A DNA stretch of 58,254 nucleotides from a virus (lineage: Duplodnaviria; Caudoviricetes), in IMG/VR virus record IMGVR_UViG_3300020235_001162, positions 1-58,254 of that record. One strand, given 5' to 3'. The notes beneath the pieces were generated by a model. That model saw nothing but the letters and a program-made list of their open reading frames with translations. It was not told the DNA's origin and did not search any database. The translations under genes were made by a program, and so were the position numbers. This document shows, piece after piece, positions 1 through 58,254 of the stretch. How positions within the stretch are numbered: the first letter of the stretch is position 1; every line of letters starts with the position of its first letter.

Positions 1-153
1 ATGAAATACCTCACCATCACCTACGAGGTCAAGGTCCAGCACATTGAGGAAAAGGATGCCACTGCCCTCGGTGAGCTGATAAGTGACCACATCCTTCAGG
101 ACTTCGACGAAGCCGAGGTGGATCTGAAGGAGACAGCAAGGACGCAAGAATGA
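1..153 (+). CDS. small acidic hypothetical protein (50 aa)
   Basis: ATG at 1 to TGA at 151-153 (MKYLTITYEVKV...); ATGA overlap with the next gene. Confidence 0.6.
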   Translation: MKYLTITYEVKVQHIEEKDATALGELISDHILQDFDEAEVDLKETARTQE

Positions 154-611
154 AAGTCAAGCCTCTGACCCGCCGCCAGACCGATGTGTTTCGCGTCTAC
201 GAGAGGGAGGGGAAGGCTGGCAACTGGCCTACCCTCTCGTCGGTCGCCCGTGAGCTGGAGATCAGCAAGCCTACCACGGTGGAGCTGATTTCCCGGATGG
301 TCGATAAGGGCTACCTCATCCGGGTCGGTGAGGGCCGGGCGGTCAGGTATCGCGTCCCAAGCCTCTGTCCGACCTGTGGGGCCGAGGGATCGAGTCCGGA
401 GCGGATAGAGGCCATCCGGCGAGAGATCGCTGTACGGCTCCACACGGCCCTCAGGAAGGACGTGGACGGCCCTGAAGCGGCGACGGCGTGGCAGGCCATA
501 AACCGCATGTCGAATTCAGACTGGGCTGCTGTGACCCGTGCGGCGGCTGTGGGTGCCTTTGAGCTGTTCATTGAGGGAGCGAAGGAATCCCTCAACGGCG
601 GCAAGACCTGA
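150..611 (+). CDS. LexA-like N-terminal winged-HTH transcriptional regulator with CxxC; no peptidase domain
   Basis: LTRRQTDVF...WPTLSSVARELEISKPTTVELISRMVDKGYLIR matches the LexA DNA-binding domain pattern; AAGGA RBS. Confidence 0.8.
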   Translation: MKVKPLTRRQTDVFRVYEREGKAGNWPTLSSVARELEISKPTTVELISRMVDKGYLIRVGEGRAVRYRVPSLCPTCGAEGSSPERIEAIRREIAVRLHTALRKDVDGPEAATAWQAINRMSNSDWAAVTRAAAVGAFELFIEGAKESLNGGKT

Positions 612-612
612 T

Positions 613-1041
613 TCAGCCGATGATGATCGGGTAGGACCGGGTGCTGGAAGCTGGGGGACTGACCAGCGTCGGCGTCGGTGACAGGTCGTAAACAATCTGC
701 GTGAAGTCCGCCTCCACGATCGGGCTCATCGCCACGTCCATATCGTCCACCGCCAGCAGGTTGCCGCCCTTGATGTCGATCCGCGTGAAGCCGATGTGCC
801 CATTGAACAGTATCTTTGCGTTGAGCAATGTGCAGGTGATCCCAACCCGCAGGCTAGATGTCAGCACCTCCTTGCCGGTGGCTCTGACGATCTGAAGGTA
901 CACAAGGTTGACAGGATCATCTTCGTGGGAACGCAGCGTGTCGAAGAGGTCTTGGACCGTGATCTCCACCGATGGGAATGGGACGGTGATGATGCGGGGG
1001 CTGAGCAGCCATTCGATCGAGATGTCCGTCCTGAAGCTCAC
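613..1041 (-). CDS. virion-associated hypothetical protein, paralog of 1038..1427
   Basis: GTG start overlaps the upstream TGA (GTGA); SPRIITVPFPSVEITVQDLFDTLRSHEDD aligns with the neighbour. Confidence 0.75.
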   Translation of the reverse strand: MSFRTDISIEWLLSPRIITVPFPSVEITVQDLFDTLRSHEDDPVNLVYLQIVRATGKEVLTSSLRVGITCTLLNAKILFNGHIGFTRIDIKGGNLLAVDDMDVAMSPIVEADFTQIVYDLSPTPTLVSPPASSTRSYPIIIG

Positions 1042-1427
1042 GCGATCACACTGGAGGATGCGGTCGTCCTCACCACCTGAGTGAACGCGGTTTGGAGGAT
1101 GGATTCGATGGGGTCGCCGTTGCTGTCTACAGATACGAGGTTGCCGCCGTCGATCAAACACTGGATGTAGGCGGGTCCACCTCTGGCCTCAAACGTCACG
1201 GCGGCGTCCAGCAGGGTGATGGTGATCTCGACAGCAAGGCCGCCGCCAAGGTCATCCTTGCCAGCGGCATCGACGATCTTCTTCTGCTCCATGTTGATCA
1301 GGTCGTCCTCCCACTCACGCAGGGTGTCGAGGAGATCCTGAACAGTCAGGGCGACTGAGGGTGCGGCGACCTCGATGGTTCTCGGCGAAGTTGTTGTATC
1401 GACCGTGATGTCATTTCGAGCGGGCAT
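1038..1427 (-). CDS. virion-associated hypothetical protein
   Basis: 129-aa ORF in the late operon, SPRTIEVAAPSVALTVQDLLDTLREWEDD. Confidence 0.8.
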   Translation of the reverse strand: MPARNDITVDTTTSPRTIEVAAPSVALTVQDLLDTLREWEDDLINMEQKKIVDAAGKDDLGGGLAVEITITLLDAAVTFEARGGPAYIQCLIDGGNLVSVDSNGDPIESILQTAFTQVVRTTASSSVIA

Positions 1428-1608
1428 GCTTCGCTTCGATCACCGAGATCATGTGGTGCAACTGCTTTTTGGTCACCTCCTCATTGGCGATGGCCGTCTC
1501 AAACGTGGCGATGTTGGTGTCGCATCGCACGATATTGTTACGAAGAGCATCCAAGTCGTACTCGATGGTCCGCTGGCCCGCAGGCGGGTGCAGTGGTGGG
1601 TCACTCAT
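1411..1608 (-). CDS. small coiled-coil hypothetical protein
   Basis: 65-aa ORF coupled to neighbours, heptad-like pattern. Confidence 0.7.
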   Translation of the reverse strand: MSDPPLHPPAGQRTIEYDLDALRNNIVRCDTNIATFETAIANEEVTKKQLHHMISVIEAKHARSK

Positions 1609-4013
1609 ACGAAGATGGTATCGGGCGTTCTGATCGCCGTGATCGTCAGCCCGCCGGTTCCGATCGTGCCATCCACTTCGAACGGCAGGATGACACCGGC
1701 CTGACGCACGCGGCCACGCACCTCGATGTCCGAGAGGTAGGTCAGAATCGCTTCCTCGGTGCCCGGTGACCCGTCCGTACCGGTGTCTTCCTCGATGTCG
1801 ATGAGCGGGACGTAGACGTTGTCGGAGGTGTCCACGGTGATCGGGAGGGCGTTGATGTGGTAGGTGTCACCGGAGACTTGACCAGTGATCGCCTTGACCA
1901 GCGTGCAGGTCGTATCCGAGTCTACCGTCAGGACATGGGCCTCACCGCTGCGAGTCTGGTTGACGATGAGGTCGCCCGGCTTCAGGTCGGCGGTGAAGTT
2001 GCCAGCCGCGTCGGTGATGGTCGTCTCGGTCGTGCCGCCGTCTGTCGTCTTGGACAGCACACCGTCGAGCGTGAAGATCGTGGTGGCGAACGAGGCAAAC
2101 CGCATCCGCCACTCTTCCTGCTCGCCGTCACCGACCAACCGCACCACACCGGAAGACGGCGTGTCGGCTGTGATCGTGGAACCCACGTTGAGCGTGAGCG
2201 TGAACTGGGTCGAGGCGGCAGCGGTGTACTCGGCCTTGTCGATGATCCCGCCAGCAGTGGTCAGACGGAACATCGCCACGGCATCGAACTCCCTCAGGTT
2301 CGCCATGATGGCGGTCACCTTCACTGGGGCCTGCACGGGGAAGCCCGTGTCGTCAGTGAGCCGGTAGTTGTTGGCGTCGGCACCGGGCACGTTGATCAAG
2401 GCCACACCGGGGGCACAGAACCAGATGCCACCAGCGAACGTGCCATATGGAGCCACCTTGATCGGTGTGATGACCACAAGGTTGGTGAGCGGCTGGACGT
2501 ACCGGTTGGAGCCGTCGAACTCGACGTTCTGGTTGGTCACGAACACTCCGCGAGTGCTACGCAGGATCACTTGGTCGGTGGTGGAGTTCTCCGCGACCAC
2601 GACTCCAGTCGCACCAGACGACACCTGCGTTACCACCTGCCCCTCGGTCACGTCGCCGACCTCGGAGTCGAAGTTGAACCTCAGCTCGGAGCCGATGTAG
2701 AACTGGCCCTCCTGCCCGTCTGTGTCGCCCGTCGAAACTCCGCCACGACGGGTGATGTACTTCGACCACTCGTAGACATCTGCCAGCAGCTCGGCTGAGC
2801 AGTCGATCACGATGGAGTAGTCCTCGGTGACGGTGTCCTCGTCGATGTCCAAAGTCTCGTCTGAGCTATGCACGATGGCCGTACCGGCCAGCACTGCTGG
2901 CCCGATGTCCGCCGGGGCCGCAGCGGTGCAGGTCGCACCGGAGTCTGCCCCGGTGAGGCCACCTGTGGCTCCTGTGAAGTCGTTGAGCGGATCGCCGATC
3001 AGGTAGTAGCTCAGGATGGGGTCGGACACCGTGCCGCCTACGGCGGTCAGGACGCCTTGGATGGTTTCGTCGGTGTCGTCCTCGATCACCTCGCCCACAG
3101 TGAACGTGCCAGAGCCGGACGACCCGGTGAACTGCCGGTAGCCGGTGGTGTTGTTCAGGTCCGTACCGGTAGCCAGCGGGATCGGGTTACGACCGCCCGA
3201 ACTGGCATCCACGATGAAGTGGTCGTAGGTGGCCGTGTACCGCCGTGCGAACACCTCGATGAACCCCTCGTCGATGAGGGCTCCCATCTCTTGCACCAGC
3301 ACCAAGAAGTCGATCTGCCCGTCAACCCACCAGTCGGTCACAGACTTGTAGGCGGTGAGCAGTAGGTCATTCTGGCTGACGTAGAGGTGGGTGTTGGAGG
3401 CGATGGTGCCGATGGAGAAGATGTTGGCCCACGTCTGCTCGCCGCTGATCGCGGCCCCGTTGTCTTGGTTGCCAGTAGCAGAACTGCCCGTGACCGTCCA
3501 CGCACCATCTGGGGTCGTGTCGTCGAAGCTGTTGGCAGCAGCGTCGGTGTCGGGCCGGATCCACAACTCCAGCGTCACAACGTTGAAGTCGAGAATCGTC
3601 CCGCTGTCGCCATCGACTGTCATCACGATGGTCCTGCCCTTGTCGGGCGGGGAGAGGGCAACGCCAGCCGTGTAGTCCATCTTGATGATGCCGGTGTTGG
3701 TGCCCTCGGCTCGCAGCCAGCTTGCCGTTGAGATCGCACCTCCAGTCAGATGCTCCACTGAGGTCAAGTCGATGAACCATGGGTCGTCGTCGCCAGCGTC
3801 GATGATGCCGATGGTGTACTCGGTTGGCGTCTGGGCCGACATCGGAGTCCCGTCGTCCATCTGTGCCAGCTCGTCGAAGAGATCCTGCAATGCCGAGTAC
3901 AGCTCGTTGACCGAGCGGGTGCCGGTGGCAGATCCTGTCCACTCAAGACGCTTCTGCCGATTGTCGGCTTCGTAATAAACGGTGAAGTCACCGCTCAGGA
4001 TGGTGTCGCTCAT
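1605..4013 (-). CDS. large acidic beta-rich virion/tail accessory protein
   Basis: 802 aa, T/G/D-rich, repeated GTFTVGEVI / GDVTEGQVVTQ-type beta modules. Confidence 0.7.
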   Translation of the reverse strand: MSDTILSGDFTVYYEADNRQKRLEWTGSATGTRSVNELYSALQDLFDELAQMDDGTPMSAQTPTEYTIGIIDAGDDDPWFIDLTSVEHLTGGAISTASWLRAEGTNTGIIKMDYTAGVALSPPDKGRTIVMTVDGDSGTILDFNVVTLELWIRPDTDAAANSFDDTTPDGAWTVTGSSATGNQDNGAAISGEQTWANIFSIGTIASNTHLYVSQNDLLLTAYKSVTDWWVDGQIDFLVLVQEMGALIDEGFIEVFARRYTATYDHFIVDASSGGRNPIPLATGTDLNNTTGYRQFTGSSGSGTFTVGEVIEDDTDETIQGVLTAVGGTVSDPILSYYLIGDPLNDFTGATGGLTGADSGATCTAAAPADIGPAVLAGTAIVHSSDETLDIDEDTVTEDYSIVIDCSAELLADVYEWSKYITRRGGVSTGDTDGQEGQFYIGSELRFNFDSEVGDVTEGQVVTQVSSGATGVVVAENSTTDQVILRSTRGVFVTNQNVEFDGSNRYVQPLTNLVVITPIKVAPYGTFAGGIWFCAPGVALINVPGADANNYRLTDDTGFPVQAPVKVTAIMANLREFDAVAMFRLTTAGGIIDKAEYTAAASTQFTLTLNVGSTITADTPSSGVVRLVGDGEQEEWRMRFASFATTIFTLDGVLSKTTDGGTTETTITDAAGNFTADLKPGDLIVNQTRSGEAHVLTVDSDTTCTLVKAITGQVSGDTYHINALPITVDTSDNVYVPLIDIEEDTGTDGSPGTEEAILTYLSDIEVRGRVRQAGVILPFEVDGTIGTGGLTITAIRTPDTIFV

Positions 4014-4022
4014 GTCGTACTC

Positions 4023-5660
4023 CTAGAGGTCTACGTTGTCGTCCTCTGCCATGACCACTGTAACGTCCAGACCGGTCGAGGTGATAGTAGCGGTCGTGCT
4101 GTTGGGGATGTACCTCTGGCCGGTTGAAGACTTTCGGACCCGGATGTACACCGCCACGTCTGAGCCGGGATAGGCAAATGTCTGAGTGGCATCCCCTGTG
4201 CCACCGTCACTGTCCTCATTCATCAGCTCGGTGTCGTCGGATGCGTCGTAGATCGCACACTGGGCAGCACCCAGTATGGTTCCATCCTGCTGTCTGACCC
4301 TGATGATCAAGCCGACAGTAATATTCAAGACCGTGGTGGACCCACCTGTGTTACGAACGGTCGGAGCCGTGTCTCCACCAGCACCAATGTTCAGCGTGAT
4401 GAGCCCGCCGCTGCTGTTGTGGATCGCGGCGTCGGTGCTTTCGTCAGCACCGTACCCGGTGAATTTGTTGCCGTCGAAGTCGTAGGTGCCGGTCGTGTCC
4501 ATCTCGATGGCGTGGCCGTTGCTGAACTCCCAAGTGGAATCGAAGACGCGGGTGGGGTCATCACTGAGTACGTTGGCGTTGCCGTCGCCAATCTGGGTGT
4601 TGTCGAACTGGCAACCGGAGATGATGCCGCCGTTCTGAACCACCTGACCGCCTCTGGACATGACGCACCTGTCGATTGTGCATCCGTCTGACATCAAGAA
4701 CTGCCGCCACTCTCGGAACGCACACAGTGTGAAAGTGCAGCTTGCCCCAGAGCCAGCAGGTCCGATGATGTCGTAGTCTGGCCGGGTATCCGCCGTGCCG
4801 CTCTTGGTGCCACGACCGATGAACGTGACGCCCAGACAGGTGAAGACCGAGTTCGCCTGTCGAGTGTCAACGTCGAGCCCGCACCAGCCAGCACCGCAAC
4901 GCCCATCCACGAACACGACGACCTTGCCGGTATCGGTGAAGTCTGTCTCGACCAAGTTGTCACCGACTGTGAGGACGCCGATCACATAGAAGATTCCATC
5001 AATGGTGCGAATGATCCCCCAACGATTACCCGCCGTGCCCTCATCAGCGTCAGCAAACTTCTGGAAGCTGCCACGGCTGGCGGGAGCTTGACCATCGCCG
5101 CGTGTAAGTGTGAGCCCGGTGCCGCTATCGAAGATGTCGATGGCGTCCATCATCACGTTCTCTGACTTGGACGTGGCAGAGAAGTCGCACGACACGGCCC
5201 AGTAGTCGATGTTGTTCAGGTCGGGGGTGCCCAGTGTGAAGTCGCGGTAGCCTGCGATGTTCGGGTCAATGGGGATGAACACCCAGCCCCCGGCAAGCGG
5301 GTAGGTGTCGTTGCCGTGGACGTAGTACCGATACTGGTGGTTGAGGTTGGCCGATCCAATGTAGAGGATCATGCCAGTCGTACCCTTGGGGTTGAGGGCC
5401 TGATAGTTCGTGGCGTTGACCTTCGCCAGCCATATCTGGTCGGGGCTGCTCATGTCGTGGGTGCCGGTCGAGTTGTCCATCTCGACGCCAGCGGCAGTCG
5501 TGCCAACTTTGTTGCTGAGAGAAGCGACTCCCTGATAAAAGAAGTCGGGCTCAACCGATGGAGCTTGGACTGCCTGCCATTTGTCCCACGTCCCGCCGTC
5601 CGTCGTGTTCTCGGCGGCGGATACTCGCGTCCCGTCGAATGCGATTACGGGAACAGCCAT
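4023..5660 (-). CDS. virion/tail accessory protein, probable beta-helix region
   Basis: 545 aa; CTF/IDRCVM/ISGCQF/FDGNKFTGY parallel beta-helix-like repeats. Confidence 0.65.
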   Translation of the reverse strand: MAVPVIAFDGTRVSAAENTTDGGTWDKWQAVQAPSVEPDFFYQGVASLSNKVGTTAAGVEMDNSTGTHDMSSPDQIWLAKVNATNYQALNPKGTTGMILYIGSANLNHQYRYYVHGNDTYPLAGGWVFIPIDPNIAGYRDFTLGTPDLNNIDYWAVSCDFSATSKSENVMMDAIDIFDSGTGLTLTRGDGQAPASRGSFQKFADADEGTAGNRWGIIRTIDGIFYVIGVLTVGDNLVETDFTDTGKVVVFVDGRCGAGWCGLDVDTRQANSVFTCLGVTFIGRGTKSGTADTRPDYDIIGPAGSGASCTFTLCAFREWRQFLMSDGCTIDRCVMSRGGQVVQNGGIISGCQFDNTQIGDGNANVLSDDPTRVFDSTWEFSNGHAIEMDTTGTYDFDGNKFTGYGADESTDAAIHNSSGGLITLNIGAGGDTAPTVRNTGGSTTVLNITVGLIIRVRQQDGTILGAAQCAIYDASDDTELMNEDSDGGTGDATQTFAYPGSDVAVYIRVRKSSTGQRYIPNSTTATITSTGLDVTVVMAEDDNVDL

Positions 5661-5888
5661 CTAAGGTTCCAAGACCCACTGCTGGGAGGACTCTCCACGG
5701 GTTGCAATGAGAACCGGAGCCGTTGGCGGTCCTGATGTACTCACATCCCAGAGTTCCCACTTGTCCTGCGGAGCAAAGTACCTGAAGAACCTTCTGGTGA
5801 CAGGTATTGGAGGAGGCCCCGCAGCAGCAAAGATTTCTCCTGACGTGATCATGTCAACGGTCGAAATGCCTTGACGTAATTCCGGCAT
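5661..5888 (-). CDS. hypothetical protein
   Basis: TGATG coupling with the upstream gene; 75 aa. Confidence 0.6.
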   Translation of the reverse strand: MPELRQGISTVDMITSGEIFAAAGPPPIPVTRRFFRYFAPQDKWELWDVSTSGPPTAPVLIATRGESSQQWVLEP

Positions 5889-6961
5889 CAGGTTCTCGTC
5901 CCAATGAGGTAGACCGAACACCGTTGGATGCCACTGACCGAGTTGACGTGGAACTTCAGAACGTCACCGTCATTGACCGCTGTCGCCCAGCCACCCACGC
6001 CGCCCGAACCCTTGTCCGACGACACGATATCCGGTGGGCTGCCGCCAGTTATGGTGTCGGCCACGGTTGGCGGGAAGTTGGCGAATGTGTCCACCCAGAC
6101 ATCTATCTCGATGCTGCCTGACTGGTTGGCGATGATGAACCACCCAGTGATCGTGAATCCCTGCTCAACGCGGATCTCAAGCTCGGCTCCTACCGCGACC
6201 GCCACGCCCCCGCCGTCGAACCCCGCACCGTAGATGACCTCGGTGCCGGTGATCTTGGTGGGGATGTCTACCCCTGCCGATGACACCGTCAAGACTGGGG
6301 TGGTATCAATGATGGACTCGATCGTCTGACCAGCGGGGGCGGTCAGGTTCATCGGAGCTGCCGTCGAGAAGAAGTTGTTGGCGTACACGTCGCCGTCAAC
6401 CCTCAGGTCGGAACTTCGAATGTTGACAACCGGAGGTCCACCGCCGTCGTCGTTGGTGCCACCCTGAAGCCTGATGAGCCCACCTGCCTGTCCATCGCCT
6501 GATCTCGCGTTGGTGGCGAACAGGTCGATGTTGCCGCCGCCGGGTGACGAACCCGGACTCTGTGACCCACCCTTGATGAAGACAGTGCCGCCAGCACCTG
6601 TGTTGGAGTGACCGCCGTCAATCGAGATCGACGCTCCATCGGTGGCCGATGCGATGCCCGGTTGGATGATGATGTCAAGTGGGTTCGCCGCGTCGAACGT
6701 CCGAAGGACCATCGGGTCTGCTTCAAGGATCGAGAACCCGGAGTTCTTGAGCAGGTCGCCCGTGGCGGTGTCCCAAAGTGCGATCGCGTTGATGTCGGTT
6801 AGGGTGGGGCCGAGGACGGCACCACCGGGGCCGCCTGCCACGATGCTGGGCTGCATCGGGTGATCACCATCAAGAACGACAATGGAGTCCGAGTCGATGA
6901 TGCGGATACGGCTGACAGCCTGACGCACCTCACGGCGGACATCCTGAATACTGACTGTCAT
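5888..6961 (-). CDS. tail fibre/spike-like protein
   Basis: Gly-rich GGxVxIxGG repeats; C-terminal GWFIIANQSGSIEIDVW...FPPTVADTITG module typical of phage tail proteins. Confidence 0.65.
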   Translation of the reverse strand: MTVSIQDVRREVRQAVSRIRIIDSDSIVVLDGDHPMQPSIVAGGPGGAVLGPTLTDINAIALWDTATGDLLKNSGFSILEADPMVLRTFDAANPLDIIIQPGIASATDGASISIDGGHSNTGAGGTVFIKGGSQSPGSSPGGGNIDLFATNARSGDGQAGGLIRLQGGTNDDGGGPPVVNIRSSDLRVDGDVYANNFFSTAAPMNLTAPAGQTIESIIDTTPVLTVSSAGVDIPTKITGTEVIYGAGFDGGGVAVAVGAELEIRVEQGFTITGWFIIANQSGSIEIDVWVDTFANFPPTVADTITGGSPPDIVSSDKGSGGVGGWATAVNDGDVLKFHVNSVSGIQRCSVYLIGTRT

Positions 6962-6964
6962 GGG

Positions 6965-7042
6965 CTATTTGCGGGGCTGGGGCTTCTTGGGCTTCTTGGG
7001 CTTCTTCTTGGGCTTCTTTACCCCATGGCCGTGGAGTGCCAT
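6965..7042 (-). CDS. 25-aa Lys/Pro-rich basic peptide (MALHGHGVKKPKKKPKKPKKPQPRK)
   Basis: TAATG coupling to the upstream ORF, TAG stop; encoded by AAGAAGCCC repeats; below the ORF-track cutoff. Confidence 0.6.
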   Translation of the reverse strand: MALHGHGVKKPKKKPKKPKKPQPRK

Positions 7043-7233
7043 TAGCGTGTCCTCGCCTTTGGCATCTTGACAGGCTGTGGGCCGGGCGACACATTGGCGA
7101 TGCCGGGGGTGCCGGGTCCGGGCGGTCGCCGCCCCTCAGAGTGTGCAGGGATCACCGAATTCGGTTTCACCAGCGGAAAGTCGCGAGTGCGGAGGTCTTT
7201 GGGCCTCGGCCTGTTCGACGGGATCTTCGTCAT
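7042..7233 (-). CDS. small basic Pro-rich protein
   Basis: AAGGAG RBS; 63 aa. Confidence 0.7.
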   Translation of the reverse strand: MTKIPSNRPRPKDLRTRDFPLVKPNSVIPAHSEGRRPPGPGTPGIANVSPGPQPVKMPKARTR

Positions 7234-7245
7234 GATGCTCTCCTT

Positions 7246-7260
7246 GTCGCCATTGGCGAC
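7246..7260. repeat. 15-bp palindrome GTCGCCAWTGGCGAC, copy 1 (intergenic, abutting an RBS)
   Basis: exact match read from sequence. Confidence 0.95.
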
Positions 7261-7264
7261 TGGG

Positions 7265-7477
7265 TCATCCGCTCAGGGGTGAGTTGCCGCCGGTCTTGTT
7301 GGCCGTAGCCTTTGGGCCTGACTTGGCCGATCCCTTCGGCAGGCCGGGGTGGTCACCACTGCCCGGCAAGTTTGTCGGCGATGTTGGTGTGCGGGCGTTG
7401 GCCTTGAGGGCTGTGCCGGGCACTCCGAGGCCGGATCCTGAGGGTACGTTGGACATGTGAGTGCTGGGTGTTCCCAT
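7265..7477 (-). CDS. small Gly/Pro/Ser-rich basic protein
   Basis: AGGAG RBS before MGTPSTH; 70 aa. Confidence 0.7.
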   Translation of the reverse strand: MGTPSTHMSNVPSGSGLGVPGTALKANARTPTSPTNLPGSGDHPGLPKGSAKSGPKATANKTGGNSPLSG

Positions 7478-7481
7478 GGTG

Positions 7482-9068
7482 TCAACTCCTGACTCGTTCA
7501 AAGGTGTTCTTGCTGTTCTTGACTCGATTGAATGTGTCGGCTCGATTGATAATACCCCGATGTGGGCCTCTCGTGTTCTTGGCGTAAAGGTGGGGTTCTT
7601 CGATGAAGTGTAGGACGAGATCGGCCAGAGCGTCAATGCGATCGTTCGGCTTCGGTAGGCTGTCCCACCGCAGCTTCAGGAGCTGCCTGCGGTTCTCGGT
7701 GTCGCGTAGCACCTCAGGGTTGGCCGAGATCATCCTGTTGTTCACAGGCTGCTCCAGAGCCTCTGGGATCCTCACAACCTTGCGTCTGGTGGCCTTGTAC
7801 TCGGTGACCACGCACTTCACGTCTGCCCGCCGGATGTACCTTCGGCAGCTTGAGGATGCCGACTTGAGGTTGCCTTCCAGATAGACGTTGCGTACCCCGA
7901 ACTCCTCGGCGATCCCGAAGACCTTCCTCCATGTGGACTCGCCCAAGCTCTCTTTGGTGACCTGTCCGTCCTCGTCGAGGAAGTCGAAGGCCTCGCCCCA
8001 GAGCCCGCCCATGTGGCAGACGTGGATCTTGCCGTCCAGTAGACCGCCGATCGCGATCCCCCACTCACAGGCAGCCTCTGAGTCTGCCGGGTCCACGAAC
8101 ATCACCGGGTTGTTCGGCATCTTGAACGCAACCTCGATCTCCTTCAGTCGCAGCACAGGGCCAGCCTCGGCCATGTACTCGGTGTTGATCATGTACTGAA
8201 GCTCCCACCGGCTGGTGGGCATCGACCGCTTCACCTCGGCGACGTGCATGGGCCGCTTGTGCAGGTGGTGGTAGTACTTCTTCTCCATCATGTCCGGCCA
8301 CGTCCACTCGCCTGTGTACGGATCGATCACAGGGATCTTGAGGAACCGGGCGTCGATCAGTGGGTGGCCCTCGGCGTCGTCTTCGAAGTCCTCAGGGCGT
8401 GGCAGGTACGCCGTCATCGGACAGTGCGGCTGGCCGAGTACGAGAAGCTGGGTAGTCTCCGGGCCGGGGACGTGTTTCATCCCGAAGTGCCGGGCCTGCC
8501 GGTCAGGGGAGTGGAGGATGTCGCCAGCCTCGCCGAACGCCGCGAGGATCCGCGACCTCATCGACTCAGGCTCCACCTCTGGCTCAGGATCGTCGAAGAT
8601 GTACAGGTCGGCTCGCGAGCCCGTCATCGAGGTCTTGATCCCGGCAGCCACAATCGACAGGCCCTGCTCAGGCTGGATGCCTTGGAGGTTGAACTCAAAG
8701 TCCGAGGCCGAGTGAGCTGGACGCAGCTCCTCCATGAGAGGGTCCAGCTTCAACTCTTCCTTGATCGCTGCGACGAACCGCTTCGCCATCCCGTCGTTGG
8801 ACGAGTGGACGATCACCTGCATGTTGGGGTTGCGGAGCCACCGCCACTTCACATACTGCCGGGCCGCCAGCCACGTCTTGGCCGCGAGCCGGAATCCAAG
8901 GATGCAGGCCGCCCGCGTGTGCCACTCAGGGCGGGTGCCCTCAATGAAGTCCGCCATCGCGTAGTGAAACTCTGGTGGCGTGTGTGCCCGGACCTTGGCA
9001 CCGTGAAAGACCATCCGTCGAAGGCTCTCAGCGACCCACTGCTTGTAGTCCTTCTGCTCAGCGATCAT
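7482..9068 (-). CDS. terL: terminase large subunit (T7 gp19-like)
   Basis: Walker A variant GFRLAAKT, TGSRADLYIFDDPE Walker B, ELQYMIN, nuclease FVDPA and NDRIDALA; located after the tail fibre as in T7. Confidence 0.92.
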   Translation of the reverse strand: MIAEQKDYKQWVAESLRRMVFHGAKVRAHTPPEFHYAMADFIEGTRPEWHTRAACILGFRLAAKTWLAARQYVKWRWLRNPNMQVIVHSSNDGMAKRFVAAIKEELKLDPLMEELRPAHSASDFEFNLQGIQPEQGLSIVAAGIKTSMTGSRADLYIFDDPEPEVEPESMRSRILAAFGEAGDILHSPDRQARHFGMKHVPGPETTQLLVLGQPHCPMTAYLPRPEDFEDDAEGHPLIDARFLKIPVIDPYTGEWTWPDMMEKKYYHHLHKRPMHVAEVKRSMPTSRWELQYMINTEYMAEAGPVLRLKEIEVAFKMPNNPVMFVDPADSEAACEWGIAIGGLLDGKIHVCHMGGLWGEAFDFLDEDGQVTKESLGESTWRKVFGIAEEFGVRNVYLEGNLKSASSSCRRYIRRADVKCVVTEYKATRRKVVRIPEALEQPVNNRMISANPEVLRDTENRRQLLKLRWDSLPKPNDRIDALADLVLHFIEEPHLYAKNTRGPHRGIINRADTFNRVKNSKNTFERVRS

Positions 9069-9436
9069 GGGCCGATGTCGTCGTCCTTGGTCTTGCCGGA
9101 AATGGGCGTTTGCGATTCGGTCTGCTTGAGGATCGTGTTCAAGGTAACGGTCTTGCCTGCATCTCCGATCTTCTCGATGATCTCACCGGGCAGGAACGGA
9201 GTTCCAAAGCCACCGCCGGGACCGTTGACGATGAAGTCGATGAACATCCTGTCAGGGTCCGTGATGTAGCCTGCACAGACGCCAGTGGCTCTGGACGTAA
9301 GACCGATGACCCGTGTATCTCTTTCGGGGCCACGGCCAGCCGATGCGGTGTAGTCGAAGGAGAGCGACACGCTGCCCTCGGATGTCGGGTACCTGCTCTT
9401 GGTGACTATATGTGTTCCGCTGGGTCCGGTAGCCAT
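9065..9436 (-). CDS. hypothetical protein
   Basis: 123 aa, coupled on both sides. Confidence 0.7.
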   Translation of the reverse strand: MATGPSGTHIVTKSRYPTSEGSVSLSFDYTASAGRGPERDTRVIGLTSRATGVCAGYITDPDRMFIDFIVNGPGGGFGTPFLPGEIIEKIGDAGKTVTLNTILKQTESQTPISGKTKDDDIGP

Positions 9437-10704
9437 TATGGGTCAGGGTTCCCTGTGAGGCACGAGACGATCTCCTGACCGCTGTCAGGGAGTAATCGAA
9501 CCGTGAACAGTCCGTTGAGGAACATGTTGCTGTCGTCAGTGCGGAACTCTTCGGCATTGTCGTCGTACCAAGCCATCAGGAACAATCCGGGATTATCGAA
9601 GTTGCAGTAGGGGGTATGCAGGCCGACGTAATCGCCGGTTCCAGCCGTAAACTGGATGGGAGGATCATCCCAAGTGAATCCGCTGTTGACGCTTGTGGTG
9701 TAGACGCCAGCGTAGATGTTGGTGCCGCCATTTCCGGTCAGGAACGATGCGACGATGAGCCCGTTGACCCAGTCGGCGTACACCTGCAAACCACGAATGT
9801 CAGGCTCGGATGGCGGGTCGTACACTAGGGTATCGAAGAAGTTGTTGTATCCGAAGATCGACACGCATCGAAGAGTCTCCGGGAAGGTTTCCTTGACATA
9901 GCAGCAGAATACCGCAAAGTCTGCGTCCCTCTGGACGCATCCCATGATCTGGATGTCTTCGTCGCCACTCTGGAGGCCGGTCACGATCTCGTTGTGAAGC
10001 ACGAAGTTTGCTGGGGCGAGAGACTCGTTGAACTCCAAAAGGATGATCCGGTCCTCTAAGCCCGCCTGCTTGGCGATCAGCATCGGGCGAGGTTCAGTGA
10101 ACCCCGGCAACAGACAGAGCTGATGGCAGTTCAGGATATTTGCGGTGTCACCTTCGTCCAAGAATTGAGAACCGCTGATCACGGCTGTCCAGTCCACCCC
10201 GTCGTTGGTGGAAGTGTAGAGACGGAACGAGCCACTACCTTCTATACTTCCCATGACGTACCACAACACACCGGCCCTGTCCTTGACGATGTCGAGCTTG
10301 TCCGCGTTCGTGAGCGAGATGCCCACTGACGAGATCCGGGATGAGACTGTCGCGACTGAGTTGCTGATGACATCGAACGATAAGTAGTAGAAGCCGGGGT
10401 TGCCCGTTGCTCTTGTGAACACGATGTGGACCAAGTTGCCAGTAGTATTTCCGGGTGTCCACCTGTCGTACCACACGTTCATCTGCGTGACTGGTCCGCT
10501 TTCGGAATGGATGTCTGTCTCAGTGGACCACGTCTGCCCGCCGTCTGCCGACCTGACGAACGAGATCGTCCTCTGAGAAACGTTTGTGGAGCGGTAGAAG
10601 AGGTACATGACATCGAGATCGCGGACCACCAGACGATTGTTCTTGGCGGATAGGCCCTGAAGCAATCCGACGTTTCCGGGATCTACGATTGTAATGTCGG
10701 CCAT
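9436..10704 (-). CDS. BNR/Asp-box beta-propeller (sialidase-like) virion protein
   Basis: Asp-boxes SADGGQTWS, STNDGVDWT, SVNSGFTWD; ATG at 10704 with AGGA RBS. Confidence 0.75.
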   Translation of the reverse strand: MADITIVDPGNVGLLQGLSAKNNRLVVRDLDVMYLFYRSTNVSQRTISFVRSADGGQTWSTETDIHSESGPVTQMNVWYDRWTPGNTTGNLVHIVFTRATGNPGFYYLSFDVISNSVATVSSRISSVGISLTNADKLDIVKDRAGVLWYVMGSIEGSGSFRLYTSTNDGVDWTAVISGSQFLDEGDTANILNCHQLCLLPGFTEPRPMLIAKQAGLEDRIILLEFNESLAPANFVLHNEIVTGLQSGDEDIQIMGCVQRDADFAVFCCYVKETFPETLRCVSIFGYNNFFDTLVYDPPSEPDIRGLQVYADWVNGLIVASFLTGNGGTNIYAGVYTTSVNSGFTWDDPPIQFTAGTGDYVGLHTPYCNFDNPGLFLMAWYDDNAEEFRTDDSNMFLNGLFTVRLLPDSGQEIVSCLTGNPDP

Positions 10705-10714
10705 GATTGTTCCT

Positions 10715-10729
10715 GTCGCCAATGGCGAC
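10715..10729. repeat. 15-bp palindrome copy 2 (gene junction)
   Basis: exact match. Confidence 0.95.
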
Positions 10730-11700
10730 TACTGGAGGCTGAGTACCTCACCGGCTATGAACACGCCGTTGTTGCCACCTCCGATGTCCTTCATCAGGAT
10801 GTACTGCTGCCAGATGGCTGCTGGCCCGCCTGATGGCGATATGGAGGCAAGGATGATCGAGGTGAGACTGCTGCCGTCGTGGGTTCCGTTGAAGTCCCCG
10901 GTGGCTGATATGGAAACTGCCGGGCCGACCTGCTTCGTCGCCAACACCATGGTCCCGAACAGATCGCCAGCGGTGTTCTGTAAGTCCACAGTTCTTACTG
11001 TGGACCAACCCTCGGAATTCAGCATCGTCAGGTTCGGTACCGTGGTGCCCTGATAGACAAGGCATGCCACCACGATGGACTGGTCCTGAGTCGGGGTGAT
11101 CGACAGGGTCGGAGAGCTTCCGGACACGAGGCCTGAGGCATACACGTCTCGGAGCCCGTTCCGGATCCACAGGGCGGTAGCCATGCCGAGGCTGTTGTTG
11201 AAGCCGAACTGGAAGAAGTTGGACCCGCCCCCAGAGGGCGGACTCGGAACGTCGATCGTGAACAGCCTCATGAAGTCGGACCCGACCTCTATGACATCAA
11301 TCTGGGCATCTCCGAAAATAAAGTTGCCTTGGAGATCCCAGATGTAAGACATCACGTTGCTTCCAACGCTGCTGACGAATGCTAGAAGCAGGTCAGTGGA
11401 TGCGGCCACGAAGTTCTGCGTCCCGGTGGCGTTGGCTCTGATATCTCCGCCCTCGTCACTGCCTAAGACCAGCGGGAAGGTGAGTTCCGCTTTGGCCTCG
11501 TACATGTACTCCTGATGGATGCCCGTGGCTAGGCTGTCGGCCCCCTCCCAGACATCCACGTCCTTGACAGCTGGGATCTCGTTCATCGTCACGAAGACGA
11601 GACTGCCACGCTGGTTGGTGGCGATCCTCTCACAGATCGTCTTGACCGGCGGAGGGGGTGGAGGGTTGGTGACCCGGATGTACCGGTTCTTCAGGGTCAT
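10729..11700 (-). CDS. tail/adhesin-like hypothetical protein
   Basis: 323 aa, beta-rich, in the tail accessory cluster. Confidence 0.65.
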   Translation of the reverse strand: MTLKNRYIRVTNPPPPPPVKTICERIATNQRGSLVFVTMNEIPAVKDVDVWEGADSLATGIHQEYMYEAKAELTFPLVLGSDEGGDIRANATGTQNFVAASTDLLLAFVSSVGSNVMSYIWDLQGNFIFGDAQIDVIEVGSDFMRLFTIDVPSPPSGGGSNFFQFGFNNSLGMATALWIRNGLRDVYASGLVSGSSPTLSITPTQDQSIVVACLVYQGTTVPNLTMLNSEGWSTVRTVDLQNTAGDLFGTMVLATKQVGPAVSISATGDFNGTHDGSSLTSIILASISPSGGPAAIWQQYILMKDIGGGNNGVFIAGEVLSLQ

Positions 11701-12677
11701 ACCCGGATCCAGAGCTTGGGCTCAAGCAGCAGACCGTTCCGGCTGGAGTAGAAGGCTGCGGCTGAGTTGAGCGTACCATTGCTGCCTGTCTGGTAGATGA
11801 ACACCTTCATGCTGCCGCTCCGGTTGACGATGGCGTCGAGAGCGAGAGCAATCACGTTGGAGAACCGGTAGTCCTGATCCAGCACCAGATCGTCAGGCAC
11901 AGTGCCCGTGATGGGTGGTGCCAAAGCAACGGCGTCTGCCAGACCTCCGTCTGCCCCGCCGGTAGGCCAAGGGGTCGAAGAGCCCTGATTGATGTTGTTG
12001 TGCGACGATTGCAGCTCGATCACCTGAGGGTCCATCCGTTGGATTTCCCATGGGTGCCCATTGGGTATGTCCAGCAGGGTGGGATCCTTCACATGGAAGT
12101 GCAAGGATGCCTCGGCGAGGTTGGTGTACGCCGACAGGTCAAACTCCAGATGGATGTACGCGATGCTGGCGACGGTCTTAGTGAAGATCAGGTTCTCGGC
12201 AGGTCCACCCGTGCCGGGATCACCCTTCACGATGCCCGCTTGGGCTGAGTCTGTGAACGTGTCGAGGAACGGCGAGAGCTGGATGATGGACGGCTCAAAC
12301 ACTCGCTTGCACTGGACCTGCACAGTAATCTTGGTTGACGCGGTGGCACTATTGGGGATCGACAGGGTCATGACGCTTGAATCAACGGCACTGAAGTCGC
12401 TCTGGGCGACACCCTGCACCTTGGACCCGGTGTTGGCAACGATGAGGCCAGAGCCATCGCTGGTGTCGAAGACGACACCCGTGGAGTCGATCAGGAGACG
12501 AAAATCCACCGTGCCTCCCTCGGTGAAGTACCAGACGCTCAGGACATCGAACGGCCACGGGGCCTCTATGACGAAGTTGGCCTCGTCGTCCGTCACGGGT
12601 CCGACGATCTCTGCTGTCAGCCAGAACGTGCGGGACTCGTCGCTCTGGGCGATTGGGGTGATGTCGTCTCTAGTCAT
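11697..12677 (-). CDS. tail accessory protein with DNRLRE/CBM96-like C-terminal domain
   Basis: LEFDLSAYTNLAEASLHF ... AFYSSRNGLLLEPKLWI pattern. Confidence 0.65.
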   Translation of the reverse strand: MTRDDITPIAQSDESRTFWLTAEIVGPVTDDEANFVIEAPWPFDVLSVWYFTEGGTVDFRLLIDSTGVVFDTSDGSGLIVANTGSKVQGVAQSDFSAVDSSVMTLSIPNSATASTKITVQVQCKRVFEPSIIQLSPFLDTFTDSAQAGIVKGDPGTGGPAENLIFTKTVASIAYIHLEFDLSAYTNLAEASLHFHVKDPTLLDIPNGHPWEIQRMDPQVIELQSSHNNINQGSSTPWPTGGADGGLADAVALAPPITGTVPDDLVLDQDYRFSNVIALALDAIVNRSGSMKVFIYQTGSNGTLNSAAAFYSSRNGLLLEPKLWIRV

Positions 12678-12680
12678 GAT

Positions 12681-14249
12681 TTACAGCTTGATTGCTAAGA
12701 AGTTGATTATGCTGCCAGTGTCAACTGTTTGGTGATGAGCCGTGCCGGGCTGAAAGATGGGATTTCGGATCGAGAAACCGTTGTCCGGCAGGCCGATCTT
12801 GAAGTCCAGATCCCAGCGTTCAATGTCGGATATCCCTGCTCCAGCCTCACCGATGCAGCTCATGGTGAGCCATGTGTCGTCGTGTTCGGGAAGTCGAGGG
12901 AAGAACAGGAAGACAACGCTGTTGCCTCCTCTGGAGACAGAGAAGTTGTACAGCCTGAGCCAGATGATTTGCGGCTGGAACGACATCTGTGTGAAGACAC
13001 CATTTGGATCTATCCCACCGCCGCCTTGGCCGTCGATCTTCGTACTCCAATCATTTACGGAGATGATCCCTTTCGCCAGCTGGAGACTGACGGCGTCGAG
13101 GTTCTGTATCTCAGTGGTAACGTGATTCTCCATCTGCTCTACGTTGCAGGCGTCTGTGGTTCCGCCGGTTCCACTTCCGAGATCCTCTACCCGCACGCCA
13201 CCGAAGTTCATGAGCGAGGTCGGGTCCGCGAACTGGTCCAGACGCAGGGTCCGGATCAGAGCCGAGAAGTCGTTCGCCAGCGAACCGTTCTCGTCGGCTG
13301 TCAGGGCCAGCAAGTCCGCACCGCCGATCCTGCGTCCGACAGGGTCGCCATCACCGTCACAGACGAGGAACCGAGTATCCAGTCCGGGACCGATGTTGAT
13401 TTTGGACAGGGTGACGGCGTCGTCGGCGAGATGCTGGGTGTCGATTGAGAAGTCAGCTGGCGGTGCGTGGATCGTGCCGTTGAGAACCTTGACCTCGATC
13501 ATGGACCCGTCTGGAGGTGGTGTCAGGAACTCAATGTAGTCGTCTACATTACCGCCGGGATGGCCTGCGTCTGCCTCATGCAGCACGAAGAACGCGGACC
13601 CGTTTGAGGACTGGTAGACGGCTTCGATGTAGGCGTCCAGCATCCCGGTGGTCAGCCCTGCCAGCCCTGCCAGCCGGAACTGAACCTCTGACCCGTCACC
13701 GACAAACGCATAGACCGACGCACCTGTGACATCCACAGACTGGCCGCCTGAGATGAAGTCCTCCATCTGCTGGAGCGTGACCCATCCGTCCTGCTCGACC
13801 GCGAAGGCACAGTTCTCGCTGGGGAGGTTCTCGCCGTTCCACGCATCGAGGGCATCGTTCTTCCTCAGGGCGTTGAAGAGGCTGGCCTCGATCTCCTGAT
13901 CGACCATCGTCAGACGGTTCGGGTCGTTGTCGAGGTTCCTCTCCTCGATTGTCGAGCCGCCGACGTAGTCGATCTGGCGGTCACGATTGGTGAACCGCTC
14001 AATTCGGATGATCGTGGATTCCTCAGGCGTGCCGTCTCCTTCGGGTATGAATCCAGTGTTGAACGAGATCGTCTTGGTCGAGAGGTTGTGTTCGTACTCA
14101 AGGCCCAGCGTGAGCTGGCTGAAGTTCTCGTCCACCATGGGACGTGTCTTGACCAGCACCGCTGAGAAGTTGCCGAGGACTTCGAAGACGTACTGGAACT
14201 CAAAGGTGGTCCCGTCTCCGAAGAAGATTTCAACTGGTGGTGATGCCAT
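12681..14249 (-). CDS. tail fibre protein with T7 gp17-like N-terminal adaptor domain
   Basis: FGDGTTFEFQYVF...IRIERFT...IDYVGGSTIEERNLDND; follows the internal virion genes. Confidence 0.85.
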   Translation of the reverse strand: MASPPVEIFFGDGTTFEFQYVFEVLGNFSAVLVKTRPMVDENFSQLTLGLEYEHNLSTKTISFNTGFIPEGDGTPEESTIIRIERFTNRDRQIDYVGGSTIEERNLDNDPNRLTMVDQEIEASLFNALRKNDALDAWNGENLPSENCAFAVEQDGWVTLQQMEDFISGGQSVDVTGASVYAFVGDGSEVQFRLAGLAGLTTGMLDAYIEAVYQSSNGSAFFVLHEADAGHPGGNVDDYIEFLTPPPDGSMIEVKVLNGTIHAPPADFSIDTQHLADDAVTLSKINIGPGLDTRFLVCDGDGDPVGRRIGGADLLALTADENGSLANDFSALIRTLRLDQFADPTSLMNFGGVRVEDLGSGTGGTTDACNVEQMENHVTTEIQNLDAVSLQLAKGIISVNDWSTKIDGQGGGGIDPNGVFTQMSFQPQIIWLRLYNFSVSRGGNSVVFLFFPRLPEHDDTWLTMSCIGEAGAGISDIERWDLDFKIGLPDNGFSIRNPIFQPGTAHHQTVDTGSIINFLAIKL

Positions 14250-14258
14250 GGGGGTGTC

Positions 14259-17200
14259 CTAGAGGGCGGAGGCCCGTTTGGGCTTCTTCTGGCTGCTGCT
14301 GCTTTCCTCTGCGATCCTGTTCTTCCAACCCCGCGAGATCATACGGTACCCGGCGACCCATGCACCGAACGGAGTCATGGAGAATCCGGACGTGGTCAGG
14401 CCCTCCAGACCCTTCCAGAACTTCGGGTCGTTTGGTCCGCCGCTGTTACGAAGAGTCATCCCAGCCCGGCCAAGCTGCTCGATAGAGCCACTGAGCGGAG
14501 AGAAGTCAGGCTCGAAAGGCTGTTCGAACCCAAGCATGACCTGTGTCACGAACGAGTAGAAGTCGCCGAAGTAGATGTTCCCAACGAACACGTCGATGCT
14601 GCGGCCACCCAACCACGCGGCGACTTCATCTCCGTCGTCGTCGTCGAACCCACCAAGTGCCCACTCCCACAGGGCGGCGATGGCGGTGATGAACATGGTC
14701 TGGCCCACTGCCACCATGGCGATGTCCTTGGCGGCCTTCAGCTTCTGGCTGGGGTCGCGGTTGTATCGCATGAGCCCCCGCACAGCCATGTTGATGTTCT
14801 GGTTCCTCTGAGCCATGAACATGGTCACCAGTTTGATGACCGGGATCCGCTTGGCTTGTGCCCCAAGACCGCTGGTGTGAAGGGCACCCCATACTGGCTG
14901 TGTGCGGCTGACCACACCCTCGGCGATCTCTGCGATCTTCCGCATCCGTTCGTCGCCAGTGAGCTGAGCGAACTCGGCGTCCACCTTGGCGGTGGATGCC
15001 ATCCAGATGGTTCGGATGGCGATGCGGTCGCCCCACTGGATGCCTGCCATCATCCGATCCGAGATGCTGGTCTTCTGTCCCTTCAGGATCCTGCCGCCGC
15101 CCGTGAACTCGTTCATGACCGACAGGGCCGTCGAGTCGAATCGTGCCCGCAGCGTCGGCGAGTGAGTCCGGATCTCGTTGTCGATGTCCTTGGCGTTGTT
15201 GGTCAGGCTCTTGCCGATCGACTTGCCTCCGATGACGAGGTATTTCATCTCGATCTCGGAGTTGGCGACCAGCATGGATGCAGGCTGGTACATGACCACA
15301 CGGGGGTTCACCGCCAGCAGGGCCTTGGTCAGGTTGTTGATCACGCTGCCGATGACGCTAGAGAACGGGCCGTTGTTGTCGCCTTGGCCGGTAGCCTCGC
15401 GTGCGAGGTTCGTCAGCATCCGCTCCCAGTAGCCGGTGCTGCCGCCCGCCGCCACCAGTGCCCGCTGGACCGACTCACGCTGGAGGAGCTTGCGGGCCGT
15501 CGCGTGGGTGTCGGCCATCTCGGTAAGGGCGAAGGTGCCCCATGAGATGTTGTTGTACTCGACGAACCAGTCGCGGATCTCGACTGGGCTCTTGATGTCG
15601 GTGCCCCGGTCCTTCTGGAGGCCGATTGAGTTGAGGGTGGCATCGACGTACTGCTCCAGCGTCGGCTCGGCGAAGGCATCACCCGACCGGACCCTGTGTC
15701 GGCTGACATGGATGTCGCCCTTCGTGATGTCGCGTCCCTTGCTGGTGATCGACCACGCGGCCAACTTGGCCTTCATGACCGTATTCATGTGTTCGACCGT
15801 GCGGGCCACGATCAGTGACTCAGCAGTTGTCATCGACGCCCGGATCTTCAGAACGTCGTTCCGCGTGAGCCGGAAGTTGTCGCCAGCTTGCCCCTGCTTC
15901 AGGGTAACCGGAGCCCCACTGTTGACGATCAGATCGTAGTTGTCCATGTCCATGAGCATGGCAACGAGGTGCATCCGCTCCGCCTTGGTCATCACCAGAC
16001 GCCTGTTGCTCTCCAGCAGGATCCCTTCCAACCCGTCCTCGTCTATCACGACGGCAGCTCGCGTTTCGCCACTCCGCAGATCACCGGGCTTGCCTGCCCT
16101 CCTTCGACGGATAGCCTCGATGGGGGCTGTGAACAGCCCGTAGGAGCCCGCGAACACCCGGCTCATGGTGGCGAGATCACCGGGCCGGATCCCGGCGTCG
16201 TCGATTGCACCTTCCATCACGTCCACAGCGATATGGTGGTTCCGCAGCCAGCTTCGCTGGCTGTCCACGAGATCCTTGAAGAACGTCTCCCAGAACATCC
16301 CCTCGCTGCCGGACTGCAACGCGGCCAAGGCGTCGGGCTTGAGATTGGTTTCCATCTTGAACGGCAAGCTCGCGATGTTCATGGCCTGCCGCACTCGTGC
16401 CTGACCGGATGGCTGTGGCTCGCGGGCCTCACGCTCGTTGGTCAGCTCACCGACCACGGCAGCCTCCAGCAGCTCGATCCGGACCTTCTTGCCCCTCTTG
16501 AACGTCTTGCCGAACTCCCTCGCGTTCTTCGAGACAACCTTGACCTGCTCAGAGAGGAGGTTCATCTCCGCAGCAGTCATGTCATCCACTTCGGTGTTGG
16601 AGAGCTTCACCAGTGATTCCCGCTCACGCTTGCTGAACGTCTCCTCCATCGCCGGGTCTTCGGAGATCATGTTTTGGATCGTCTGGAGACGGTCGCGGGT
16701 CTTCTGGGTGAGCTTCTGGAAGTTGATGTTGCCGATCCGCTCTTCCATCGCCTGCTTGTACACGGCTGGCAGGCTCGACAGCTTCACGCTATTGACCACC
16801 TTCAGGAGGTTCGCCTTGGCATCCCGCAGCTCGACCTTGTTGAGGGCCACCAACACGTCGCCCAGTGCAACCTTGAGCTGCTTGTCGGTCTTGATCTGGT
16901 TGATCTTTCGGATCAGATCAGCCGGGCGGAACTTGGCGGGCAGGATCTGAATGATCGTGTCGAGCAGTTCATTACGCCGCCGTCTGACCTCACGCTGGGC
17001 CAGTGCGGCCTTCTCGATTATGGCGTTGGCCTTCCGCTTGAACTCCTTGCGTTCGGCGTCCCGCGTATTCTTGGCCTTCTCCCGGCGGATGATGTCCTCA
17101 CTCGACGCCATCCGAATCAGCTCAGACGGGTCCACCTCCGGAGAGATCGTCACCTTGCGGGACGCCTCGCGGATCCTCTTCCGCCTGTCGCTGTTCGCCC

Positions 17201-20200
17201 GCTTGGCCTTGTCGCTCGCCATCTCACGCAGCTCAGTCACTATCTGATGCTTCTTGGATGGATCGAACCGACCGCTCTTCGGGTCGGCGGCGAACTCGAT
17301 GATCTCCAGAACATTCTGTTCGATGACAGTCCGGAACCTGCGGAGCCGGGGCTCCGCGTCCATCATTGCTTGTCGGATGACACTGAGGGTTTCGTCTCGG
17401 TCGAGTCGGATTCGTTCTGGGACGAGGTCGGCGACGGCGATGCTGGCTTCGGTGAGGGCTCCGTAGATTTCTCTGGCCTTGCGGACTCGGACGACGGGAG
17501 GCTTTTCTCCGTCTTCATTTGCTGCGGTTGCAGGCCCCTCGACATTGAACTGGACGGATCCTCGGTCGATGGCCTGTCGCCAGCGGGCTTGGATCTCGGC
17601 GATCTTCGGCCTAATGACAGTATCAATGATCCGTTGAATATCGGGTCGTCCCGCGAGGCCAATCTCACGCTGGTAGTTCTCGCCATCAAGGTTCTCCGAG
17701 TAGTCGTTGGTCTGACTGCCGTGGTCGGTGGCGAAGAGCTTCAGCTCCGCATTCACTTCTTCTGGCAGTACCCTCTCCAACAGCTTCTTGGCCCGATTCT
17801 GGAAGTCGCCATTGGCGACTCCCTTCGGCCCGGCATCACCGAAGTACACCAAGTGTAGGCCATTCTCGGCTGGGTGCAGAACGACATCACCACCGAACTC
17901 ACGCTCGATCTCTTCGGTCAGTGTGTCATGCTCGCCGAACGTCATCTCCCTGCCGAACTCGTAGGAGATGCCGTTGGAGTCCTTCTTCGTGCCCTTCCAG
18001 AAGGGTCGGTACCAGTGGACCTCCGGTGAGTGCAGCACCTGACCGACCGCTGCGGCGTACACGTCGAGCAGCTTCCTGACATCCATGCTGACGCGGGCGT
18101 CGGTCAGGACGCTGTCGGCGTAGTCACGCAGGGTCTGCCAGACCTGTTGGGTTGTCTGACTTCCACGCTCTTCAGCTCGGATGCCGGACCTCAGGATGAC
18201 CTTCCAGTCCTTGAGCGTGTCCCTGTTGATCATCGGGACCGTCTCGTCCACGAAGAAGGCGTCCTCGCCGATGGACAGGAGGGCGTCCCGCAGATCACTG
18301 ATGGTGGCCCCGGCCTTGATCCGATCCAGCACCGCGTTGGTTCGCGACCGCATGGCCCTGCGGCGGTCCTGCCGCTTGGCGGCCAGCTCGGATCCGACGA
18401 TGTCGAAGTTCTGGCGGACGAGGCTTCGGAACAGTCCGTTGCCGCTGACTCCGGAGCCACGCTTCAGGAGCCCCAGCTCACGGGCGATGATGTCGAAGCC
18501 ATCCTCGTCGTAGAAGACAGCCATGACCTCTGCCGTGTAGGCCTGCTGTACCAGATGTGACGCTGTCAGAAGCTCAGGCAGGATGCCGGTGCTTTCGTGC
18601 GGGATGGCGTTGAAGTCAACGTGGCCGGTCTGCCACTCGCTGATGTTGGAGAAGTCCACAGACGTGGTCAGGGGGTCACTGGGGATCGGCAGCATGCCGT
18701 CCTTGAGCAGGGCCGCCAGCTCCTTCTTCTGCTTTTTGCCGGGCCGTATCGCCTTCTGCGTCACCCAGATGGCGGACTGTACCTGCTGAGTCTCCCACAG
18801 GGGATCGCCGTCAGCGACATCCTTGTTCAAGTCGGCCATGACATCCTTCATGAGGTCTTCGGCCCACTTGTACTGCGGGGTGGTCGGGGCTTCGGTGGGG
18901 TAGCCCATGCCACGCATGATGTGAATGTCGATCGTGGAGATGAATTGGTTGGGGTTGCCCAGACCTTCCGGGTCGATTTCCCGCATCAGGTTCTTGTAGA
19001 AGCTGCCGGTCTTGCGACCCTCCCACATGGTGCCTTCGGCCAGCAGGGCATCTGCCGTGCGGCCCTGCCACCCGTACTTGCCGATCCACCACTCACGGCC
19101 AGACTCGGTGAACCCATGGATTTCCATGTCGGCCTGCCACCTGAGCCATGCCAGAGATGCGTGCTGCCAGTTGGACTGTAGCGGGTTGGTCGCCGACATG
19201 ATCGAGATGAGCTGAACGAACTGTTCGGCGGCGACTTTGTCGCCTCCGAACTGGTTGAGGATGTGCCGCCCGGAGCCCTCGTACCAGAAGCGTCCCACCA
19301 CTCCGATCCTCGCCATCTCGATCAGCCGCTTCTTGAGCTTCGTCCGGTCCCTGCCGTTCTGGATATTCGGGGGTGCGAACCGGAACTTATTCGGCCTGTT
19401 CGCACGGGCGAGCTTGGCGAGCTGGCTCTTGATGCCCTTGGCCCGGCCACGCACCTTGCCGAGTGGCTCGCCGCTGGCGGCCAGATCCTTCTCGCCTCGC
19501 TGCTCAAACCACATGCGGGCTTCCGCGAGGGTGCTGACCTTGCCCATCAACAGGGGGACCGCCAGAGCCTGAGCTTGGACCTCCAGATCCATGTCTCTCA
19601 GGGCTGCCTTGATGACTCTTGGATTGATAAGGTTGGCCGCTGCCTTACGCTCTCGCAGAAGGATGTCGTCGGCGTTGATGGGACGCTGCTGGCCGGTGAA
19701 CGGGTCGGTGATCTCCTCGACCTCGTTGCCCAACTCATCTACGACGTTGAGCTGGGCTCCGACATCTGGTTCATCCGGTCCACGATCTGCTTCGGTGACG
19801 ACTGGCGGGGAAAGATCATTAGCCGCACGGGAGACGGCTGCTTCTTCTTTGGACTGGACTCGGATTTCCCGTCCTTTGTCGAGGTGGAAGATGGCTTCTT
19901 GGGATCCTGCGATTGCGGCACCTGTCGCACTCCTTTCGTTGCTGTGGACCTCGACGATGTCGAGGTACCACGATCCATTGTCGAACCACACCCCCAAGCG
20001 GGTCGCCGGGTTGCCACTCAGTATATCCTCGTTGGCGTCGAGGAATCCCTTGATCTGGGCCTCTGTGACCTTGCCGTTCACCTGCTCCGACTTCGTGATC
20101 GCCACCCCTCGCTCCGGGAACGGGCTCACGGCGTAGCCCGTCACCTCGATCGTGTCGCTGAAGGGCTCGTAGGTGATCCCTCCGTTGTCGATGACATGCT

Positions 20201-23200
20201 GGAGGACCGCGTTGGTCGCTCCCGGACGGGTGAACATCGCCGGGGTTTCGATCAGGGGCTCGCCGCTGATCAGCTCCCGCATCCGCTGGGGCGTCAGCTT
20301 CTCGGCAGCGACGATCTCGCTCGGCTCGATGTTCCTCCAGAGGGTGACGAACCCCTTGGTCGGTTGGCTCTTGTCAGTCTCAACGTAGCCCTCGTAGCCC
20401 TTCTCCTTGGCGACCTGCATCATGCCGCCGTAGTCGAAGCTGCCGTACCTCTCAGTGACCTCGTTGATGATCGACTTCCACTGGGAGTCGAGCTTGGACA
20501 GGAGGTTGAACTTCCCCTCGACGATGTTCAGGAACTTGGACTTGCTCAGGACGACGAACTCGCCCCGGCGGCCAGCGGTGTAGAGGTTTACTGCCGCTTG
20601 GTCGAGCTTGAGCTGGCCGCCCCGGATGATCCTTTGGCGTTCCCGCCCGATGGCCCCTGTCCCGGCGAACTTGAGGAGGATTCCTTCGGCGGTGATGTTT
20701 TCCCGCGAGAGATGGACGAACCGGGTAGTTCGGATAGCTCGGCCCTGATCATTTCTGCGGCCTGCTCCGGTGATGGTGGCTTGTTCGGCATCGGTTATTG
20801 TATCCCTAACATTGAACTGAGTCGAGGCCTCACCACCGAGTATCGGGGTGAACTCGTTCAGCGTCATTTCGTGTGCATCGACTGCGTTCTTCAGAAGACT
20901 CTGGACGCGGTCCATTCTCTTGAGATGGATCTCAGCCCTCTCGCCTGAGTGCCCGTATGCCTCGGAGTACTTACCGGCCAGACCAGCCATGATCTCTGCA
21001 CCGACCAGCTCTCCGGACATGATCTGATTCCACCATGTCGGTGCAGCACTTTCGTCACCAGCGATGATGCCGATGTACTGAGCGATCATCTCATCATGAC
21101 CCTCCTCGGTCTGCTTCCACCGTTCGACCTCATCCAGCTGCTCTGGGGTGAACTCCCCCATCTTGAGTCTCTTCAAGTTCGCCCAGTACAAGGTTCCCAT
21201 GTGGTCCAGAAGGGCACCGTCGAAGCCGATGACATTATCAAGGAACGTCTGGTAGAACTTCTTCTCCTGAAGGGTGTGAACCACTTCGTGAGCCCACACC
21301 TCAGTGAATATCGTGTCCTGATCCGGCAGCGTCAGGTTGTTCGGAAGCACGATACGAGGTGACGGGTAGTCCATGATCGCCTGCATGGCATCCTGAGTCC
21401 CCACGTCAGCCCAGACCACCTCGACGCCCAACCGCCCCTCAGTCAGGTTGACAACCTCCTCCTCAAAGCTGCCGGGCAACGGATCTAGCATGCTGATCTC
21501 GGACATATCCATGTGCCCAGACGATGACATCCACCACCGTGCGTAGGCACCATGCTTTGAGTCCTCATTGAGGAAAGGCAGAACGTCTGCCTGCCAGTTT
21601 GAGAACTGAGTTGGACCTAACCCAGTGATCGTCGCCAACTCGTGCCACCCCATCGCCATGGGCCGATACGGGGTGATGATCTTCGTGTTGGCGATCCTGC
21701 CGTTGTGGCTGCCGTCGATCCGGACGTTGAGCTGTGACTCTGCGTCCACGTCCTCTGAGACGCCCTGAGAGCCCCGCTGAGACAAGGCTGCGGCAGCGAG
21801 GTCACGCATAGTCTGGATCTCATCTATCCGTATGCCAGCCTTCACGTTGCCCAGAGAGGCCATCACTCGGTCCACAGTCTGGATGAACCGCCGGACGAGT
21901 GTCGGCTTGCGTCCGACCAGCTCATCCCAGAAGCCCCTCTCCAGTGCCCGGACCTCGATATAGCGTGCGACGGCCTCCCTCTGGCCCCGCGTGGTGGCAA
22001 GAAACGAATCAGCGTCGGCACCGAAGAGCCTCAGGGAATCGGTGTAGCTGTTGCCTGCCGCCTTCAGACCTCCGGGGTCGCGTGCCTGAATTCGCTGGAC
22101 GAACTCGACATACTCAGCCGTCTCCTCCAAGATGTGGACCATCTCATGTGACATGGTCCGCTTGATCATGTCTGTGTTGTCGGCATCGACGTTGATGAAG
22201 ATCCGCCTACCGAACCGCTGCCGGTCCACCACCCCGGTGATGTGCTGCGTGCCCTCAACGTGGGCCTTGTTCCTCCAGAAGATCACCTCGGTACCACTAC
22301 CGGAGAAGATCGCCTCAGCCGCCACCTCCAGCTCTTGGTCCGCCTCCTCCACCAGCTCAGCATTGACGTTCTCGACGCCCTCACTGACGGCAAGGTCGTT
22401 GATGTCCTCCATGAACCCCTCACGCTCCCGCGTGGTGGACTTCACCCTGATGGGTGTCGATGGAGGAGCCTGATCAACCGGTAGCGGCTCTCGGACCACG
22501 TCCTGCTGGTCGCCATCGTCGGCCAGCCGCTGGGCCTCCATTGCGTCCTTCAACGCCCGCCGCTGGCCCGTAAGCCTGCTGATTTCCTCGTCAGTCAGGT
22601 CACGTTCGCCGTCCTTGCCGGTCTGGATCATGTCCTCCATGACCACGATCACCTGTTCAATGTCGCCTTCGGCCTGAGCCTCCTCAAGTGACGGCAGTGT
22701 CAACCCCTCCCCGACCTGCCGAGGCCCGATGAAGTTGGCCCCCGCTCTGGCCGCCTCGGTCCTGAACTTAGGCTGACTCGGCTGCCGACCATCTTTGGCC
22801 TGCTGCCTCATCTGCTTGGACTGCATCTTCTCAAGGTTGCTCTTCAGTCCGGACCTGTGGGCCGCACCCACCCCGATCCCGGCGATGTGCAACGCCTGAC
22901 CACCGATGAGCCCCAGCAGTCCAGCTTCCGGCACTCCAGCCAGAAGTGGCCGATCAGGGTCGATGGCCCCGGCGTAGAACCCGAACCGTCCCATCAGGTT
23001 CTGGGCGAGCTGGGTTGCCATCTCCTCGGTCATCTCAGTGCCGCCACTGATCAGGTTCTGGTTGACGATCGACATGACCCTCAGCATCTTGCCGCCAAGA
23101 TAGGCATCGCCAAGGTTGAACAACGACCTCTCGGCCATGTCAGTGACGGCTTTCATGCCCAGCCGTTCAAACAGGATCTCAGCGATTGCGTACCCGACAC

Positions 23201-24113
23201 CGAAGGCGACCGCATCCGCCGCTCCCGGCGTGCCGCCATTCGCGATGATGGCCGCCCGGTAGTCGGTGACGCCGCTGCCGAAGGCTTGGATCCCCATGTA
23301 GCCCAACATGGACTTCGGGCCGATCCTTCCAAGGAGCCGTGTGCCGCCGACGATCTTGCTGGCGACACCCAAGTACGACGGGAGCAGCATCTGCCCGATC
23401 TCGCCTGCGGTCACCCATCCACTGCCTTCCTGTGCGAGACGACCTTCGATCGATATGGGGAAGAGCAGCCCCCCCAGTGCGAACGAAGGCACCGCCATGT
23501 CGAACTCGCCCTCTTGGAAGTCGGTCCTCAGGTTGTCCGCGTAGTCGCGGTACATCTGGGCTGCGTCCGAGAACCCACCAAGATCCAAGAGCCCCGCCAT
23601 TCCCTGAGCGATCATCTCTTGACTGCCGATGAAGCCGCTGACGACTCCTGTCGTGACCTTCGTTATCGCCGAGGCATCCCGCATACGGTCGGAGATGGCG
23701 TCGTCGATGCTTGGGCTGAGCCTCAGGATCTCTGACCGCTCGTCGCGGGTCAGTGGCTCGCCAGCGAACTTCTTGGTGAGAAGATCCTCAGTGCGTCGTC
23801 GGGAGGCTCTTTCCTCATCCCTCATCATGAGGTAGTCGAAGCCCGCCGACATCTTCCCCCCGGCAGCATCGTCCGTAGGCGACTCTTCCGCCTGACGCAC
23901 GATCTCCTCTGGTTCCGGAGTCTTGTCGCCATTGGCGACTAGCTGCGAATCCTCACCTGCGGTTAGGCGGTCCTTCGCCTGAGTCAGTTTCTCTGGGTTG
24001 ATCCGGAAGGTCTGCGTCTCGCCGATCTGTCTCTGGCCGTTCCGGATCGGATCAGTGTGGTGACGCTTGAGCTTCTGGTCGTCGGTCAGATTGATATCTT
24101 CAAGGAAGGCCAT
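14259..24113 (-). CDS. giant internal virion (ejected) polyvalent protein, T7 gp16 position
   Basis: 3284 aa; two HExxH zincin motifs (HEMVH, HEVVH), an ART-like segment and an HhH-glycosylase-like segment; helical, membrane-like C-terminus. Confidence 0.85.
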   Translation of the reverse strand: MAFLEDINLTDDQKLKRHHTDPIRNGQRQIGETQTFRINPEKLTQAKDRLTAGEDSQLVANGDKTPEPEEIVRQAEESPTDDAAGGKMSAGFDYLMMRDEERASRRRTEDLLTKKFAGEPLTRDERSEILRLSPSIDDAISDRMRDASAITKVTTGVVSGFIGSQEMIAQGMAGLLDLGGFSDAAQMYRDYADNLRTDFQEGEFDMAVPSFALGGLLFPISIEGRLAQEGSGWVTAGEIGQMLLPSYLGVASKIVGGTRLLGRIGPKSMLGYMGIQAFGSGVTDYRAAIIANGGTPGAADAVAFGVGYAIAEILFERLGMKAVTDMAERSLFNLGDAYLGGKMLRVMSIVNQNLISGGTEMTEEMATQLAQNLMGRFGFYAGAIDPDRPLLAGVPEAGLLGLIGGQALHIAGIGVGAAHRSGLKSNLEKMQSKQMRQQAKDGRQPSQPKFRTEAARAGANFIGPRQVGEGLTLPSLEEAQAEGDIEQVIVVMEDMIQTGKDGERDLTDEEISRLTGQRRALKDAMEAQRLADDGDQQDVVREPLPVDQAPPSTPIRVKSTTREREGFMEDINDLAVSEGVENVNAELVEEADQELEVAAEAIFSGSGTEVIFWRNKAHVEGTQHITGVVDRQRFGRRIFINVDADNTDMIKRTMSHEMVHILEETAEYVEFVQRIQARDPGGLKAAGNSYTDSLRLFGADADSFLATTRGQREAVARYIEVRALERGFWDELVGRKPTLVRRFIQTVDRVMASLGNVKAGIRIDEIQTMRDLAAAALSQRGSQGVSEDVDAESQLNVRIDGSHNGRIANTKIITPYRPMAMGWHELATITGLGPTQFSNWQADVLPFLNEDSKHGAYARWWMSSSGHMDMSEISMLDPLPGSFEEEVVNLTEGRLGVEVVWADVGTQDAMQAIMDYPSPRIVLPNNLTLPDQDTIFTEVWAHEVVHTLQEKKFYQTFLDNVIGFDGALLDHMGTLYWANLKRLKMGEFTPEQLDEVERWKQTEEGHDEMIAQYIGIIAGDESAAPTWWNQIMSGELVGAEIMAGLAGKYSEAYGHSGERAEIHLKRMDRVQSLLKNAVDAHEMTLNEFTPILGGEASTQFNVRDTITDAEQATITGAGRRNDQGRAIRTTRFVHLSRENITAEGILLKFAGTGAIGRERQRIIRGGQLKLDQAAVNLYTAGRRGEFVVLSKSKFLNIVEGKFNLLSKLDSQWKSIINEVTERYGSFDYGGMMQVAKEKGYEGYVETDKSQPTKGFVTLWRNIEPSEIVAAEKLTPQRMRELISGEPLIETPAMFTRPGATNAVLQHVIDNGGITYEPFSDTIEVTGYAVSPFPERGVAITKSEQVNGKVTEAQIKGFLDANEDILSGNPATRLGVWFDNGSWYLDIVEVHSNERSATGAAIAGSQEAIFHLDKGREIRVQSKEEAAVSRAANDLSPPVVTEADRGPDEPDVGAQLNVVDELGNEVEEITDPFTGQQRPINADDILLRERKAAANLINPRVIKAALRDMDLEVQAQALAVPLLMGKVSTLAEARMWFEQRGEKDLAASGEPLGKVRGRAKGIKSQLAKLARANRPNKFRFAPPNIQNGRDRTKLKKRLIEMARIGVVGRFWYEGSGRHILNQFGGDKVAAEQFVQLISIMSATNPLQSNWQHASLAWLRWQADMEIHGFTESGREWWIGKYGWQGRTADALLAEGTMWEGRKTGSFYKNLMREIDPEGLGNPNQFISTIDIHIMRGMGYPTEAPTTPQYKWAEDLMKDVMADLNKDVADGDPLWETQQVQSAIWVTQKAIRPGKKQKKELAALLKDGMLPIPSDPLTTSVDFSNISEWQTGHVDFNAIPHESTGILPELLTASHLVQQAYTAEVMAVFYDEDGFDIIARELGLLKRGSGVSGNGLFRSLVRQNFDIVGSELAAKRQDRRRAMRSRTNAVLDRIKAGATISDLRDALLSIGEDAFFVDETVPMINRDTLKDWKVILRSGIRAEERGSQTTQQVWQTLRDYADSVLTDARVSMDVRKLLDVYAAAVGQVLHSPEVHWYRPFWKGTKKDSNGISYEFGREMTFGEHDTLTEEIEREFGGDVVLHPAENGLHLVYFGDAGPKGVANGDFQNRAKKLLERVLPEEVNAELKLFATDHGSQTNDYSENLDGENYQREIGLAGRPDIQRIIDTVIRPKIAEIQARWRQAIDRGSVQFNVEGPATAANEDGEKPPVVRVRKAREIYGALTEASIAVADLVPERIRLDRDETLSVIRQAMMDAEPRLRRFRTVIEQNVLEIIEFAADPKSGRFDPSKKHQIVTELREMASDKAKRANSDRRKRIREASRKVTISPEVDPSELIRMASSEDIIRREKAKNTRDAERKEFKRKANAIIEKAALAQREVRRRRNELLDTIIQILPAKFRPADLIRKINQIKTDKQLKVALGDVLVALNKVELRDAKANLLKVVNSVKLSSLPAVYKQAMEERIGNINFQKLTQKTRDRLQTIQNMISEDPAMEETFSKRERESLVKLSNTEVDDMTAAEMNLLSEQVKVVSKNAREFGKTFKRGKKVRIELLEAAVVGELTNEREAREPQPSGQARVRQAMNIASLPFKMETNLKPDALAALQSGSEGMFWETFFKDLVDSQRSWLRNHHIAVDVMEGAIDDAGIRPGDLATMSRVFAGSYGLFTAPIEAIRRRRAGKPGDLRSGETRAAVVIDEDGLEGILLESNRRLVMTKAERMHLVAMLMDMDNYDLIVNSGAPVTLKQGQAGDNFRLTRNDVLKIRASMTTAESLIVARTVEHMNTVMKAKLAAWSITSKGRDITKGDIHVSRHRVRSGDAFAEPTLEQYVDATLNSIGLQKDRGTDIKSPVEIRDWFVEYNNISWGTFALTEMADTHATARKLLQRESVQRALVAAGGSTGYWERMLTNLAREATGQGDNNGPFSSVIGSVINNLTKALLAVNPRVVMYQPASMLVANSEIEMKYLVIGGKSIGKSLTNNAKDIDNEIRTHSPTLRARFDSTALSVMNEFTGGGRILKGQKTSISDRMMAGIQWGDRIAIRTIWMASTAKVDAEFAQLTGDERMRKIAEIAEGVVSRTQPVWGALHTSGLGAQAKRIPVIKLVTMFMAQRNQNINMAVRGLMRYNRDPSQKLKAAKDIAMVAVGQTMFITAIAALWEWALGGFDDDDGDEVAAWLGGRSIDVFVGNIYFGDFYSFVTQVMLGFEQPFEPDFSPLSGSIEQLGRAGMTLRNSGGPNDPKFWKGLEGLTTSGFSMTPFGAWVAGYRMISRGWKNRIAEESSSSQKKPKRASAL
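17805..17819. repeat. 15-bp palindrome copy 3 (inside CDS, encodes VANGD)
   Basis: exact match; flanks extend it to a 17-bp palindrome. Confidence 0.95.
23925..23939. repeat. 15-bp palindrome copy 4 (inside CDS, VANGD)
   Basis: exact match. Confidence 0.95.
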
Positions 24114-26857
24114 CAGGGGGTGCCAAGCTCCAGCAGCTTTCTCTCAAACTCGCTCTGCGGCCTCATGAAGAACTCCTCCGGGTAGTCGAGGCGTTCGAAG
24201 GCTTGGTTCATCTGGTCCATTCTCCATGCGTTGGTCTGGTCGTCCCAGACCCCGTTGGTCAACTCCCGCTTGGTCCAATCCTCTATCTGCCTGTCCACGT
24301 TGAAGCCCATTCGCTTGCCGTACTCCTCCTTGGTGATGTTGGTGCCCGCCAATGGGTTGTACTTGTAGAGGTAGTCTTTGCTCAGGTCTTCCCGGTCGTA
24401 CCGGGTCTTCAAATCATTGTTGAGGAAGGCTGCCGTCTGCTCCCGGCGTTGCAGCTCATGGAGCTGACCTATTGTCTCCGCTTTCAGTTCCGGAACGACG
24501 CCAGCCTCCAGCTTCCCAGTGATGTCCTTGATCTTCTTTTGGTTGTCGATCCTGAAGAACCGGCTCTTGGATTCGGCCATGTTCTCTTTGTTCGGGAAGA
24601 AGTTGATCATGCCCTCGCCACGAAACCCCTTGGGGCGTGGGTCGAACCTCTCGTCGTACCTGTACCACATCATGGGCACACCACTGTTGTCGATGAATCC
24701 GGGGATGAATACGTTGACCGTGCTTGCTCCGGTCTTGGGGTCGCTGCTGACGATCCTGATCGAACGGTTGGGCCGGAATTTCACAGGGTCGCCGAAGGCA
24801 AGGAACGGGTCGAGGATGCCTTCCGCCAGCTTGAGCTGGGTGGTGATCAATTCCACGTTGCGGTTATCGATGACGTTGCCCTGACCGAACACGCGGGACG
24901 ATGCGAAAGTGAACCCACTGGGGCTGGTCGAGTCCGGGATGGGCAGTACCTTCGTCGCCATGTCGTTCACGGCCTGCTGCATCGCCGCAGGTGCCAGCTC
25001 TTCCGGCGTGAGTCTTCCCTCGTCTGCCAGCACGGTGTACTGGTAGAGGTAGTTCTGGAGCAGATCCTTCTGTTCGCTCCCAACGAACCGGCCAGCAATC
25101 TCCTTCCCCTTTACTCTCATGGTCGGGAAGTTATCCATGTCCTGCTGTGCCGTGTCCGCATCCTGCCGCCACTTCGTGATGTTGTGGCTGTCAACCAGAT
25201 CCATAGCATTTGCCCAGTCGCCAGACAGGGGAGTGAGGTGGTCATTGGCGATGAGTGCCGAGAGCAGATGCCCTCCCCCCTTGAGCTTGCCGATCCAGTC
25301 TCTCACAGCCTTTGGCGTCGTTGCCAGAGATGGTGCGAGGGCCTGCCCAGCGACCGCGTATTGCCCACCCTTGATCAGCCCTTCGATCTGCTTGGCAGCC
25401 TTGTAGGACATGGACTTGTTGTTGAGGAACGAGAGGCCGATGTAGTTTTCCAGACTGATGTTGTTTGTCTCTACCAGATTGAATTCGTACCACTCGTCGA
25501 TCTGACCATCGAGTTCGATCAGGTCGCGGTCCCATGTGGGGTCGCCTCTGTAGAGCTTGTCCAAGTTCCCGAAGACCCGCCGTTTGTTGTCAACCTTCGT
25601 TCTGGCTGTAGCGATTTTCGCCACAGCATTCGCACGCATGATGGGGCTGTGGACCTTCTCTGCCAGTTCCATTGCGTTGCCGAACAGATTGGCCCCGATC
25701 GCGTGACTCATCATTCTGAGATGCTCTTCGTCCTCCGCGAGATCCCTTTTCTCATTTGCACTGTTGACCATGTCCGTCGTCATGGTGCCGTACTTGTCCC
25801 AGTAGCTCTTGCCTGCGAACTGGAGGCTCTTGAGCAGCAGGTCTGGGTCACGCTCGGTCTTGCCCAGAGCCTTCGCAAACGCATCGAACAGGAGGTCATC
25901 AAAATGCTCATTGGCGAATGCGGTCTGGCCCTCGTCGTTTCCGGGGAGCCCGACACGGGTGGCAGCACCGAGAGCCTTGACCGATTCGAATGCTTGCTTG
26001 AATGTTTCCTCGCTGCCGCCCTCGATCACATGATTGAACAGGATAAGATTTGTGGAGTTGCGGGTGTCCTCTTCGAACTGCCGCTGCTCCTCCCTACCCA
26101 GACGGGTGGCTTGGTCCCGTGCCCGATCGTTCACTCCGCGTAGAACCTGTCTCTCCCATGGCACCATGACCTCAGCGGGAACACCACTCGCGATCATCTC
26201 CTGCTTGAGACGGACGAACTCATCGCTGAACCTGAACTCGACATTCTGGGGCGTCTCCCGACGCTTCTTATCCATCGTCGCAAGGTTGATCAAGCCGATC
26301 TTGTGGGCAAGAGCGGTGAAGAACATTTCGGCATTGGCCGGATTGACGAACCGCCACTTCTCGGCCTTCTTGAGGGCTTCTTCAGGGGTGGCGTTTTTCA
26401 GCCAGCCCAGAACGTGGCTCTCCTCCAGCTCAGTCAGCTCGCGGTACAGGTTGCGGTTCTCTTCGTTCCCCAGCTGAGCCTCGACCGCCTGAATCCGGGC
26501 CTCTTGGGTCAGGAGTGCCTCGGCGGCCATTGCCACCTCGTTCTCCTTCAGAGCCCGCTGGCTCTCCAGCCCAAGCTGCTGCGTGTTTCGCCTGATCTGG
26601 GCTCGCTCCTCCTGAAGGACGCTGACTTGATTCTTGAAGTCCAGCTCCTTGGACTGCTGCTTCTGGGCGGCGAGGTTCCGGGCCGACAGGGTCCGGGAGG
26701 TCTGAGCCCTGAAGCCGGTCGTGATGGCACCGAGTGAGGCGGCCAGTGCCTCACCGATCTCCGCGAAGTCTCGGCCACCACGGTCAACTGATGCCTGCTG
26801 TGGTGCCGGGAGTGACGGCAGGGGTACCCGTGGTGCTGCGGTTGGTACTCGTGTCAT
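24113..26857 (-). CDS. internal virion protein (T7 gp15 position)
   Basis: 914 aa, helical/coiled-coil; synteny. Confidence 0.7.
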   Translation of the reverse strand: MTRVPTAAPRVPLPSLPAPQQASVDRGGRDFAEIGEALAASLGAITTGFRAQTSRTLSARNLAAQKQQSKELDFKNQVSVLQEERAQIRRNTQQLGLESQRALKENEVAMAAEALLTQEARIQAVEAQLGNEENRNLYRELTELEESHVLGWLKNATPEEALKKAEKWRFVNPANAEMFFTALAHKIGLINLATMDKKRRETPQNVEFRFSDEFVRLKQEMIASGVPAEVMVPWERQVLRGVNDRARDQATRLGREEQRQFEEDTRNSTNLILFNHVIEGGSEETFKQAFESVKALGAATRVGLPGNDEGQTAFANEHFDDLLFDAFAKALGKTERDPDLLLKSLQFAGKSYWDKYGTMTTDMVNSANEKRDLAEDEEHLRMMSHAIGANLFGNAMELAEKVHSPIMRANAVAKIATARTKVDNKRRVFGNLDKLYRGDPTWDRDLIELDGQIDEWYEFNLVETNNISLENYIGLSFLNNKSMSYKAAKQIEGLIKGGQYAVAGQALAPSLATTPKAVRDWIGKLKGGGHLLSALIANDHLTPLSGDWANAMDLVDSHNITKWRQDADTAQQDMDNFPTMRVKGKEIAGRFVGSEQKDLLQNYLYQYTVLADEGRLTPEELAPAAMQQAVNDMATKVLPIPDSTSPSGFTFASSRVFGQGNVIDNRNVELITTQLKLAEGILDPFLAFGDPVKFRPNRSIRIVSSDPKTGASTVNVFIPGFIDNSGVPMMWYRYDERFDPRPKGFRGEGMINFFPNKENMAESKSRFFRIDNQKKIKDITGKLEAGVVPELKAETIGQLHELQRREQTAAFLNNDLKTRYDREDLSKDYLYKYNPLAGTNITKEEYGKRMGFNVDRQIEDWTKRELTNGVWDDQTNAWRMDQMNQAFERLDYPEEFFMRPQSEFERKLLELGTP

Positions 26858-27777
26858 CAGCGGCTCCCACTGAAGTCAAGCGTGAGGTCAGACAGGTTGG
26901 CAGGTACTTCGGCATCCCGATTGAGGCTGCCGATCGACGAGTTGTTGAGGAAGTTTCTGATGGTTCTACCGCGAGCCGTCTGAAGGTCCGCGAATCTATC
27001 TGCCCTTATTGTTTCTAGCACGCCAAGCTGTTGCTGCCCGGCATGTAACGCCGCCGCCAGACCAGAGATCGCCTCAAATGTGTCGAACCTGATCCCGCTG
27101 TCTCGGATGGCTGACTCCAGACCCTTCAAGTCGATCCGCCACCCGGCCCTCTGGCTCTTGTACTGACCCTGCTGGATCCCATTGATCTCGTCGGCGTTCT
27201 GGGAGTTCTTCCACGCCGTGAAGGCCTCGGTGGCAATGCTGTACCCGGAAGCAGCCGCGTTCGCCGCCGCCGCAGGGACGCTCGGTGTGCCAGCGTTGGC
27301 CGCAGCAGCGATGTCGATTTTCTTGTCATGTGCTGCACGCTCTTCACGCTTCAAGCTCTCGTATTCTGTCCATGTTGCAAAAGCTGTGGGGTCGTTCACC
27401 TGATTCATGAGGCTCTCCTGCTTGGAGATGCCTGTCGGGGACACGGCGTTGGTCAGGTTGCCCAGAGCCCGCTGGCCGTCGTAGGCGATCTGTGCAATCG
27501 CGAGGATCTTGTTGACCCGGAGGTTTGTGATGAACAGGTTGACCCTGTCCATCGACAGGCGGGCCGCATTGGCGATGGCTTGGGCCTGCTTGGCCGCACC
27601 GAAGGCAGCGATTACCGCGAAGATCCCGGCACCGATGGCCCCAGCCCCAGCGGAGGTCAGACCACCGCCGCCAGTGTCGCCACCAGATAGCGACACTGGC
27701 GGCCCGAAAAATGGCGAGCCGAACTCCCCCGCCGGTATCGTGGCGGCGAACTGTGACGGTTGGGGATGTCGTGGCAT
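26857..27777 (-). CDS. internal virion protein (T7 gp14 position)
   Basis: Gly/Ala-rich hydrophobic N-terminal segment then Ala/Gln helices; synteny. Confidence 0.7.
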   Translation of the reverse strand: MPRHPQPSQFAATIPAGEFGSPFFGPPVSLSGGDTGGGGLTSAGAGAIGAGIFAVIAAFGAAKQAQAIANAARLSMDRVNLFITNLRVNKILAIAQIAYDGQRALGNLTNAVSPTGISKQESLMNQVNDPTAFATWTEYESLKREERAAHDKKIDIAAAANAGTPSVPAAAANAAASGYSIATEAFTAWKNSQNADEINGIQQGQYKSQRAGWRIDLKGLESAIRDSGIRFDTFEAISGLAAALHAGQQQLGVLETIRADRFADLQTARGRTIRNFLNNSSIGSLNRDAEVPANLSDLTLDFSGSR

Positions 27778-30002
27778 TACGTCTTGCCTCTACCTGCGGG
27801 TATTAGCTCATACTCCAGAGCTTGGATGGCTACCTGCCCAGCTGAGTTGCTCTTGATCCTGATCACAGCCTCCCGTGGATCGGTCGCCATGGCAACATCC
27901 AGCGATCCGGTTTCCAGACTGGCCTGTCCAACTTTAGCAACCCCGACGCGATGTGCCTGCCATGATTTCGTGTGGAGCTTGGTGTGGTTCTTAGTCTGGA
28001 GCCATTCCAGAGTGAAGTCGGTCGAGTCAAAGTAGAAGACCGTCAGGCCCTTCATCGTCTCGCGGGCACCGCTGATCCGGGCGAAGAGCTTGCTCAGCTC
28101 GATCTCCCAGTCGAACGTGAAGCCCAGCCACTGATCTGTCGGCGATGTCCCGCCGGTCAGATCGCCGTCGAATACAGGGTCGCCGTTAGGGTCGATGAAG
28201 ATGGCCCGCCGGAACCCACCGCTCTCGTTCGGGCCACGCACCACCAGCATCGTGGTGTCGATATCGCCGTCCCGCCCGGTGTGGGGGATCGTGGTCTGGT
28301 CGGCGATGATGTCGTAGACCATGCTGCCGACAGTTGCCAACTCCATCCTGTCCATGCGTGGCACATACAGGTCAGGCTCTTCCACCGGCTGGATCCTGTG
28401 GAGGTAGGTCAGAAGACTGAACCCTCCGGAGCTGTTGGCCTGCTGGCTGACCATCTTGATCCGGCTGCCCCACTGCGTGAAGTAGATAGCAGGATCCTTG
28501 AACGTGAACGTACACCACGCCGACTGCACCGTCTGGGCCTGCACAATGAACGTGTCGTGGACCTCGACGGTGCCGTTGTCAAGGACGATGAACACCGTGG
28601 TACCGATCTGGAAGATCCGGACTGGTGTCTTGTTCTCCAACCGTCTCGGATCGTGAACCGTGAGCATGTCGGTGTAGAGAATCGACGGCTCACCAGTACC
28701 ACCCCACTGGTACTGGTGAACGTCGTCGAACTGGTCGATCATGGTGATCAGGCCGGGACCGGCAGCGGGTGCGATGTCCAGCGACGGGTACTTCGTGATT
28801 GTCCGGATCCTGCCGTTGACGTTCGTGAGCTTGTCTTCGCCTGAGCTGTACTCCAGCTGCCCGTTCTCTGCCATGAGGAAGATGGCCTGCCCGACTGTCG
28901 TGGCCCGCAGCACCTCGCCTACGTCATTCTGCGTCACGTCGTCGGAGATACGGTCGGCGTTGGTGATGGCCGACACGTTGTCCACCCAGAGGTTGAAGAA
29001 GTCGTCGTTGCGGCTGGAGGTGACGTGCTTCTCACTGATGAGAAACAGCCGACCGCTGAAGAACTCGACGCTCTTGATGTGGAAGTTGTTGATGTTGGGC
29101 GTCGAGACGTTGAGCAGTGCCCATGGCATCTTCTTGATGGTGGCCGGGCGACCACTGGCCCTCTGCCGCCACGGGCACTCGTCGAGTATCACCCTGTCGT
29201 TGAGGAGGTCGAGGATGATCCGGTGTGGCATGATCGTCGGGTCGTATCGGGCTTGAGCCTGTTCTGCCAGAGGGATCCTGTACCAGTTGTCGTGCCGTGG
29301 GAAGTACCCGTCCTCGTAGAGAGGGGGGCTTTCCCCTTCGAAGAAGACGTAGTACCCGGCGGGGTCGAACCCCTCGTCGAACAGCACCTTGTAGACCTCA
29401 CCGTCTATAGCTTCGGAATCCAGCGGCAGGGCTGTGAAGTTTGTGATGGCCTCGCCGCCGTTCTCTGGCGTCTTATCCATAGCCAAGATTATCGGGGTGG
29501 CGTCTTCATCCCCTTGGGTGATGTAGCTCACTGACTGCTGGTATGTCCATGCGTCGAGGATCACCAGCCCCATGTCCTGCTTGCGGTTGGTCAGGACCAA
29601 GGTGTCGAAGCTGCCGGTCACGTCTATGTCCTTGATGGTGTCGGTGGCCGTATCCAAATAGGCGTCGAACGAGCCTCCGCTGTTGTCCACCACGTCCAGC
29701 GGCTCACCGTTCTCGTCCCACGCGATGACGACCGTGAACGCGGTGATGCCACCCTTGCCGATAGCGAGGATCGCTCCCCGAATGGAAGCGAACTGGTAGG
29801 TGCCGAGGTCGTCGAAGTCGGTGTTCGCGTGATCGAGGAGGTCAATAATCAGCTCAGTCGGCTGACGCTTGACTGCCCCGCCGATCCGAAGATCGAACCG
29901 GGTGTTCTTGGCCGACTCCATGGTGCCGTTTCTGCGTTGCCAAGGAGCCTGTCCACTTACTCCTTGCCAGAGTCTGTCAATGACGATTGGCTGGCCCGGC
30001 AT
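27777..30002 (-). CDS. tail tubular protein B / nozzle (T7 gp12-like)
   Basis: LWQGVSGQAPWQR, GAVKRQPTE, FFSGRLFLI, SRNDDFFNLW, QSAWCTFTF. Confidence 0.9.
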   Translation of the reverse strand: MPGQPIVIDRLWQGVSGQAPWQRRNGTMESAKNTRFDLRIGGAVKRQPTELIIDLLDHANTDFDDLGTYQFASIRGAILAIGKGGITAFTVVIAWDENGEPLDVVDNSGGSFDAYLDTATDTIKDIDVTGSFDTLVLTNRKQDMGLVILDAWTYQQSVSYITQGDEDATPIILAMDKTPENGGEAITNFTALPLDSEAIDGEVYKVLFDEGFDPAGYYVFFEGESPPLYEDGYFPRHDNWYRIPLAEQAQARYDPTIMPHRIILDLLNDRVILDECPWRQRASGRPATIKKMPWALLNVSTPNINNFHIKSVEFFSGRLFLISEKHVTSSRNDDFFNLWVDNVSAITNADRISDDVTQNDVGEVLRATTVGQAIFLMAENGQLEYSSGEDKLTNVNGRIRTITKYPSLDIAPAAGPGLITMIDQFDDVHQYQWGGTGEPSILYTDMLTVHDPRRLENKTPVRIFQIGTTVFIVLDNGTVEVHDTFIVQAQTVQSAWCTFTFKDPAIYFTQWGSRIKMVSQQANSSGGFSLLTYLHRIQPVEEPDLYVPRMDRMELATVGSMVYDIIADQTTIPHTGRDGDIDTTMLVVRGPNESGGFRRAIFIDPNGDPVFDGDLTGGTSPTDQWLGFTFDWEIELSKLFARISGARETMKGLTVFYFDSTDFTLEWLQTKNHTKLHTKSWQAHRVGVAKVGQASLETGSLDVAMATDPREAVIRIKSNSAGQVAIQALEYELIPAGRGKT

Positions 30003-30021
30003 TAGCTACATACCTAACGGG

Positions 30022-30657
30022 TTACGGGAAGACGTGGGACTGGGTTCGCGGATCGAAGCTGCCGGTGGGTGCCGCGTTGCCCCGGAGGCGTAGGGAGAAG
30101 AAGCCGGTGACGTGACCGATGTTGGTGTGGGGGACAGAGTTCTGGTACCGGGTCTTGGCACGCTCGGCCTTGGCCTCCAGCGTCAGGCTCGCGGCCTGAT
30201 GGACCTCGTACCAATACTCGGCGGCGGCCCGCTTGGCAATCCACTGGGCCATGATCTCAGGGATGACTTCGAAGTCGTCGTCGGCCTCGTCGTTGTTGAA
30301 GATGTCAAAGACCACCTCAACATCCTCGACTGCGATGCTTGCATACGTTGGCGGATCGGCGTCGAGATCCCAGACGTAGGTCTTCTCGTCCACCGGGTCG
30401 TACCGGTGGCTGTACTGCCGCTGCTTGAACTTCACAGACAGGAACGTGACCACGTCCACGGCGACCCTGCTGTTGGCTCCTACGGCCAGCTTGACTATGT
30501 CGGTGTTGAAGTGGTGGCCGCTGAGCAGGATCTCGCGACGAGCCCGGATGATCGCCTGTTTGGCGAGTGAGGCGTCCTGCGAGGACTCGTCCAGTTCGTT
30601 GTTCTGCCCTTGCCCGACCTGCCTGAGTACGAGGTTGATTGCGGCGAGCAACTTCAT
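30022..30657 (-). CDS. tail tubular protein A / adaptor (T7 gp11-like)
   Basis: LAAINLVLRQVGQ...ILLSGHHFNT...FEVIPEIMAQWIAKRAA. Confidence 0.88.
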   Translation of the reverse strand: MKLLAAINLVLRQVGQGQNNELDESSQDASLAKQAIIRARREILLSGHHFNTDIVKLAVGANSRVAVDVVTFLSVKFKQRQYSHRYDPVDEKTYVWDLDADPPTYASIAVEDVEVVFDIFNNDEADDDFEVIPEIMAQWIAKRAAAEYWYEVHQAASLTLEAKAERAKTRYQNSVPHTNIGHVTGFFSLRLRGNAAPTGSFDPRTQSHVFP

Positions 30658-30661
30658 GATG

Positions 30662-30696
30662 AAAAAGGCTCTCGCCGGGTTGCCCCGACGAGAACC
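30662..30696 (-). terminator. intrinsic terminator after the major capsid gene
   Basis: GGTTCTCGTCGGG-GCAA-CCCGGCGAGAGCC-TTTTT on the - strand. Confidence 0.8.
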
Positions 30697-30713
30697 CCCG
30701 AAGGAGGAACTGA

Positions 30714-31631
30714 TTACGAACCAGCAGTGTCGCTGACGAGGAGGTAGCAACCCTTGTTCTGGAGGATCTTCAGGCCCATGTGGAGCCTTGCGATGGACAT
30801 CCAGACCTGCTCTCTCTGGATCCAGTCGATGCTGGATTCCAGACCTGTCTGGTGACGCACCGCGAAGGAGTCGTGGTGCCAGAAGATGCCCACGACGGGA
30901 GTGCCGTTGAAAGCAACGGGCAGGTTCTTGTTGGCGTGGCCGGTAGTCCAGTCGATTCCGAAGATGCCACCGACGTTGCGGATCAGGCAGTTCAGGTATT
31001 CCATCCCTGCCATGTTGCCGCCGATGGACTGGTTGACGTTCTGCCCACGGGTGAAGTCAACCGAGACGACCTCGGCGACACCACGCATTGAGTAGAACTG
31101 CTTGGGCTTGAGCAGCCCGAAACGCATGGATGCGGGCACACCGTTGTCATCCATGATGCCCATGAGGGTACTGATCCCATCCTTGACCGCGTCACCAAGG
31201 TTGGCGAGGGTCGCGTAGTCGTCGCTGAACGTCCTTGAGTCGGCGTCCGAGTCGAACATCAGGGTGTTCGCAATCCTGATCGTTCGACCGTAGCCCACGT
31301 CTCGGCCCAGCTGGGCTCCGACCTGTGCGATCAAGTTCAGGTCCGGACGGATGTCCACCTGAGTCTTGAGGATGTCCGAGAAGGACTTGATCGGATCATC
31401 GAGTGCGATCACCTCTGAGGCGATCACGGCACCCTCTGAGTGAGCTGTGCCGTCCACACGGTTCGTCGCTTCGCCTTCCTGAATCACGGGGACATTCAAC
31501 ACTTCTCCAGCTACCTGCCCTTGGAAGACAGACCAGCCAGTGTCAAAGTAGTCCGCGTGCTGGTAGGCCTCCTGCACGCCAATCGCAAAGACTTCCGTCT
31601 CTGTGTTCGTTAGTGTTAGTGGTGCTGCCAT
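30714..31631 (-). CDS. major capsid protein (T7 gp10-like)
   Basis: EVFAIGVQEAY, IALDDPIKS, MDDNGVPASMRFGLLKPKQFY, ARLHMGLKIL; after scaffold, before a terminator. Confidence 0.88.
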   Translation of the reverse strand: MAAPLTLTNTETEVFAIGVQEAYQHADYFDTGWSVFQGQVAGEVLNVPVIQEGEATNRVDGTAHSEGAVIASEVIALDDPIKSFSDILKTQVDIRPDLNLIAQVGAQLGRDVGYGRTIRIANTLMFDSDADSRTFSDDYATLANLGDAVKDGISTLMGIMDDNGVPASMRFGLLKPKQFYSMRGVAEVVSVDFTRGQNVNQSIGGNMAGMEYLNCLIRNVGGIFGIDWTTGHANKNLPVAFNGTPVVGIFWHHDSFAVRHQTGLESSIDWIQREQVWMSIARLHMGLKILQNKGCYLLVSDTAGS

Positions 31632-31741
31632 TGAGATGGCTCCGCAAAGAGTTCGATTCAGGATCGCCCTGATGAACCTTCGCGGTTATCCCAACGGGGT
31701 CCGCTTGAGTTCTCCGTCCGGTTGTCCGACCCGGTTGTCCA

Positions 31742-31756
31742 GTCGCCATTGGCGAC
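31742..31756. repeat. 15-bp palindrome copy 5 (5' UTR of the capsid gene)
   Basis: exact match. Confidence 0.95.
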
Positions 31757-31814
31757 AAGGTCCATGGGGTCCAGAAGGACGGGCTCTGGCTGAGCAACGT
31801 GCCCAACCGTATGT

Positions 31815-31844
31815 ATTCTTAGAAACCCCCACCCAGTTTGTCAA
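31815..31844 (-). promoter_or_regulatory. sigma70-type promoter for the capsid gene
   Basis: TTGACA-17-TAAGAAT. Confidence 0.6.
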
Positions 31845-31910
31845 CCGGGAGGGGACCACGATGTTGCGAGCGGGTAGGGGGGGCCAGAACCACGCTCGCA
31901 ACGAGGTGAC

Positions 31911-32861
31911 TCACATTCCGATGCCGGGCACGACCTCTCCCGCCTGCTTGGCTCGCTGTCGGATCAGGGCGTTCCGCCGTGACTGCTTCTCGCCGGGGTT
32001 GAGAGTCATGTCGTTTTCCACGCCCCGCAGGGCGGCAGCGAACGACGCTCTGTCCTTGAATCCCACCTGATCACCGCCTATGGCTGGTTTGCCGCCGCGT
32101 GGTACGCCACCCATGAATCTGTTTCCTTTCAGGTTGGGCCGGTGGTCGTTGGCCTCAATGGCCTTCTGGTAGTCACCAGCCACCATCTCGACCCATGAGT
32201 AGTTCCCGCGTGCGGACATGGCTTGGAACCCGGCACGCTCCGCCTCGCTGAACCCGCTCTGGCCGTTGCTCATCCAGCCCAGAAGGTCAGAGAAGTCCAC
32301 ACCCTCTGGTGCGGCCTCGGCACCAGCGGTCATCATGCCCTCACGCTTGGTCTTCTTCCACTGGAAGAACTCCAGCAGCTCGTCAGGTGCCACGATGGCT
32401 CCCTGCTTGGCGACAGCCTCCACGAAGTCGTTGGGTACCTCGCCCGTCTCGTAGAAGTTGTCGAGGATCTGGACGTACTCCTCGGTGGTCACCATCAGAT
32501 CACGGGCAGCTGCTGCCGCCCCCTCAGGGGAGGCAGCGGCTTCCTTGAGCTTCTGCTCCAGCTCCTTGTTGCGGGTCTGGGCATCGCCCATGGTCTTCCG
32601 CATCTCCTTGACGCCGTTGAATACCTCGGACCACGTCTTGCCCTCGTACATGTTCAGCTCGGCGGGCAGGGCACCATCAGGTACCTTCGATGCGGGATCG
32701 AACTTCGGGGCAACTGGTGTCGTCTTCGTCGTGTCAACCGCACCCGACGCGGGCTCGCCGCCACCTTCTCCGCCGCCGCCTTCGCCTTCACCGGCTCCAG
32801 CATCACCCCCTCCGCCTTCATCCCCTTCAGGGGACAGCCAGATTGTCTTCAGGAAATCCAT
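31911..32861 (-). CDS. capsid scaffolding protein
   Basis: acidic/Gly-rich N-terminus, MYEGKTWSEV...KEMRK; position between portal and capsid. Confidence 0.75.
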   Translation of the reverse strand: MDFLKTIWLSPEGDEGGGGDAGAGEGEGGGGEGGGEPASGAVDTTKTTPVAPKFDPASKVPDGALPAELNMYEGKTWSEVFNGVKEMRKTMGDAQTRNKELEQKLKEAAASPEGAAAAARDLMVTTEEYVQILDNFYETGEVPNDFVEAVAKQGAIVAPDELLEFFQWKKTKREGMMTAGAEAAPEGVDFSDLLGWMSNGQSGFSEAERAGFQAMSARGNYSWVEMVAGDYQKAIEANDHRPNLKGNRFMGGVPRGGKPAIGGDQVGFKDRASFAAALRGVENDMTLNPGEKQSRRNALIRQRAKQAGEVVPGIGM

Positions 32862-32862
32862 G

Positions 32863-33381
32863 TCAGTTCACCTTCATTGTGTTCAGGTCCAGTTTCTTTT
32901 CCAGCGACCTTGGGAACCCCGCCTTGTGCAGACGTAGAGCAGCGACAAAGAACTCTTTGTTCACCTGCTGGTTCGGCCTGATCTTCTGATAGCGGTCCCA
33001 CTTGTCACGCTCATACGCCGTGTACTCGATGTCCTTGCGGTTCTTGCTGGTGATGCCGTGGAGTTTGACGTATCCAACGGTGCGATGTCTGTCCATCAGA
33101 TCCTCTGGCAGCCCGCAGCCATCGTCCCGATCCTTCTGCTGATCGGCGACCTTCACCCTGCCACCTTGGTTTGCAACCAGAGTGTCAGCGACCTCGGTCA
33201 TGTCGATCTTCGCCGTCCGCTGTTGCTCGGTGTGGTCGAGATCAAGGAGTACATCAGGATCGGAAGGTTCGCCTCCAAGATCCTTGTCCTCGGCGGCCTC
33301 TTCAGCTCTTGCCGCCTGTCTACGGGAGGACTCTGCCGCCATCTCCTGTGCCATAGAGGGCGGTGCTACTTCTTCGGTCAT
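32863..33381 (-). CDS. hypothetical protein
   Basis: 172 aa with AGGAG RBS in the head operon. Confidence 0.75.
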   Translation of the reverse strand: MTEEVAPPSMAQEMAAESSRRQAARAEEAAEDKDLGGEPSDPDVLLDLDHTEQQRTAKIDMTEVADTLVANQGGRVKVADQQKDRDDGCGLPEDLMDRHRTVGYVKLHGITSKNRKDIEYTAYERDKWDRYQKIRPNQQVNKEFFVAALRLHKAGFPRSLEKKLDLNTMKVN

Positions 33382-33391
33382 CTGTCAGCTC

Positions 33392-34927
33392 CTACTGTGC
33401 GGCAGCTGGCTGAGTCTCCGGACCCTGCGGGCCACCTGCTGTGAATGTGTTCCTCTGGGGGGTGGTTTGCTGTCCGTTGGTGCCCATTGCCTGCTGAATT
33501 GGATCGGGTTCTCTTCGGAAGTAGATCCCATCCAGATCCATGAGCATCGTCTCGGCCATCCGGTCGAGGATGGCAATGCCGTCCGCTCCGACCGATGGGT
33601 CGAGCTGCATCGCCAGCGGGAGTGCCCCGGTGACGAACTGGGTGAACGTCCGCTGCTTCTCCAGTGCGTTGACACCGGTCACGACCGTGATCTTGAGGTG
33701 CCCGCCCAGCAGTGCGTTCGTCTCTTCGTCGAACATCGGGCTGCGGGCTTCCAAGATGCTCATCTCGGACTGGAACAGCGGTCGCTGGAACGTCTCCTCC
33801 AGTGCTGACAGGAGATCCTGCGTCTGGCTGTTCAGCTCGTCGATCATCTGGATGACCGCAGTGGCTGAGGTGTCCGGGCTCATGGCCCGGTCCTTGATCC
33901 CCTTGGCGGAGATGGCGGCCAGCTCTGCCTTATCATGCTCAAGGATCCCGCCGATGAACCCCCACTCGCCCAGCTTCTGCTGGCTGGTCACCGCCGGGAA
34001 GGCGTCACCCTCCTGCATGATGACGGGCTCGCCGGTCTTCTTCTTGGTGATCTGGTCGGTGTCGTCAGCTAGTGCCGACCCTTCCTTGATGCCCAGTGGG
34101 TTCCAGCTCGCGAGGCTCATGGCGTCGGCGAGGCTGGCCTCGGCATGGTTGATCGAAGCGATCAGCCTGATGAAGTTGTAGAAGTAGCCGACCGGGTAGT
34201 CGTCTACGTCAGGGAGTTCGCCGACCATGACGAAGTACCGATCGCTCGGCTCATCGATCAGCTCGATGACAGGATCCTCACCGTCCTTGGACGGGTGCTG
34301 GAACCAGACCTCACCCTTGTCGAAGTCCACAAGCGTGTAGCTGATCTGCTCCTTGTTCAGCCGGTCACCAGAGTCCTGCATCTCCTCCGGGTAGGGATCC
34401 CGCACCTGCTTCAGGACGATGTACTCGACCCTGCCGAACTCGTTGCGGCGGACCACAGCCGACCGGAGCGGGAAGATGCGGATGCCATCCTCGGTGTTGT
34501 GACCGATCGTGGTACCCTCGATCAGGTTCCGAGTCAGGGCCATGCCCATGCGGGACCGGATGTTCTTCTGCTTCAGGGACTCGTGGACCTCCTGAGTCCG
34601 CTGCGTGAGGGCATCCCGGAGTGCTTGGATGCCATCCTCGGTTACCTTTATGTTGTCAGGGTCGGCAGCCTGTAGGTCCAGCTCAGTCCAGATGAACTGA
34701 GGGAAGTCGATGCGTGCCCACTGCACCCCGGTGGGGAGCATGAGCTTCATGGTGGCCGATGAGAGGTTCCGGACAGAGGAGGTGCCCTGCGAAGTCCATG
34801 GGCTCTGCTCGATGTCCTCGCCCTTGGGCTTCAGCCAAGGCATCGTCAGCTCAGCGACATCCTCCGCATGATCGAGGAAGTCCTCGCGGTCACTGATCTT
34901 CTCGTCGTAGACGATCTGTGGTTTCAT
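33392..34927 (-). CDS. portal / head-tail connector (T7 gp8-like)
   Basis: AELTMPWL, PWTSQGTSSVRNLSS, RRNEFGRV, LEETFQRPL, ITVVTGVNALEK. Confidence 0.92.
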   Translation of the reverse strand: MKPQIVYDEKISDREDFLDHAEDVAELTMPWLKPKGEDIEQSPWTSQGTSSVRNLSSATMKLMLPTGVQWARIDFPQFIWTELDLQAADPDNIKVTEDGIQALRDALTQRTQEVHESLKQKNIRSRMGMALTRNLIEGTTIGHNTEDGIRIFPLRSAVVRRNEFGRVEYIVLKQVRDPYPEEMQDSGDRLNKEQISYTLVDFDKGEVWFQHPSKDGEDPVIELIDEPSDRYFVMVGELPDVDDYPVGYFYNFIRLIASINHAEASLADAMSLASWNPLGIKEGSALADDTDQITKKKTGEPVIMQEGDAFPAVTSQQKLGEWGFIGGILEHDKAELAAISAKGIKDRAMSPDTSATAVIQMIDELNSQTQDLLSALEETFQRPLFQSEMSILEARSPMFDEETNALLGGHLKITVVTGVNALEKQRTFTQFVTGALPLAMQLDPSVGADGIAILDRMAETMLMDLDGIYFRREPDPIQQAMGTNGQQTTPQRNTFTAGGPQGPETQPAAAQ

Positions 34928-35142
34928 ATCTTGAGGGTCGGAGCCTGCAACTGGATCGGGCCAAGTGTACCCTGCCGCTGGAGGAACGACTCACGCGATT
35001 TCTGGATCTTGACGTTGGCCTCGTTCGCCTCCTTCTGGGCAATGGCTGGATCCGGTGGTCCCGGTGGCTTGTTACGGCCCGACTGGAGCTGAGTCGCCAA
35101 CGACCCTGCGGCCAAGATGATGAATGGGATTGCTTGTGCCAT
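34924..35142 (-). CDS. small virion protein (T7 gp7.3 position)
   Basis: hydrophobic N-terminus, PPGPPDP, basic C-terminus; just upstream of the portal. Confidence 0.6.
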   Translation of the reverse strand: MAQAIPFIILAAGSLATQLQSGRNKPPGPPDPAIAQKEANEANVKIQKSRESFLQRQGTLGPIQLQAPTLKI

Positions 35143-35143
35143 G

Positions 35144-35560
35144 TTAGGCTCCGGATGTCAGGGCCTTGTACAGCCCACGGGGAGTTCGTGCGAGATTAGG
35201 TAACCCCAGCAGTCCGCACGTTGCAGTCACACAATTCATAGCCGAATCATCCAAGCGAAGCAAACCCCATCGCCAAAGCAGTGTGCGGAATCCATCGAAC
35301 TTCCGACCGTCCTCCCACCATGTGACGTGGACTGGTGGCTCGACGCTGACCATCCGAGTGGCAGGCATCACCCTCTGGGCGAGGCGGTGGTTGATGATGA
35401 AGCAGCCCCTTTTAGGGGCACAGTGGTACTGGATGTCCCCCAACCGGAGGCAGCAGTGGTTCTCATTGGGACCGAGGATGGCGAGGAACGCGAGCGTGGA
35501 CACATACCAGCCGAAGGTGCGGTAGATCCTCGCGGCGGCCAGCGGCCCGTAGAACAGCAC
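35144..35560 (-). CDS. permuted papain-like (NlpC/P60-type) peptidase-fold protein
   Basis: NHCCL ... NCVTATC ... TPRGLYKAL (His before Cys); start uncertain. Confidence 0.55.
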   Translation of the reverse strand: MLFYGPLAAARIYRTFGWYVSTLAFLAILGPNENHCCLRLGDIQYHCAPKRGCFIINHRLAQRVMPATRMVSVEPPVHVTWWEDGRKFDGFRTLLWRWGLLRLDDSAMNCVTATCGLLGLPNLARTPRGLYKALTSGA

Positions 35561-35562
35561 CT

Positions 35563-35748
35563 CTAGGGGGCCTTTGATTTCCTCTCCTCGTTGCGATAGC
35601 TGTTCTCGATCTTGCTGATGAAGGCCTTCTTCGAGGACCACGTCTTCCACTTGTTGAACTCCTTTTCCTGATCGGACTCAGTCGGATTCCACTCCGGTGG
35701 GGTTCCCAAGTGCTGCTTCAAATAGGCGATCAAGTGGGGTACGTCCAT
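35563..35748 (-). CDS. small hypothetical protein
   Basis: GGAGAG RBS, MDVPHLIAYLKQ. Confidence 0.65.
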   Translation of the reverse strand: MDVPHLIAYLKQHLGTPPEWNPTESDQEKEFNKWKTWSSKKAFISKIENSYRNEERKSKAP

Positions 35749-36373
35749 CGAACTCTCCATGGCAGGCAGTCGCCATTGGCGACTTGTCCTCGTTCCAGTT
35801 CAGCCACACGAAGCCACGCTTCAGGGCCAGCGGTGACCACGATTTTATCATGGCTATCTCTCGGAGGTGGCCTTTGTTCAGGCTGTTGATCTTCTTCTGG
35901 TACACCTTTGTCTCATAGGCGTAGGGGTTCTTCGGGTCGGACCTGAGGTCCATGCCGCAGAAGATCAGGCAGTTGAAGTGCAGGAATGCCCACTGGATAC
36001 AGAACGTCATCGACCTGTTGAACGACCGCAGCGGGCCGTGCCCGTCGAAGTACTCCCGCTTCTTCTTGGTCTTCCGATCGATCGACTTCAGAGATGAGAT
36101 GTGGACATACTCCACGTTGGGGTACTTGCTCCAGAAGGCGTTGAGGGTGTCTGGCACCACCTTCCTGACCGTCTCGCACCTCGCCGTCTCGTATGCCTTC
36201 TCTCCACCATGGTGGTGGTTGATGTTGTCCGCCGTCACCCAGTAGTTGGGCCGGGGGATCACCCGCACCGTCGTAGACACGGCGGCGACAGGGATGTCCA
36301 TCACAGCTATCTCGTTCAGCCGAAGGGCTAGGCTGGGTCCGCTTCCTGCAATGATGAGAGGCTTGATGTCCAT
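35678..36373 (-). CDS. MptE/Maf-like (DUF115-type) putative glycosyltransferase
   Basis: IIAGSGPSL, YWVTAD, LIFCGMDL motifs. Confidence 0.7.
   Translation of the reverse strand: MDIKPLIIAGSGPSLALRLNEIAVMDIPVAAVSTTVRVIPRPNYWVTADNINHHHGGEKAYETARCETVRKVVPDTLNAFWSKYPNVEYVHISSLKSIDRKTKKKREYFDGHGPLRSFNRSMTFCIQWAFLHFNCLIFCGMDLRSDPKNPYAYETKVYQKKINSLNKGHLREIAMIKSWSPLALKRGFVWLNWNEDKSPMATACHGEFDGRTPLDRLFEAALGNPTGVESD
35769..35783. repeat. 15-bp palindrome copy 6 (inside CDS, SPMAT)
   Basis: exact match, 17-bp palindrome with flanks. Confidence 0.95.
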
Positions 36374-36873
36374 ACGCCCTTCACATCTATGACCGTGCAT
36401 CGTTGGTTGCGGAGGAAATATCTGTACGCGATGGCAGTGCCGATGACGCCTGCATCGACCAGCACTACAGACTTCTCTGGGAAGGTGCGATTGCGGTGTG
36501 TCACAAAGTCATCCCAGTCTTCAATCTTCAGTTGCTCGGTCACAGGGAATGGTGTCGGGATCGGGCCGCTGCCCACCCAGACCACTTCCCGATCTTTCAT
36601 GTATGGCACGAGCCCGTCTCGGAACTCGTCTGCATCGAGGATGTCCCCCTCAACCACTCGCCGGTACCGGGGCGAGACGAGACGATCAAAGAGGTGGCGG
36701 TCCTTGGGGCAGCCCACGAAGTATGAGGCAGCCCGGTAGTTCACCCCCATCATGAGCCATCTCCGGAGGCCGCCACTGTTCGTGGCTATCACCGCCATGG
36801 TTTCGTCGTCGAATTTGGTGAACCCCCACGGTATGCCCGATCTCATCATCTGAATCAGATCACTCGCATTCAT
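36328..36873 (-). CDS. GT-D-fold-like putative glycosyltransferase (possibly degenerate)
   Basis: GFTKFDDE (compare F.RfgDGE), VVLVDAGVIG, TVIDV. Confidence 0.5.
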   Translation of the reverse strand: MNASDLIQMMRSGIPWGFTKFDDETMAVIATNSGGLRRWLMMGVNYRAASYFVGCPKDRHLFDRLVSPRYRRVVEGDILDADEFRDGLVPYMKDREVVWVGSGPIPTPFPVTEQLKIEDWDDFVTHRNRTFPEKSVVLVDAGVIGTAIAYRYFLRNQRCTVIDVKGVWTSSLSSLQEADPA

Positions 36874-36875
36874 CG

Positions 36876-37481
36876 TCAGCTCCTTACATAGATGTCGTCG
36901 CCAGTGGACGTGCAGTGCATGCGGTAGGACTGCTGCTCCATCCACCTGACGATCTTGTTCGCGTGCGGGTTCTTCCAGTGAGGGTGGTGCATCTCGACTG
37001 CGATCACCTTGGGTCTGCTCACCATCCTACTGATGACATGCCAGTCGCACCCCTCGGTATCACTGCTCAGCACATCGATCGTTCCATCGTCGATCATGTC
37101 GAACGTGATTGCGGGCACCGTGAGTAACTTGGCTTTGTGGTGCTTGACTGGGGCATCTGACTCCTCAAGGTGGGCCGTAGGTATGGGGTATGGCCTGAGC
37201 ATGGTCACCAACCCCTCCTTGGCTGCGACGGCCACGTTGTGGATAGTCACGTTGTGCATGCTGCCCCACTTCTTGTTCAGCTCAAGGGCCGCTTCTGGCT
37301 GGGGCTCGACGAGCTGGACCCTCACACCAGCGTCTATGAACTTCGACACATGGCAGAACGCCGGGAGCCACACCCCGACCTCGACCGCGTGCTTCGCATC
37401 CGGGCACAACTCCCACAGCTTCTTCCTCGTCACGTCGTGGTCCGGCGGGGGGTTCGTGTCGCGTCCGGATCGGAATGTCAT
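36876..37481 (-). CDS. FkbM-family SAM-dependent methyltransferase
   Basis: VEVG, LVEP, IHNVAV, IDVLSSDTEGCDWHVI, IAVEMH. Confidence 0.85.
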   Translation of the reverse strand: MTFRSGRDTNPPPDHDVTRKKLWELCPDAKHAVEVGVWLPAFCHVSKFIDAGVRVQLVEPQPEAALELNKKWGSMHNVTIHNVAVAAKEGLVTMLRPYPIPTAHLEESDAPVKHHKAKLLTVPAITFDMIDDGTIDVLSSDTEGCDWHVISRMVSRPKVIAVEMHHPHWKNPHANKIVRWMEQQSYRMHCTSTGDDIYVRS

Positions 37482-38308
37482 CTTGCCATCATCTCATGGA
37501 TGTTCATCTGCACCCATCTCAGGTCCGGCAGCCAGTACTTCTTGTCGCTGTCCTTCTCGCTGGTGTGGTGAATTCGTGTTGGGATGCCGAAGGGGTTCCA
37601 ATACTGCTCCAACTTATGCACGTTGCTCTTCTTGTCGTACCCCCCGACGTGTGTGGTGTCGGTCCAGACCACCTGTGGGCAGCCGCAGAGGGTGGCAAGA
37701 TGGATAGGCCCAGACGATGGCCCGACGATGCACCGGCTGCTGGCGAGAATGTCCATCGTCTCGGTGAGTGGTATGTCGCGAAGGTCCGTCGCCATTGGAA
37801 GGGTCAAGGAGCAGCTCTTCAGTCCGATGCAGGCGATAGACAATCCGTAGATCCCCCCGGCCAGCTCGTCCCACCACTCCATCGGTGCCGATCTCCGGTG
37901 GTCGCCACCCTTCATCATGTATCGAGCGTGGAACACCACGTCGTAGGCAGAGCCATGCCTCTTATTGCCGTAGCTGATGAAGGTGCCCTTGCTGGGGAAG
38001 AATATCTGGGGTCTGATGTAATTGGCGTTGCTTGGCATGTCCCCCCTGAAATTCCTGACGATCGCCCTGTCCCCGTCATCCATCCTCTTGCACCCGGAGG
38101 TGTTCTCGGAAGCACTGGTACCATGAGGCACGTCCCAGAACTTGTCTGTGAAGTCGGCGTACAAGGCTCGTGATGTGGGCTTGCACCCCACTGTCACGTC
38201 ATACCCACGGCCCAGACGCCGAATGTTGGCCTGCCATGTCATGATCTCAAACCCAAACTCACCGGAGTACGGCCCGGCCCAGAGGGATTTCCTGTTCGTT
38301 GTTCTCAC
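37478..38308 (-). CDS. GT9/heptosyltransferase-like (GT-B) glycosyltransferase
   Basis: GEFGFE N-terminus; DLR...CIVGPSSGPIHLATLCGCPQVVW. Confidence 0.75.
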   Translation of the reverse strand: MRTTNRKSLWAGPYSGEFGFEIMTWQANIRRLGRGYDVTVGCKPTSRALYADFTDKFWDVPHGTSASENTSGCKRMDDGDRAIVRNFRGDMPSNANYIRPQIFFPSKGTFISYGNKRHGSAYDVVFHARYMMKGGDHRRSAPMEWWDELAGGIYGLSIACIGLKSCSLTLPMATDLRDIPLTETMDILASSRCIVGPSSGPIHLATLCGCPQVVWTDTTHVGGYDKKSNVHKLEQYWNPFGIPTRIHHTSEKDSDKKYWLPDLRWVQMNIHEMMAR

Positions 38309-38925
38309 CGATGCCTCTTCAGGCGGCGGCTGGCCTGCATGTGTTCGATGATCACCTCATGGTCCTCGGACCTCCGGAACCACGGGGCGTCGAAGACCTT
38401 GCAGTACTGCTGCGGCAGATGGAAGGTCAGTGGAGCCTTGCCTGCCTCATGCATCTCGTACCACAGCTCTCCCATGATCTGCTGCCCGTATTGACCCTGC
38501 CCGTCCTCGCGATCGACCCACGCATTCAGCCACTGGATTGCCAGAGGGGTGTAGTTGAACCACATGGTCCCGCTGGAGATGCCGTCACGCCCGGTGTCAG
38601 GACCGCCGGGGATGTGTTCCTTTCTCATCCGTTTGTGCGGGATGAACCACGTCGCGAAGTCGAACTCCTGAGCGAGCCAGCCGCAGATTGTGAACGGTCG
38701 TCGGAACCTCGCGTCGATGTCCACCCACAGGACCGGCATCTTGTGTTCCTCAAGCACCGTGAGAATGTGCTGAGGTTTCATCCCGCAGTTCTTCCGCCAG
38801 CTCCCTTGGGACTCTAGTGTCCGCACGTCGATGATGTCCCCGTACCCCATCTGGTCGGTGGCAGCCTTGATGAAATCTGCCTGCTCACCCTTGTACCCTG
38901 ACGTGAAAAAGCTGGTGACGATCAT
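38305..38925 (-). CDS. GT-A nucleotide-diphospho-sugar transferase
   Basis: SWRKNCGMKP, VLWVDIDA (DxD), SSGTMWF, LPQQYC, IEHMQASR. Confidence 0.8.
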   Translation of the reverse strand: MIVTSFFTSGYKGEQADFIKAATDQMGYGDIIDVRTLESQGSWRKNCGMKPQHILTVLEEHKMPVLWVDIDARFRRPFTICGWLAQEFDFATWFIPHKRMRKEHIPGGPDTGRDGISSGTMWFNYTPLAIQWLNAWVDREDGQGQYGQQIMGELWYEMHEAGKAPLTFHLPQQYCKVFDAPWFRRSEDHEVIIEHMQASRRLKRHR

Positions 38926-39545
38926 CCTCGGTCGATCCCCTTCTGTGTCGTGCTTGCAAGGTGGTGGAAGACTACCGGATCGCCCTTGCATCTCCCCTTG
39001 ATCGCACACCAAGACTGCGGCAGCCAGACCGTGGACGGGCGGATGTCACACCACGCCTGCTGGAGTGTCCACTGGTCCCACTGCCCATCGTCCAACCGGC
39101 AGAGGTGAGCCCACTTATACAGCAGGTCCATTCCACCCAGCGTGTTGTTGATGAAGATGGTCCCGCTATTGAACCATTTGGGTGGGTCGGGCCAGTCGTC
39201 GGGAAGGTTGACCACCCGCCCGCAGGCCTTCCTCTTCCGCTCACCTCCGAAGGAGTAGACACCGAAGTCCACCTCGATGTCCCGGAGCAGGTCAGGCCGC
39301 TTCTTCAACTCAGCGTCGGCGTCGATCCAGAGGATGGGCCGTGAGAGGATCCGCATGCAGTTCAGCATGAACGGACCCTTGATGGCACAGTTGCTCACCC
39401 ACCGGCCAGTGTCCTTCAGCTCAACAGACATGCAGGGCACCTTGAGTGCCGCACATGACTCCCTCAGCTTGGCCGCGTACTTCGGATACGGGTCTTGAGA
39501 GGTGTAGTAGTTGACGACCGTGACCGGCCTTGGTCCTGTCGCCAT
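38922..39545 (-). CDS. GT-A nucleotide-diphospho-sugar transferase (paralog)
   Basis: WVSNCAIKG, ILWIDADA, NSGTIF, WDQWTLQ, LPQSWC, HHLAS. Confidence 0.8.
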   Translation of the reverse strand: MATGPRPVTVVNYYTSQDPYPKYAAKLRESCAALKVPCMSVELKDTGRWVSNCAIKGPFMLNCMRILSRPILWIDADAELKKRPDLLRDIEVDFGVYSFGGERKRKACGRVVNLPDDWPDPPKWFNSGTIFINNTLGGMDLLYKWAHLCRLDDGQWDQWTLQQAWCDIRPSTVWLPQSWCAIKGRCKGDPVVFHHLASTTQKGIDRG

Positions 39546-39552
39546 TGGCGAC
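39538..39552. repeat. 15-bp palindrome copy 7 (follows a stop codon and contains the next ATG)
   Basis: TGA-GTCGCCA-ATG-GCGAC reading TGAGTCGCCAATGGCGAC on the - strand. Confidence 0.95.
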
Positions 39553-40164
39553 TCAGCTCCCGGTGCCGTTGGATCTCATCTTGTCCACCACGGCTCGTGC
39601 CGAGCTACCCAGCTCGGACTTGATGGCCGGACCAGCTGCGTCCATGGCTCTGGCAAAGGCCGGGTCTTTGCTCTTGACCGTGTCCAGTGCGTTGACCAGC
39701 CTGCCGAATGACACACGCTTCTTGCGGCTCCGATACCACTCCGAGATACCACCGACGACGATGCCCAGAGGAATGCTGATCGGGGCAGGCAGGTACGATG
39801 TGAGCCCCTTCGCCACGTCACCCATGTCGGGCTGGCGACCAGCAGCAGCGGCGTCGGACCTGCTCCGATCCAAGAGCCTCTGCATCCCGGCAAGCTGGGC
39901 CTTGGATCGAGCCAGTGCGGCAGCTTCATCGGGTGACAGCGGTGAGTTCACAGCCTTGGCCTCCATCATGGCGACCTCATGCTGCATCGACATGATCATC
40001 GCGTCCGTCTCCATGTAGACCGAAGCAACGATGGTCGGGTCGTCGTATGGACCCTTCGGACCTGTCTCACAGGCGAACGGGATCGTTGTGATGACCGCAA
40101 AAATGACCGAGACGATACAGACCCGCTTGGCCCAACGGACGTGATTTTTGGTTATGACCATCAT
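39553..40164 (-). CDS. putative lipoprotein/membrane protein (lysis-module candidate)
   Basis: signal peptide ending in FAC, coiled coil, second hydrophobic segment. Confidence 0.55.
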   Translation of the reverse strand: MMVITKNHVRWAKRVCIVSVIFAVITTIPFACETGPKGPYDDPTIVASVYMETDAMIMSMQHEVAMMEAKAVNSPLSPDEAAALARSKAQLAGMQRLLDRSRSDAAAAGRQPDMGDVAKGLTSYLPAPISIPLGIVVGGISEWYRSRKKRVSFGRLVNALDTVKSKDPAFARAMDAAGPAIKSELGSSARAVVDKMRSNGTGS

Positions 40165-40436
40165 GGGATACGCTCCTCGATCCGTTCAAGGATTTTAGTG
40201 TTGACGGCCTGCTGCGTCGTGATGGTATTCAACTTGGTGACGATCAGGCCCATCTGTGCTTCAGACTTGTTCTGCTGGACACTGTTGGCGGCAACCCGCT
40301 CGACCAAGACGGCGTGGCCTGCGGCGTTCAGGTGCCGGACCACTGCAAAAACCGCCGTGGCAATTCCTATCACGGCAAGGCCAGTACCGACCCTCATGAT
40401 CCAGATGCGTCCGTTCGGATTCTTGGGTAATGTCAT
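40161..40436 (-). CDS. single-TM plus coiled-coil protein (holin-like candidate)
   Basis: VGTGLAVIGIATAVFAVV followed by a coiled coil. Confidence 0.5.
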   Translation of the reverse strand: MTLPKNPNGRIWIMRVGTGLAVIGIATAVFAVVRHLNAAGHAVLVERVAANSVQQNKSEAQMGLIVTKLNTITTQQAVNTKILERIEERIP

Positions 40437-40443
40437 GGGCTGC

Positions 40444-40812
40444 TTACGGTTTGGAGGGGCAGACGAAGTCCTCTGGTGTCAGACGTTGTCGCCTGTATCT
40501 CGTGAAATCGTACCACCCCCAAATCTCAAGGGCACGTCCCGCACAGGCGACCCATCGTTCGGCAGCAGACGAGTCTAGGCACTTCTTGATCCGGCGGCTG
40601 AAATCGGTGACCGCACAGTACTGAATGATCAACACCTCGTCCTCGTCGAAGGCGTGAGCGTCACCGAAACCGTGCAGATCCTTCCACCAGTTGGTGCCGG
40701 GAATGGGCCGGTCACATGAGTCAACCGTGTACCCAAGCTCTTTGAGCCTCGCCAGAGAGCATGCCCGGAATGATCTCTTCTTCGACAAAACGGAGGAGGC
40801 AGGGCAACCCAC
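40444..40812 (-). CDS. PD-(D/E)XK nuclease, Holliday-junction-resolvase-like
   Basis: LKELGYTV...DLHGFGDAHAF...LIIQ...EIWGW; start uncertain. Confidence 0.65.
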   Translation of the reverse strand: MGCPASSVLSKKRSFRACSLARLKELGYTVDSCDRPIPGTNWWKDLHGFGDAHAFDEDEVLIIQYCAVTDFSRRIKKCLDSSAAERWVACAGRALEIWGWYDFTRYRRQRLTPEDFVCPSKP

Positions 40813-40831
40813 CCCCTCCGCTCGACAAACC

Positions 40832-41224
40832 TCAACCTGAAACGGTCGGACCACTACGAGTGGACGAGGGCGTCGTGTCCCGCCCATCAGACCTGAGGTC
40901 GTCTATGTCGCTCATGATACTGTCGAGTGACTGCCGCCACCATTTGCCGTCGCTGAGGCAATGCTCGTCGTATCTCGCCTTCAGCTCGTTCCAGTTCTTC
41001 CACAGAATATTGTGCTGCTCTGTCAGTTCACTTACCTCTCTTTGCAGCTTGGAAGAGTGCTTGGCGTATCCGCTCACACGCACCGTCAAACTCTGAACTG
41101 TCTCCTGTAGATCCGCGAGCTGGTCGGAGACGGACTTCAAGGACGGGGGTGTCGCCATTGGCGACTGTGAGGGGGCCTGAGTCGGTGAGCTTGATGCTGT
41201 GTCCGTTGAGCTTGAGTCCGACAT
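40832..41224 (-). CDS. coiled-coil hypothetical protein
   Basis: GAAAGG RBS; heptads LADLQETVQSL...; overlaps the alternative ORF 41028..41261. Confidence 0.55.
   Translation of the reverse strand: MSDSSSTDTASSSPTQAPSQSPMATPPSLKSVSDQLADLQETVQSLTVRVSGYAKHSSKLQREVSELTEQHNILWKNWNELKARYDEHCLSDGKWWRQSLDSIMSDIDDLRSDGRDTTPSSTRSGPTVSG
41151..41165. repeat. 15-bp palindrome copy 8 (inside CDS)
   Basis: exact match. Confidence 0.95.
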
Positions 41225-41260
41225 TGTCGCCGCCTTTCAGGGTGAGGGAGATCAGGTTCA

Positions 41261-41662
41261 TCAGTACGCTTCCTCGCTGTCAGCTGTCCTCTGGTCCGAT
41301 TCGTCGGGGTACTGGTCCTCGCTGCTCTCGCCCCTGCCGGTCAGCTCCTCCCACGTCTTCCAGCCACGGCGTCCACCGTCCTTCTCTTTGTTCTTGGCCC
41401 ACAGGTCGCTCTTGCCCCGCTGGCCGAAGCTCAGGATCCGGCGGCATTCGTGGCACCAGCACTCGTAGTTGACGAAGGGCTTGCCCTCCTTGGATGTGCC
41501 GGGCCGGTACACCAGCTGGGTGTTCACGCTGTCGCAGTGGGCACAGGTCAGGTTGCCGAAGACACCTTGCACGTCGGCGACTGCTTCAAACAATCCCGTC
41601 ATGGTGTCTGCCTCCACCTCGATGGTGGTCCGCTTGTCCGGGGTGAGGATTCGTGCGATCAT
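41261..41662 (-). CDS. Zn-binding protein with acidic aromatic-ended tail (SSB-like candidate)
   Basis: CAHC...CHEC, LSFGQ, GWKTW, tail ...DSEEAY; AGGAG RBS. Confidence 0.6.
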   Translation of the reverse strand: MIARILTPDKRTTIEVEADTMTGLFEAVADVQGVFGNLTCAHCDSVNTQLVYRPGTSKEGKPFVNYECWCHECRRILSFGQRGKSDLWAKNKEKDGGRRGWKTWEELTGRGESSEDQYPDESDQRTADSEEAY

Positions 41663-41946
41663 TTCGTTGCTCCTGTCTTGGTTCGGATTGAAGCAGGCAC
41701 GTCGCCCGCCTTGCGTGCGTCGATCAGGGCGAGGCAGCACGCTCCCCGCCGGATGGTTTGCCCGGTCTTCGCGATGAAGCGGGCGGTGAGCAGCTCACAC
41801 AGCAGATCGTTCTCGATCATGTTGTCGGGCGTGAGCTGTGTGCTTCGGTAATCCTCTTTCAGCCGCATAAACACGTCCACCAGCTGGCTCCTGTAGGTTC
41901 CGGTCACAGTCTTGGCGGTGCGGAAGTCGAACTCGATCATGGTCAT
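41659..41946 (-). CDS. hypothetical protein
   Basis: AAAGGAG RBS, ATGA overlap downstream. Confidence 0.7.
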   Translation of the reverse strand: MTMIEFDFRTAKTVTGTYRSQLVDVFMRLKEDYRSTQLTPDNMIENDLLCELLTARFIAKTGQTIRRGACCLALIDARKAGDVPASIRTKTGATK

Positions 41947-41959
41947 CTCCTTTGGTTAG

Positions 41960-42510
41960 ATTCGGCCTGCCTACACCCCCCGCCATCCGCTGGGATCCTC
42001 AGGTCGGGATTCCCAGAGCCATTCGCCAAGCGTAGCCCGTCCAACGTCCTACCGTGTCAGTGACCAGAGGGATCCCAGCACCGCCCACCGGGTGTATGGC
42101 GTGGGGCGGCTTGTTGCTCTGGTGTGACGGTGACGACAGGGACGGGTGACCGCTGCTCGCACGGGGGTACTGCGAGTCTGGGTGTGCGGCCTTCCTTTGC
42201 CAACCCGTTGAGAGTTCAACGTGGTAACGGGTACGAACCCACGATACGCGAGGCCCATCAGGCCTGAGTTGTAAAGCCACCCGCTACCGCCGTATAGGCA
42301 ACGGGTGGTGAGGCCCCAACAAGGGGCACCGAAAGGAATCGAAAGACAAGCAGCCACAGGTGGTAGCCTGCGGCTGCTCGGATTAGGTTCAGGGTTCCGC
42401 TCTGGTGACCTCTTCCAAAAGGCCAGAGCGATCCCACCAAGAACCCGTAGATTATGTCGTGTGGAAGAGGTCAACTGGTTCTCCTATCAGGGGTTACCAA
42501 ATCCTGATGC
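41960..42510. ncRNA. hairpin-dense intergenic element (structured RNA or replication-origin candidate)
   Basis: 12-bp IR TGACCTCTTCCA/TGGAAGAGGTCA, GCAGCCACAGG/CCTGCGGCTGC, CGCTCTGG/CCAGAGCG, GAAA loops; no convincing ORF; directly after a promoter. Confidence 0.4.
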
Positions 42511-42515
42511 ACACC

Positions 42516-42544
42516 ATACTAGCAAGCCGAACTACCCCGGTCAA
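42516..42544 (-). promoter_or_regulatory. sigma70-type promoter
   Basis: TTGACC-17-TAGTAT. Confidence 0.7.
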
Positions 42545-42562
42545 GAGATAATTCGGAGTTTG

Positions 42563-44254
42563 TCAGGCTGGACGACGCCATCCGTTCTCAGCTATCGCCG
42601 TGATCAGATCACTGGCTGCTTCGAACGTCACGTCCTTGGGGTCGTATTCGAACCGCTTGAGCAGCTTGGCCTGCTTGAAGGTGCAGAGCTTCTTCTCCCG
42701 GCGGGCCTGTAGCTCACCGATGACGGTGCTGCACTCAGCGAACGTCATCTGGTCCACGTCATCGACACCGGCACGGCGGAGGAAGCCGATCATCCGGTCG
42801 GTGGCCGGGCGGCCCCGGTTCCACTGCCGCTCACGCCGGGGCGTCAGGTGGAACACGTTGAACGGGCTGATCTTCTGGCTGCGGTAGCGGGCCTTGGCCT
42901 GCACCTTCTTGCGGCGGGCCTGCTCCTCTTCCTCGATCTGGGTAGCGGCCTCGGCAAGGACCAGCTGCATGTTGACGGCCTCGCCGTTCTGCTGCTGCCG
43001 TGCGTTGGCTGCTGCCCGCTCGATGACATCGTCCTCGTACCGACCGCCGAGGATGTCGGCGGTGCTGATGAGCTTGTGCCGTCCGCTGTTGCCGACGAAG
43101 TCGATGATGGTCATCTTCGGCTTGCGGCTCTGGGCGATGGACTTCTTGCGGTCCTCTGGATCCTCCTGTTGACCGAGGAGGTCCACGATGTCGTCGGCGG
43201 GCCGGGTACCACGGCCAGCCATCTGGGCGTAGAGGCACCGGCTCTTGGTTGGCCGGGCCATGGCGATGACCTCGATGCCGGGGCAGTCGAAGCCCTCGGT
43301 GGCGATCATGCAGTTGACGAGGTACTGGAACTTGCCCTCCTTGTATTGCCGGATGATCTCTCGACGCTCGTCCTTGGGAGTGTTCTGGTAGACGAAGCAG
43401 GCAGATCCCGGCTGGTACCGGTTGAATATTTCGCACAGCCGCTTGGCCTGATGGACCGAGGCGGCGAAGACCAGAGTCTGGCGACCGTCAGCGATCTCGC
43501 GGGTGGGCACCGCCACCTCATGCAGGATCTCCTCGTCCTCAAGGATCCCGCACAGATCCTTCTGGTTCAGGTCGCCAGCCGTGGTCCGGACTCCTGAGAA
43601 GTCCAGCTCGTCCACCTCGACGAAGTGCTGCTCAATGGGGACCAGCCAGCCGAGGTCGATGGACTCAACGATCTCCATGTCGAAGGCCACGACCTCAAAG
43701 ACCTTGCCGAGAGCCATTTCGTCGGTGCGGTCAGGCGTGGCCGTGTAGCCGATGACCTTGATGCGGGGGTTGATGCCAGTGTAGTACTCCACGACCCGCT
43801 GGTAGCTCTTAGCAGTGGCGTGGTGGGCTTCGTCGATGATGATGGTCCCGAACTCCTCCGGGTTCATCCGCTCCATCCTGCGGCCCGTACCGGCCCGTGC
43901 GTTCTGGGTCTGGACCGATGTCACGACGAACCGGCTCCGCTTGTCGTCCATGTAGGGGTCGAAGCCATCAACGAGCCGGGACTGGTCGGGCTGGTCGTCG
44001 GCCCGAAGCTCAGCCATCTCGATGACAGGCTCCTCGCCAGTGACGAGGCGGACCTTGTTCACGGCCTGCCGGATCAGCTCGTCACGGTGGGCCATGATCA
44101 GGGTCCGACCATGTTCCGACCGTTGGTTGATCAGATCGGCGAAGGTGATGGTTTTCCCCATGCCAGTGGGCATCACTACGAGGGCGGATGATGCTGCCTC
44201 AAGGGCAGCGTGGGTCTGCTCGTTGCACTGGACCTGATAGTCTCGGAGTTTCAT
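42563..44254 (-). CDS. superfamily 2 DEAH helicase (ResIII/IRC3-like)
   Basis: LRDYQ, MPTGMGKT, IIDEAHH, GYTATPDR, TEGFD, QMAGRGTR; C-terminal ATDRM/CTFKQ repeats. Confidence 0.93.
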   Translation of the reverse strand: MKLRDYQVQCNEQTHAALEAASSALVVMPTGMGKTITFADLINQRSEHGRTLIMAHRDELIRQAVNKVRLVTGEEPVIEMAELRADDQPDQSRLVDGFDPYMDDKRSRFVVTSVQTQNARAGTGRRMERMNPEEFGTIIIDEAHHATAKSYQRVVEYYTGINPRIKVIGYTATPDRTDEMALGKVFEVVAFDMEIVESIDLGWLVPIEQHFVEVDELDFSGVRTTAGDLNQKDLCGILEDEEILHEVAVPTREIADGRQTLVFAASVHQAKRLCEIFNRYQPGSACFVYQNTPKDERREIIRQYKEGKFQYLVNCMIATEGFDCPGIEVIAMARPTKSRCLYAQMAGRGTRPADDIVDLLGQQEDPEDRKKSIAQSRKPKMTIIDFVGNSGRHKLISTADILGGRYEDDVIERAAANARQQQNGEAVNMQLVLAEAATQIEEEEQARRKKVQAKARYRSQKISPFNVFHLTPRRERQWNRGRPATDRMIGFLRRAGVDDVDQMTFAECSTVIGELQARREKKLCTFKQAKLLKRFEYDPKDVTFEAASDLITAIAENGWRRPA

Positions 44255-44284
44255 GTGGGTTCCTTTCGGTGGGTGAGGAGTAGA

Positions 44285-44313
44285 ATGGTAGGCAGATGGT
44301 AGCCTGAAGTCAA
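44285..44313 (-). promoter_or_regulatory. sigma70 promoter, CTAC-N7-CTAC family
   Basis: TTGACT-TCAGGCTACCATCTGCC-TACCAT. Confidence 0.8.
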
Positions 44314-44362
44314 ACCAGCCCCGCAGGTTTCCCCACGGGGCTGGCGTCAACCGAGAGCAGCG

Positions 44363-45211
44363 TTAGCTCTTCTTCGGTGCCTTGGCGTCAGCCTTCTTGC
44401 CAACGGGCGACTGCTTCCAGCCGGACTCGTTGACCCAGCCGCGTGGGTTCAGGCCGGTGTCCTTGTCGCCACAGGCCATGCACTTCTTCACGCCCTGCTT
44501 GCCCTTGCAGTAGGGGCACACGGCGAAGGGGCGGCTGAACTTGATCGCGGCGAACATGTTCATCCGGTCCTGCTCCAGCGAGGTGAGCTGGTTGCCGATG
44601 TAGAAGGCGGCGTTGCCCTCGACCATCTCTTCGACCAGTGTCTTGAGCTGGCTGAGGACTCGCATGCCCTCGTCGAAGGTAGCCTTGGAGGTGGCGAAGA
44701 TCCCAAGCAGATGGTCGGGGATCGCAATCCCAACGCTGTCCTTCTCGACTGAGGCTGCCGGGCGGGCGACCTCAGGTGCGGACACGCGGATGGCCTCTCG
44801 GACATCAGAGGCCTGACGGGGACGCTCAGCCTTCGCGGCGACGGCGTCGGCAGCGGCCATGACTTCCTGACGCTGATCGGCGGGAACCTTCTTGAGGTCA
44901 CGCAGGTGTGACTCAGGAGTCACGCCGATCTCGATGTTCAGGGCACGTTCGTGCTGCCCGGCGGCGAGCTGGCGGAAGGCGGTGGACCGGTGGCCCGGCA
45001 GAACCTTCTTGGACCAGCCTTCCCAGTTGGTGTGGCCCAAGACCTTCCAGCCGCGACCGTCGCTGAAGTCAACGAGCAGTCGGCGGAGGGTGCCTTGCTC
45101 GCCTTCAACCTTCACGCACTGGTCAGCGATCCGCTCGCTCAGACGCTTCGCTTTGACGAGCGACATGTCATTCTTGGCGAGGTCTACAACTTCGGTCTTC
45201 GTAGCAGTCAT
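44363..45211 (-). CDS. DNA-binding protein (ParB/KorB-like HTH region, DUF3102-like) with C-terminal zinc finger
   Basis: GWKVLGHTNWEGW...RSTAFRQL...PESHLRDL; CPYC...CMAC...GW. Confidence 0.55.
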   Translation of the reverse strand: MTATKTEVVDLAKNDMSLVKAKRLSERIADQCVKVEGEQGTLRRLLVDFSDGRGWKVLGHTNWEGWSKKVLPGHRSTAFRQLAAGQHERALNIEIGVTPESHLRDLKKVPADQRQEVMAAADAVAAKAERPRQASDVREAIRVSAPEVARPAASVEKDSVGIAIPDHLLGIFATSKATFDEGMRVLSQLKTLVEEMVEGNAAFYIGNQLTSLEQDRMNMFAAIKFSRPFAVCPYCKGKQGVKKCMACGDKDTGLNPRGWVNESGWKQSPVGKKADAKAPKKS

Positions 45212-45248
45212 GTTCGTAGCTCCTGTTCGGTAAGGGTGACAGAGTACT

Positions 45249-45276
45249 ATCTTAGTCAGAGTAAACGACAAGTCAA
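45249..45276 (-). promoter_or_regulatory. sigma70-type promoter
   Basis: TTGACT-16-TAAGAT. Confidence 0.55.
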
Positions 45277-45315
45277 GGTTGCCCCTGACTTGCCGTGGGA
45301 ACCGTGACGGTGGAG

Positions 45316-46332
45316 TCACGATGTCTGGCGTGACCGGAGTGCCTCCAGCCACTCGTCGAGGATATCTTCGGGCAGTCCGAAGATGTTCTTGATGCTCGGA
45401 CGGGAGTGCTTGCGGGCAAGTGCCGCCAGCGTCTGAGCCTCGGCTGCGACAGCCGCACCGTTATCCGTGTGCTGCTCGTCGAGCAGGTGCCGGATGGCGA
45501 TGATCTTCTGGCCGACAGCCTCGTCCACCTCAGTCTCCAGCCCGGTGCGGGAGGTGAAGTCCGGGTCGTCGCCAGCCTCCAGACCCAGCACCCTCATGAG
45601 GGCGTACTTGTCTGCGTAGGTGCTGGCCTTGCCCGGCCCCTTGTCGTAGCCGTCGAACTTCCAGCTCCACCCGGTGGAGGCGACCTCCACGTCGATGAAG
45701 TCAGCGGCGTCATCGACGCACTGGAACCGGAAGGTCCATGTGTACTCGGCCCACAGGGCCGGGCCGTGGCTGGTGTCCACGACCTGACACTCATGCCGCT
45801 TACAGTTCAGCGGGTACCAGAGGACGCGGGCCTTCTGGAACAGGGGACGAACGGCCCTCACTAGCTCAGGGTGAGCGACTGCGGAGTCGTAGGCTGCGTC
45901 ACCAGCAGACAGGTCCACCTTCTGGATGTAGTCCCGCTGCTCCCGGATCCACCACAGCCGCTGCTGGATGGTGGCGGTCGCGTCGGGCACGTCGTTCATG
46001 AGCTGGTTGAGCATGGTGACGCCCGCCGTCGCCGAGTTGTCCGGGCTGCTGGCCTCCTTGTCGCCATTGGCGACTGCCTCATGCGACCGGAGGATGCCGG
46101 TGGCGATGTGCATGGCGGTCATGTCCCCGACACCGGGGACCATGGCGGCAAGGTGATCAGCGATCACGGCCACGTTGCCATTGAAGCGTTTGTGGAGGTT
46201 CGCCATATCAGTGGTGGACCAGCCTGCTTCGTGCAGGGCTCGAAAGCAGCGACCCTTCATGCGGTTGCAGTAGCGGTACACCCAGATGTGGAGCGGGTGT
46301 TCGTGGGTAAAGGTGGTGGCGGTGGCAGTCAT
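45316..46332 (-). CDS. erf: ERF-family ssDNA annealing protein with N-terminal HhH-like extension
   Basis: DKGPGKASTYADKYALMRVLGLEAGDDPD ERF signature. Confidence 0.85.
   Translation of the reverse strand: MTATATTFTHEHPLHIWVYRYCNRMKGRCFRALHEAGWSTTDMANLHKRFNGNVAVIADHLAAMVPGVGDMTAMHIATGILRSHEAVANGDKEASSPDNSATAGVTMLNQLMNDVPDATATIQQRLWWIREQRDYIQKVDLSAGDAAYDSAVAHPELVRAVRPLFQKARVLWYPLNCKRHECQVVDTSHGPALWAEYTWTFRFQCVDDAADFIDVEVASTGWSWKFDGYDKGPGKASTYADKYALMRVLGLEAGDDPDFTSRTGLETEVDEAVGQKIIAIRHLLDEQHTDNGAAVAAEAQTLAALARKHSRPSIKNIFGLPEDILDEWLEALRSRQTS
46060..46074. repeat. 15-bp palindrome copy 9 (inside CDS linker, VANGD)
   Basis: exact match. Confidence 0.95.
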
Positions 46333-46715
46333 GGCAACAGGCTCCCTTCGGTGATGTCTTCGATGCCAGCGATCCTGCGGACTTCAGGGTCGCAGTCTTG
46401 GATGGAGCCAAGGCGTCCGTACAGGTCGGCGAGGGCACGGGCGATGGCCCGATTCTCCGCACGCAACCCGGCCTTGGTGAGGACACCGTTGCCCATGGTA
46501 GCTTCACGCTTGAAGGGCCAAGCCTTCTTCATCTGGGTGACCCAGAGGTTCTTGAGGTTGGCGGAGGTGATGGGGTGGCCCAGCTCCGACCCCGCCTTGC
46601 GTGCGACCTCGGTTGCCGTGAGGCCCTTTGAAACACACCAGTCGATGTGCTTGTTCAGCCACTTGGCGAGGGCGTACTTCTGGTTGAACTTCAGTACGTT
46701 GTGTTGTCCGGTCAT
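46329..46715 (-). CDS. hypothetical protein, possible HTH
   Basis: TATEVARKAGSELGHPITSANLKNL; ATGA coupling. Confidence 0.65.
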   Translation of the reverse strand: MTGQHNVLKFNQKYALAKWLNKHIDWCVSKGLTATEVARKAGSELGHPITSANLKNLWVTQMKKAWPFKREATMGNGVLTKAGLRAENRAIARALADLYGRLGSIQDCDPEVRRIAGIEDITEGSLLP

Positions 46716-47548
46716 TTGGACAGCTCCTTCAGACGGTAGGCTGGAACGTCCAGCTCGATGGGTCGCTGCGGCACACCCGGCCACTTACCCGTCTCACTGC
46801 ACTGCTTCCAAGTTTCCAAGTATCGGCGGACCTCGATGCCGCCGAGGGTGAGGCTCTTCTCCCCGATGGGGTACAGGGCACAGTCGAACGGCGGCTCGTT
46901 CTCGACCACCGCCAGCACGAAGTTGGCGTCGGTCTTGCCGGTGATGGTCCGGTAGCCGCCGAGGTAGAAGGCACCTTGAACGTGGTACCCACGGTCGTAC
47001 AGCTCCCGGCTCATGAAGTCCTCGGAGCAGTTGCGGGAGGTCTTCAGGTCACCGAGGGTGGCCCACTTGTCGTCGATCAGGGCATCGACGAGGCCCTTGC
47101 AGAGCAGGCCAGTGACCTCGTCACGCCAGACCAGCATCGCCTCCCGCTCCGGGCCGCGTTCGAACAGGCGGTGGATGTCGGGGTGCTTGTGCAGGGCCTC
47201 GCCCATCTGGCAGGCGTAGTCGTAGGACAGCTTGCCAGTCTCAGGCAGGATGATCTTGCCCTCGGCTGCGTTCAAGGCGTCGGCGTATGCCTGCTTGCCG
47301 ACCGTCGTGCGACGGTCAACCTTGGGCATGACGTGGTACCGGGCGGGGAAGTCCTCGGCCTCCAGAGTGGCGACGTGGACTGCGGTGCCGAAGGCCATCG
47401 GTTCGGTCGTCTCTGGGTTGTCCAGCTTGTGACGTGCATACTTCGCGGAGCGAGCCAGCAGCTTCAAGCTCGACTGGTTCGCCGCTCGGATGGCGTCGTA
47501 CTCTTCACGGTCTACACCGTAGAAGATACCGGTTTGGGTGTCGGGCAT
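46712..47548 (-). CDS. RecE/exonuclease VIII-like PD-(D/E)XK nuclease (DUF3799)
   Basis: QSSLK, FGTAVHVATLE, CKGLVD, DLKTS, YHVQGAFY, VENEPPF. Confidence 0.9.
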   Translation of the reverse strand: MPDTQTGIFYGVDREEYDAIRAANQSSLKLLARSAKYARHKLDNPETTEPMAFGTAVHVATLEAEDFPARYHVMPKVDRRTTVGKQAYADALNAAEGKIILPETGKLSYDYACQMGEALHKHPDIHRLFERGPEREAMLVWRDEVTGLLCKGLVDALIDDKWATLGDLKTSRNCSEDFMSRELYDRGYHVQGAFYLGGYRTITGKTDANFVLAVVENEPPFDCALYPIGEKSLTLGGIEVRRYLETWKQCSETGKWPGVPQRPIELDVPAYRLKELSK

Positions 47549-47590
47549 GTGGTGAGTCCTTTCAGAAGGTGAGGAAATGAACAGAGTCAC

Positions 47591-47619
47591 ATACTAGGAA
47601 GGCGGTCGCCAACTGTCAA
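47591..47619 (-). promoter_or_regulatory. sigma70-type promoter
   Basis: TTGACA-17-TAGTAT. Confidence 0.75.
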
Positions 47620-47637
47620 GCTGACGACCGGGTAATT

Positions 47638-48114
47638 TCAGAATTGGGGGGAGTCGTCCCCGGCCCACGGTAGGGTCACGTCCTTGAACGGGTCCGAGGA
47701 CGAGAGCCACCCCTCAGATTTGGCAGCTGTAGGGTGAGAGTGAACCCAGTTATGACACCCGCGACAGAGCGTGGCACCGTTTCCCGGATGATGACAGCCG
47801 CCCCTTCCACGCGGGGTAACGTGGTGAGCGTCCATCTGTCCGTTGTCACGGTAACACCTGAGGCATGTGCGGTGGTCACGCAGCAGGACAGCGGAACGAA
47901 ACCGAGAGGAGTCCATATCGACGGCATTGGCCTGTTTCCTTTGCTTGCCAAGCCTTCGCATGGTGGCTTGGAGGTGAGTGTTTGCGGTCTTGCGGCAGAG
48001 CGATTGTATGATGGGCTTGTCGAGGTCGGGGTGGGTGAGGTAGAGGTCGGAGTGCCGGAACTCCCAGCTACCGCCCAACGCCTCCCACTTCTTGATCGCG
48101 GGACGGATATTCAT
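47638..48114 (-). CDS. HNH endonuclease with N-terminal extension
   Basis: RDHRTCLRC...DAHHVTPRGRGG...NGATLCRGCHNWVH. Confidence 0.88.
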   Translation of the reverse strand: MNIRPAIKKWEALGGSWEFRHSDLYLTHPDLDKPIIQSLCRKTANTHLQATMRRLGKQRKQANAVDMDSSRFRSAVLLRDHRTCLRCYRDNGQMDAHHVTPRGRGGCHHPGNGATLCRGCHNWVHSHPTAAKSEGWLSSSDPFKDVTLPWAGDDSPQF

Positions 48115-48436
48115 CGTGTTCTTCCTTGACTATGCCGTACCGGAGGCACTGCTGGAGGATCTGGTAGACACGCTGTCGTGAGAGTGAACAGATCAGACCG
48201 ATCTCGGTCAGGTCAGGGTTCGGCCACTGGTCTATCAGCTCGGCAACCACCTTGACCACGCTCACCTTGGTATAGCTGGGCAGGATGACTCCGAACTCAT
48301 GGCATGCAACCTTGGCCCATGCCACCGACACCTTGTACTTGGTGGCGGCGTCAATCAGGCCCATGCCACCCTCGATGTCGGTGGCGATCTCCGCCCGGCG
48401 GGCTCGACGTTCAGGGTGAGATAGAGCCAATGACAT
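48068..48436 (-). CDS. HTH DNA-binding protein (sigma70 region 4-like)
   Basis: LIDAATKYKVSVAW and LTEIGLICSLSRQRVYQIL. Confidence 0.7.
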   Translation of the reverse strand: MSLALSHPERRARRAEIATDIEGGMGLIDAATKYKVSVAWAKVACHEFGVILPSYTKVSVVKVVAELIDQWPNPDLTEIGLICSLSRQRVYQILQQCLRYGIVKEEHDEYPSRDQEVGGVGR

Positions 48437-48785
48437 CTTTCGCCTCCTTCTGAGCTTCGACGCTCTGCTTGGCCCGATCGTAGAGGGCTCGGTTCTGTTG
48501 GGCATCGACCTGCTTGAGGATGTTGCCCTTCGCCCGCTCAAGCATGCCCAGCATGTCGATCAGGTCGAAGTGGAACTTGTTGGCTGAGAGGATGAGGATG
48601 GCCTCGACCACCGACCCTAGCACCGCTCGATGCAGCTGGCGGTCGCCTTCCTGCACCTCAGTGGCGAGGGTTTTGGGATTGATGGTGCTGGTGTACTCCT
48701 TGAGGATGGTCCATGCGATCTCCCCGAACGTGTTGGGCTGGATGTTCTGGCCCTTCACGTCGAGGCTGGGCAGCTTGTCGGTCAT
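48411..48785 (-). CDS. hypothetical protein
   Basis: AAGGAGG RBS, 124 aa. Confidence 0.8.
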   Translation of the reverse strand: MTDKLPSLDVKGQNIQPNTFGEIAWTILKEYTSTINPKTLATEVQEGDRQLHRAVLGSVVEAILILSANKFHFDLIDMLGMLERAKGNILKQVDAQQNRALYDRAKQSVEAQKEAKDVIGSISP

Positions 48786-48803
48786 GTTGACCTCCTTGTC
48801 TGT

Positions 48804-48818
48804 GTCGCCAATGGCGAC
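48804..48818. repeat. 15-bp palindrome copy 10 (between a terminator and an RBS)
   Basis: exact match. Confidence 0.95.
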
Positions 48819-48829
48819 TGGGGTGATTG

Positions 48830-48863
48830 AAAAGCCCGGCGTCAGCTTGAACCGACGCCGGGC
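48830..48863 (-). terminator. intrinsic terminator
   Basis: GCCCGGCGTCGG-TTCAAG-CTGACGCCGGGC-TTTT. Confidence 0.75.
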
Positions 48864-48878
48864 GGGGGGGGGAGAAGA

Positions 48879-49715
48879 TCAGGCTTGCACGGTGATCGTG
48901 TCGTCCTCGGTCACGTCGGTGACCCGCTCGATGCCCAGCTTGTCCTTGGGCTTGAACAGGGGGACGCCACACTGGAGGTCCATCAGGGCGTGGAGGCCCA
49001 TCGTCCGCTCAGGCATGTCGAACAGGCCGCGTGCCTTCAGTACCTCGGTGAACCCGTTGAACAGACGCCATGCGTTGCGGTCCTCGGCGAACTCTTCGTG
49101 CCGGGGGGCGTGCCACTCTTGCAGAACCTTGGGGATCAGGGTGCAGCCGATGATCCCCTTCTCCATGGACCGTACCACGAAGTCGCGGACGGTCATGTCG
49201 CTGAGCCGCGTGTCCTTGTAGGCCTCCAGCCTCAACTCCTGCTGCTCGGCGAGGCACGCCAACTGCCCGATGGCCTTGTTGATGATGGCGGGCATGTCCC
49301 GGAGGATGTTGCGGCTGTGCTTCCGCTTCAGGGTGACCTGCCCGGAGAAGCACAGGTTGTCGCACACGAAGACGCTGCTGCCCATGCAGAGTCCGGCGGA
49401 GAAGCTCTTGATGTGGCTGTTCCGCAGGCCGGTGATGAGGCAGTAGTCGTCCTGCTCGGCCAAGTCGGCCCACATGGGACCGGACGTGTCCACCTGCAAC
49501 AGGCCGAAGTACTCCTGCCCGCCACGGCGGAGGGCGTGGGCCTCATGGACGATGGTCATCCCGGCCTCTTCGAACGTGTTGCGGACTTGGTCCACCATGT
49601 ACTCATGGGGGATCGGGAAGTGGGAGTCTGTCGGTGACGGGGTAACCGCGTTGCGGACAGAGTCCATGCTGCACTCGTTGGAACCGGAGTGTAGGCTGAG
49701 GTTCGCAAGTCTCAT
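48879..49715 (-). CDS. DUF932-family phage/plasmid protein
   Basis: PIPH, YFGLL, GLRNSH, VFVCDNLCFSG, RKHS, NAWRLFNGFTE. Confidence 0.85.
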   Translation of the reverse strand: MRLANLSLHSGSNECSMDSVRNAVTPSPTDSHFPIPHEYMVDQVRNTFEEAGMTIVHEAHALRRGGQEYFGLLQVDTSGPMWADLAEQDDYCLITGLRNSHIKSFSAGLCMGSSVFVCDNLCFSGQVTLKRKHSRNILRDMPAIINKAIGQLACLAEQQELRLEAYKDTRLSDMTVRDFVVRSMEKGIIGCTLIPKVLQEWHAPRHEEFAEDRNAWRLFNGFTEVLKARGLFDMPERTMGLHALMDLQCGVPLFKPKDKLGIERVTDVTEDDTITVQA

Positions 49716-49766
49716 GGGTTGCTCCTTTGTGAGAGTGGGTGAGAGGGTGCGAAGTTGAACCGTGTA

Positions 49767-49795
49767 AGAATAGGAAGCCCACCCGCCCCGGTCAA
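49767..49795 (-). promoter_or_regulatory. sigma70-type promoter
   Basis: TTGACC-17-TATTCT. Confidence 0.65.
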
Positions 49796-49820
49796 GGGGG
49801 AAGGTCGGGATTTGTCACAA

Positions 49821-49991
49821 TTAGCTGATCGCAAAGAGGATGATGAGAGCCGGGGTGCCGAGGACGCAGGTGACTGTGATGGAGAGTCGGGCTGCCAGCG
49901 GCATGCCCGGCCACCTCTCGGTCACCCATGTGAACACGGGCTTCATCATGAAGAAGCAGGCGATCAGGACACCGATCAGGGGAATGGTCAT
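49821..49991 (-). CDS. 56-aa two-TM membrane peptide
   Basis: MTIPLIGVLIACFFMMKPVFTW...LSITVTCVLGTPALIILFAIS; GGGAG RBS, ATGA overlap; missed by the ORF track. Confidence 0.65.
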   Translation of the reverse strand: MTIPLIGVLIACFFMMKPVFTWVTERWPGMPLAARLSITVTCVLGTPALIILFAIS

Positions 49992-50236
49992 AACGAGTGT
50001 CTCCCTTCGGCTTGCAGGTGACGGGCGAGTGCCGCCGCGTCAGGATCTTCGGCGGGGATGGGGACGAGGGCGAGGGCCACGAACGTGCCATCGTCTTCAC
50101 ACACCAGCAGCCCGCCGCGTGGCACCTTGGCCTCGGCGGAGCTACGGGTCTTGATGCGGCGGGAGTGAGTCGCCACACACAGGCAGTCGCGGGACACAGC
50201 GATGTCCAGAGCCTGCCGGGGACTGTGAGATTTCAT
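49988..50236 (-). CDS. hypothetical protein
   Basis: CTCACCGAAAGGATC RBS element before MKSHSPRQ. Confidence 0.7.
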   Translation of the reverse strand: MKSHSPRQALDIAVSRDCLCVATHSRRIKTRSSAEAKVPRGGLLVCEDDGTFVALALVPIPAEDPDAAALARHLQAEGRHSL

Positions 50237-50273
50237 GCGGATCCTTTCGGTGAGTGAGCAGGACAGAAGCTGC

Positions 50274-50302
50274 ATTGTAGGCAAGTGGTAGGCTGAAGTC
50301 AA
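50274..50302 (-). promoter_or_regulatory. sigma70 promoter, CTAC-N7-CTAC family
   Basis: TTGACT-TCAGCCTACCACTTGCC-TACAAT. Confidence 0.85.
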
Positions 50303-50313
50303 ACGTACAGCCC

Positions 50314-50341
50314 TTGACTGACGGTCGTCGATAGGTAGTAT
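50314..50341 (+). promoter_or_regulatory. divergent promoter, likely giving a leaderless mRNA
   Basis: TTGACT-16-TAGTAT; 6 nt separate it from the ATG at 50348. Confidence 0.65.
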
Positions 50342-50347
50342 CAGGAC

Positions 50348-50656
50348 ATGCCACCGAGTCAAACGATGGTGACAGGCAAAGAGATGCTGGAGAATCTGGA
50401 GAGAATCTTCAGGGAGCTGGACGAGATGGGTGTCCCGATGGGCTACGCCGTCGGTTGTCCCCACGGCACTCCCAAGACGCCGGGTGAGCCCCCGTACCGC
50501 CGGTTTTTCACCTTTCGCGGTCGTCGGCTGGAGTTCTGTGACAAGTGCCACGACGCCATCGAGGACGAGATGAAGGCGATGAACAGAAACCTGCAAAGCC
50601 CCGCCCCGGCGTCAGCCGGGACAGGGGGAGGAGAAAGAAGAAAGGACTTGTGGTGA
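50348..50656 (+). CDS. counter-oriented small Cys-containing protein (YHS/TRASH-like metal-binding candidate)
   Basis: GCPH...FTFRGRRLEFCDKCH; has its own promoter. Confidence 0.6.
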   Translation: MPPSQTMVTGKEMLENLERIFRELDEMGVPMGYAVGCPHGTPKTPGEPPYRRFFTFRGRRLEFCDKCHDAIEDEMKAMNRNLQSPAPASAGTGGGERRKDLW

Positions 50657-50671
50657 GTCGCCAATGGCGAC
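50657..50671. repeat. 15-bp palindrome copy 11 (between convergent stop codons)
   Basis: exact match. Confidence 0.95.
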
Positions 50672-50678
50672 CGCCGCA

Positions 50679-51059
50679 TCATACCGGCATCGGCATGCGG
50701 AAGGACTCCCGTGTCTCGACCCGGACGGCGAGGTCGGGCAGCCCTGCGGCGATCAGCCGGGCGACGTTGAAGTCGTTGAAGATGGCGGCCTCTTGGGAGA
50801 CGCCCGACCAGTGACCACTGGGGGTCAGGAACTTCGGGCCTCCAGTGTAGCTCATGATGGCGAACTGTGCCACCTCCAACGGAGCTTTTGACCTCCGGGC
50901 CTTGACCTCGGTTGGGAAGGGGTCGAAGGGTGCCATCGTCTTGGTCGCCACTGCGGCAGCACGCTCGGCGGTCTTGTCGCCTAGAAGTTTGCGGTCCAGC
51001 TGGCTTGCAGAGTCAACGCCCGCACTCTGCTCGCGGGGATCTTGGGGTGAGTTGGTCAT
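50679..51059 (-). CDS. hypothetical protein
   Basis: 126 aa, ATGA overlap. Confidence 0.7.
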   Translation of the reverse strand: MTNSPQDPREQSAGVDSASQLDRKLLGDKTAERAAAVATKTMAPFDPFPTEVKARRSKAPLEVAQFAIMSYTGGPKFLTPSGHWSGVSQEAAIFNDFNVARLIAAGLPDLAVRVETRESFRMPMPV

Positions 51060-51391
51060 GAGAGATCCCAGTCGGGGTCAGGGGTGATCGTTTCGCCATC
51101 AGAGTTGATGACCGTGAAGCCGATGCGGTGAAGAGTCACGATGATTCGTCGGTTCGTGGTCAGGCTGGCCTCCGGTGCCGGGTCGTCGTAGTCGTACAGC
51201 GGCCCGTAGCTGAACTGGCACGAAGTCTCGCCGGTCTTGATCCAGATTGACAGGCCCATGGGGCAGCCCCAAGTGCCGCCGATCTTGAGTGAGCGGAACA
51301 CTCCTCGGATCCACGCAAGGTCAGATGGTCGGGGTTCCCAAGCCTCAACGTCCGCAGGCTTGTCGCGGGGTTCAGAATGTGAGTGTGACAT
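51056..51391 (-). CDS. hypothetical protein
   Basis: 111 aa, WEPRPSDLAWIR...LKIGGTWGCP. Confidence 0.7.
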   Translation of the reverse strand: MSHSHSEPRDKPADVEAWEPRPSDLAWIRGVFRSLKIGGTWGCPMGLSIWIKTGETSCQFSYGPLYDYDDPAPEASLTTNRRIIVTLHRIGFTVINSDGETITPDPDWDLS

Positions 51392-51420
51392 AAAGACAGC
51401 CGCCCGGTGCCCCGGACGAC

Positions 51421-51720
51421 TGACGAGATTACGTTGCCTATTTTCAGGATGCTGGAGAAGGCACGAACTCCACCCTACCCGGTGATCAACCCGGTCGGGA
51501 CGACCCTTTACGCTAGCTCATGATTGCACCTCGCTGGCCTGTTCGTGGGGTGTTGCAACACCGCACTCTGTGGCCGGTTTCGGGTCAGCCTCACGGCTGC
51601 CCATTGACCTCCTTGGAGGCCGGTTGGTTGTGTCTCGTCAATGCCGGGTCGGCGAGCTTTCGCCCACCCCCAGCATCCCATGCCTTTCCCGTCTGCCCTT
51701 CCGGGTTGACCAGCTAGGGG
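51421..51720 (-). ncRNA. structured ncRNA candidate (about 300 nt)
   Basis: GNRA-capped hairpins and several long-range complementary segments; no good ORF. Confidence 0.5.
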
Positions 51721-51738
51721 CGTCGGCACGGGCTACGG

Positions 51739-51918
51739 TCACGGCTCCACCAGTCGCAGGTGGATCGGGGCGATGGCGGTCAGGTGGGCTCTCACCTCGG
51801 CCTCGGTGCCCTGCATCCTGACCGGGTCGCCCGTGAAGGGGTCGGTGCAGTTGTGAATGCAGGCCCTGCCATCTTCGACAGTGATGCGAGTCTCGATGAA
51901 GTGTTGCACGGCGTTCAT
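51739..51918 (-). CDS. small hypothetical protein
   Basis: AGGAG upstream of MNAVQHF. Confidence 0.6.
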   Translation of the reverse strand: MNAVQHFIETRITVEDGRACIHNCTDPFTGDPVRMQGTEAEVRAHLTAIAPIHLRLVEP

Positions 51919-51971
51919 ATCAGAGGTACTCCTGTACGGGTCAGTCCTGACAACAAAGGTCGGCAGAATAA

Positions 51972-52160
51972 TTTCAGTGTGCCCCCTGCCCGCCACCACG
52001 CATTGGGTGGTGCCTGCCGGTCATGACGGGCAGGTGAGGTTGGGCATGGTCCGGTTGTTGATCCGGCTATTTATCCCCGTTCGATTGCTCCATGGCTGTG
52101 CGGAATGCATTCCGCCCCCCAAGCAGGGACTCGTTTCAACGGGCAGGGGACACACTGAAA
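51972..52160 (-). ncRNA. 189-nt element closed by a 21-bp inverted repeat
   Basis: TTTCAGTGTGCCCCCTGCCCG (51972-51992) and CGGGCAGGGGACACACTGAAA (52140-52160); the one mismatch is a U-G pair on the - strand. Confidence 0.55.
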
Positions 52161-52198
52161 AGGCTGGCCGAGGCTTCCACCCCGGACCCAGCCGCCAC

Positions 52199-52669
52199 TC
52201 ACTCAAATGCTTGCTCTTCCCGGTAGGCCTCGTAGGCCTCGTCGATCCGGCGGCCCTCGGCGTCAGCCATCGCATCGACTCTCGCGTCGTGCAGGGCGTC
52301 GGGGTCTGGCCCATCGGGGCCGTCGTTGTCGTCGATGTCCTCAAGGGTGAACAGGTCGTCGGCGTCGAGCTTGTGTTCGGTCAGGAACACCCGGATGGCA
52401 GCCTCGTCGGTCAGCTCCCAGTCGGTGAAGCTGCCGCCGCAGCCGACCCAGTCGCCGTCGATGACCTCGGCCTCGCAGTGGGCCGTGTCCTTCTCGACGT
52501 GCAGGTAGGTCAGCTTCAGCGTCTCCACCCACTCCTCGCCGGGGCAGGTGTGGCTGGGTGCCTCAAAGTGGTAGGCCACCTCGCCCTTGAGGAACAGGCG
52601 GAACTCGGTGACGACGCCGTCGTTCGTCTCGGTGGTCTTGAGGTCGCGTGTCGCTGTGATCGTGGGCAT
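52199..52669 (-). CDS. highly acidic early protein
   Basis: GAAAGGAGG RBS; D/E-rich C-terminal half. Confidence 0.8.
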   Translation of the reverse strand: MPTITATRDLKTTETNDGVVTEFRLFLKGEVAYHFEAPSHTCPGEEWVETLKLTYLHVEKDTAHCEAEVIDGDWVGCGGSFTDWELTDEAAIRVFLTEHKLDADDLFTLEDIDDNDGPDGPDPDALHDARVDAMADAEGRRIDEAYEAYREEQAFE

Positions 52670-52752
52670 GGTTGCCCTCCTTTCGGTGAATGAAGTGAGC
52701 AGATGCTCAGGGGCGGGCGTCTTCGTCATGTTGCCCGCCCCCGGCCATGCGG

Positions 52753-52947
52753 TCACTCCCTGTTCGGTTGGTCAGGTGACTCTACGACGCGGGTGTCTTC
52801 GACGGCGGTCCATCGGAACATCAGGTCTTCGACGTAGTCCTCGGCGGCCTTCTTGCCTGTCTCGGTGAGAGGCCAGCGGAGCGTGTTGCTGGTGTAGACG
52901 CCGGGACGGCAGGAGTAAGTGTGAACCTCGGCGGCGTAGCTGTTCAC
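52753..52947 (-). CDS. small early protein
   Basis: GAAAGGG RBS, GTG start, first gene after the promoter at 52985. Confidence 0.6.
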   Translation of the reverse strand: MNSYAAEVHTYSCRPGVYTSNTLRWPLTETGKKAAEDYVEDLMFRWTAVEDTRVVESPDQPNRE

Positions 52948-52984
52948 GGGATCCCTTTCAGTGAGAGAGCGGGGGCAGAACAGG

Positions 52985-53013
52985 ATGGTAGGCAAGTGGT
53001 TGCCTCAGGTCAA
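52985..53013 (-). promoter_or_regulatory. sigma70 promoter, CTAC-N7-CTAC family
   Basis: TTGACC-TGAGGCAACCACTTGCC-TACCAT. Confidence 0.8.
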
Positions 53014-53163
53014 GCCACCCGGCAAGTTTCTTTGCCGGGCAGTGGCGGTGAAAGCCTCCCCGCCCGGTTCCCCGGACGGGTGACTGAGTGGCCCTTGTTG
53101 GCGGGTTGCGACCCCGCCTCACCAACGCTTTTGGCACACTCGCGTGTTGGCTGCCGAGATTCG

Positions 53164-53760
53164 TCAGCCCCACGGGAGGCAGTACTTGTCGGCACAGACG
53201 GGGCCGTAGCCCACGGTCAGGCTGCGGCCATCGGTCAGCTCCTTGCCGCAGAAGCAGCAGGATCCCGTCCGCTGCCCGTAGGCAGTGGCGGTCCCCGCCG
53301 GGTCTTCGGCGAAGTCGTGGAGCAGGGTGACGATGGCCGGGTGGCAGTCCCGGCCCCGGTGCAGGGTGCCATCCCTGTCGATCCGCCCGAAGTACTGGTT
53401 GAGCGGGCTGTGGAAGTTGGCCCCGTTGGTCACCCGGATGGATCCGGGGAACTTGGAGGCCGGTCCACACAGGGCGAGGACGACACGGGTGTCGCCCACG
53501 TCCAGCCGCACCTTCGGGTACTTCAGACCGGAGTCCTTGGCGGTCCTGAACAGGGCCACCATGGCGTCGAAGTCGCCGATGTCCTCGACCGCAGCGGCGG
53601 GTGCCGCTGGCTGGCCGGACTCGGTGGCGAGCTTGTCCACCCAGAACCACTGCTTGTCGGACAAGCCGCCCTTGCGTCGGTACTGGGTGCAGAGGCTGGA
53701 GGCGAAGTTGGACGGTCTGTCCATGTTCTCCAGCGTTTCGATCGCTTCGATGTTGGTCAT
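53164..53760 (-). CDS. DUF6011-domain zinc-finger protein
   Basis: LSDKQW N-terminus; YGQRTGSCCFCGKELTDGRSLTVGYGPVCA. Confidence 0.85.
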   Translation of the reverse strand: MTNIEAIETLENMDRPSNFASSLCTQYRRKGGLSDKQWFWVDKLATESGQPAAPAAAVEDIGDFDAMVALFRTAKDSGLKYPKVRLDVGDTRVVLALCGPASKFPGSIRVTNGANFHSPLNQYFGRIDRDGTLHRGRDCHPAIVTLLHDFAEDPAGTATAYGQRTGSCCFCGKELTDGRSLTVGYGPVCADKYCLPWG

Positions 53761-53824
53761 GATCGTGATCCTTTCGGGGTGAGTGGGTGAAAGCTCCCGG
53801 TCCCCGTCAAGGGGCCGGGTAGCT

Positions 53825-53839
53825 GTCGCCATTGGCGAC
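53825..53839. repeat. 15-bp palindrome copy 12 (directly after a stop codon)
   Basis: exact match. Confidence 0.95.
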
Positions 53840-54118
53840 TCAGTCGGAGATGTCCTCGATCATCTCGCAGTTGAGGGTCACATTCTGAGCCTGAAGGCTC
53901 AGGAGCAGGAGCGTCCGGGCGAGGCTGACGAGCGAGCGTTGCACGGTGCCTCCGCTCATGGGCATGCGGGTCCACTCGGCCCTGATGGAGGTGATGCCTG
54001 CACCCTTGCGGATGAAGGTGGCAGCCCCGGTGGTCTTCAGGAACCGGTCGGTGAAGTCCGCAGCTTTATCGGAGACGTGGATGACGAACGTGTAGCGGGT
54101 GACGTTGGTGTCGGACAT
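53840..54118 (-). CDS. small early protein
   Basis: repeat-associated RBS before MSDTNVTRY. Confidence 0.75.
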   Translation of the reverse strand: MSDTNVTRYTFVIHVSDKAADFTDRFLKTTGAATFIRKGAGITSIRAEWTRMPMSGGTVQRSLVSLARTLLLLSLQAQNVTLNCEMIEDISD

Positions 54119-54315
54119 TGGTCTGATCCTTTCGGTGGGTGAGTGGTGAAAAGCCTCGCCGCCCGGTGTCCCGGATGGGAGGCGTTGCCCGTGGGCATTC
54201 CGATTGCGACCGCTGGCACTCCTCCTTTGCAGGGTCATTCCCCGCCTTGTACAGAGTGGTGAACGTCGCACGGTGAAAGCTCCCGGTCTGCTTTCGCAGG
54301 CCGGGCAGCGTTGGG

Positions 54316-54444
54316 TCATGCCTCCGGGTAGAGGCGGATCAGCTCCTTGGCGAGCTGAGGGCGGGCCACGATGGCACGCCATGTCTGGGTCAGGTGGCCG
54401 AGGCGGACGATCCGCTTGACCTTCTCGATCTGATCCTTGGACAT
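54316..54444 (-). CDS. 42-aa basic early peptide
   Basis: GAAAGGA RBS before MSKDQIEKVKRIVR. Confidence 0.7.
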   Translation of the reverse strand: MSKDQIEKVKRIVRLGHLTQTWRAIVARPQLAKELIRLYPEA

Positions 54445-54508
54445 GTCGGTCCTTTCAGGTGAGAGTGACAGAAAAGCTCCCGCCCCGGTTTCCCGGAGCA
54501 GGCAGCGG

Positions 54509-54742
54509 TCAGTGCAGATGAGGGGCGAAGGGCAGTGGCTCGCAGGTGGGCTCGGTGACGTTGTTGGCAGCCTCCATGAGGTGCCGCAGTTCGACGCTGG
54601 AGAAGAACATCCGGGTCGTCTTGCCCCGGCGGGACTTCGCCACGATGGAGATGCCACCGTATGGGGTCCGGGTGTAGGTCCGGATGGTGTAGGCTCCGCC
54701 AGACTTGTGGGGCTGTGCGTCGGTCGGATTCGTGATACGCAT
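54509..54742 (-). CDS. small early protein
   Basis: repeat-associated RBS. Confidence 0.75.
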   Translation of the reverse strand: MRITNPTDAQPHKSGGAYTIRTYTRTPYGGISIVAKSRRGKTTRMFFSSVELRHLMEAANNVTEPTCEPLPFAPHLH

Positions 54743-54872
54743 GGTCTGATCCTTTCGGGTGAGTGGGTGAAAGCCCCCGCCCCGGTGTCCCGGAGCAGGC
54801 GGCGAACGTATCGGTGCTTACCATTCTCGGCTGCCACGCTGGTGGTCAGTGCATGTCCGAGGCTCCTTGTTG

Positions 54873-55061
54873 TCAGGCGACGGTCAGGCCGTCGCTGGTG
54901 ATCCCGGTCACAATGTTGTCGATGTAGCGGGGTTCGACAACGACCGAACCGGCCATGATCAGCCGGTCGGCGGGCAGGTGCTGCTCACACCAGTTGTCGG
55001 CCTCAGTGGTGAGGGCGGCGAGCAGGATGAGCGAACCGTGGTAGGTGACTTCGAAGTCCAT
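54873..55061 (-). CDS. small early phage protein
   Basis: MDFEVTYHGSLILL...VVEPRYIDNIVTGI; repeat-associated RBS. Confidence 0.8.
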   Translation of the reverse strand: MDFEVTYHGSLILLAALTTEADNWCEQHLPADRLIMAGSVVVEPRYIDNIVTGITSDGLTVA

Positions 55062-55126
55062 TTGTCTGATCCTTTCGGGGTGAGTGGGTGAAAGCTCCCG
55101 CTCGGCGTCAGCCGGGCGGGCAGCGG

Positions 55127-55336
55127 TCAGTCGCGGTGGTTGTAGTACTCATCGCCCGTGACCGGGTCGATTCGCTCGTTCATGTCGAGGGCCACGGTTC
55201 GGGCCTCGCTCTCGGTGGCGAAGTGGTCGTAGACGAACTCTTCGTCAAGGACGCACCAGCGAAGCTCGCCTCGGTGGTCAACGTCGCCGTCCATGGGAGG
55301 GTGGTTCCAGATGCGTGAGACAACTGTGAACTGCAT
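55127..55336 (-). CDS. small acidic early protein
   Basis: repeat-associated RBS before MQFTVV. Confidence 0.75.
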   Translation of the reverse strand: MQFTVVSRIWNHPPMDGDVDHRGELRWCVLDEEFVYDHFATESEARTVALDMNERIDPVTGDEYYNHRD

Positions 55337-55404
55337 GGGAGTAGCCTTTCGGTGAGTGAGTGGGTGAAAGCCCCCGCCCGGCGTCAACCGGGTGGGCGGC
55401 GTGG

Positions 55405-55731
55405 TCAGTCTCGCTGGTCCCACTTGGTGATGGGGGCGGGGCGGCTCTTGCGAGCTGGGCGGCGGGCACGGCGTCGGTCGTCGGCTTCGCAGATGAACTT
55501 GAACGATGCTCGCCTTTTGTCGGTCGCGGCGATGTGGGTCTGAAGTGCGGCCAGCAGCACGCGGGCCTCGGCCTCGGTGAACTCGACCATGCCGGTCTTT
55601 TCATGGATGCAGCTGGTTGAGGTCACTCGGACCCCGGACGGGTTCATGCTGTCCGCCGACATGGCGTGGATGTGGACGCTGCTGCCATCGACAGTGCGGG
55701 TCTGCTTCGGGCTGGAAACTCTGGTAAGCAT
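55405..55731 (-). CDS. early protein
   Basis: repeat-associated RBS before MLTRVSS. Confidence 0.75.
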   Translation of the reverse strand: MLTRVSSPKQTRTVDGSSVHIHAMSADSMNPSGVRVTSTSCIHEKTGMVEFTEAEARVLLAALQTHIAATDKRRASFKFICEADDRRRARRPARKSRPAPITKWDQRD

Positions 55732-55773
55732 GGGTCTGATCCTTTCGGGTGAGTGGAAAGCCAACCTGCCCGG

Positions 55774-55983
55774 TCATGGGAAGGTGGGCGACGGGAAGCT
55801 CCTCGCGGCGTTCTTCTCGTTGATGTAGACGACGTGGGCCAACTCTTCGATGGAGGCCACAGCACTCGCTGCGGACTTCCTGACTTTGGCCCCGTTGGGG
55901 ACGTTCACGGCGGCAGCCTTGATGCCCCTCAAGGCAGCCAAGATGACCTCGACGTGCCCTTGGATCACAGCTTGGTGCGACAT
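55774..55983 (-). CDS. small early protein
   Basis: GAAAGGAGGTG RBS. Confidence 0.75.
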   Translation of the reverse strand: MSHQAVIQGHVEVILAALRGIKAAAVNVPNGAKVRKSAASAVASIEELAHVVYINEKNAARSFPSPTFP

Positions 55984-56048
55984 GATGCACCTCCTTTCGG
56001 GGTGAGTGGTGAAAGCTCCCGGTCTGCTTTCGCAGGCCGGGCAGCTGG

Positions 56049-56372
56049 TCAGACGGTGACGCTCGGCGGGCTGTTGCGGTAGCCGCTCCGCTTGCAGGCG
56101 GAGGTGGTCCGGAACGGCAAGCCACTGCGGCAGCGGTCGCCACCGTGCTGGATGCGGCAGGCACCGTAATGCGTGGGCATCGGGGCGTTGTTGTGACGCC
56201 AGTTCAGGTACGCCAGAGCCTCGACGGCCTCGTCGGCAGTCTCGGTCTTCGCCACGGCGACGACCTCGGAGAGGAAGATGCGGAGGTCACGCTTCGTCCA
56301 GCTTCCGACCTCGCGGGCTGCGGGGAGGGTGATGGTCGTGCCGCCGTACCGGCCTTCTTTGAGAATGCTCAT
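56049..56372 (-). CDS. early protein
   Basis: repeat-associated RBS. Confidence 0.75.
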   Translation of the reverse strand: MSILKEGRYGGTTITLPAAREVGSWTKRDLRIFLSEVVAVAKTETADEAVEALAYLNWRHNNAPMPTHYGACRIQHGGDRCRSGLPFRTTSACKRSGYRNSPPSVTV

Positions 56373-56434
56373 TCTGATCCTTTCGGTGAGAGTGGGTGAA
56401 AGCTCCCGCCGGGCGTCAACCCGGCGGGCAGCGG

Positions 56435-56722
56435 TCAGGGGTAGCTGTAGCCATCGACGGGGGCGGGCTGGAGTCGCACGGCGGGGGTCCAGTCAGCCGG
56501 GGCGGGCAGTGCCGGGGCGTCCGGGACCAGCCCGATGACATCGGCCTGCGTGTCGGACAGGGACTTGGCGAAGGCGATGATCGTCCTCGACGCATCCCGG
56601 ATGGCGGCGAGGTGGCCGGGGCCACGCTCGCCAGCCTCGTTGGAAACGACGCTCGCCCAGTGGATGATCCCGGCGAGGTCGAAGTCCATGACGATGGCAG
56701 CGTTCTTGGTGGTGATCTTCAT
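56435..56722 (-). CDS. early protein
   Basis: repeat-associated RBS. Confidence 0.75.
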   Translation of the reverse strand: MKITTKNAAIVMDFDLAGIIHWASVVSNEAGERGPGHLAAIRDASRTIIAFAKSLSDTQADVIGLVPDAPALPAPADWTPAVRLQPAPVDGYSYP

Positions 56723-56790
56723 TGGTAGCCTTTCGGTGAGTGAGTGGGTGAAAGCTCCCCGGCCCAGTCAAGGGTCGGGGCAGCAGTTGG

Positions 56791-57087
56791 TCAGAGGGTC
56801 TTCCAGCCCCCGCCCTTGCCGGGCTCCCAGTAGTCGATGCGGGTGCATCCGGCGTTCGGCGTGCCGAAGTCGTCGAGGGGTGCGAAGGCTTCGTGGCCCG
56901 TCTCGTCCCCGATGAACTTGCCTTCGTAGCAGACGCCGCCATCGTCGTCGAGCATGCGGAAGCGGGTGCCTCCGCCACTGCCCAGCAGCAGGACATGCTC
57001 GTCGGTCGCGGCACGGGGGCCGATGACTCCGACGCTGCCGTCGTGCTTGCCTTCGATGTGATCCACGGTGATCTTGAATGCGTACAT
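56791..57087 (-). CDS. early phage protein (first ORF of the early operon)
   Basis: FRMLDDDGGVCYEG...FAPLDDFGTPNAGCTRIDY; GAAGGA RBS. Confidence 0.8.
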   Translation of the reverse strand: MYAFKITVDHIEGKHDGSVGVIGPRAATDEHVLLLGSGGGTRFRMLDDDGGVCYEGKFIGDETGHEAFAPLDDFGTPNAGCTRIDYWEPGKGGGWKTL

Positions 57088-57120
57088 TCGGTTCCTTCCA
57101 GAGAGAGTGGTGAGAGACAA

Positions 57121-57200
57121 AGGAGGCGGGGGGATTCGAACCCCCGTGCCAGCAGGTTCCGACGAGCGGCTGTCCTGCTGGGCGTTACCACAACGCCCCC
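57121..57200 (-). ncRNA. tmRNA tRNA-like-domain mimic (80 nt, no tag reading frame)
   Basis: acceptor GGGGGCG/CGCCTCC with G3-U70, stemless D-loop, 8-bp helix, CAC linker, T-arm GGGGG-TTCGAAT-CCCCC. Confidence 0.65.
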
Positions 57201-57211
57201 GTGGTGAGAAA

Positions 57212-57278
57212 TGGGTCGGGCAGGAGTCGAACCTGCTCCGGGCCGTCAACCCGGCTCCTCCCGCTGCTGCCCTCCCCC
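57212..57278 (-). ncRNA. degenerate tRNA-like element
   Basis: T-arm GCAGG-TTCGACT-CCTGC and arm CCGGG-TTGACGG-CCCGG; poor acceptor and D arms. Confidence 0.45.
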
Positions 57279-57571
57279 ATGTCGATGCCTGACGAGGGTC
57301 TGAGGATGGAGCAGTCGGGCCAACCCGATGGAAAACTGCCGCCGCCCGGTTCCCCGGACGAAGGCAGGCACTCGGACCACCCAGAAGGATGGTCCAGAAA
57401 GGTTTGAACTAGACTGGCTCTCGGCGATCTCCTTCCACCATCTGTGTCACTGGCAGTACTCCTTCACCCGCATCGAGTGGGTTGGGTGCCTCTGTGCTAC
57501 CGTCCCTGCCTTCACGGCCTGATCGTCGGCTAGGGGGAAGACGGTTCGGTGGGCGGTCGTCGTCGAGAGTC

Positions 57572-57588
57572 TTGAGTTGTCAAAGAAC
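57572..57588 (-). promoter_or_regulatory. boxA-like antitermination element in the early leader
   Basis: GTTCTTTGACAACTCAA, preceded by a small CTC-CGAA-GAG hairpin. Confidence 0.65.
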
Positions 57589-57725
57589 CGGAGTCTGAGT
57601 TGCCTCTTCGGAGCCGCGTCGTGGCCTTCCCTATGGTCTGCTCCATTCACTGGGCGGGAAGGCGGTGACTGGTCTGGCTTTCGCAGGCCCTTCGTCCGGG
57701 TGTCGGTTTCTGGGACACCGGGGGA

Positions 57726-57754
57726 AGAGTAGGCAAGAGGTAGGGCGAAGGCAA
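57726..57754 (-). promoter_or_regulatory. early-operon promoter, CTAC-N7-CTAC family
   Basis: TTGCCT-TCGCCCTACCTCTTGCC-TACTCT. Confidence 0.65.
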
Positions 57755-57936
57755 GTGATCACCACATATTTATCACACTGGTCCCGCCGACGCTGCCCGG
57801 CTAGACTGCGGGGCGACAGCGATCTTCGACATTCCTCCAGATGCCCGGAAGATGGGCAAGGCCGAAGTGCCCAGCAGTCCAGCCCCGCCGCCCGGTTCCG
57901 CATTCCCATCCGATTGGATGGCAAAGGACACACAAC

Positions 57937-58254
57937 ATGAGCTATGAAGGACAGAGCAACGCAGAGGACGTGGGGCCTCGACCTCCGGAGGACCGCAGTG
58001 ATCGGGACAGCGGGGATGGCTGGACACCTCCGCTGCCGCCACGCCCATCGAGCCTCGCAAGGACCGTCCAACAGCAGAGCCCGTCCGACCAGCCAGCCCA
58101 CCGCGACCAGTTCCATGACGACACCGCCAGTGCTGCCGACCTGCTCGCCACGAAGCCTGTCGCCAATGGCGACTCGCCGCGACCGGTCGAACACACGCAC
58201 TCCTCCCGCTTCCAGCCCGGCAACGTGGCGTGGAAGAAGGGGCAGGCAGCCCGC
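57937..58254 (+). CDS. 3'-truncated ORF, terminase small subunit-like candidate
   Basis: AAAGGA RBS; open to the window end; disordered N-terminus then SRFQPGN motif common at TerS N-termini. Confidence 0.5.
   Translation, partial: MSYEGQSNAEDVGPRPPEDRSDRDSGDGWTPPLPPRPSSLARTVQQQSPSDQPAHRDQFHDDTASAADLLATKPVANGDSPRPVEHTHSSRFQPGNVAWKKGQAAR
58159..58173. repeat. 15-bp palindrome copy 13 (inside CDS, VANGD)
   Basis: exact match. Confidence 0.95.

Follow-up and report, generated by a model that had tools for sequence, protein, structure and literature searches.

We propose, as a reading for which the balance of our judgement is about even, that identical palindromes dispersed through the 58,254-bp window (the whole stretch of viral DNA analysed here) constitute a protein-binding array with a genome-wide role. 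Over the whole window, 13 exact copies of the 15-bp palindrome GTCGCCAWTGGCGAC were counted (Table 1), and all 13 coordinates and sequences listed in the initial annotation were confirmed. The phage, known from environmental metagenomes, is an uncultivated podophage whose structural genes are of the T7 type.

An invariant palindrome with a variable central base

The copies differ only in the central base, which on the plus strand is A in 4 of 13 and T in 9 of 13, and never G or C. Such a central A:T pair in both orientations, as the sole variation, is expected if duplex DNA is read by a protein with two-fold symmetry. Each of the 13 copies has AGTCGCCA in one arm or both, and both of these properties agree with what had been claimed earlier. 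Across the 13 copies of the window and a further 6 from relatives, the arms show no co-variation at all.

Raising the tolerance to two mismatches or fewer revealed no additional site in the window. Beyond the 13 exact sites, the mismatch spectrum is empty at one and at two mismatches and then rises to 4 sites at three and 39 at four, the shuffle background at four mismatches being about 34. The 9-mer core GCCAWTGGC is confined to the 15-mer, with all 13 of its occurrences lying inside. Dinucleotide shuffles (n = 100) gave no exact copy of GTCGCCAWTGGCGAC, consistent with the earlier estimate of a chance expectation far below one, and the control pattern, reversed without complementing, has no match in the window. 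For operator families a total lack of degenerate sites is unusual, which counts against the array reading.

The 15-mer extends to W-N15-W, one arm or both being preceded by A. Read along the coding (minus) strand, the preceding base is A in 11 of 13 copies and the following base is T in just 4 of 13. These asymmetric flanks hint at a strand-specific constraint and so count against the array reading, although stop codons and purine-rich RBSs are a possible alternative cause.

Table 1. Palindrome copies and candidate binding proteins in the window. L128, L129, L132 and L137 are metagenomic relatives.
Feature	Coordinates	Strand	Context
Copy 1	7246..7260	.	Non-coding; TGA stop 4 nt before; AAGGAG and ATG of 63-aa ORF 7042-7233 directly after
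Copy 2	10715..10729	.	Between TAG of 10729-11700 (1-base overlap) and RBS/ATG of next gene
Copy 3	17805..17819	.	Within 3284-aa ORF, VANGD frame
Copy 4	23925..23939	.	Within 3284-aa ORF close to N-terminus, VANGD frame
Copy 5	31742..31756	.	5' UTR of likely capsid gene, downstream of promoter 31844-31815; exact in L137
Copy 6	35769..35783	.	Within ORF 35678-36400, SPMAT frame; exact in L129, L128 and L132
Copy 7	39538..39552	.	Adjoins TGA of 39553-40164; central ATG is conserved start of 38922-39545
Copy 8	41151..41165	.	Within ORF 40832-41224, SPMAT frame; L129 lacks this gene and has no counterpart
Copy 9	46060..46074	.	Within ERF-like ORF 45316-46332, VANGD frame
Copy 10	48804..48818	.	Non-coding; between terminator-like hairpin 48863-48834 and RBS/ATG of 48411-48785
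Copy 11	50657..50671	.	Non-coding; 7 nt past TGA of 50679-51059, before GC-rich hairpin
Copy 12	53825..53839	.	Non-coding; adjoins TGA of 53840-54382, followed by early intergenic hairpin/RBS cassette
Copy 13	58159..58173	.	Doubtful ORF, VAIGD frame; right end of window 81 nt away
Candidate binder	150..611	+	153-aa winged-helix protein; MarR_2 match below threshold (25.5 bits; cut-off 27)
Candidate binder	44363..45211	-	282 aa; invariant SRSxxFRQLxAGxHE helix motif; C-terminal CxxC..CxxC
Candidate binder	48068..48436	-	Small; two helix-turn-helix-like stretches by eye; no family match

Selection on the DNA and placement of the sites

Six copies lie inside ORFs, in the VANGD/VAIGD frame at 17805, 23925, 46060 and 58159 and in the SPMAT frame at 35769 and 41151. 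Selection targets the DNA and not the peptide, as had been suggested: all six VANGD, VAIGD and SPMAT peptides in the proteome are encoded by the motif, each with a codon-usage probability of 0.0004-0.011, and a synonymous-codon shuffle, a comparison proposed in the initial annotation, retains 0.085 of the six coding copies. In addition, the codon preceding the VANGD-frame copies ends in A in 4 of 4 cases, compared with 10.9% A at third positions.

The other seven copies (7246, 10715, 31742, 39538, 48804, 50657 and 53825) are located at gene boundaries or in non-coding DNA. Non-coding DNA makes up only about 6% of the window, the generous gene list covering 93.8%, yet it holds 7 of the 13 copies, at junctions of stop codon, site and RBS. 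The giant 9.9-kb ORF, in which no intergenic gap is available, holds two copies. Sigma-70-type promoters were found at 53013, 50302, 49795, 47619, 45276, 44313, 42544 and 31844; their distance to the sites is not fixed, and no palindrome overlaps a promoter-like hexamer pair found in the window. The copy at 31742 lies between the conserved sigma-70-type promoter 31844-31815 and the likely capsid gene (30714-31631), which is the most conserved structural gene. The placement was thus much as first described, with about half of the copies inside genes in different frames, the others after stops, by RBSs, on a start codon or in the capsid 5' UTR, and none over -35/-10 boxes.

The spacing is also constrained. 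Gaps between neighbouring copies range from 1613 to 7817 bp, matching the 1.6-7.8 kb reported before. Compared with 200,000 random placements, the copies are spaced more regularly than chance (CV 0.46, P = 0.003), the smallest gap of 1613 bp giving P = 0.005 and the largest of 7817 bp P = 0.009.

Conservation and gain of sites in relatives

A search of related phage contigs, also suggested at the outset, showed that all 15 bases are unchanged at five of the six covered orthologous positions in metagenomic relatives, whose nucleotide identity is about 70-77% (66-78% at the outside). The positions kept are 35769 in three lineages (L129, L128 and L132), 39538 in L129, where it lies at a mosaic breakpoint, and 31742. 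L137 carries one additional copy, at a place in the nozzle gene where the window has no site; this copy splits the longest gap of the window. Ten of the 12 bases adjacent to this copy differ from the window (EWKQSPLATK versus EWLQTKNHTK), and creating the site inside a conserved structural gene cost four amino-acid changes. More distant relatives are without the motif (18 of 22 loci, plus G002 and G003), and six of these motif-free relatives were retrieved by the metagenome-collection scan that also yielded the relatives with the motif. Scans of genome collections found no relative.

Candidate binding proteins and gene content

None of the three candidate binders, 150-611, 44363-45211 and 48068-48436, reaches the threshold of a curated DNA-binding family and the one structure model is unusable, an observation against the array reading. 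The winged-helix protein 150-611 is the only one of the two plus-strand ORFs with any DNA-binding signal, the other, a 50-aa ORF at 1-153, having no family match. It had been called LexA-like, a label to which the sub-threshold winged-helix matches do not extend. The two candidate helix-turn-helix families occur only in the phage clade and have invariant recognition-helix residues; this holds for the family of 150-611, and that of 44363-45211 is likewise confined to the clade. For 44363-45211 the label ParB/KorB-like is unsupported: no Pfam family was found, the PHROG match is unnamed, a profile of the 10-member family gave nothing meaningful against the PDB, and the AlphaFold model has a pLDDT of 53, too poor for use. 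The third candidate, 48068-48436, is the second gene of the operon starting right after copy 10, and the family searches returned no match for this supposed HTH protein. We infer a phage-encoded binder, with 150-611 as the preferred candidate, then 44363-45211 and then 48068-48436.

No ParB (searched at E ≤ 0.01-0.05), ParA, integrase or RNA polymerase domain was found in the 70 ORF translations, nor were ParA/CbiA-type or KorA-like domains, a repressor/Cro pair or a cI/Cro-type family; the lysogeny-gene negatives apply to the 58,254-bp window, which may miss about 5 kb of the 63,167-bp source contig. Therefore, partitioning of a plasmid-like prophage, one of the roles first considered, has no gene support, and the only pointer to lysogenic silencing is the 'provirus' label of the collection. 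The phage does encode recombination genes; its nuclease and annealase genes are HNH (47638-48114), PDDEXK (46712-47590) and ERF (45316-46332).

Comparison with known systems

The OB operators of RK2 comprise 12 sites with a variable central base, and the IR sites of N15 are dispersed over its genome. The conserved inverted repeats of phiC31 and the C1 operators of P1 are highly conserved repressor sites at many intergenic places of temperate phages; in both the repressor is known, unlike in the window phage. The comparisons that follow draw on the available parts of the cited papers.

The 17-bp dyad repeat TGTTCGGNNNCCGAACA of the Cluster O mycobacteriophages (Corndog and relatives), present in 34 copies in Corndog, is the nearest published parallel (PMC4351075). 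The host genome examined in that work does not contain the repeat, and the authors inferred a dimeric DNA-binding protein and deemed a transcriptional role unlikely (PMC4351075). In both systems an A/T-rich centre is flanked by 7-bp inverted arms that do not vary, and tens of copies are spread genome-wide, located partly in short intergenic gaps and partly in genes, mostly off promoters; in both, related phages largely share the site positions, apart from occasional losses and gains, and recombination has occurred at sites (PMC4351075). However, the sequences differ, the centre spans 3 bp in Cluster O but a single base pair here, copies are less dense in the window (13 in 58 kb versus 34 copies in Corndog), and the lineages are unrelated, a podophage with structural genes of the T7 type as against a mycobacterial siphophage (PMC4351075). 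Cluster O also has three one-mismatch variants whereas the window has none, and the available part of that paper contains no report of even spacing such as that found here (PMC4351075).

The OB sites of RK2 are likewise identical palindromes, dispersed through a replicon of about 60 kb and in many cases far from promoters; they are read by a dimer of KorB, a ParB-family CTPase that works with KorA and acts at a distance (PMC11790492). Here none of the 70 ORFs gave a match to a ParB-, ParA- or KorA-like domain. The Cluster A stoperators resemble the array in being many repressor sites across a phage genome, and they halt transcription elongation beyond their use as promoter operators (PMC9283540, PMC6550527). 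Stoperators are asymmetric, orientation-dependent and read by a monomer, whereas here the dyad is perfect and only a flanking base is strand-biased; moreover, stoperator phages are proven temperate with an integrase, while no lysogeny genes were found in the 70 ORFs here (PMC9283540, PMC6550527). The linear plasmid prophage N15 also has separate inverted-repeat sites in a phage genome, IR1-4, bound by one dimeric protein, but these are four as compared with 13, and the N15 pair of SopB (ParB-type) and SopA has no equivalent here (PMC7205306).

Alternative explanations

The repeat could instead act as an RNA or single-strand hairpin with a 6-bp stem and a 3-nt loop at gene boundaries, serving in cis in mRNA processing, stability, translation start or antitermination, perhaps via a hairpin-specific protein. 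All sites are transcribed as part of the coding strand, the hairpin forms in context in all six RNAs folded (of 13 copies; whole-fragment MFE -11 to -15 kcal/mol), five of the seven boundary copies lie 0-7 nt past a stop codon and four lie 0-19 nt ahead of an RBS or start, and the coding-strand flanks are A-biased on both sides. We nevertheless consider the hairpin unlikely. The stem shows no co-variation in 19 copies while the loop centre varies, the reverse of most RNA hairpin signals, and a centre of A or T only, in both orientations, is the expectation for a DNA dyad. In addition, two copies deep in the giant ORF have no boundary role, the context fold z-scores are modest (-0.8 to -2.6), and Rfam gave no match. 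Hairpins of the same 6-bp stem and 3-nt loop are also the early promoters of phage N4, and the giant 3284-aa virion protein, whose ORF is located among ejection-protein genes, might hide an RNA polymerase that reads the sites, several of which are directly upstream of an RBS. This version is scarcely credible. [quoted passage not shown] The giant ORF has no polymerase match by sequence in Pfam, PHROGs or the PDB, and the early, middle and capsid genes already have conserved promoters of the sigma-70 type.

Module exchange between related phages, with the palindromes as identical short linkers or as targets of the nucleases or annealase (HNH, PDDEXK, ERF), appears quite unlikely, despite the phage having its own recombination genes. 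Homology between the window and L129 starts exactly at palindrome 39538, the upstream sequence being unalignable and the upstream genes having no L129 homologue, and Cluster O indels were explained by recombination between dyad-repeat copies in the available part of that report (PMC4351075). However, this is the one clear breakpoint, and the remaining conserved copies have homologous flanks on both sides; a linker needs neither palindromy nor insertion into conserved coding sequence, and 15 bases are short for annealing. Since the phage-encoded binders are candidates, the motif might also be a generic host repeat, or a site shared with a host protein or restriction-modification system (HIP1-like, uptake-sequence-like or nucleoid-protein). 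This is distinctly improbable: among the matches listed (80 of 116 IMG/VR stretches) none has more than one site, the 24 matches to the 17-mer are each single and unrelated to the phage, the distant relatives described above are motif-free, and the even spacing and the gain inside a conserved gene argue for selection at the level of the phage. Finally, the sites could load a CTP-dependent sliding clamp of the ParB/KorB type through which a plasmid prophage is partitioned and silenced over long distances. The formal likeness to the palindromic OB operator of RK2, from whose distal sites KorB slides (PMC11790492, as far as the available part goes), and to the centromere of prophage N15 with its four IR sites (PMC7205306, likewise) favours this, and gaps of at most about 8 kb would be compatible with a factor of limited spreading. 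ParB/Srx and ParA domains were not found in the 70 ORF translations and neither Pfam nor the PDB has a relative of the 44363-45211 family, which makes such a clamp very unlikely.

Proposed mode of action and implications

For the protein-binding array, we propose that the 15-mer is a putative high-affinity duplex-DNA site of a symmetric dimeric DNA-binding protein. The array would be maintained such that every part of the genome lies within about 8 kb of a site. Because all real genes except 150-611 lie on one strand and the few host-type promoters are never at sites, the bound dimers would act along the DNA and not as classical promoter operators. They might serve as stoperator-like polar roadblocks that keep host RNA polymerase from reading through, or as points, set at even intervals, for anchoring or loading. 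Of these, the version with roadblocks or silencing is tentative and on the doubtful side, and roadblocks 1-4 kb downstream of promoters would leave the intervening genes unsilenced, which counts against it. The initial proposal of a dimeric protein that coats or organises the whole genome is supported as far as the true dyad, the genome-wide distribution and the independence from promoters are concerned, but the labels ParB/KorB-like and LexA-like for two of the candidate binders are not.

A bolder reading, which we regard as rather unlikely, takes the podophage to be probably virulent, without ParB, repressor or integrase, and the array to be a genome-wide docking system under a spacing constraint, with a new type of sequence-specific dimer at least every 8 kb or so. 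Such a dimer might meter the host-polymerase-driven entry and read-through of the 58-kb one-strand genome or, alternatively, organise or mark the whole chromosome, and an overlong gap would lead to new sites being actively written into essential genes.

Dispersed invariant dyad repeats in phage genomes are already known from Cluster O; here they occur in an unrelated lineage of uncultivated podophages. Any mechanism is constrained by three features: the sites are letter-perfect across lineages differing at about one base in four, their spacing is more even than chance with no gap above about 8 kb, and a conserved structural gene can gain one at the expense of four amino-acid changes. The question is directly testable with one 15-bp duplex and three small candidate proteins. 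The array could reveal a general means by which phages organise or police the whole genome and not single promoters, and, if the docking system is true, the Cluster O dyad repeats would be one instance of a general phage strategy.

Selection on the palindrome

The array of the 15-bp palindrome was confirmed; it has strong statistical support and is conserved in evolution. All 13 exact copies reported by the initial annotation were found at their positions (see the table), and no further site appears in the window at one or two mismatches. Beyond the 13 exact copies there are four sequences at three mismatches and 39 at four, the latter number being the background level. The 9-base core does not occur outside the full site, and at least one arm is preceded by A in 13 of 13 copies, as previously noticed. 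The earlier expectation of far less than one copy by chance agrees with dinucleotide shuffles of the window, which gave zero copies. A search of the literature did not return the motif string.

Selection acts on the DNA. The peptides VANGD, VAIGD and SPMAT, which the site spells inside ORFs, occur six times in the ORF set, and all six occurrences are encoded by the motif, with codon strings of a probability of 0.0004-0.011 under the codon usage of the window. Synonymous-codon shuffles (n = 200), keeping every protein and leaving the intergenic DNA unchanged, retained a mean of 0.085 of the six coding copies. The proposal that selection is on the DNA and not on the peptide is therefore borne out. 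In addition, the codon before the site ends in A in all four VANGD-frame copies versus 10.9% of codons, and the base preceding the site also looks to be under selection.

Placement and spacing

Six copies are coding and the others lie at gene boundaries, in line with the mixed placement described before: five are entirely non-coding, one shares one base with a stop codon and one has a central start codon. The usual order at the boundary copies is stop codon, site and RBS. Our gene list, a generous one, covers 93.8% of the window, and by our own arithmetic the probability of at least six of 13 copies falling within 6% of the sequence is roughly 1e-4.

The smallest gap between copies is 1613 bp and the largest 7817 bp; the coefficient of variation of the gaps is 0.46. 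When 13 points were placed at random 200,000 times, this regularity was reached in 0.3% of the placements, a smallest gap as large in 0.5%, and a largest gap as small, with the ends counted, in 0.9%. Two copies lie inside the 9.9-kb giant ORF, where there is no intergenic gap at all, which fits a requirement for one site per few kilobases.

A conserved family of host-type sigma-70 promoters was found on the minus strand of the early and middle region, and one more such promoter 5' of the likely capsid gene. No site overlaps a promoter-like hexamer pair, and site-promoter distances vary between about 60 bp and over 1.5 kb, so that the remark that no copy sits on -35/-10 boxes held. Over the early and middle region, palindromes seem to take turns with promoters along the strand.

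Further repeats were observed in the window. The small early genes are separated by an intergenic cassette in seven to nine copies, each ordered as a GC-rich hairpin, CTTTCACCCACTCACC..CGAAAGGATCA (which includes the RBS) and the start codon; these resemble hairpins of the terminator or processing type with a 5' leader in common. A tandem repeat of GGACAACCGG adjoins the palindrome at 31742, in the 5' UTR of the likely capsid gene, and is kept in the related locus L137 at about 2425-2450. As a dispersed motif GGACAACCGG was rejected, with 11 matches at up to one mismatch versus 6.5 expected. Assembled contigs of four DNA runs, a kind of data in which nicks, molecule ends and strand are not visible, gave no reported pile-up of ends against 38255-58254. 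Several apparent 'joints' that end a few bases from palindromes are not taken as rearrangements, since they are short 21-27-nt anchors in diverged contigs.

Genome organization

Contigs near-identical to the window come from subsurface, marine and sediment metagenome runs of several studies. Almost all genes are carried on the minus strand and follow one another from right to left as small early genes, recombination/replication block, sugar- and methyl-transfer block and T7-type structural module. The 3284-aa ORF is without relatives in Pfam and the PDB, and its PHROG matches, all unnamed, are confined to the C-terminal 500 residues. The block upstream of the portal gene is partly kept even in distant relatives and may serve virion or DNA glycosylation; methyl- and glycosyl-transferase genes are also described for Cluster O mycobacteriophages in PMC4351075.

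Features of the window
Feature	Position	Strand	Remarks
15-bp palindrome, 13 copies	7246, 10715, 17805, 23925, 31742, 35769, 39538, 41151, 46060, 48804, 50657, 53825, 58159		start positions
Sigma-70-type promoters, ~40 nt	44276-44315, 47582-47621, 50265-50304, 52976-53015, 57717-57756	minus	TTGACT-17-TACAAT and variants
Further promoter-like sites	49795, 45276, 42544
Small early genes	58-49 kb	minus
Intergenic cassettes	53764-56784	minus
Tandem GGACAACCGG x2	31718-31740	minus
tRNA-like T-arms	57127-57146, about 57215-57240	minus	GGTTCGAATCC and GGTTCGACTCC types
Recombination/replication block		minus	DUF932, HNH, PDDEXK exonuclease, ERF-like annealase, SF2 helicase
Sugar- and methyl-transfer block
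Block upstream of portal	35678-39545	minus	MptE-like, FkbM-methyltransferase, nucleotide-sugar-transferase-like genes
T7-type structural module			portal, tail tube protein A, nozzle, 914-aa ORF, 3284-aa ORF, large terminase
3284-aa ORF	14259-24113	minus	position of T7 gp16-type ejection protein

The window is the whole of an IMG/VR record (58,254 bp), which has a completeness estimate of 93% and is labelled provirus by the collection, the sole basis for a possible temperate lifestyle. Despite this label, the 70 ORFs gave neither an integrase nor a repressor pair nor an attachment site; the source contig (63,167 bp) exceeds the window by about 4.9 kb. Pfam searches of the 70 ORF translations revealed no RNA or DNA polymerase, integrase, ParA, ParB or cI/Cro-type repressor, and with ParA and ParB absent from this set the suggestion of a partition system is not supported.

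No tRNA genes or Rfam families were found in the window. Two tRNA-like T-arm sequences lie about 100 nt apart upstream of the ORF 56791-57086 and have acceptor-like 3' ends; neither ARAGORN nor Rfam called a gene in this region. Possible identities are remnants of tRNAs, the core of an attachment site or a tRNA-like RNA.

Conservation among relatives

Megablast of 20 kb of the window against isolated phages gave no match, and tblastn with the portal protein gave identities of at most about 25% among the 25 matches listed, all 1021 matches being below 60%, so that isolated phages are related to the window only remotely. A metagenome scan with a portal alignment recovered 22 loci. The identical 15-mer is present in four fragments (portal identity 73-79%), six copies in total, and 18 of the 22 loci are without it: the close relatives L130, L131, L148 and L149 span no site position, and the remaining ones are distant, with a portal identity of at most 51%. 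The motif-bearing fragments represent at least three lineages with 8-14% nucleotide difference among themselves and 22-34% from the window.

Five of the six orthologous positions covered are kept: the site at 35769 is intact in L129, L128 and L132, that at 39538 in L129, and that at 31742 in L137, while the sixth, 41151, belongs to a gene absent from L129. By our own arithmetic, the probability that all 15 bases of a site stay unchanged at about 70% identity is about 0.005. L137 carries an additional copy in its nozzle gene without a counterpart in the window. At this copy, whose position falls inside the longest gap of the window, L137 and the window differ in 10 of 12 neighbouring bases and in four residues, within a stretch of otherwise conserved codons. 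At 39538, corresponding to position 4171 of L129, the homology between window and L129 begins exactly at the palindrome. The sequence upstream is unalignable (L129 lacks the genes 39553-40436 and has about 1.8 kb of other DNA there) and the downstream gene is conserved; therefore, this site lies exactly at a mosaic junction.

Neither the motif nor an equivalent array was found in G002, G003, L138, L141, L142 and L144 (portal identity 35-43%). The distant relative G003 (L123-L125; portal 35% identical) has three copies of another 16-bp near-dyad, GTCTACC-AC-GGTAGAC, at 514, 889 and 29901; two of them are near each other and they form no genome-wide array. No IMG/VR stretch with more than one site appeared among the 80 listed of at least 116 matches, and the 24 matches to a 17-mer were unrelated singletons. 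L018 was rejected as a motif-bearing twin, having one chance copy only. Scanning with the single portal protein gave no relative in IMG/VR or the genome collection, and an alignment query gave two viral contigs, both distant.

Candidate binding proteins

Three genes encode candidate binders, between which the computed evidence does not discriminate. The ORF 150-611, one of two on the plus strand, is the only one of the pair with a DNA-binding signal; its winged-helix matches are sub-threshold, and its homologues, found in this clade only, share 61-88% identity and an invariant SKPT.VE recognition stretch. The family of 44363-45211 (minus strand) is likewise confined to the clade, with 48-64% identity and an SRS..FRQL.AG.HE helix as its most conserved stretch, and a scan of IMG/VR with this family returned nothing. 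Neither a ParB domain nor a PDB relative was found for the protein, and its predicted structure (mean pLDDT 53.3) is too poor for a fold search; thus the label 'ParB/KorB-like' reflects a resemblance seen by eye and is not supported. The third gene, 48068-48436 (minus strand), has no family match. It is also possible that the binder is encoded by the host, for which the protein atlas gave viral clusters only.

Interpretation of the array

The perfect dyad, the sole variable A:T pair occurring in either orientation, the arms without co-variation and the absence of degenerate copies point to a putative duplex-DNA target of a two-fold-symmetric dimer. The even spacing, the indifference to promoters and the cost paid within genes favour a role along the entire chromosome over the control of particular genes. 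The earlier idea of a dimeric protein on a genome-wide array stands as the best-supported reading, though an unproven one. We give an about even chance to the array serving as docking sites for a phage-encoded dimer that acts on the DNA between promoters. In the most concrete version, the dimer bound between promoters would block read-through by the host polymerase in a stoperator-like manner, which we consider rather unlikely; alternatively, the sites might be evenly spaced anchoring or loading points.

An RNA hairpin or another strand-specific role is retained as a rival, because RNA folding in silico gave a hairpin in each of the six contexts examined (MFE of the whole fragment -11 to -15 kcal/mol) and the coding-strand flanks are biased to A on both sides. 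However, the z-scores of the folds are modest, and an RNA hairpin signal usually allows compensatory changes in the stem and constrains the loop, the reverse of what the array displays, so that we regard such a role as improbable. The N4-type hairpin promoter family was rejected, with a misfit in loop sequence, copy number and clustering relative to the account in PMC4496689 and no polymerase signal found in the giant ORF.

For a dimeric protein reading the array, the mechanism could by analogy be like that of KorB on the OB sites of RK2 (PMC11790492), of the Cluster A stoperators (PMC9283540) or of SopB on the four IR sites of N15 (PMC7205306). Searches of the 70 ORFs for the proteins that define these three families were negative, and the array is accordingly no member of any of them. 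The conserved inverted repeats of phiC31 and the C1 operators of P1 are further analogues.

Among published systems, the array has its closest parallel in a 17-bp dyad repeat carried by Cluster O mycobacteriophages (PMC4351075). According to this source, the 34 copies of that repeat have invariant 7-bp arms and an A/T-rich centre and lie in intergenic gaps and within genes, most of them away from promoters. Their positions are conserved with occasional loss, recombination occurs between copies, and the host genome is without the repeat; the authors inferred a dimeric protein and doubted a transcriptional role (PMC4351075). The window array has these features in common with it, but in an unrelated phage lineage and with a different sequence. 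What it contributes beyond the Cluster O case is the result on spacing and the documented acquisition of a site within a conserved gene.

Follow-up and report, generated by a model that had tools for sequence, protein, structure and literature searches.

A structured stop-to-start spacer that probably punctuates the early transcript of a podovirus T7-like in layout

Eleven small early open reading frames (ORFs) of a new podovirus, T7-like in layout, are separated by a repeated structured spacer. This spacer probably serves as punctuation in the early transcript and, in addition, as a place where recombination can cause gene gain and loss. According to the ORF list, all eleven lie on the minus strand and encode 42-198 aa, with a spacer unit between each. 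The window, i.e. the entire 58,254-nucleotide stretch analysed, further encodes a portal, a nozzle, and a terminase that are T7-like. Among known systems, the T4 PeSLs, the Cluster K SAS/ESAS, and the T7 RNase III sites come closest; the array is not an integron.

Layout of the spacer array

The unit extends from the stop codon to the next ATG and contains, in this order, a hairpin, TTTC, a leader, and a ribosome site. The G+C-rich hairpin of 12-13 bp carries one bulge and begins 2-6 nt past the stop codon. The leader, G-free CACCCACTCACC, is CA-rich and unstructured and sits between TTTC and the ribosome site GAAAGGA, which closes each unit. The units, about 65 nt in length, are near-identical direct repeats. 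The TGACC stop context is part of the unit and occurs in 8 of the 11 array genes vs 4 of the 39 minus-strand ORFs outside the array (Fisher p = 1.2e-4). All 11 array genes start with ATG and end with TGA, and their GC3 is 0.81-0.90 compared to 0.80-0.82 for portal, nozzle, and terminase. Among the 11 array proteins, no BLASTP pair falls below E 0.1, i.e. mutual similarity was not detected. The g1 protein matches phrog_12268 (E 1.8e-10) and has 100 homologues in the protein collection.

A covariance model (R1) was derived from nine full spacers and applied, unfiltered, to the entire window. Only 11 of the 57 matches at E<=10 reach at least 37.9 bits; all 11 are minus-strand matches inside 53758-56786, each between a stop and a start. 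The nine training copies score 57-88 bits, and the non-training matches are 55729-55791, which has a degenerate hairpin (41.9 bits), and 54272-54309, a hairpin that no gene follows (37.9 bits). Eleven ORFs and 11 R1 copies on one strand thus bear out the first-pass annotation in its description of a spacer array between small unrelated ORFs. The features are as follows, in the direction of the minus strand.

57726-57754, minus: candidate early-operon promoter, TTGCCT, 17 nt, TACTCT, read by eye
57091-57720, minus: long non-coding leader 5' of g1
56791-57087, minus: g1, 98 aa; widespread phage family, function not assigned; GC3 0.86
56723-56793, minus: spacer g1-g2, full; hairpin 56754-56784, loop TTGACT; R1 70.1 bits; fold -19.2 kcal/mol, z -3.4
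56435-56722, minus: g2, 95 aa; family search negative
56373-56437, minus: spacer g2-g3, full; hairpin 56402-56432; R1 81.7 bits; fold -26.1 kcal/mol, z -4.4
56049-56372, minus: g3, 107 aa; family search negative
55984-56051, minus: spacer g3-g4, full; hairpin 56015-56045 with CTGC-GAAA-GCAG top; R1 74.2 bits; fold -20.4 kcal/mol
55774-55983, minus: g4, 69 aa
55732-55776, minus: spacer g4-g5, degenerate; hairpin lost, leader and ribosome site retained; R1 41.9 bits; fold only -3.7 kcal/mol
55405-55731, minus: g5, 108 aa; one X3 contig lacks it along with one spacer unit
55337-55407, minus: spacer g5-g6, full; hairpin 55370-55400; R1 76.3 bits; fold -22.8 kcal/mol
55127-55336, minus: g6, 69 aa
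55062-55129, minus: spacer g6-g7, full; hairpin 55094-55124; R1 87.9 bits; fold -21.4 kcal/mol
54873-55061, minus: g7, 62 aa
54743-54875, minus: spacer g7-g8, 133 nt; extra material, then full unit with hairpin 54773-54803; R1 78.5 bits
54509-54742, minus: g8, 77 aa
54445-54511, minus: spacer g8-g9, full; hairpin 54476-54506; R1 64.5 bits
54316-54444, minus: g9, 42 aa
54119-54318, minus: double spacer g9-g10, 200 nt; hairpin 54279-54309 (g9-x; R1 37.9 bits), broken leader, gene absent, then second full unit (x-g10) with hairpin 54153-54183 (R1 57.0 bits at 54116-54185)
53840-54118, minus: g10, 92 aa
53761-53842, minus: spacer g10-g11, full; hairpin 53793-53823 with bulged A; R1 80.7 bits; opens with the 15-bp palindrome GTCGCCATTGGCGAC (53825-53839) ahead of the full unit
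53164-53760, minus: g11, 198 aa; C-terminal DUF6011 domain (PF19474, E 2e-12)
52985-53095, minus: array end; family-type hairpin 53054-53086 with TTTCACC (R1 19.2 bits), second hairpin 53018-53039, then sigma70-type promoter TTGACC-17-TACCAT (53013-52985)
52753-52947, minus: g12, 64 aa, GTG start; beyond the array end
52670-52755, minus: degenerate spacer g12-g13; R1 13.9 bits at 52667-52747
52199-52669, minus: g13, 156 aa; beyond the array end
52162-52193, minus: terminator-like hairpin with TTTTC after g13

The spacers are mostly alike, as described earlier, except that g4-g5 lacks the hairpin and both g7-g8 and g9-g10 carry extra material. Judged by its sequence, the first ~65 nt of g7-g8 resemble a scar left by gene loss, with a ribosome site, ATG, one codon, and TGACC. 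Likewise, the range of 52670-57120 first assigned to the array holds for its core, while 52670-53160 and 57091-57120 contain only degenerate relatives. A degenerate leader and ribosome site for g1 lie at 57091-57129 (R1 18.8 bits at 57085-57129), at the end of the g1 leader. Further upstream, this leader contains a family-type hairpin (57342-57361, R1 7.5 bits) and two tRNA-like folds (~57120-57200 and ~57215-57290; cloverleaf-like with T-arm in RNAfold), in which neither ARAGORN at default settings nor Rfam calls a tRNA.

Folding and covariation of the hairpin

All 11 tested hairpins fold with -19.2 to -26.2 kcal/mol, and their z-scores relative to dinucleotide-shuffled sequences are between -2.2 and -4.6. 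In the nine-copy alignment, 89.7% of 117 cells are paired vs 73.1% in shuffles, and slid registers reach 40-56%. Seven of the 13 stem pairs are changed on both sides (19 cells), and the covariation score of 0.468 (0.171 in shuffles) is reached by none of 500 shuffles. The covariance-model check proposed with the first-pass annotation therefore supports the covarying hairpin claimed there.

The outermost stem bases follow GCY...RGC within a conserved base of GCYGCCC ... GGGRGC. The single bulged G reported for this stem is present at column 6 in seven of nine copies; one copy has an A, and x-g10 has a T at this column and leaves bases of the 3' side unpaired. The three apical types recur as reported, namely YTGAC loops (five copies), CCGG-GNNA-CCGG (four), and CTGC-GAAA-GCAG (two). 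Stem pair 12-25 is weak (C.A, A.C, or U.G) in seven of nine copies, and in five of nine the sense strand has C.A or A.C here, equal to G.U on the antisense strand. Moreover, of the 11 copies, 7 have their more stable fold on the antisense strand (one with a margin of just 0.1 kcal/mol) and 4 on the sense strand. Consequently, without a strand preference and with this pair, the covariation proves the hairpin, but not its formation in the sense RNA.

Transcription signals and proposed function at the RNA level

In the candidate promoter at 57726-57754, CTTGCC abuts the second hexamer, as in the three conserved promoters of the phage, although the consensus promoter scan does not return this site. 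On this strand, the scan returned only 53013, 50302, 49795, and 47619, and hence no promoter in a spacer; the phage's own promoter motif occurs at three sites in the window and at none in the array. The leader in the form CTCACYCACC-GAAAGGA also follows the promoters at 50302, 44313, 53013, 49795, and 47619 and thus lies within their transcripts. This placement in the sequence marks the leader as a translation start of general use and not specific for the array, a point missed by the first-pass annotation.

TTT follows within 6 nt at 13 of the 313 strong hairpins of the sense strand vs 3 of the 361 of the antisense strand. Hairpins built alike close operons (52162-52193, 48834-48863, 42347-42380, and 42277-42308), and recognisable family hairpins stand right before promoters (53054-53086 and 50595-50628, the latter with R1 13.4 bits). 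Together with the leaders behind promoters, this favours hairpins of the terminator type over sites dedicated to recombination. Only 1 of the 11 array hairpins conforms to the standard T-run terminator rule, that of g8-g9 (site 54502-54479), and terminator-like sites are not enriched in the region (7 found, 7.3 expected). In E. coli, a terminator a few bp past a gene is described as almost fully repressed (PMC4824070).

We consider it slightly better than an even chance that the array is an early polycistronic block in which the unit punctuates the RNA, combining a weak terminator or 3'-end-protecting hairpin with a standard translation start. Each gene would then end in a standard intercistronic unit acting on RNA. 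The hairpin, of the intrinsic-terminator type, would terminate weakly because the U run is short and a ribosome stopped a few bases upstream would mask it. Either termination or an endonuclease cut in the U/C-rich single strand would leave the hairpin at the 3' end of the upstream message, where it may shield this end from exonucleases, while the leader would supply an identical open translation start to any gene sequence. One promoter would thereby be expected to supply about eleven small early proteins in graded or translation-dependent amounts. Against this punctuation stands that ten real terminators in a row, with no promoter between them, would leave the distal genes undersupplied.

That host RNase III or another double-strand-specific enzyme cuts the hairpins, yielding monocistronic messages with a stable 3' hairpin, appears unlikely from the sequence features. 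As in T7, the sites are intercistronic and belong to an early gene block, here in a podovirus whose portal, nozzle, and terminase resemble those of T7. The conserved bulge and weak pair 12-25 represent distortions of the kind described to direct single-strand cuts (PMC3867540), whereas the stems of 12-13 bp are just over the ~11 bp minimum and far under the 22 bp of the ideal substrate given there. In 4 of 13 MFE folds, the stop UGA pairs with UCA of UUUCA and lengthens the stem (g2-g3, g3-g4, g6-g7, and, as a long-range pair, g9-g10), but this extension is not constant as the stop-to-stem distance varies between 2 and 6 nt; family hairpins at operon ends before promoters suit terminators better. 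A DNA-level element, i.e. a two-part operator for a dimeric protein or a single-stranded or cruciform recombination, replication, or attC-like site, is more improbable still, even though folding is equally good on either strand and the phage carries further dispersed DNA sites. Integron attC sites are hairpins with one extrahelical base after each promoterless ORF, which prompted the earlier comparison. This likeness is one of form and ends at the bulged hairpin after each ORF: the stem bases contain no attC-type core, and the window holds no integrase, resolvase, or HUH/Y1 transposase in searches whose controls match 14, 12, and 6 of 14 genomes, in agreement with the earlier statement on the integrase; no tyrosine or serine recombinase was found either, and beyond form the attC comparison is not supported. 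The inverted repeats of Cluster K ESAS, upstream of the start-associated sequences, are thought to bind protein, but their departures do not support pairing (PMC3203893), whereas the stem of our unit covaries; an operator needs no self-complementary centre, yet the double changes keep one. Moreover, the single orientation and the fixed tie to stop, T run, and ribosome site fit a role at the transcript level. Least probable, and by our estimate very much so, is that a phage-specific or modified RNA polymerase uses each spacer as its promoter, making each gene its own transcription unit. A conserved block of ~35 nt abuts each start, as do the conserved promoters of phages with their own polymerase, and YTGAC in 5 of 11 loops resembles the sequence with which the phage's own promoters begin, their first hexamer; however, it is absent from 6 of 11 copies, the CCCACT 17 bases past it lacks the TA of a -10 element, and the leader is found downstream of ordinary promoters, inside transcripts. 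A T7-type RNA polymerase domain was not found in the window, a weak result since the control of this search matched nowhere, and the giant virion protein of 3284 aa has no PDB or Pfam match.

Possible gene gain and loss at the spacers

The ~65-nt units, as direct repeats of nearly identical sequence, could let homologous recombination delete, duplicate, or swap gene-plus-unit cassettes; an ERF-family protein (45316-46332) and a PDDEXK DUF3799 RecE-like protein (46712-47590), the pair named in the first-pass annotation, would be available. We read recombination, on the sequence features, as a by-product exploited by evolution and not as the primary function. As predicted for a recombination boundary, one metagenomic variant (X3) lacks exactly g5 and one unit. 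Its joint (depth 2.4, side 37) runs from 55357 to 55756 and includes 8 other letters; both break points lie inside leaders, and one hybrid but normal-looking leader is kept. In X6, the g1-g2 spacer has a different hairpin top (56742 to 56778), and the X6 joint from 56745 to 54272 probably reads the replaced top, too. The earlier overall interpretation is partly supported, namely in the structured covarying unit and in the agreement of the X3 loss with a boundary.

The alternative that the units are integrase-free, PeSL-like mobile regulatory cassettes, existing mainly to spread and shuffle ORFans with the expression signals as payload, is in our view rather unlikely. PeSLs are described to spread and shuffle genes in this way in T4-type phages (PMC2839356). 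The units span exactly from stop to start, bracketing unrelated ORFans, with ERF and the RecE-like nuclease encoded nearby. Spacers are touched by four of the six listed joints, including the clean loss in X3, but the joints come from short Logan contigs of low depth (2.4-9.3), and the other two lie inside g11. X2 joins two spacers across 31 shared bases. The Logan graph is built from 31-letter words, so that the assembler could join such a shared repeat falsely. Lost-gene scars (in g7-g8 and g9-g10) and the 38 identical bases common to g3-g4 and g9-x (stem and TTTCACC) agree with cassettes, although the g7-g8 scar resembles a within-gene rather than a between-unit deletion. At least 8 repeated 11-mers occur in 8 of 80 loci carrying a g1 homologue, and the 7 of these inspected contain repeated motifs of several kinds, including some intergenic cassettes. 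Relatives with portals 66-84% identical exist; spacer repeats like those of the array are absent from a distant syntenic relative (G002, portal 35% identical).

An independent analogue of the array is found in an unrelated phage locus (L091), where each of 12 units runs from a stop through a hairpin, a CA-rich leader, and CAACGGAGA to an ATG. Here, the T run precedes the hairpin, so a terminator role is not general to such an architecture. The L091 hairpins are 97.7% paired, with double changes in 5 of 11 pairs.

A covarying hairpin unit between the array genes

The array occupies a minus-strand block running from 57087 down to 53164 and comprises eleven ORFs of 42–198 aa (g1 to g11, numbered in this order), all of which start with ATG and stop with TGA (11/11 each). 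Their GC3 of 0.81–0.90 is like that of the structural genes. BLASTP among the eleven reveals no similar pair, and family matches are confined to g1 (phrog_12268) and g11 (DUF6011); upstream of g1 lie about 840 nt without a convincing ORF. One repeated unit, reaching from the stop codon to the next ATG, separates the ORFs and is composed of a bulged hairpin, a short T run, a G-free, CA-rich leader, and the ribosome site GAAAGGA. The stop context TGACC is part of this unit and occurs in 8 of 11 array genes compared with 4 of 39 other ORFs (p = 1.2e-4).

Nine full copies served to build a covariance model (R1), which, run over the whole window without filters, yields eleven matches of 37.9–87.9 bits, two of them outside the training set, all on the minus strand within 53758–56786. 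The next-best matches (13–20 bits) are relatives with the leader or the hairpin alone, located elsewhere on that strand. The eleven hairpins fold at -19 to -26 kcal/mol, 2.2–4.6 standard deviations better than shuffles; they begin 2–6 nt after the stop codon and are followed in every copy by a T run of 3–4 bases. The nine-copy alignment is gap-free through the stem, with 89.7% of cells paired, while slid registers pair 40–56%. Covariation supports the stem proposed in the first-pass annotation: both sides have changed in 7 of 13 stem pairs (19 cells), and the covariation score is reached by 0/500 shuffles. The stem ends read GCY and RGC in 9/9 aligned copies, the lowest pair is U-A in six copies and C-G in three, and a single base at column 6 is bulged in 8/9. 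Pair 12–25 is a conserved weak spot, since it is a C.A or A.C mismatch in 5/9 copies and U.G in 2/9.

Covariation proves the hairpin, but neither the strand nor the molecule in which it forms, because the antisense fold is as good (better than sense in 7/11 copies, in one by only 0.1 kcal/mol) and the C.A mismatches of the sense strand are G.U on the opposite strand. Rfam calls no family at gathering score and gives only two sub-threshold matches in 50000–58254, one of which falls in the g3-g4 spacer on the antisense strand and scores 27 bits where 47 are required. A CUUUC-GAAAG pairing that would hide the ribosome site was rejected, as its five pairs are invariant, absent from the MFE structure, and show no covariation.

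The structured stop-to-start spacer between small ORFs that had been described at first pass is confirmed by model scan, folding, and covariation, and the three types of hairpin apex are as first described. The array is less uniform than depicted. Most spacers are full units and a stable stem-loop is present in 10/11, but in the g4-g5 unit the hairpin is gone, the g7-g8 spacer opens with an apparent gene remnant (ribosome site, ATG, one codon, TGACC), and in the g9-g10 spacer a broken leader separates two hairpins. The observation is confirmed, and its interpretation is partly supported.

The phage, its relatives, and an unrelated analogue

The window (58,254 bases) is one complete virus record of IMG/VR, classed there as a provirus, with a CheckV completeness estimate of 93%. 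Its G+C content is 61%, and nearly all long ORFs lie on the minus strand.

Window proteins identified via Pfam and PHROGs, with the 3284-aa ORF
7482-9068, terminase
14259-24113 (minus strand), 3284-aa ORF, after the nozzle gene and two intervening ORFs
27777-30002, nozzle protein
33392-34927, T7-type head-tail connector
42563-44350, helicase
45316-46332, ERF-family protein
46712-47590, PDDEXK DUF3799 protein, RecE-like
also in the window, an HNH protein and a DUF932 protein

The ERF and RecE-like proteins, to which a recombination role had been tentatively assigned, are indeed encoded. Likewise, the reported absence of an integrase holds for the window: PF00589 (tyrosine integrase) gives no match, with a control positive in 14/14 genomes, and searches for resolvases and Y1 transposases find none. 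Pfam and PDB sequence searches return no match for the 3284-aa ORF, whose PHROG matches are only partial and to families of unknown function.

Megablast of the window against 50,697 phage records gives zero matches, and the closest terminase found by tblastn in this collection is ~22% identical; by these sequence comparisons, it contains no cultured relative. Locus searches with g11, the RecE-like protein, or the portal as single proteins reveal no phage relative. A portal profile finds none in GTDB genomes and two distant phages in IMG/VR. In the distant phage G002, which is syntenic with the window (16 window ORFs matched), there is neither an R1 match nor a repeated spacer. Nearer relatives, with portals 66–84% identical, are confined to ENA, Logan, NCBI, and short JGI contigs. 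Exact and gapped scans for the unit motif return single chance matches in IMG/VR, nothing in GTDB genomes, and one 4.2-kb contig (L015) in JGI metagenomes. Because L015 is 99.8% identical to window 56089-58254 (2166 shared bases), it is not an independent example. As it continues for 2 kb past window base 58254 (L015 2166-4213), the right boundary of the record may cut phage or flanking DNA. The plus-strand ORFs of this extension have no Pfam match; one encodes a repeat protein rich in Cys (CGNG..D.GE.C).

The g1 family is widespread (100 proteins, 80 IMG/VR loci). R1 has no strong match in these 80 loci (best 19.7 bits), at least eight repeated 11-mers occur in eight of them, and seven of the eight were inspected. 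Promoter-like repeats are present in three of the seven (L059, L060, and L049), preceded in L059 and L060 by a terminator hairpin. L059 carries a GNRA-loop terminator and a conserved 35-nt block (3574-6142, plus strand), and L060 a terminator and a TTGCGC-17-TAGACT promoter (5408-12588, plus strand). In L056 (1626-14244, plus strand), a 20-bp palindrome, ACTGATGGACGTCCATCAGT, overlaps with stop codons and is followed by a CTCAC...TGAAAGGAAAC leader similar to that of the array. The repeated intergenic units of L056, L059, and L060 are different ones.

An independent analogue is found in L091, a complete 39.5-kb genome with terminal repeats, in which a portal homologue of the window lineage is not detectable. 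Twelve units with small ORFs between them span 4952-10430 (plus strand), and 10/12 show the full series of stop, hairpin, CA-rich and G-poor leader, CAACGGAGA, and ATG. The stem is paired in 97.7% of cells, with double changes at 5/11 pairs, as in GTGTACCCC/GGGGTACAC versus GTACACCCCC/GGGGGTGTAC. Here, the T run stands before the hairpin, not after it, so what the two arrays have in common is "hairpin plus open leader", not "terminator". This sequence-unrelated analogue suggests a recurrent design.

Transcription signals and a proposed function of the hairpin

The phage relies on ordinary promoters downstream of the array, and hairpins related to those of the units recur at operon ends.

Promoters and hairpins at and downstream of the array
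57754-57726 (minus strand), candidate promoter upstream of g1, a weaker look-alike of the phage's own type
53054-53086, same-family hairpin at the array end, directly before the 53013 promoter
52985-53013 (minus strand), sigma70-type promoter, 29 bp
52162, 48834, 42347, and 42277, similar hairpins followed by CTTT(T), at operon ends
50595-50628, same-family hairpin before the 50302 promoter
50274-50302 (minus strand), sigma70-type promoter, 29 bp
49795 and 47619, two further promoters
44285-44313 (minus strand), sigma70-type promoter, 29 bp

The three sigma70-type promoters are near-identical (TTGACY, 17 nt ending in TGCC, TACMAT) and head middle operons at 44313, 50302, and 53013. This own-type motif has three sites in the window and none in the array. 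No promoter-like site is found in any array spacer (53761-56793), and in the units CCCACT is found where a -10 element would lie. The weaker look-alike at 57726-57754 may, judged by its motif, drive the early array. After each of the five promoters follows the same leader type as in the array (CTCACYCACC, GAAAGGA, start codon); thus, the leader is the phage's general translation start and not specific to the array.

Directly upstream of g1 (57110-57300, minus strand), two tRNA-like folds are seen, one of them shaped like a cloverleaf that has a T-arm and an acceptor stem of 7 bp. Behind both stands a TTT(C/G)TCTCACCAC tail similar to the one downstream of the array hairpins. No tRNA is called here by Rfam or by ARAGORN with default settings, and relaxed ARAGORN proposes a doubtful intron-containing tRNA spanning both. 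The folds may be processing signals, decoys, or att remnants.

We favour, with moderate confidence, a terminator-type RNA hairpin 2–6 nt after each stop codon as the reading best supported by the sequence; its mechanism is inferred. The array hairpins resemble intrinsic terminators in part: they are G+C-rich, a T run comes after them on the sense strand alone, and members of the family close operons before promoters, where terminators are expected. Strong hairpins with TTT within six bases number 13/313 on the sense and 3/361 on the antisense strand. Unlike typical terminators, they have a T run of only 3–4 bases and stand inside an operon; 1/11 passes the standard rule (5 T in 8), the antisense fold is equally good, and with ten true terminators in a row, little transcription would reach the distal genes. 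As these genes have no promoter, the array hairpins must be read through. Weak termination would be expected from a U run of three or four, and a ribosome completing the upstream ORF would cover the 5' arm of the hairpin; for E. coli terminators a few bases after a gene, PMC4824070 describes termination as almost abolished by the ribosome. Read-through RNA would then carry a stable hairpin behind each cistron, which may block 3' exonucleases after an RNA end or a cut in the adjoining U/C-rich single strand, while the G-free leader would leave the ribosome site open whatever gene lies downstream.

Processing by RNase III, as proposed at first pass, would equally leave a protective 3' hairpin. 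In T7, RNase III sites are intercistronic in the early polycistronic block, and the array resembles them in placing irregular hairpins between cistrons of a podovirus early block; it differs in that a standard leader is joined to every one of its eleven near-identical copies. According to PMC3867540, the substrate is a double helix that is no shorter than ~11 bp, with ~22 bp as the ideal, and that is interrupted by an irregularity at the cleavage point. Measured against this, the array stem reaches 12–13 bp, about half the ideal, and contains a bulge as well as a weak pair. The first-pass likeness to integron attC sites is one of form only: in both, each promoterless ORF is followed by an imperfect palindrome that has an extrahelical base, but the window has no integrase and the unit carries the translation signals of the next gene. 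Integron attC sites have conserved core sites at both palindrome ends, and no such core is seen at the stem ends of the nine aligned copies. N4-type hairpin promoters were dropped for want of polymerase evidence, the 3284-aa ORF offering no Pfam or PDB match. A family search, run without a positive control, found no T7-type RNA polymerase domain in the window.

Early ORFan blocks are home to the fastest-changing host-takeover and anti-defence genes of phages, and the gain and expression of such genes are understood mainly for T4-type phages, through promoter-early stem-loops (PeSLs). In Arbiol et al (2010, PMC2839356) and Comeau et al (2014, PMC4122927), PeSLs are, like the array units, repeated composites extending from an ORFan stop codon to the next ribosome site and start, with a stable stem-loop, concentrated in a plastic early region, and indels or swaps are attributed to recombination between units. 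A PeSL differs in containing a strong sigma70-type promoter, each gene being a unit of its own, whereas the array spacers have none; moreover, its hosts are T4-type phages, while the array belongs to a podovirus lineage unrelated to them. PeSLs have further been linked to mini-circles and to exchange between genomes. The start-associated sequences and extended SAS (SAS/ESAS) of Cluster K mycobacteriophages, as described by Pope et al (2011, PMC3203893), share with the array a conserved asymmetric sequence including a ribosome site a few bases before the ATG, a single orientation, confinement to the non-structural genome half, a position ahead of unrelated genes, and often an upstream inverted repeat. 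The window leader is conserved but different: the 13-bp SAS consensus (3–7 bp before the start) has one window match at two mismatches (1.7 expected), and this lies inside an ORF. In that study, ESAS repeats are imperfect inverted repeats of 17 bp, depart in ways that do not support pairing, and are thought to bind protein, whereas departures in the array stem are compensatory and the stem abuts the preceding stop codon.

The array thus belongs with the repeated regulatory cassettes of phage early ORFan regions. Among the article texts searched, PeSL and SAS/ESAS were found and no identical array; further repeat alignments are given in the supplements of PMC3203893 and PMC2839356. What the array adds is a promoter-less version, with one promoter for about eleven genes and, for each of them, a covarying hairpin and the standard start of translation. 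The podovirus lineage that carries it is uncultured and has a terminase distant from all in the collection searched. No new principle is involved: terminator-type hairpin, standard leader, and recombination between repeats are each already known. If the reading is true, the unit would serve as a compact "insulator plus ribosome site" part of natural origin, and it would also mark early regions and the borders of cassettes in phage genomes from metagenomes.

Possible exchange between units and a dispersed palindrome

Logan contigs from four metagenome runs were mapped over 51500-58254; they are short and of low depth, and only covered parts were interpreted. Six joints between separate window positions are listed, four touching a spacer and two inside g11. 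In run X3, a contig (depth 2.4, shorter side 37 bases) skips 55358-55755 with eight other letters between, so that exactly g5 and one unit are gone and a single normal-looking hybrid leader connects g4 to g6. Run X6 carries a replaced top on the g1-g2 hairpin (joint 56742 to 56778). The other joint of this run (56745 to 54272) probably shows the same replacement, because the 33 bases that support it lie within a hairpin that occurs twice. An X2 contig joins the g5-g6 leader to g2 (56724 to 55341, 31 shared bases); Logan assembly uses 31-letter words, and we set this joint aside as a possible assembly artefact because the junction runs across a shared repeat. Further, the g3-g4 spacer and the opening part of the g9-g10 double spacer, which no gene follows, are identical over 38 bases. 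Joints, internal scars, and this identity fit exchange between units, though the evidence is thin; the syntenic G002 is without such repeats.

The unit might even be a portable "expression adaptor" of an integrase-free gene-cassette platform, an idea we regard as rather unlikely. An ORF landing between two units would at once be terminated, stabilised, and translated; ERF/RecE-type recombination between units would capture, drop, and reorder host-takeover genes; and unrelated phages such as L091 would have converged on the design with different sequences.

Within g1, 40 bases (56842-56881) are covered by many otherwise unlike contigs from all four runs, at a summed depth of up to 43. These contigs have loose ends on both sides, and the stretch is the most conserved motif of the g1 family (PLDDFGTPNAG).

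A perfect 15-bp palindrome, GTCGCCAWTGGCGAC, is spread genome-wide, with 13 copies in the window against 0.01 expected and a further one in the L015 extension.

Copies of GTCGCCAWTGGCGAC in the window, 15 bases each
7246, 10715, 17805, 23925, 31742, 35769, 39538
41151, 46060, 48804, 50657, 53825, 58159

Many copies lie at gene junctions and two inside the 3284-aa ORF. The palindrome may serve as an operator-like site or as a site of nicking or modification. A winged-helix repressor-like ORF is located at 150-611 (plus strand).

What the first reader, a model, noticed from the sequence alone, without database searches (positions are those of the whole stretch)
57121..57200. Stand-alone tmRNA tRNA-like-domain mimic at the head of the early transcript
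Seen on the - strand: GGGGGCG-TTGTGGTAACGC-CCAGCAGG-(17 nt)-CCTGCTGG-CAC-GGGGG-TTCGAAT-CCCCC-CGCCTCC-T. It has a 7-bp acceptor with a G3-U70 pair (the AlaRS determinant), a 12-nt stemless D-loop, a long helix in place of an anticodon arm, a 3-nt linker and a canonical T-arm. That is the established architecture of the tmRNA tRNA-like domain, but with the mRNA-like domain and pseudoknots absent. The discriminator is U and no CCA is encoded. Inference: a decoy for SmpB, AlaRS or tRNA-targeting defence nucleases, a tag-less ribosome-rescue RNA, or an RNase P/Z processing signal. Caveat: an alternative 7-bp hairpin GGGCGTT/AACGCCC competes with the acceptor stem.
Basis: partly seen in the sequence, partly recalled or inferred. 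Interest (0 to 1): 0.8.

Follow-up and report, generated by a model that had tools for sequence, protein, structure and literature searches.

The report
Phage mini-tmRNA: tRNA-like domain only
An 80-base stretch ahead of this phage's first early gene encodes just the tRNA-like end of the bacterial ribosome-rescue RNA (tmRNA), a little-described phage RNA type that probably jams or hijacks the host's rescue system.

Summary

Its acceptor strands and T-arm are letter-identical to the ends of real tmRNA genes, mostly from Planctomycetota MAGs. Of 123 matches to the 24-mer, 98 lie in ARAGORN tmRNA calls.

It is not called by ARAGORN or by Rfam's tmRNA model. But it is the only significant hit in the window to a covariance model built without it from 35 other TLD-only elements: 54.7 bits, E 2e-9, next best 15.7.

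That family includes the published "TLD only" tmRNA of mycobacteriophage DS6A (PMC4131195). It also includes at least 37 IMG/VR loci and shows strong helix covariation.

My reading is a divergent member of a known but barely described kind. Its unusual features are U73, no C74, no promoter of its own, and a position in the early leader behind a second tRNA-like fold.

Function is inferred, not shown. The likeliest is an SmpB or trans-translation decoy released by tRNA processing. Rivals are an att site, a pure processing signal, or a decaying copy.

The parts
57726..57754 (-). Promoter-like unit: -35 TTGCCT at 57754-57749, a 17-nt spacer, -10 TACTCT at 57731-57726. It is the likely start of the leftward early transcript, about 520 nt upstream of the element.
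   Evidence: This is one of 5 copies of a repeated TTGACT-17-TACCAT-type unit with a conserved spacer (family D7; alignment A4). The generic sigma-70 scan found 0 sites in 56900-58254, so this rests on the repeat only.
57212..57326 (-). Element A, a second tRNA-like fold 11 nt upstream of the finding. It has a 7-bp acceptor GGGTTGG/CCGACCC (no G3-U70), a long arm, the hairpin CCGGG-TTGACGG-CCCGG, the T-arm GCAGG-TTCGACT-CCTGC and discriminator A. Its type is unknown.
   Evidence: MFE fold in context and alone (-58.5 kcal/mol, z -2.2). Its best Rfam hit is tRNA-Sec at 17.7 bits, far below gathering. It scores 15.7-16.5 bits on the TLD models. A 251-nt contig of run X6 matches 57210-57329 only, with unlike flanks.
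57194..57200 (-). 5' acceptor strand GGGGGCG, identical to the 5' end of the matching tmRNA genes.
   Evidence: The listed planctomycete-type and Brevibacillus tmRNAs start with GGGGGCG.
57182..57193 (-). D-loop analogue, 12 nt, TTGTGGTAACGC. It keeps the UGG but lacks the UUCGAC of the tmRNA consensus.
   Evidence: alignments to the models. Among 32 distinct family sequences, GG is present in 31 and TCGA in 16.
57149..57181 (-). P2-like helix CCAGCAGG/CCTGCTGG (8 bp), closed by the cap ACAG-CCG-CTCGT-CGG-AA.
   Evidence: Pair probabilities 0.8-1.0. The equivalent helix differs in sequence but stays paired in L199, L201 and DS6A and across 42 aligned elements, where all 6 modelled pairs covary. 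The cap resembles aaagccgcacgcggaa of L242 and the DS6A cap.
57146..57148 (-). 3-nt linker CAC. Most family members have GAC.
   Evidence: CAC occurs in 4 of 32 distinct family sequences, in DS6A and in the full tmRNA of locus L098.
57122..57145 (-). T-arm GGGGG-TTCGAAT-CCCCC plus 3' acceptor strand CGCCTCC. This 24-mer is identical to tmRNA gene 3' ends.
   Evidence: Of these, 98 lie in ARAGORN tmRNA calls, 6 in tRNA-Ser, 4 in tRNA-Ala and 15 are uncalled.
57121..57121 (-). Discriminator position, U, followed by UUG. No A73, C74 or CCA.
   Evidence: It is the only one of 32 distinct family sequences without A at this position and C at the next.
56791..57099 (-). Shine-Dalgarno-like GGAAGGA (57099-57093) and the first early ORF (ATG 57087, 98 aa, no Pfam family). 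It starts 34 nt after the element.
   Evidence: Relatives of this ORF in 22 IMG/VR loci carry no such element upstream.

Best explanation
The element is a gene for a 'TLD-only tmRNA', or mini-ssrA. It is about 80 nt and consists of the tRNA-like domain of transfer-messenger RNA without the tag-coding part. It is a divergent member of a family of 73-90-nt phage-borne elements whose published prototype is the TLD-only tmRNA of mycobacteriophage DS6A.

What is shown:
- It carries verbatim the acceptor stem (with the G3-U70 alanine identity pair) and the T-arm of tmRNAs found mostly in Planctomycetota.
- It has the family's D-loop length, P2-like helix, cap hairpin and 3-nt linker.
- It sits in the roughly 630-nt leader of the phage's first early operon, 11 nt behind another tRNA-like fold and 34 nt ahead of the first ORF.

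What is inferred:
- It is transcribed with the early leader and cut out by the host's tRNA-processing enzymes (RNase P at G57200, 3' trimming, CCA addition).
- The free RNA competes with host tmRNA for SmpB, and perhaps for EF-Tu or AlaRS. This would damp or redirect trans-translation from the first minutes of infection.
- With U73 and no C74 it is probably a poor alanine acceptor, so it would act as an uncharged sponge rather than as a rescuer.
- The same cuts would also trim the leader off the early mRNA.
For: Identity with tmRNA ends:
- The 24-mer (T-arm plus 3' acceptor strand) matches 123 places in 120 genome loci. 98 of them lie in ARAGORN tmRNA calls.
- Those tmRNAs start with the same GGGGGCG.
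- Very deep short contigs of a marine-sediment run match only 57122-57150.

Independent mini-TLDs:
- A metagenome scan for the two acceptor ends 43-73 nt apart gave 5 loci. One is a near-identical copy of the window (L203). Three are 79-nt elements of two sequences (L199; L201 = L202), with other D-loops and helices, promoter-like words and an encoded ACCA. One is a false positive inside a full tmRNA.
- L199 and L201 score 73.6 and 68 bits on Rfam tmRNA, gathering score 47. DS6A's element scores 43.2.

Family:
- I picked 38 of the 118 loci as non-tRNA candidates. 37 of the 38 hit model R1 at E<=1e-4.
- On the 42-row alignment, 98.5% of cells pair, against 69% in shuffles and 50-57% when partners are slid. 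There are 221 double-change cells, and all 6 P2 pairs covary.

Membership of this element:
- Model R1, built from L199 and DS6A only, scores it 49.0 bits. The held-out L201 scores 56.3 and true tRNAs 14-28.
- Model R2, built from 35 family members without it, scores it 54.7 bits (E 2e-9) with filters off. The next place in the window scores 15.7.
- Controls that share the same 24-mer score lower. On R2, tRNA-Ala scores 38.7-43.4 and att-type duplicates 33.9-38.5. On R1 the ranges are 35-38.5 and 15-32.
- 854 kb of unrelated viral loci gave no further element.

Fold: the MFE is the TLD shape.

Function precedent:
- Hudson et al. 2014 list DS6A as 'TLD only'. They say a similar molecule, chargeable or not, strongly inhibits tmRNA, perhaps by titrating SmpB (PMC4131195, passages read).
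- Nawrocki et al. 2025 say the DS6A form inhibits endogenous tmRNA in E. coli (PMC11915505, passages read).
- Both cite Mao et al. 2009, which I could not read.
Against: - Standard tools do not call it: ARAGORN 0 and Rfam RF00023 no hit at E<=10.
- It is the only one of 32 distinct family sequences with U instead of A at the discriminator and no C after it. This argues against normal alanylation and could mean decay.
- It has no promoter or terminator of its own, unlike L199 and L201.
- In precursor context the competing hairpin is almost as likely as the acceptor stem.
- A 107-nt contig of run X8 matches 57130-57205 with two changes in the internal loop. The match stops before the 3' acceptor strand, so that relative may not keep the acceptor helix, or the contig may be flawed.
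- Own-lineage variation is too small to show selection. L203 is 99.8% identical, with 0 differences in the element.
- Host assignment is indirect. The portal protein has no relative in 401 sampled Planctomycetota genomes.
- Expression, processing, SmpB binding and any effect on trans-translation are untested.
Confidence: 0.6

Rival explanations
1. The 3' part (57150-57122) is the phage attachment-site core, a copy of the 3' end of the host ssrA gene used for integration into ssrA. The upstream complement that completes a tRNA-like shape would then be incidental or secondary.
For: - tmRNA genes are common integration sites (stated in the abstract of PMC11915505).
- The record is classed as a provirus.
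- The 24-mer is identical to ssrA 3' ends. Uncalled second copies beside or near ssrA occur in several MAG loci (L069, L156, L170, L175), as expected of integrated elements.
- An att-like copy also occurs in one viral locus, L191.
- The three letters after the discriminator (TTG) also follow some ssrA genes.
Against: - No tyrosine-integrase or serine-recombinase domain appears in six frames of the window.
- None of the four + strand ORFs tested in the 2 kb beyond its right end (L203) has a Pfam family.
- There is no second copy of the core in the window at up to 3 mismatches.
- The element lies intact and internal, with the same flanks in L203 and in a 977-nt contig of run X2. If the record is an integrated provirus, this site was not the one used.
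- The four att-type duplicates named above (L069, L156, L170, L175) all keep A after CGCCTCC. This element has T.
- An att core needs neither the 5' acceptor strand, nor the family D-loop length, nor the P2 helix and cap. Acceptor pairs 5:68 and 6:67 covary across the family.
- It outscores att duplicates by 16 bits or more on R2.
Confidence: 0.12
2. It acts only in cis. Elements A and B are tRNA-like punctuation that recruits RNase P and 3' tRNA-processing enzymes to trim the long leader and set the 5' end of the early mRNA, or to leave a protective structure. The released RNA would have no role of its own.
For: - It lies in the leader, 34 nt before the first ORF, without its own promoter and in tandem with another tRNA-like fold.
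- In the other early intergenic regions the same position, just upstream of a shared CACCCACTC...AAGGA leader, is held by a repeated GC-rich hairpin (7-9 copies). A structured processing or stabilising element before each early gene seems to be this phage's habit.
- U73 and no C74 fit an RNA that need not be charged.
Against: - Any tRNA-like shape would serve for processing, yet 31 nt are letter-identical to tmRNA, including G3-U70.
- The element also keeps the family-specific cap hairpin.
- 34 of 40 family loci hold no tRNA gene. L199 and L201 are stand-alone genes with their own promoter-like words, so the family as a whole is not punctuation.
Confidence: 0.15
3. It is a decaying, functionless remnant of a TLD-only gene, or of a captured tmRNA that lost its interior.
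For: - It fails Rfam's tmRNA model.
- The D-loop lacks UUCGAC.
- It alone lacks A73 and C74.
- It has no promoter of its own.
Against: - All 23 pairs of the four helices are intact, and the only wobble is the G3-U70 identity pair.
- Half of the family (16 of 32) also lacks TCGA in the D-loop.
- Its R2 score of 54.7 is in mid-range for members.
- The two changes seen in a relative fall in an internal loop, not in a stem.
Confidence: 0.08
4. It is an ordinary or intron-containing tRNA gene, or just chance hairpins or a terminator.
For: - With ARAGORN thresholds lowered to 80%, a 'tRNA-Arg (tcg)' call appears on 57198-57120, and one with an 'intron' across A and B.
- The terminator scan flags the T-arm hairpin plus CCTCCTTTGT.
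Against: - ARAGORN at default settings gives 0, with or without introns.
- No Rfam tRNA hit.
- There is no 5-bp stem with a 7-nt anticodon loop.
- The family-model score is far above every other place in the window.
- The 24-mer identity to tmRNA cannot be chance: 0 matches expected for the 21-mer even at 3 mismatches.
Confidence: 0.02

Closest known systems
TLD-only tmRNA of Mycobacterium phage DS6A (JN698994, 28478-28560)
   Same: Both are phage-borne and about 80 nt. Both have a 7-bp acceptor with G3-U70, an unpaired D-loop of 12-13 nt with UGG, a short P2-like helix closed by an AAA(A/G)CC...GG cap hairpin, a CAC linker and a canonical T-arm. Neither has a tag reading frame or pseudoknots. 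DS6A also scores below Rfam's gathering score, at 43.2 bits.
   Different: DS6A keeps A73 and the CGAC end of the D-loop, and is followed by CUA. It lies between gp33 and a DNA polymerase III gene in mid-genome, not in an early leader. Its acceptor and T-arm letters differ, matching another host group. DS6A has a tyrosine integrase about 10 kb away.
Full-length tmRNA (ssrA) of bacteria, here the Planctomycetota type, and full-length phage tmRNAs
   Same: The 5' GGGGGCG and the last 24 nt are identical. The D-loop is also 12 nt, and the linker is GAC or CAC. Most planctomycete-type genes also lack an encoded CCA.
   Different: About 350 nt with a P2 helix, pseudoknots and a tag ORF (for example ...QLRMAA) against 80 nt with a capped helix. 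The full genes have A73 where this element has U73. The D-loop is AATGGCTTCGAC against TTGTGGTAACGC.
CDS-less tmRNAs of organelles (jakobid and other mitochondria; about 65-bp plastid forms)
   Same: tmRNA reduced to its tRNA-like part and still conserved (PMC11915505, passages; PMC3590771, search listing and abstract only).
   Different: They are organellar, mostly permuted two-piece genes, thought to work with an imported SmpB for the organelle's own benefit. They are not carried by a virus.
Engineered tmRNA tRNA-like-domain fragments that inhibit tmRNA (Mao et al. 2009, known to me only as cited in PMC4131195 and PMC11915505)
   Same: The same kind of molecule. Reported to inhibit tmRNA strongly whether or not chargeable, perhaps by titrating SmpB. 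This is the basis of my mechanism.
   Different: A laboratory construct or DS6A form tested in E. coli. Nothing has been tested for this element or its presumed host. I did not see the original paper.
att sites of islands and prophages in ssrA
   Same: They carry a verbatim copy of the ssrA 3' end.
   Different: Those copies lack the 5' acceptor strand, D-loop and P2 helix. They keep A73 and come in pairs next to an integrase. None of this holds here.

Membership tests
tmRNA tRNA-like domain (as in Rfam RF00023) | 7-bp acceptor stem with a G3-U70 pair | tested here: met
   GGGGGCG/CGCCTCC, with G3 opposite U70. The letters are identical to those of the tmRNA genes.
tmRNA tRNA-like domain (as in Rfam RF00023) | 5-bp T-stem with a UUCGAnU loop, preceded by a short linker after helix P2 | tested here: met
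   GGGGG-UUCGAAU-CCCCC with linker CAC. CAC is also found in DS6A and in the full tmRNA of L098.
tmRNA tRNA-like domain (as in Rfam RF00023) | Stemless D-loop with GG and the conserved UUCGAC end | tested here: inconclusive
   12 nt with UGG but ending UAACGC. The MFE draws a 3-bp mini-stem. 16 of 32 family sequences also lack TCGA.
tmRNA tRNA-like domain (as in Rfam RF00023) | Discriminator A73 followed by (C)CA | tested here: not met
   U73 followed by UUG. The other 31 of 32 family sequences have A then C.
tmRNA tRNA-like domain (as in Rfam RF00023) | Score at or above the curated gathering score (47 bits) | tested here: not met
   No RF00023 hit at E<=10. Relatives score 73.6, 68, 61, 58, 48.5, 48.3, 46.2 and 43.2 bits.
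Full tmRNA (ssrA) | mRNA-like domain with resume codon, tag ORF and pseudoknots | tested here: not met
   Only 17 nt lie between the strands of the P2-like helix. ARAGORN finds no tmRNA.
Phage TLD-only tmRNA (DS6A type) | 73-90 nt with acceptor, D-loop, capped P2-like helix, 2-4-nt linker and T-arm, and nothing else | tested here: met
   It passes the same architecture filter as 32 viral-scan loci, L199 and L201. Its MFE shape is the same as DS6A, L199 and L201.
Phage TLD-only tmRNA (DS6A type) | Significant match to a covariance model of the family built without it | tested here: met
   R2 (35 members): 54.7 bits, E 2e-9, filters off, next best 15.7. R1 (L199 + DS6A): 49.0 bits. Controls with the same 24-mer score at most 43.4 bits.
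Phage TLD-only tmRNA (DS6A type) | Stand-alone gene with its own promoter | tested here: not met
   It lies 11 nt after element A, and no promoter-like site was found. L199 and L201 have TTGACT/TTGCAA...TATAAT words just upstream.
Phage TLD-only tmRNA (DS6A type) | Binds SmpB and inhibits trans-translation | not testable with these tools
   The only precedent is cited in PMC4131195 and PMC11915505. No RNA-protein tool was available, and no SmpB gene is in the window.
Ordinary or intron-containing tRNA | Cloverleaf with a D-arm and a 5-bp anticodon stem with a 7-nt loop, called by tRNA finders | tested here: not met
   ARAGORN at default settings, with or without introns: 0. No Rfam tRNA hit. 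Only at 80% thresholds does a weak 'tRNA-Arg (tcg)' call appear. tRNAscan-SE was not available.
ssrA att site of an integrative element | Copy of the ssrA 3' end beside an integrase, with a second copy at the other end of the element | tested here: not met
   The 3'-end copy is present. But there is no PF00589 or PF00239 match in the window, and no second copy at up to 3 mismatches. About 7% of the genome may be missing.

The most novel reading that the evidence does not exclude
TLD-only tmRNAs are not a DS6A curiosity. They would be a widespread phage tool against, or for hijacking, bacterial trans-translation.

- Each element copies the acceptor and T-arm of its host's tmRNA, so the elements would also mark the host.
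- This window would hold a further step in that line. Its version has given up A73 and CCA, and so probably charging. It is fused into the early mRNA leader, so that one transcript delivers an uncharged SmpB sponge and, after RNase P cleavage, the trimmed early message.
Probability: 0.3. Interest if true: 0.75.

Novelty: new member of a known kind. Interest (0 to 1): 0.6.

Why it matters
Trans-translation (tmRNA with SmpB) is the main ribosome-rescue path of bacteria. That a phage RNA could switch it off is known so far from one phage (DS6A) and from one inhibition report, which I know only as cited.

This element, and the relatives found while checking it, suggest that phages of many hosts carry such mini-tmRNAs. 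The one here comes from an uncultured podovirus-like phage whose tmRNA mimicry points to Planctomycetota. It is placed at the very start of the early programme.

If the decoy reading holds, three things follow:
- It gives a testable anti-host mechanism acting on ribosome rescue.
- It gives a natural set of SmpB-binding RNAs with covarying helices for structure-function work.
- It gives a sequence tag (acceptor plus T-arm) that links uncultured phages to hosts.

It also shows a blind spot. Variants without A73 and CCA escape both ARAGORN and Rfam.

Tried and rejected
- No DNA relative of 56500-58254 in the INPHARED phages.
- The exact 29-mer gave nothing in IMG/VR.
- Relatives of the first ORF (22 loci) have no such element upstream. 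Relatives of the DUF932 protein (44 loci) have none either.
- Two other neighbouring proteins had no relatives in IMG/VR.
- The terminase is only about 22% identical to T7-group terminases, so no close cultured relative is known.
- The look-up of sequencing runs: no RNA holder listed. X8 is only guessed to be RNA, so nothing can be said on expression.
- Parts of the stretch without contig cover are not evidence.
- 151 Planctomycetota genomes with model R1 gave 3 hits, all 3' parts of full tmRNAs. No mini-TLD was found in those searched.
- The portal protein hit 0 of 401 Planctomycetota genomes at E<=1e-15, so host and prophage relatives are not confirmed that way.
- Element A's 3' 24-mer had 0 matches at up to 1 mismatch in 301 Planctomycetota genomes, and 5 at 2 mismatches. 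It had 0 in four named handles. A 42-nt pattern of A had 0 matches in IMG/VR.
- The differences of run X6 in element A fall in the distal long arm and are not compensatory among those listed.
- The Protein Atlas on the MarR-like ORF gave only generic winged-helix leads under 0.9.
- Hits of the L201 element to cultured Pseudomonas and Brevundimonas phages were followed up for two (SM1, Kabachok). They are not mini-TLDs: 26-28 bits.
- Mao et al. 2009 is not held.
- Literature searches for other reports of phage TLD-only tmRNAs found only PMC4131195 and PMC11915505. Supplementary tables of PMC11915505, which list the 9 'no CDS' and 79 phage sequences, could not be seen and may already hold relatives.
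Full report
**What is there**

The 80-mer's minimum-free-energy fold is that shape. It has a 7-bp acceptor with G3-U70, an 8-bp helix capped by a 3-bp hairpin, a 3-nt linker and a T-arm. The energy is -41.2 kcal/mol, z -2.42, and 4 of 200 shuffles fold as well.

It is 3 kcal/mol worse in the isolated RNA, where the acceptor pairs have probability 0.84-0.99. In a 341-nt precursor context it is nearly level, about 0.5 against 0.45.

**Standard finders**

ARAGORN finds no tRNA or tmRNA in the window, also with introns allowed. Rfam at gathering thresholds finds nothing.

In E-value mode only weak, partial hits appear: beta_tmRNA on the T-arm alone (11.7 bits) and mascRNA (16.3 bits). RF00023 (tmRNA) gives no hit at E<=10.

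**Setting**

- The record is an IMG/VR 'provirus' of 58,254 bp, estimated 93% complete.
- Nearly all genes lie on the - strand, from ATG 57087 down to 613.
- The layout is podovirus-like: helicase, ERF-type and PDDEXK recombination genes, portal or adaptor, tail protein, a 3,284-aa ORF and a large terminase.
- The terminase is only about 22% identical to T7-group terminases.
- A promoter-like unit repeated five times has one copy at 57754-57726. The element therefore lies about 520 nt into a roughly 630-nt leader, 34 nt before the first ORF.
- Eleven nucleotides upstream lies a second tRNA-like fold, element A (57326-57212), with its own 7-bp acceptor and a GCAGG-TTCGACT-CCTGC T-arm.
- The T-loop word GGTTCRANTCC occurs only at these two places in the window, with 0.24 expected.

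**What it copies**

The 24-mer covering the T-arm and the 3' acceptor strand was scanned against one genome per prokaryote species. Of the 123:
- 98 lie inside ARAGORN tmRNA calls;
- 6 lie in tRNA-Ser and 4 in tRNA-Ala;
- 15 are uncalled, several of them second copies of the kind left by integrated elements.

Titles were printed for 80 of the loci. By my count 55 name Planctomycetota lineages, 14 name Brevibacillus or Paenibacillaceae, and 11 name others.

These tmRNAs begin with the same GGGGGCG and have a 12-nt D-loop and a GAC linker (CAC in L098). In the planctomycete type they mostly lack an encoded CCA.

Very deep short contigs of a marine-sediment run match only 57122-57150, as expected of abundant host tmRNAs.

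**Independent relatives**

A metagenome scan for GGGGGCG and the 24-mer 43-73 nt apart returned five loci:
- L203 is a 99.8% identical copy of the window's right end, with 4 differences in 2,166 nt and none in A or B.
- L200 is a false positive inside a full tmRNA.
- L199 and L201 (= L202) hold 79-nt elements. They have the same acceptor and T-arm but different D-loops and helix sequences, promoter-like words just upstream, and an encoded ACCA.

Rfam scores these two as tmRNA over the whole model with the interior deleted, at 73.6 and 68 bits against a gathering score of 47.

**The literature precedent**

- Hudson, Lau and Williams 2014 (PMC4131195, passages read) list mycobacteriophage DS6A as 'TLD only'. 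They note that a similar molecule, chargeable or not, strongly inhibits tmRNA, perhaps by titrating SmpB.
- Nawrocki, Petrov and Williams 2025 (PMC11915505, passages read) count 9 'standard, no CDS' entries among 97,179 tmRNA sequences and 79 phage sequences.
- Both cite Mao et al. 2009, which is not held.

I located the DS6A element at 28478-28560. It scores 43.2 bits on RF00023, so it too is below gathering, and it has a CAC linker.

**A family**

The 130 pattern matches in these loci (overlapping matches counted separately) split as follows:
- 54 are ARAGORN tRNA-Ala, and 8 are other tRNA calls (5 tRNA-Ser, 1 tRNA-Tyr, 1 tRNA-Val, 1 undetermined).
- 4 lie in ARAGORN tmRNA calls.
- 64 were uncalled.

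A strict filter required 7 of 7 acceptor pairs, 5 of 5 T-stem pairs, a helix of at least 5 bp ending 2-4 nt before the T-stem, and a D-loop of 8-17 nt. It kept 35 elements with 32 distinct sequences, counting this window, L199 and L201. Among the 32 distinct sequences:

| Feature | Count |
|---|---|
| GG in the D-loop | 31 of 32 |
| TCGA in the D-loop | 16 of 32 |
| Linker GAC | 19 of 32 |
| Linker CAC (including this element) | 4 of 32 |
| Discriminator A followed by C | 31 of 32 (the exception is this window) |

The cap hairpin has a recurrent AAAGCC...GG form, which this element shares (ACAGCCG...CGGAA, as in L242 and DS6A).

I picked 38 of the 118 loci as non-tRNA candidates. Of the 38, 37 hit model R1 at E<=1e-4. 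On the resulting 42-row alignment:
- 98.5% of cells pair, against 69% in shuffles and 50-57% with slid partners.
- 221 cells carry changes on both sides.
- All six modelled P2 pairs covary.

Two caveats apply. The alignment was fitted to the model. Acceptor positions 1-4 and 7 and the T-loop were fixed by my scan pattern, so their invariance is by construction. The P2 and T-stem covariation is not.

Thirty-four of 40 family loci hold no tRNA gene, so these are not by-products of tRNA clusters.

**Membership of this element**

| Test | This element | Comparators |
|---|---|---|
| R1, built from L199 + DS6A only | 49.0 bits (E 5e-9) | held-out L201 56.3; two true tRNAs 28 and 14; element A 16.5 |
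| R2, built from 35 members without it, filters off, whole window | 54.7 bits (E 2e-9) | next best place 15.7 |
| Controls sharing the same 24-mer, R2 | 54.7 bits | tRNA-Ala 38.7-43.4; att-type duplicates 33.9-38.5 |
| Controls sharing the same 24-mer, R1 | 49.0 bits | tRNA-Ala 35-38.5; att-type duplicates 15-32 |

In addition, 854 kb of unrelated viral loci gave no further element. Family members with A73 and C74 score 46-61 bits on RF00023. The failure of this element there is best explained by its U73-UUG tail and its D-loop.

**Function (inferred)**

The verbatim tmRNA acceptor and T-arm, the G3-U70 pair and the conserved cap argue that the RNA meets tmRNA's partners. The only reported activity for such a molecule is inhibition of tmRNA, perhaps through SmpB, and I know that only as cited.

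The element has no promoter of its own and follows another tRNA-like fold. I therefore infer co-transcription with the early leader and release by RNase P and 3' tRNA-processing enzymes. With U73 and no C74 it is probably a poor AlaRS substrate; this rests on general knowledge of alanine identity and was not tested. That fits an uncharged decoy.

**The rivals**

1. An att core. Against it:
   - No integrase or serine recombinase is found in six frames.
   - There is no second core copy.
   - The site is intact and internal in a record classed as a provirus.
   - It has T where att duplicates keep A.
2. A purely cis-acting processing signal. In its favour, repeated GC hairpins occupy the equivalent place before the other early genes.
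3. Decay. Against it, all 23 helix pairs are intact.

**Evidence against my reading**

A contig of run X8 stops matching at 57130, before the 3' acceptor strand. The alternative hairpin competes in the precursor. There are no RNA data. The host link rests on the tmRNA match alone, since the portal protein has no relative in 401 sampled Planctomycetota genomes.

**Verdict**

The structural interpretation is right, and the kind is already known from DS6A but barely described. This is a new, atypical member. The by-product, that such elements are common in phage contigs, deserves a proper census.

Noticed in passing
window 57212-57326 (- strand): Element A is a second tRNA-like fold in tandem with the finding. 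It has a 7-bp acceptor GGGTTGG/CCGACCC, a long arm in place of a D-arm, a CCGGG-TTGACGG-CCCGG hairpin, a canonical T-arm and A73. No tool calls it. A 251-nt contig of run X6 matches just this unit, with unlike flanks.
   Followed up: partly
IMG/VR loci L214-L331 (for example L217, L218, L242, L263, L302, L315, L324, L326); metagenome loci L199, L201/L202: TLD-only tmRNA-like genes of 73-90 nt are frequent in viral contigs. They have a covarying P2-like helix and a recurrent AAAGCC...GG cap, and most sit in loci without any tRNA gene. The 2025 tmRNA database lists only 9 'standard, no CDS' entries.
   Followed up: partly
window 53764-56784: There are 7-9 copies of an intergenic unit before early ORFs. 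On the - strand it reads as a GC-rich hairpin with a TTGAC loop, then AGCTTTCACCCACTCACCGAAAGGATC, then the start codon. The second part can pair so as to cover the Shine-Dalgarno sequence. Arm 2 of element A resembles the hairpin.
   Followed up: no
window, 12 places from 7244 to 58177: The 15-bp palindrome GTCGCCAWTGGCGAC occurs 12 times across the genome, often just upstream of - strand gene starts. It may be an operator or another protein-binding site.
   Followed up: no
window 44276-44315, 47582-47621, 50265-50304, 52976-53015, 57717-57756: Five copies of a promoter-like unit (TTGACT, 17 nt with a conserved GGCTACCACTTGCC spacer, TACCAT) all face leftward. They probably mark the early and middle promoters.
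   Followed up: partly
window 14259-24113 (- strand): An ORF of 3,284 aa lies in the virion-gene block and has no Pfam family at E<=0.001.
   Followed up: no
L201 5890-5953; 4519-4592; 4613-4686: The metagenome contig with a mini-tmRNA also holds a Pistol ribozyme (55.4 bits, gathering 34.5) and two tRNA genes within 1.8 kb.
   Followed up: no
L069 1768-1791; L156 1149-1172; L170 6846-6869; L175 1515-1538: These are second, uncalled copies of the ssrA 3' end in Planctomycetota MAG loci. Three share an upstream AAGGACTTATAAAAA-like word. They are probably att sites of one family of elements integrated at ssrA.
   Followed up: no
loci L069-L188: Most planctomycete-type tmRNA genes with this 3' end do not encode CCA (CGCCTCC-A followed by TT, GT and so on). 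The Brevibacillus ones do.
   Followed up: no
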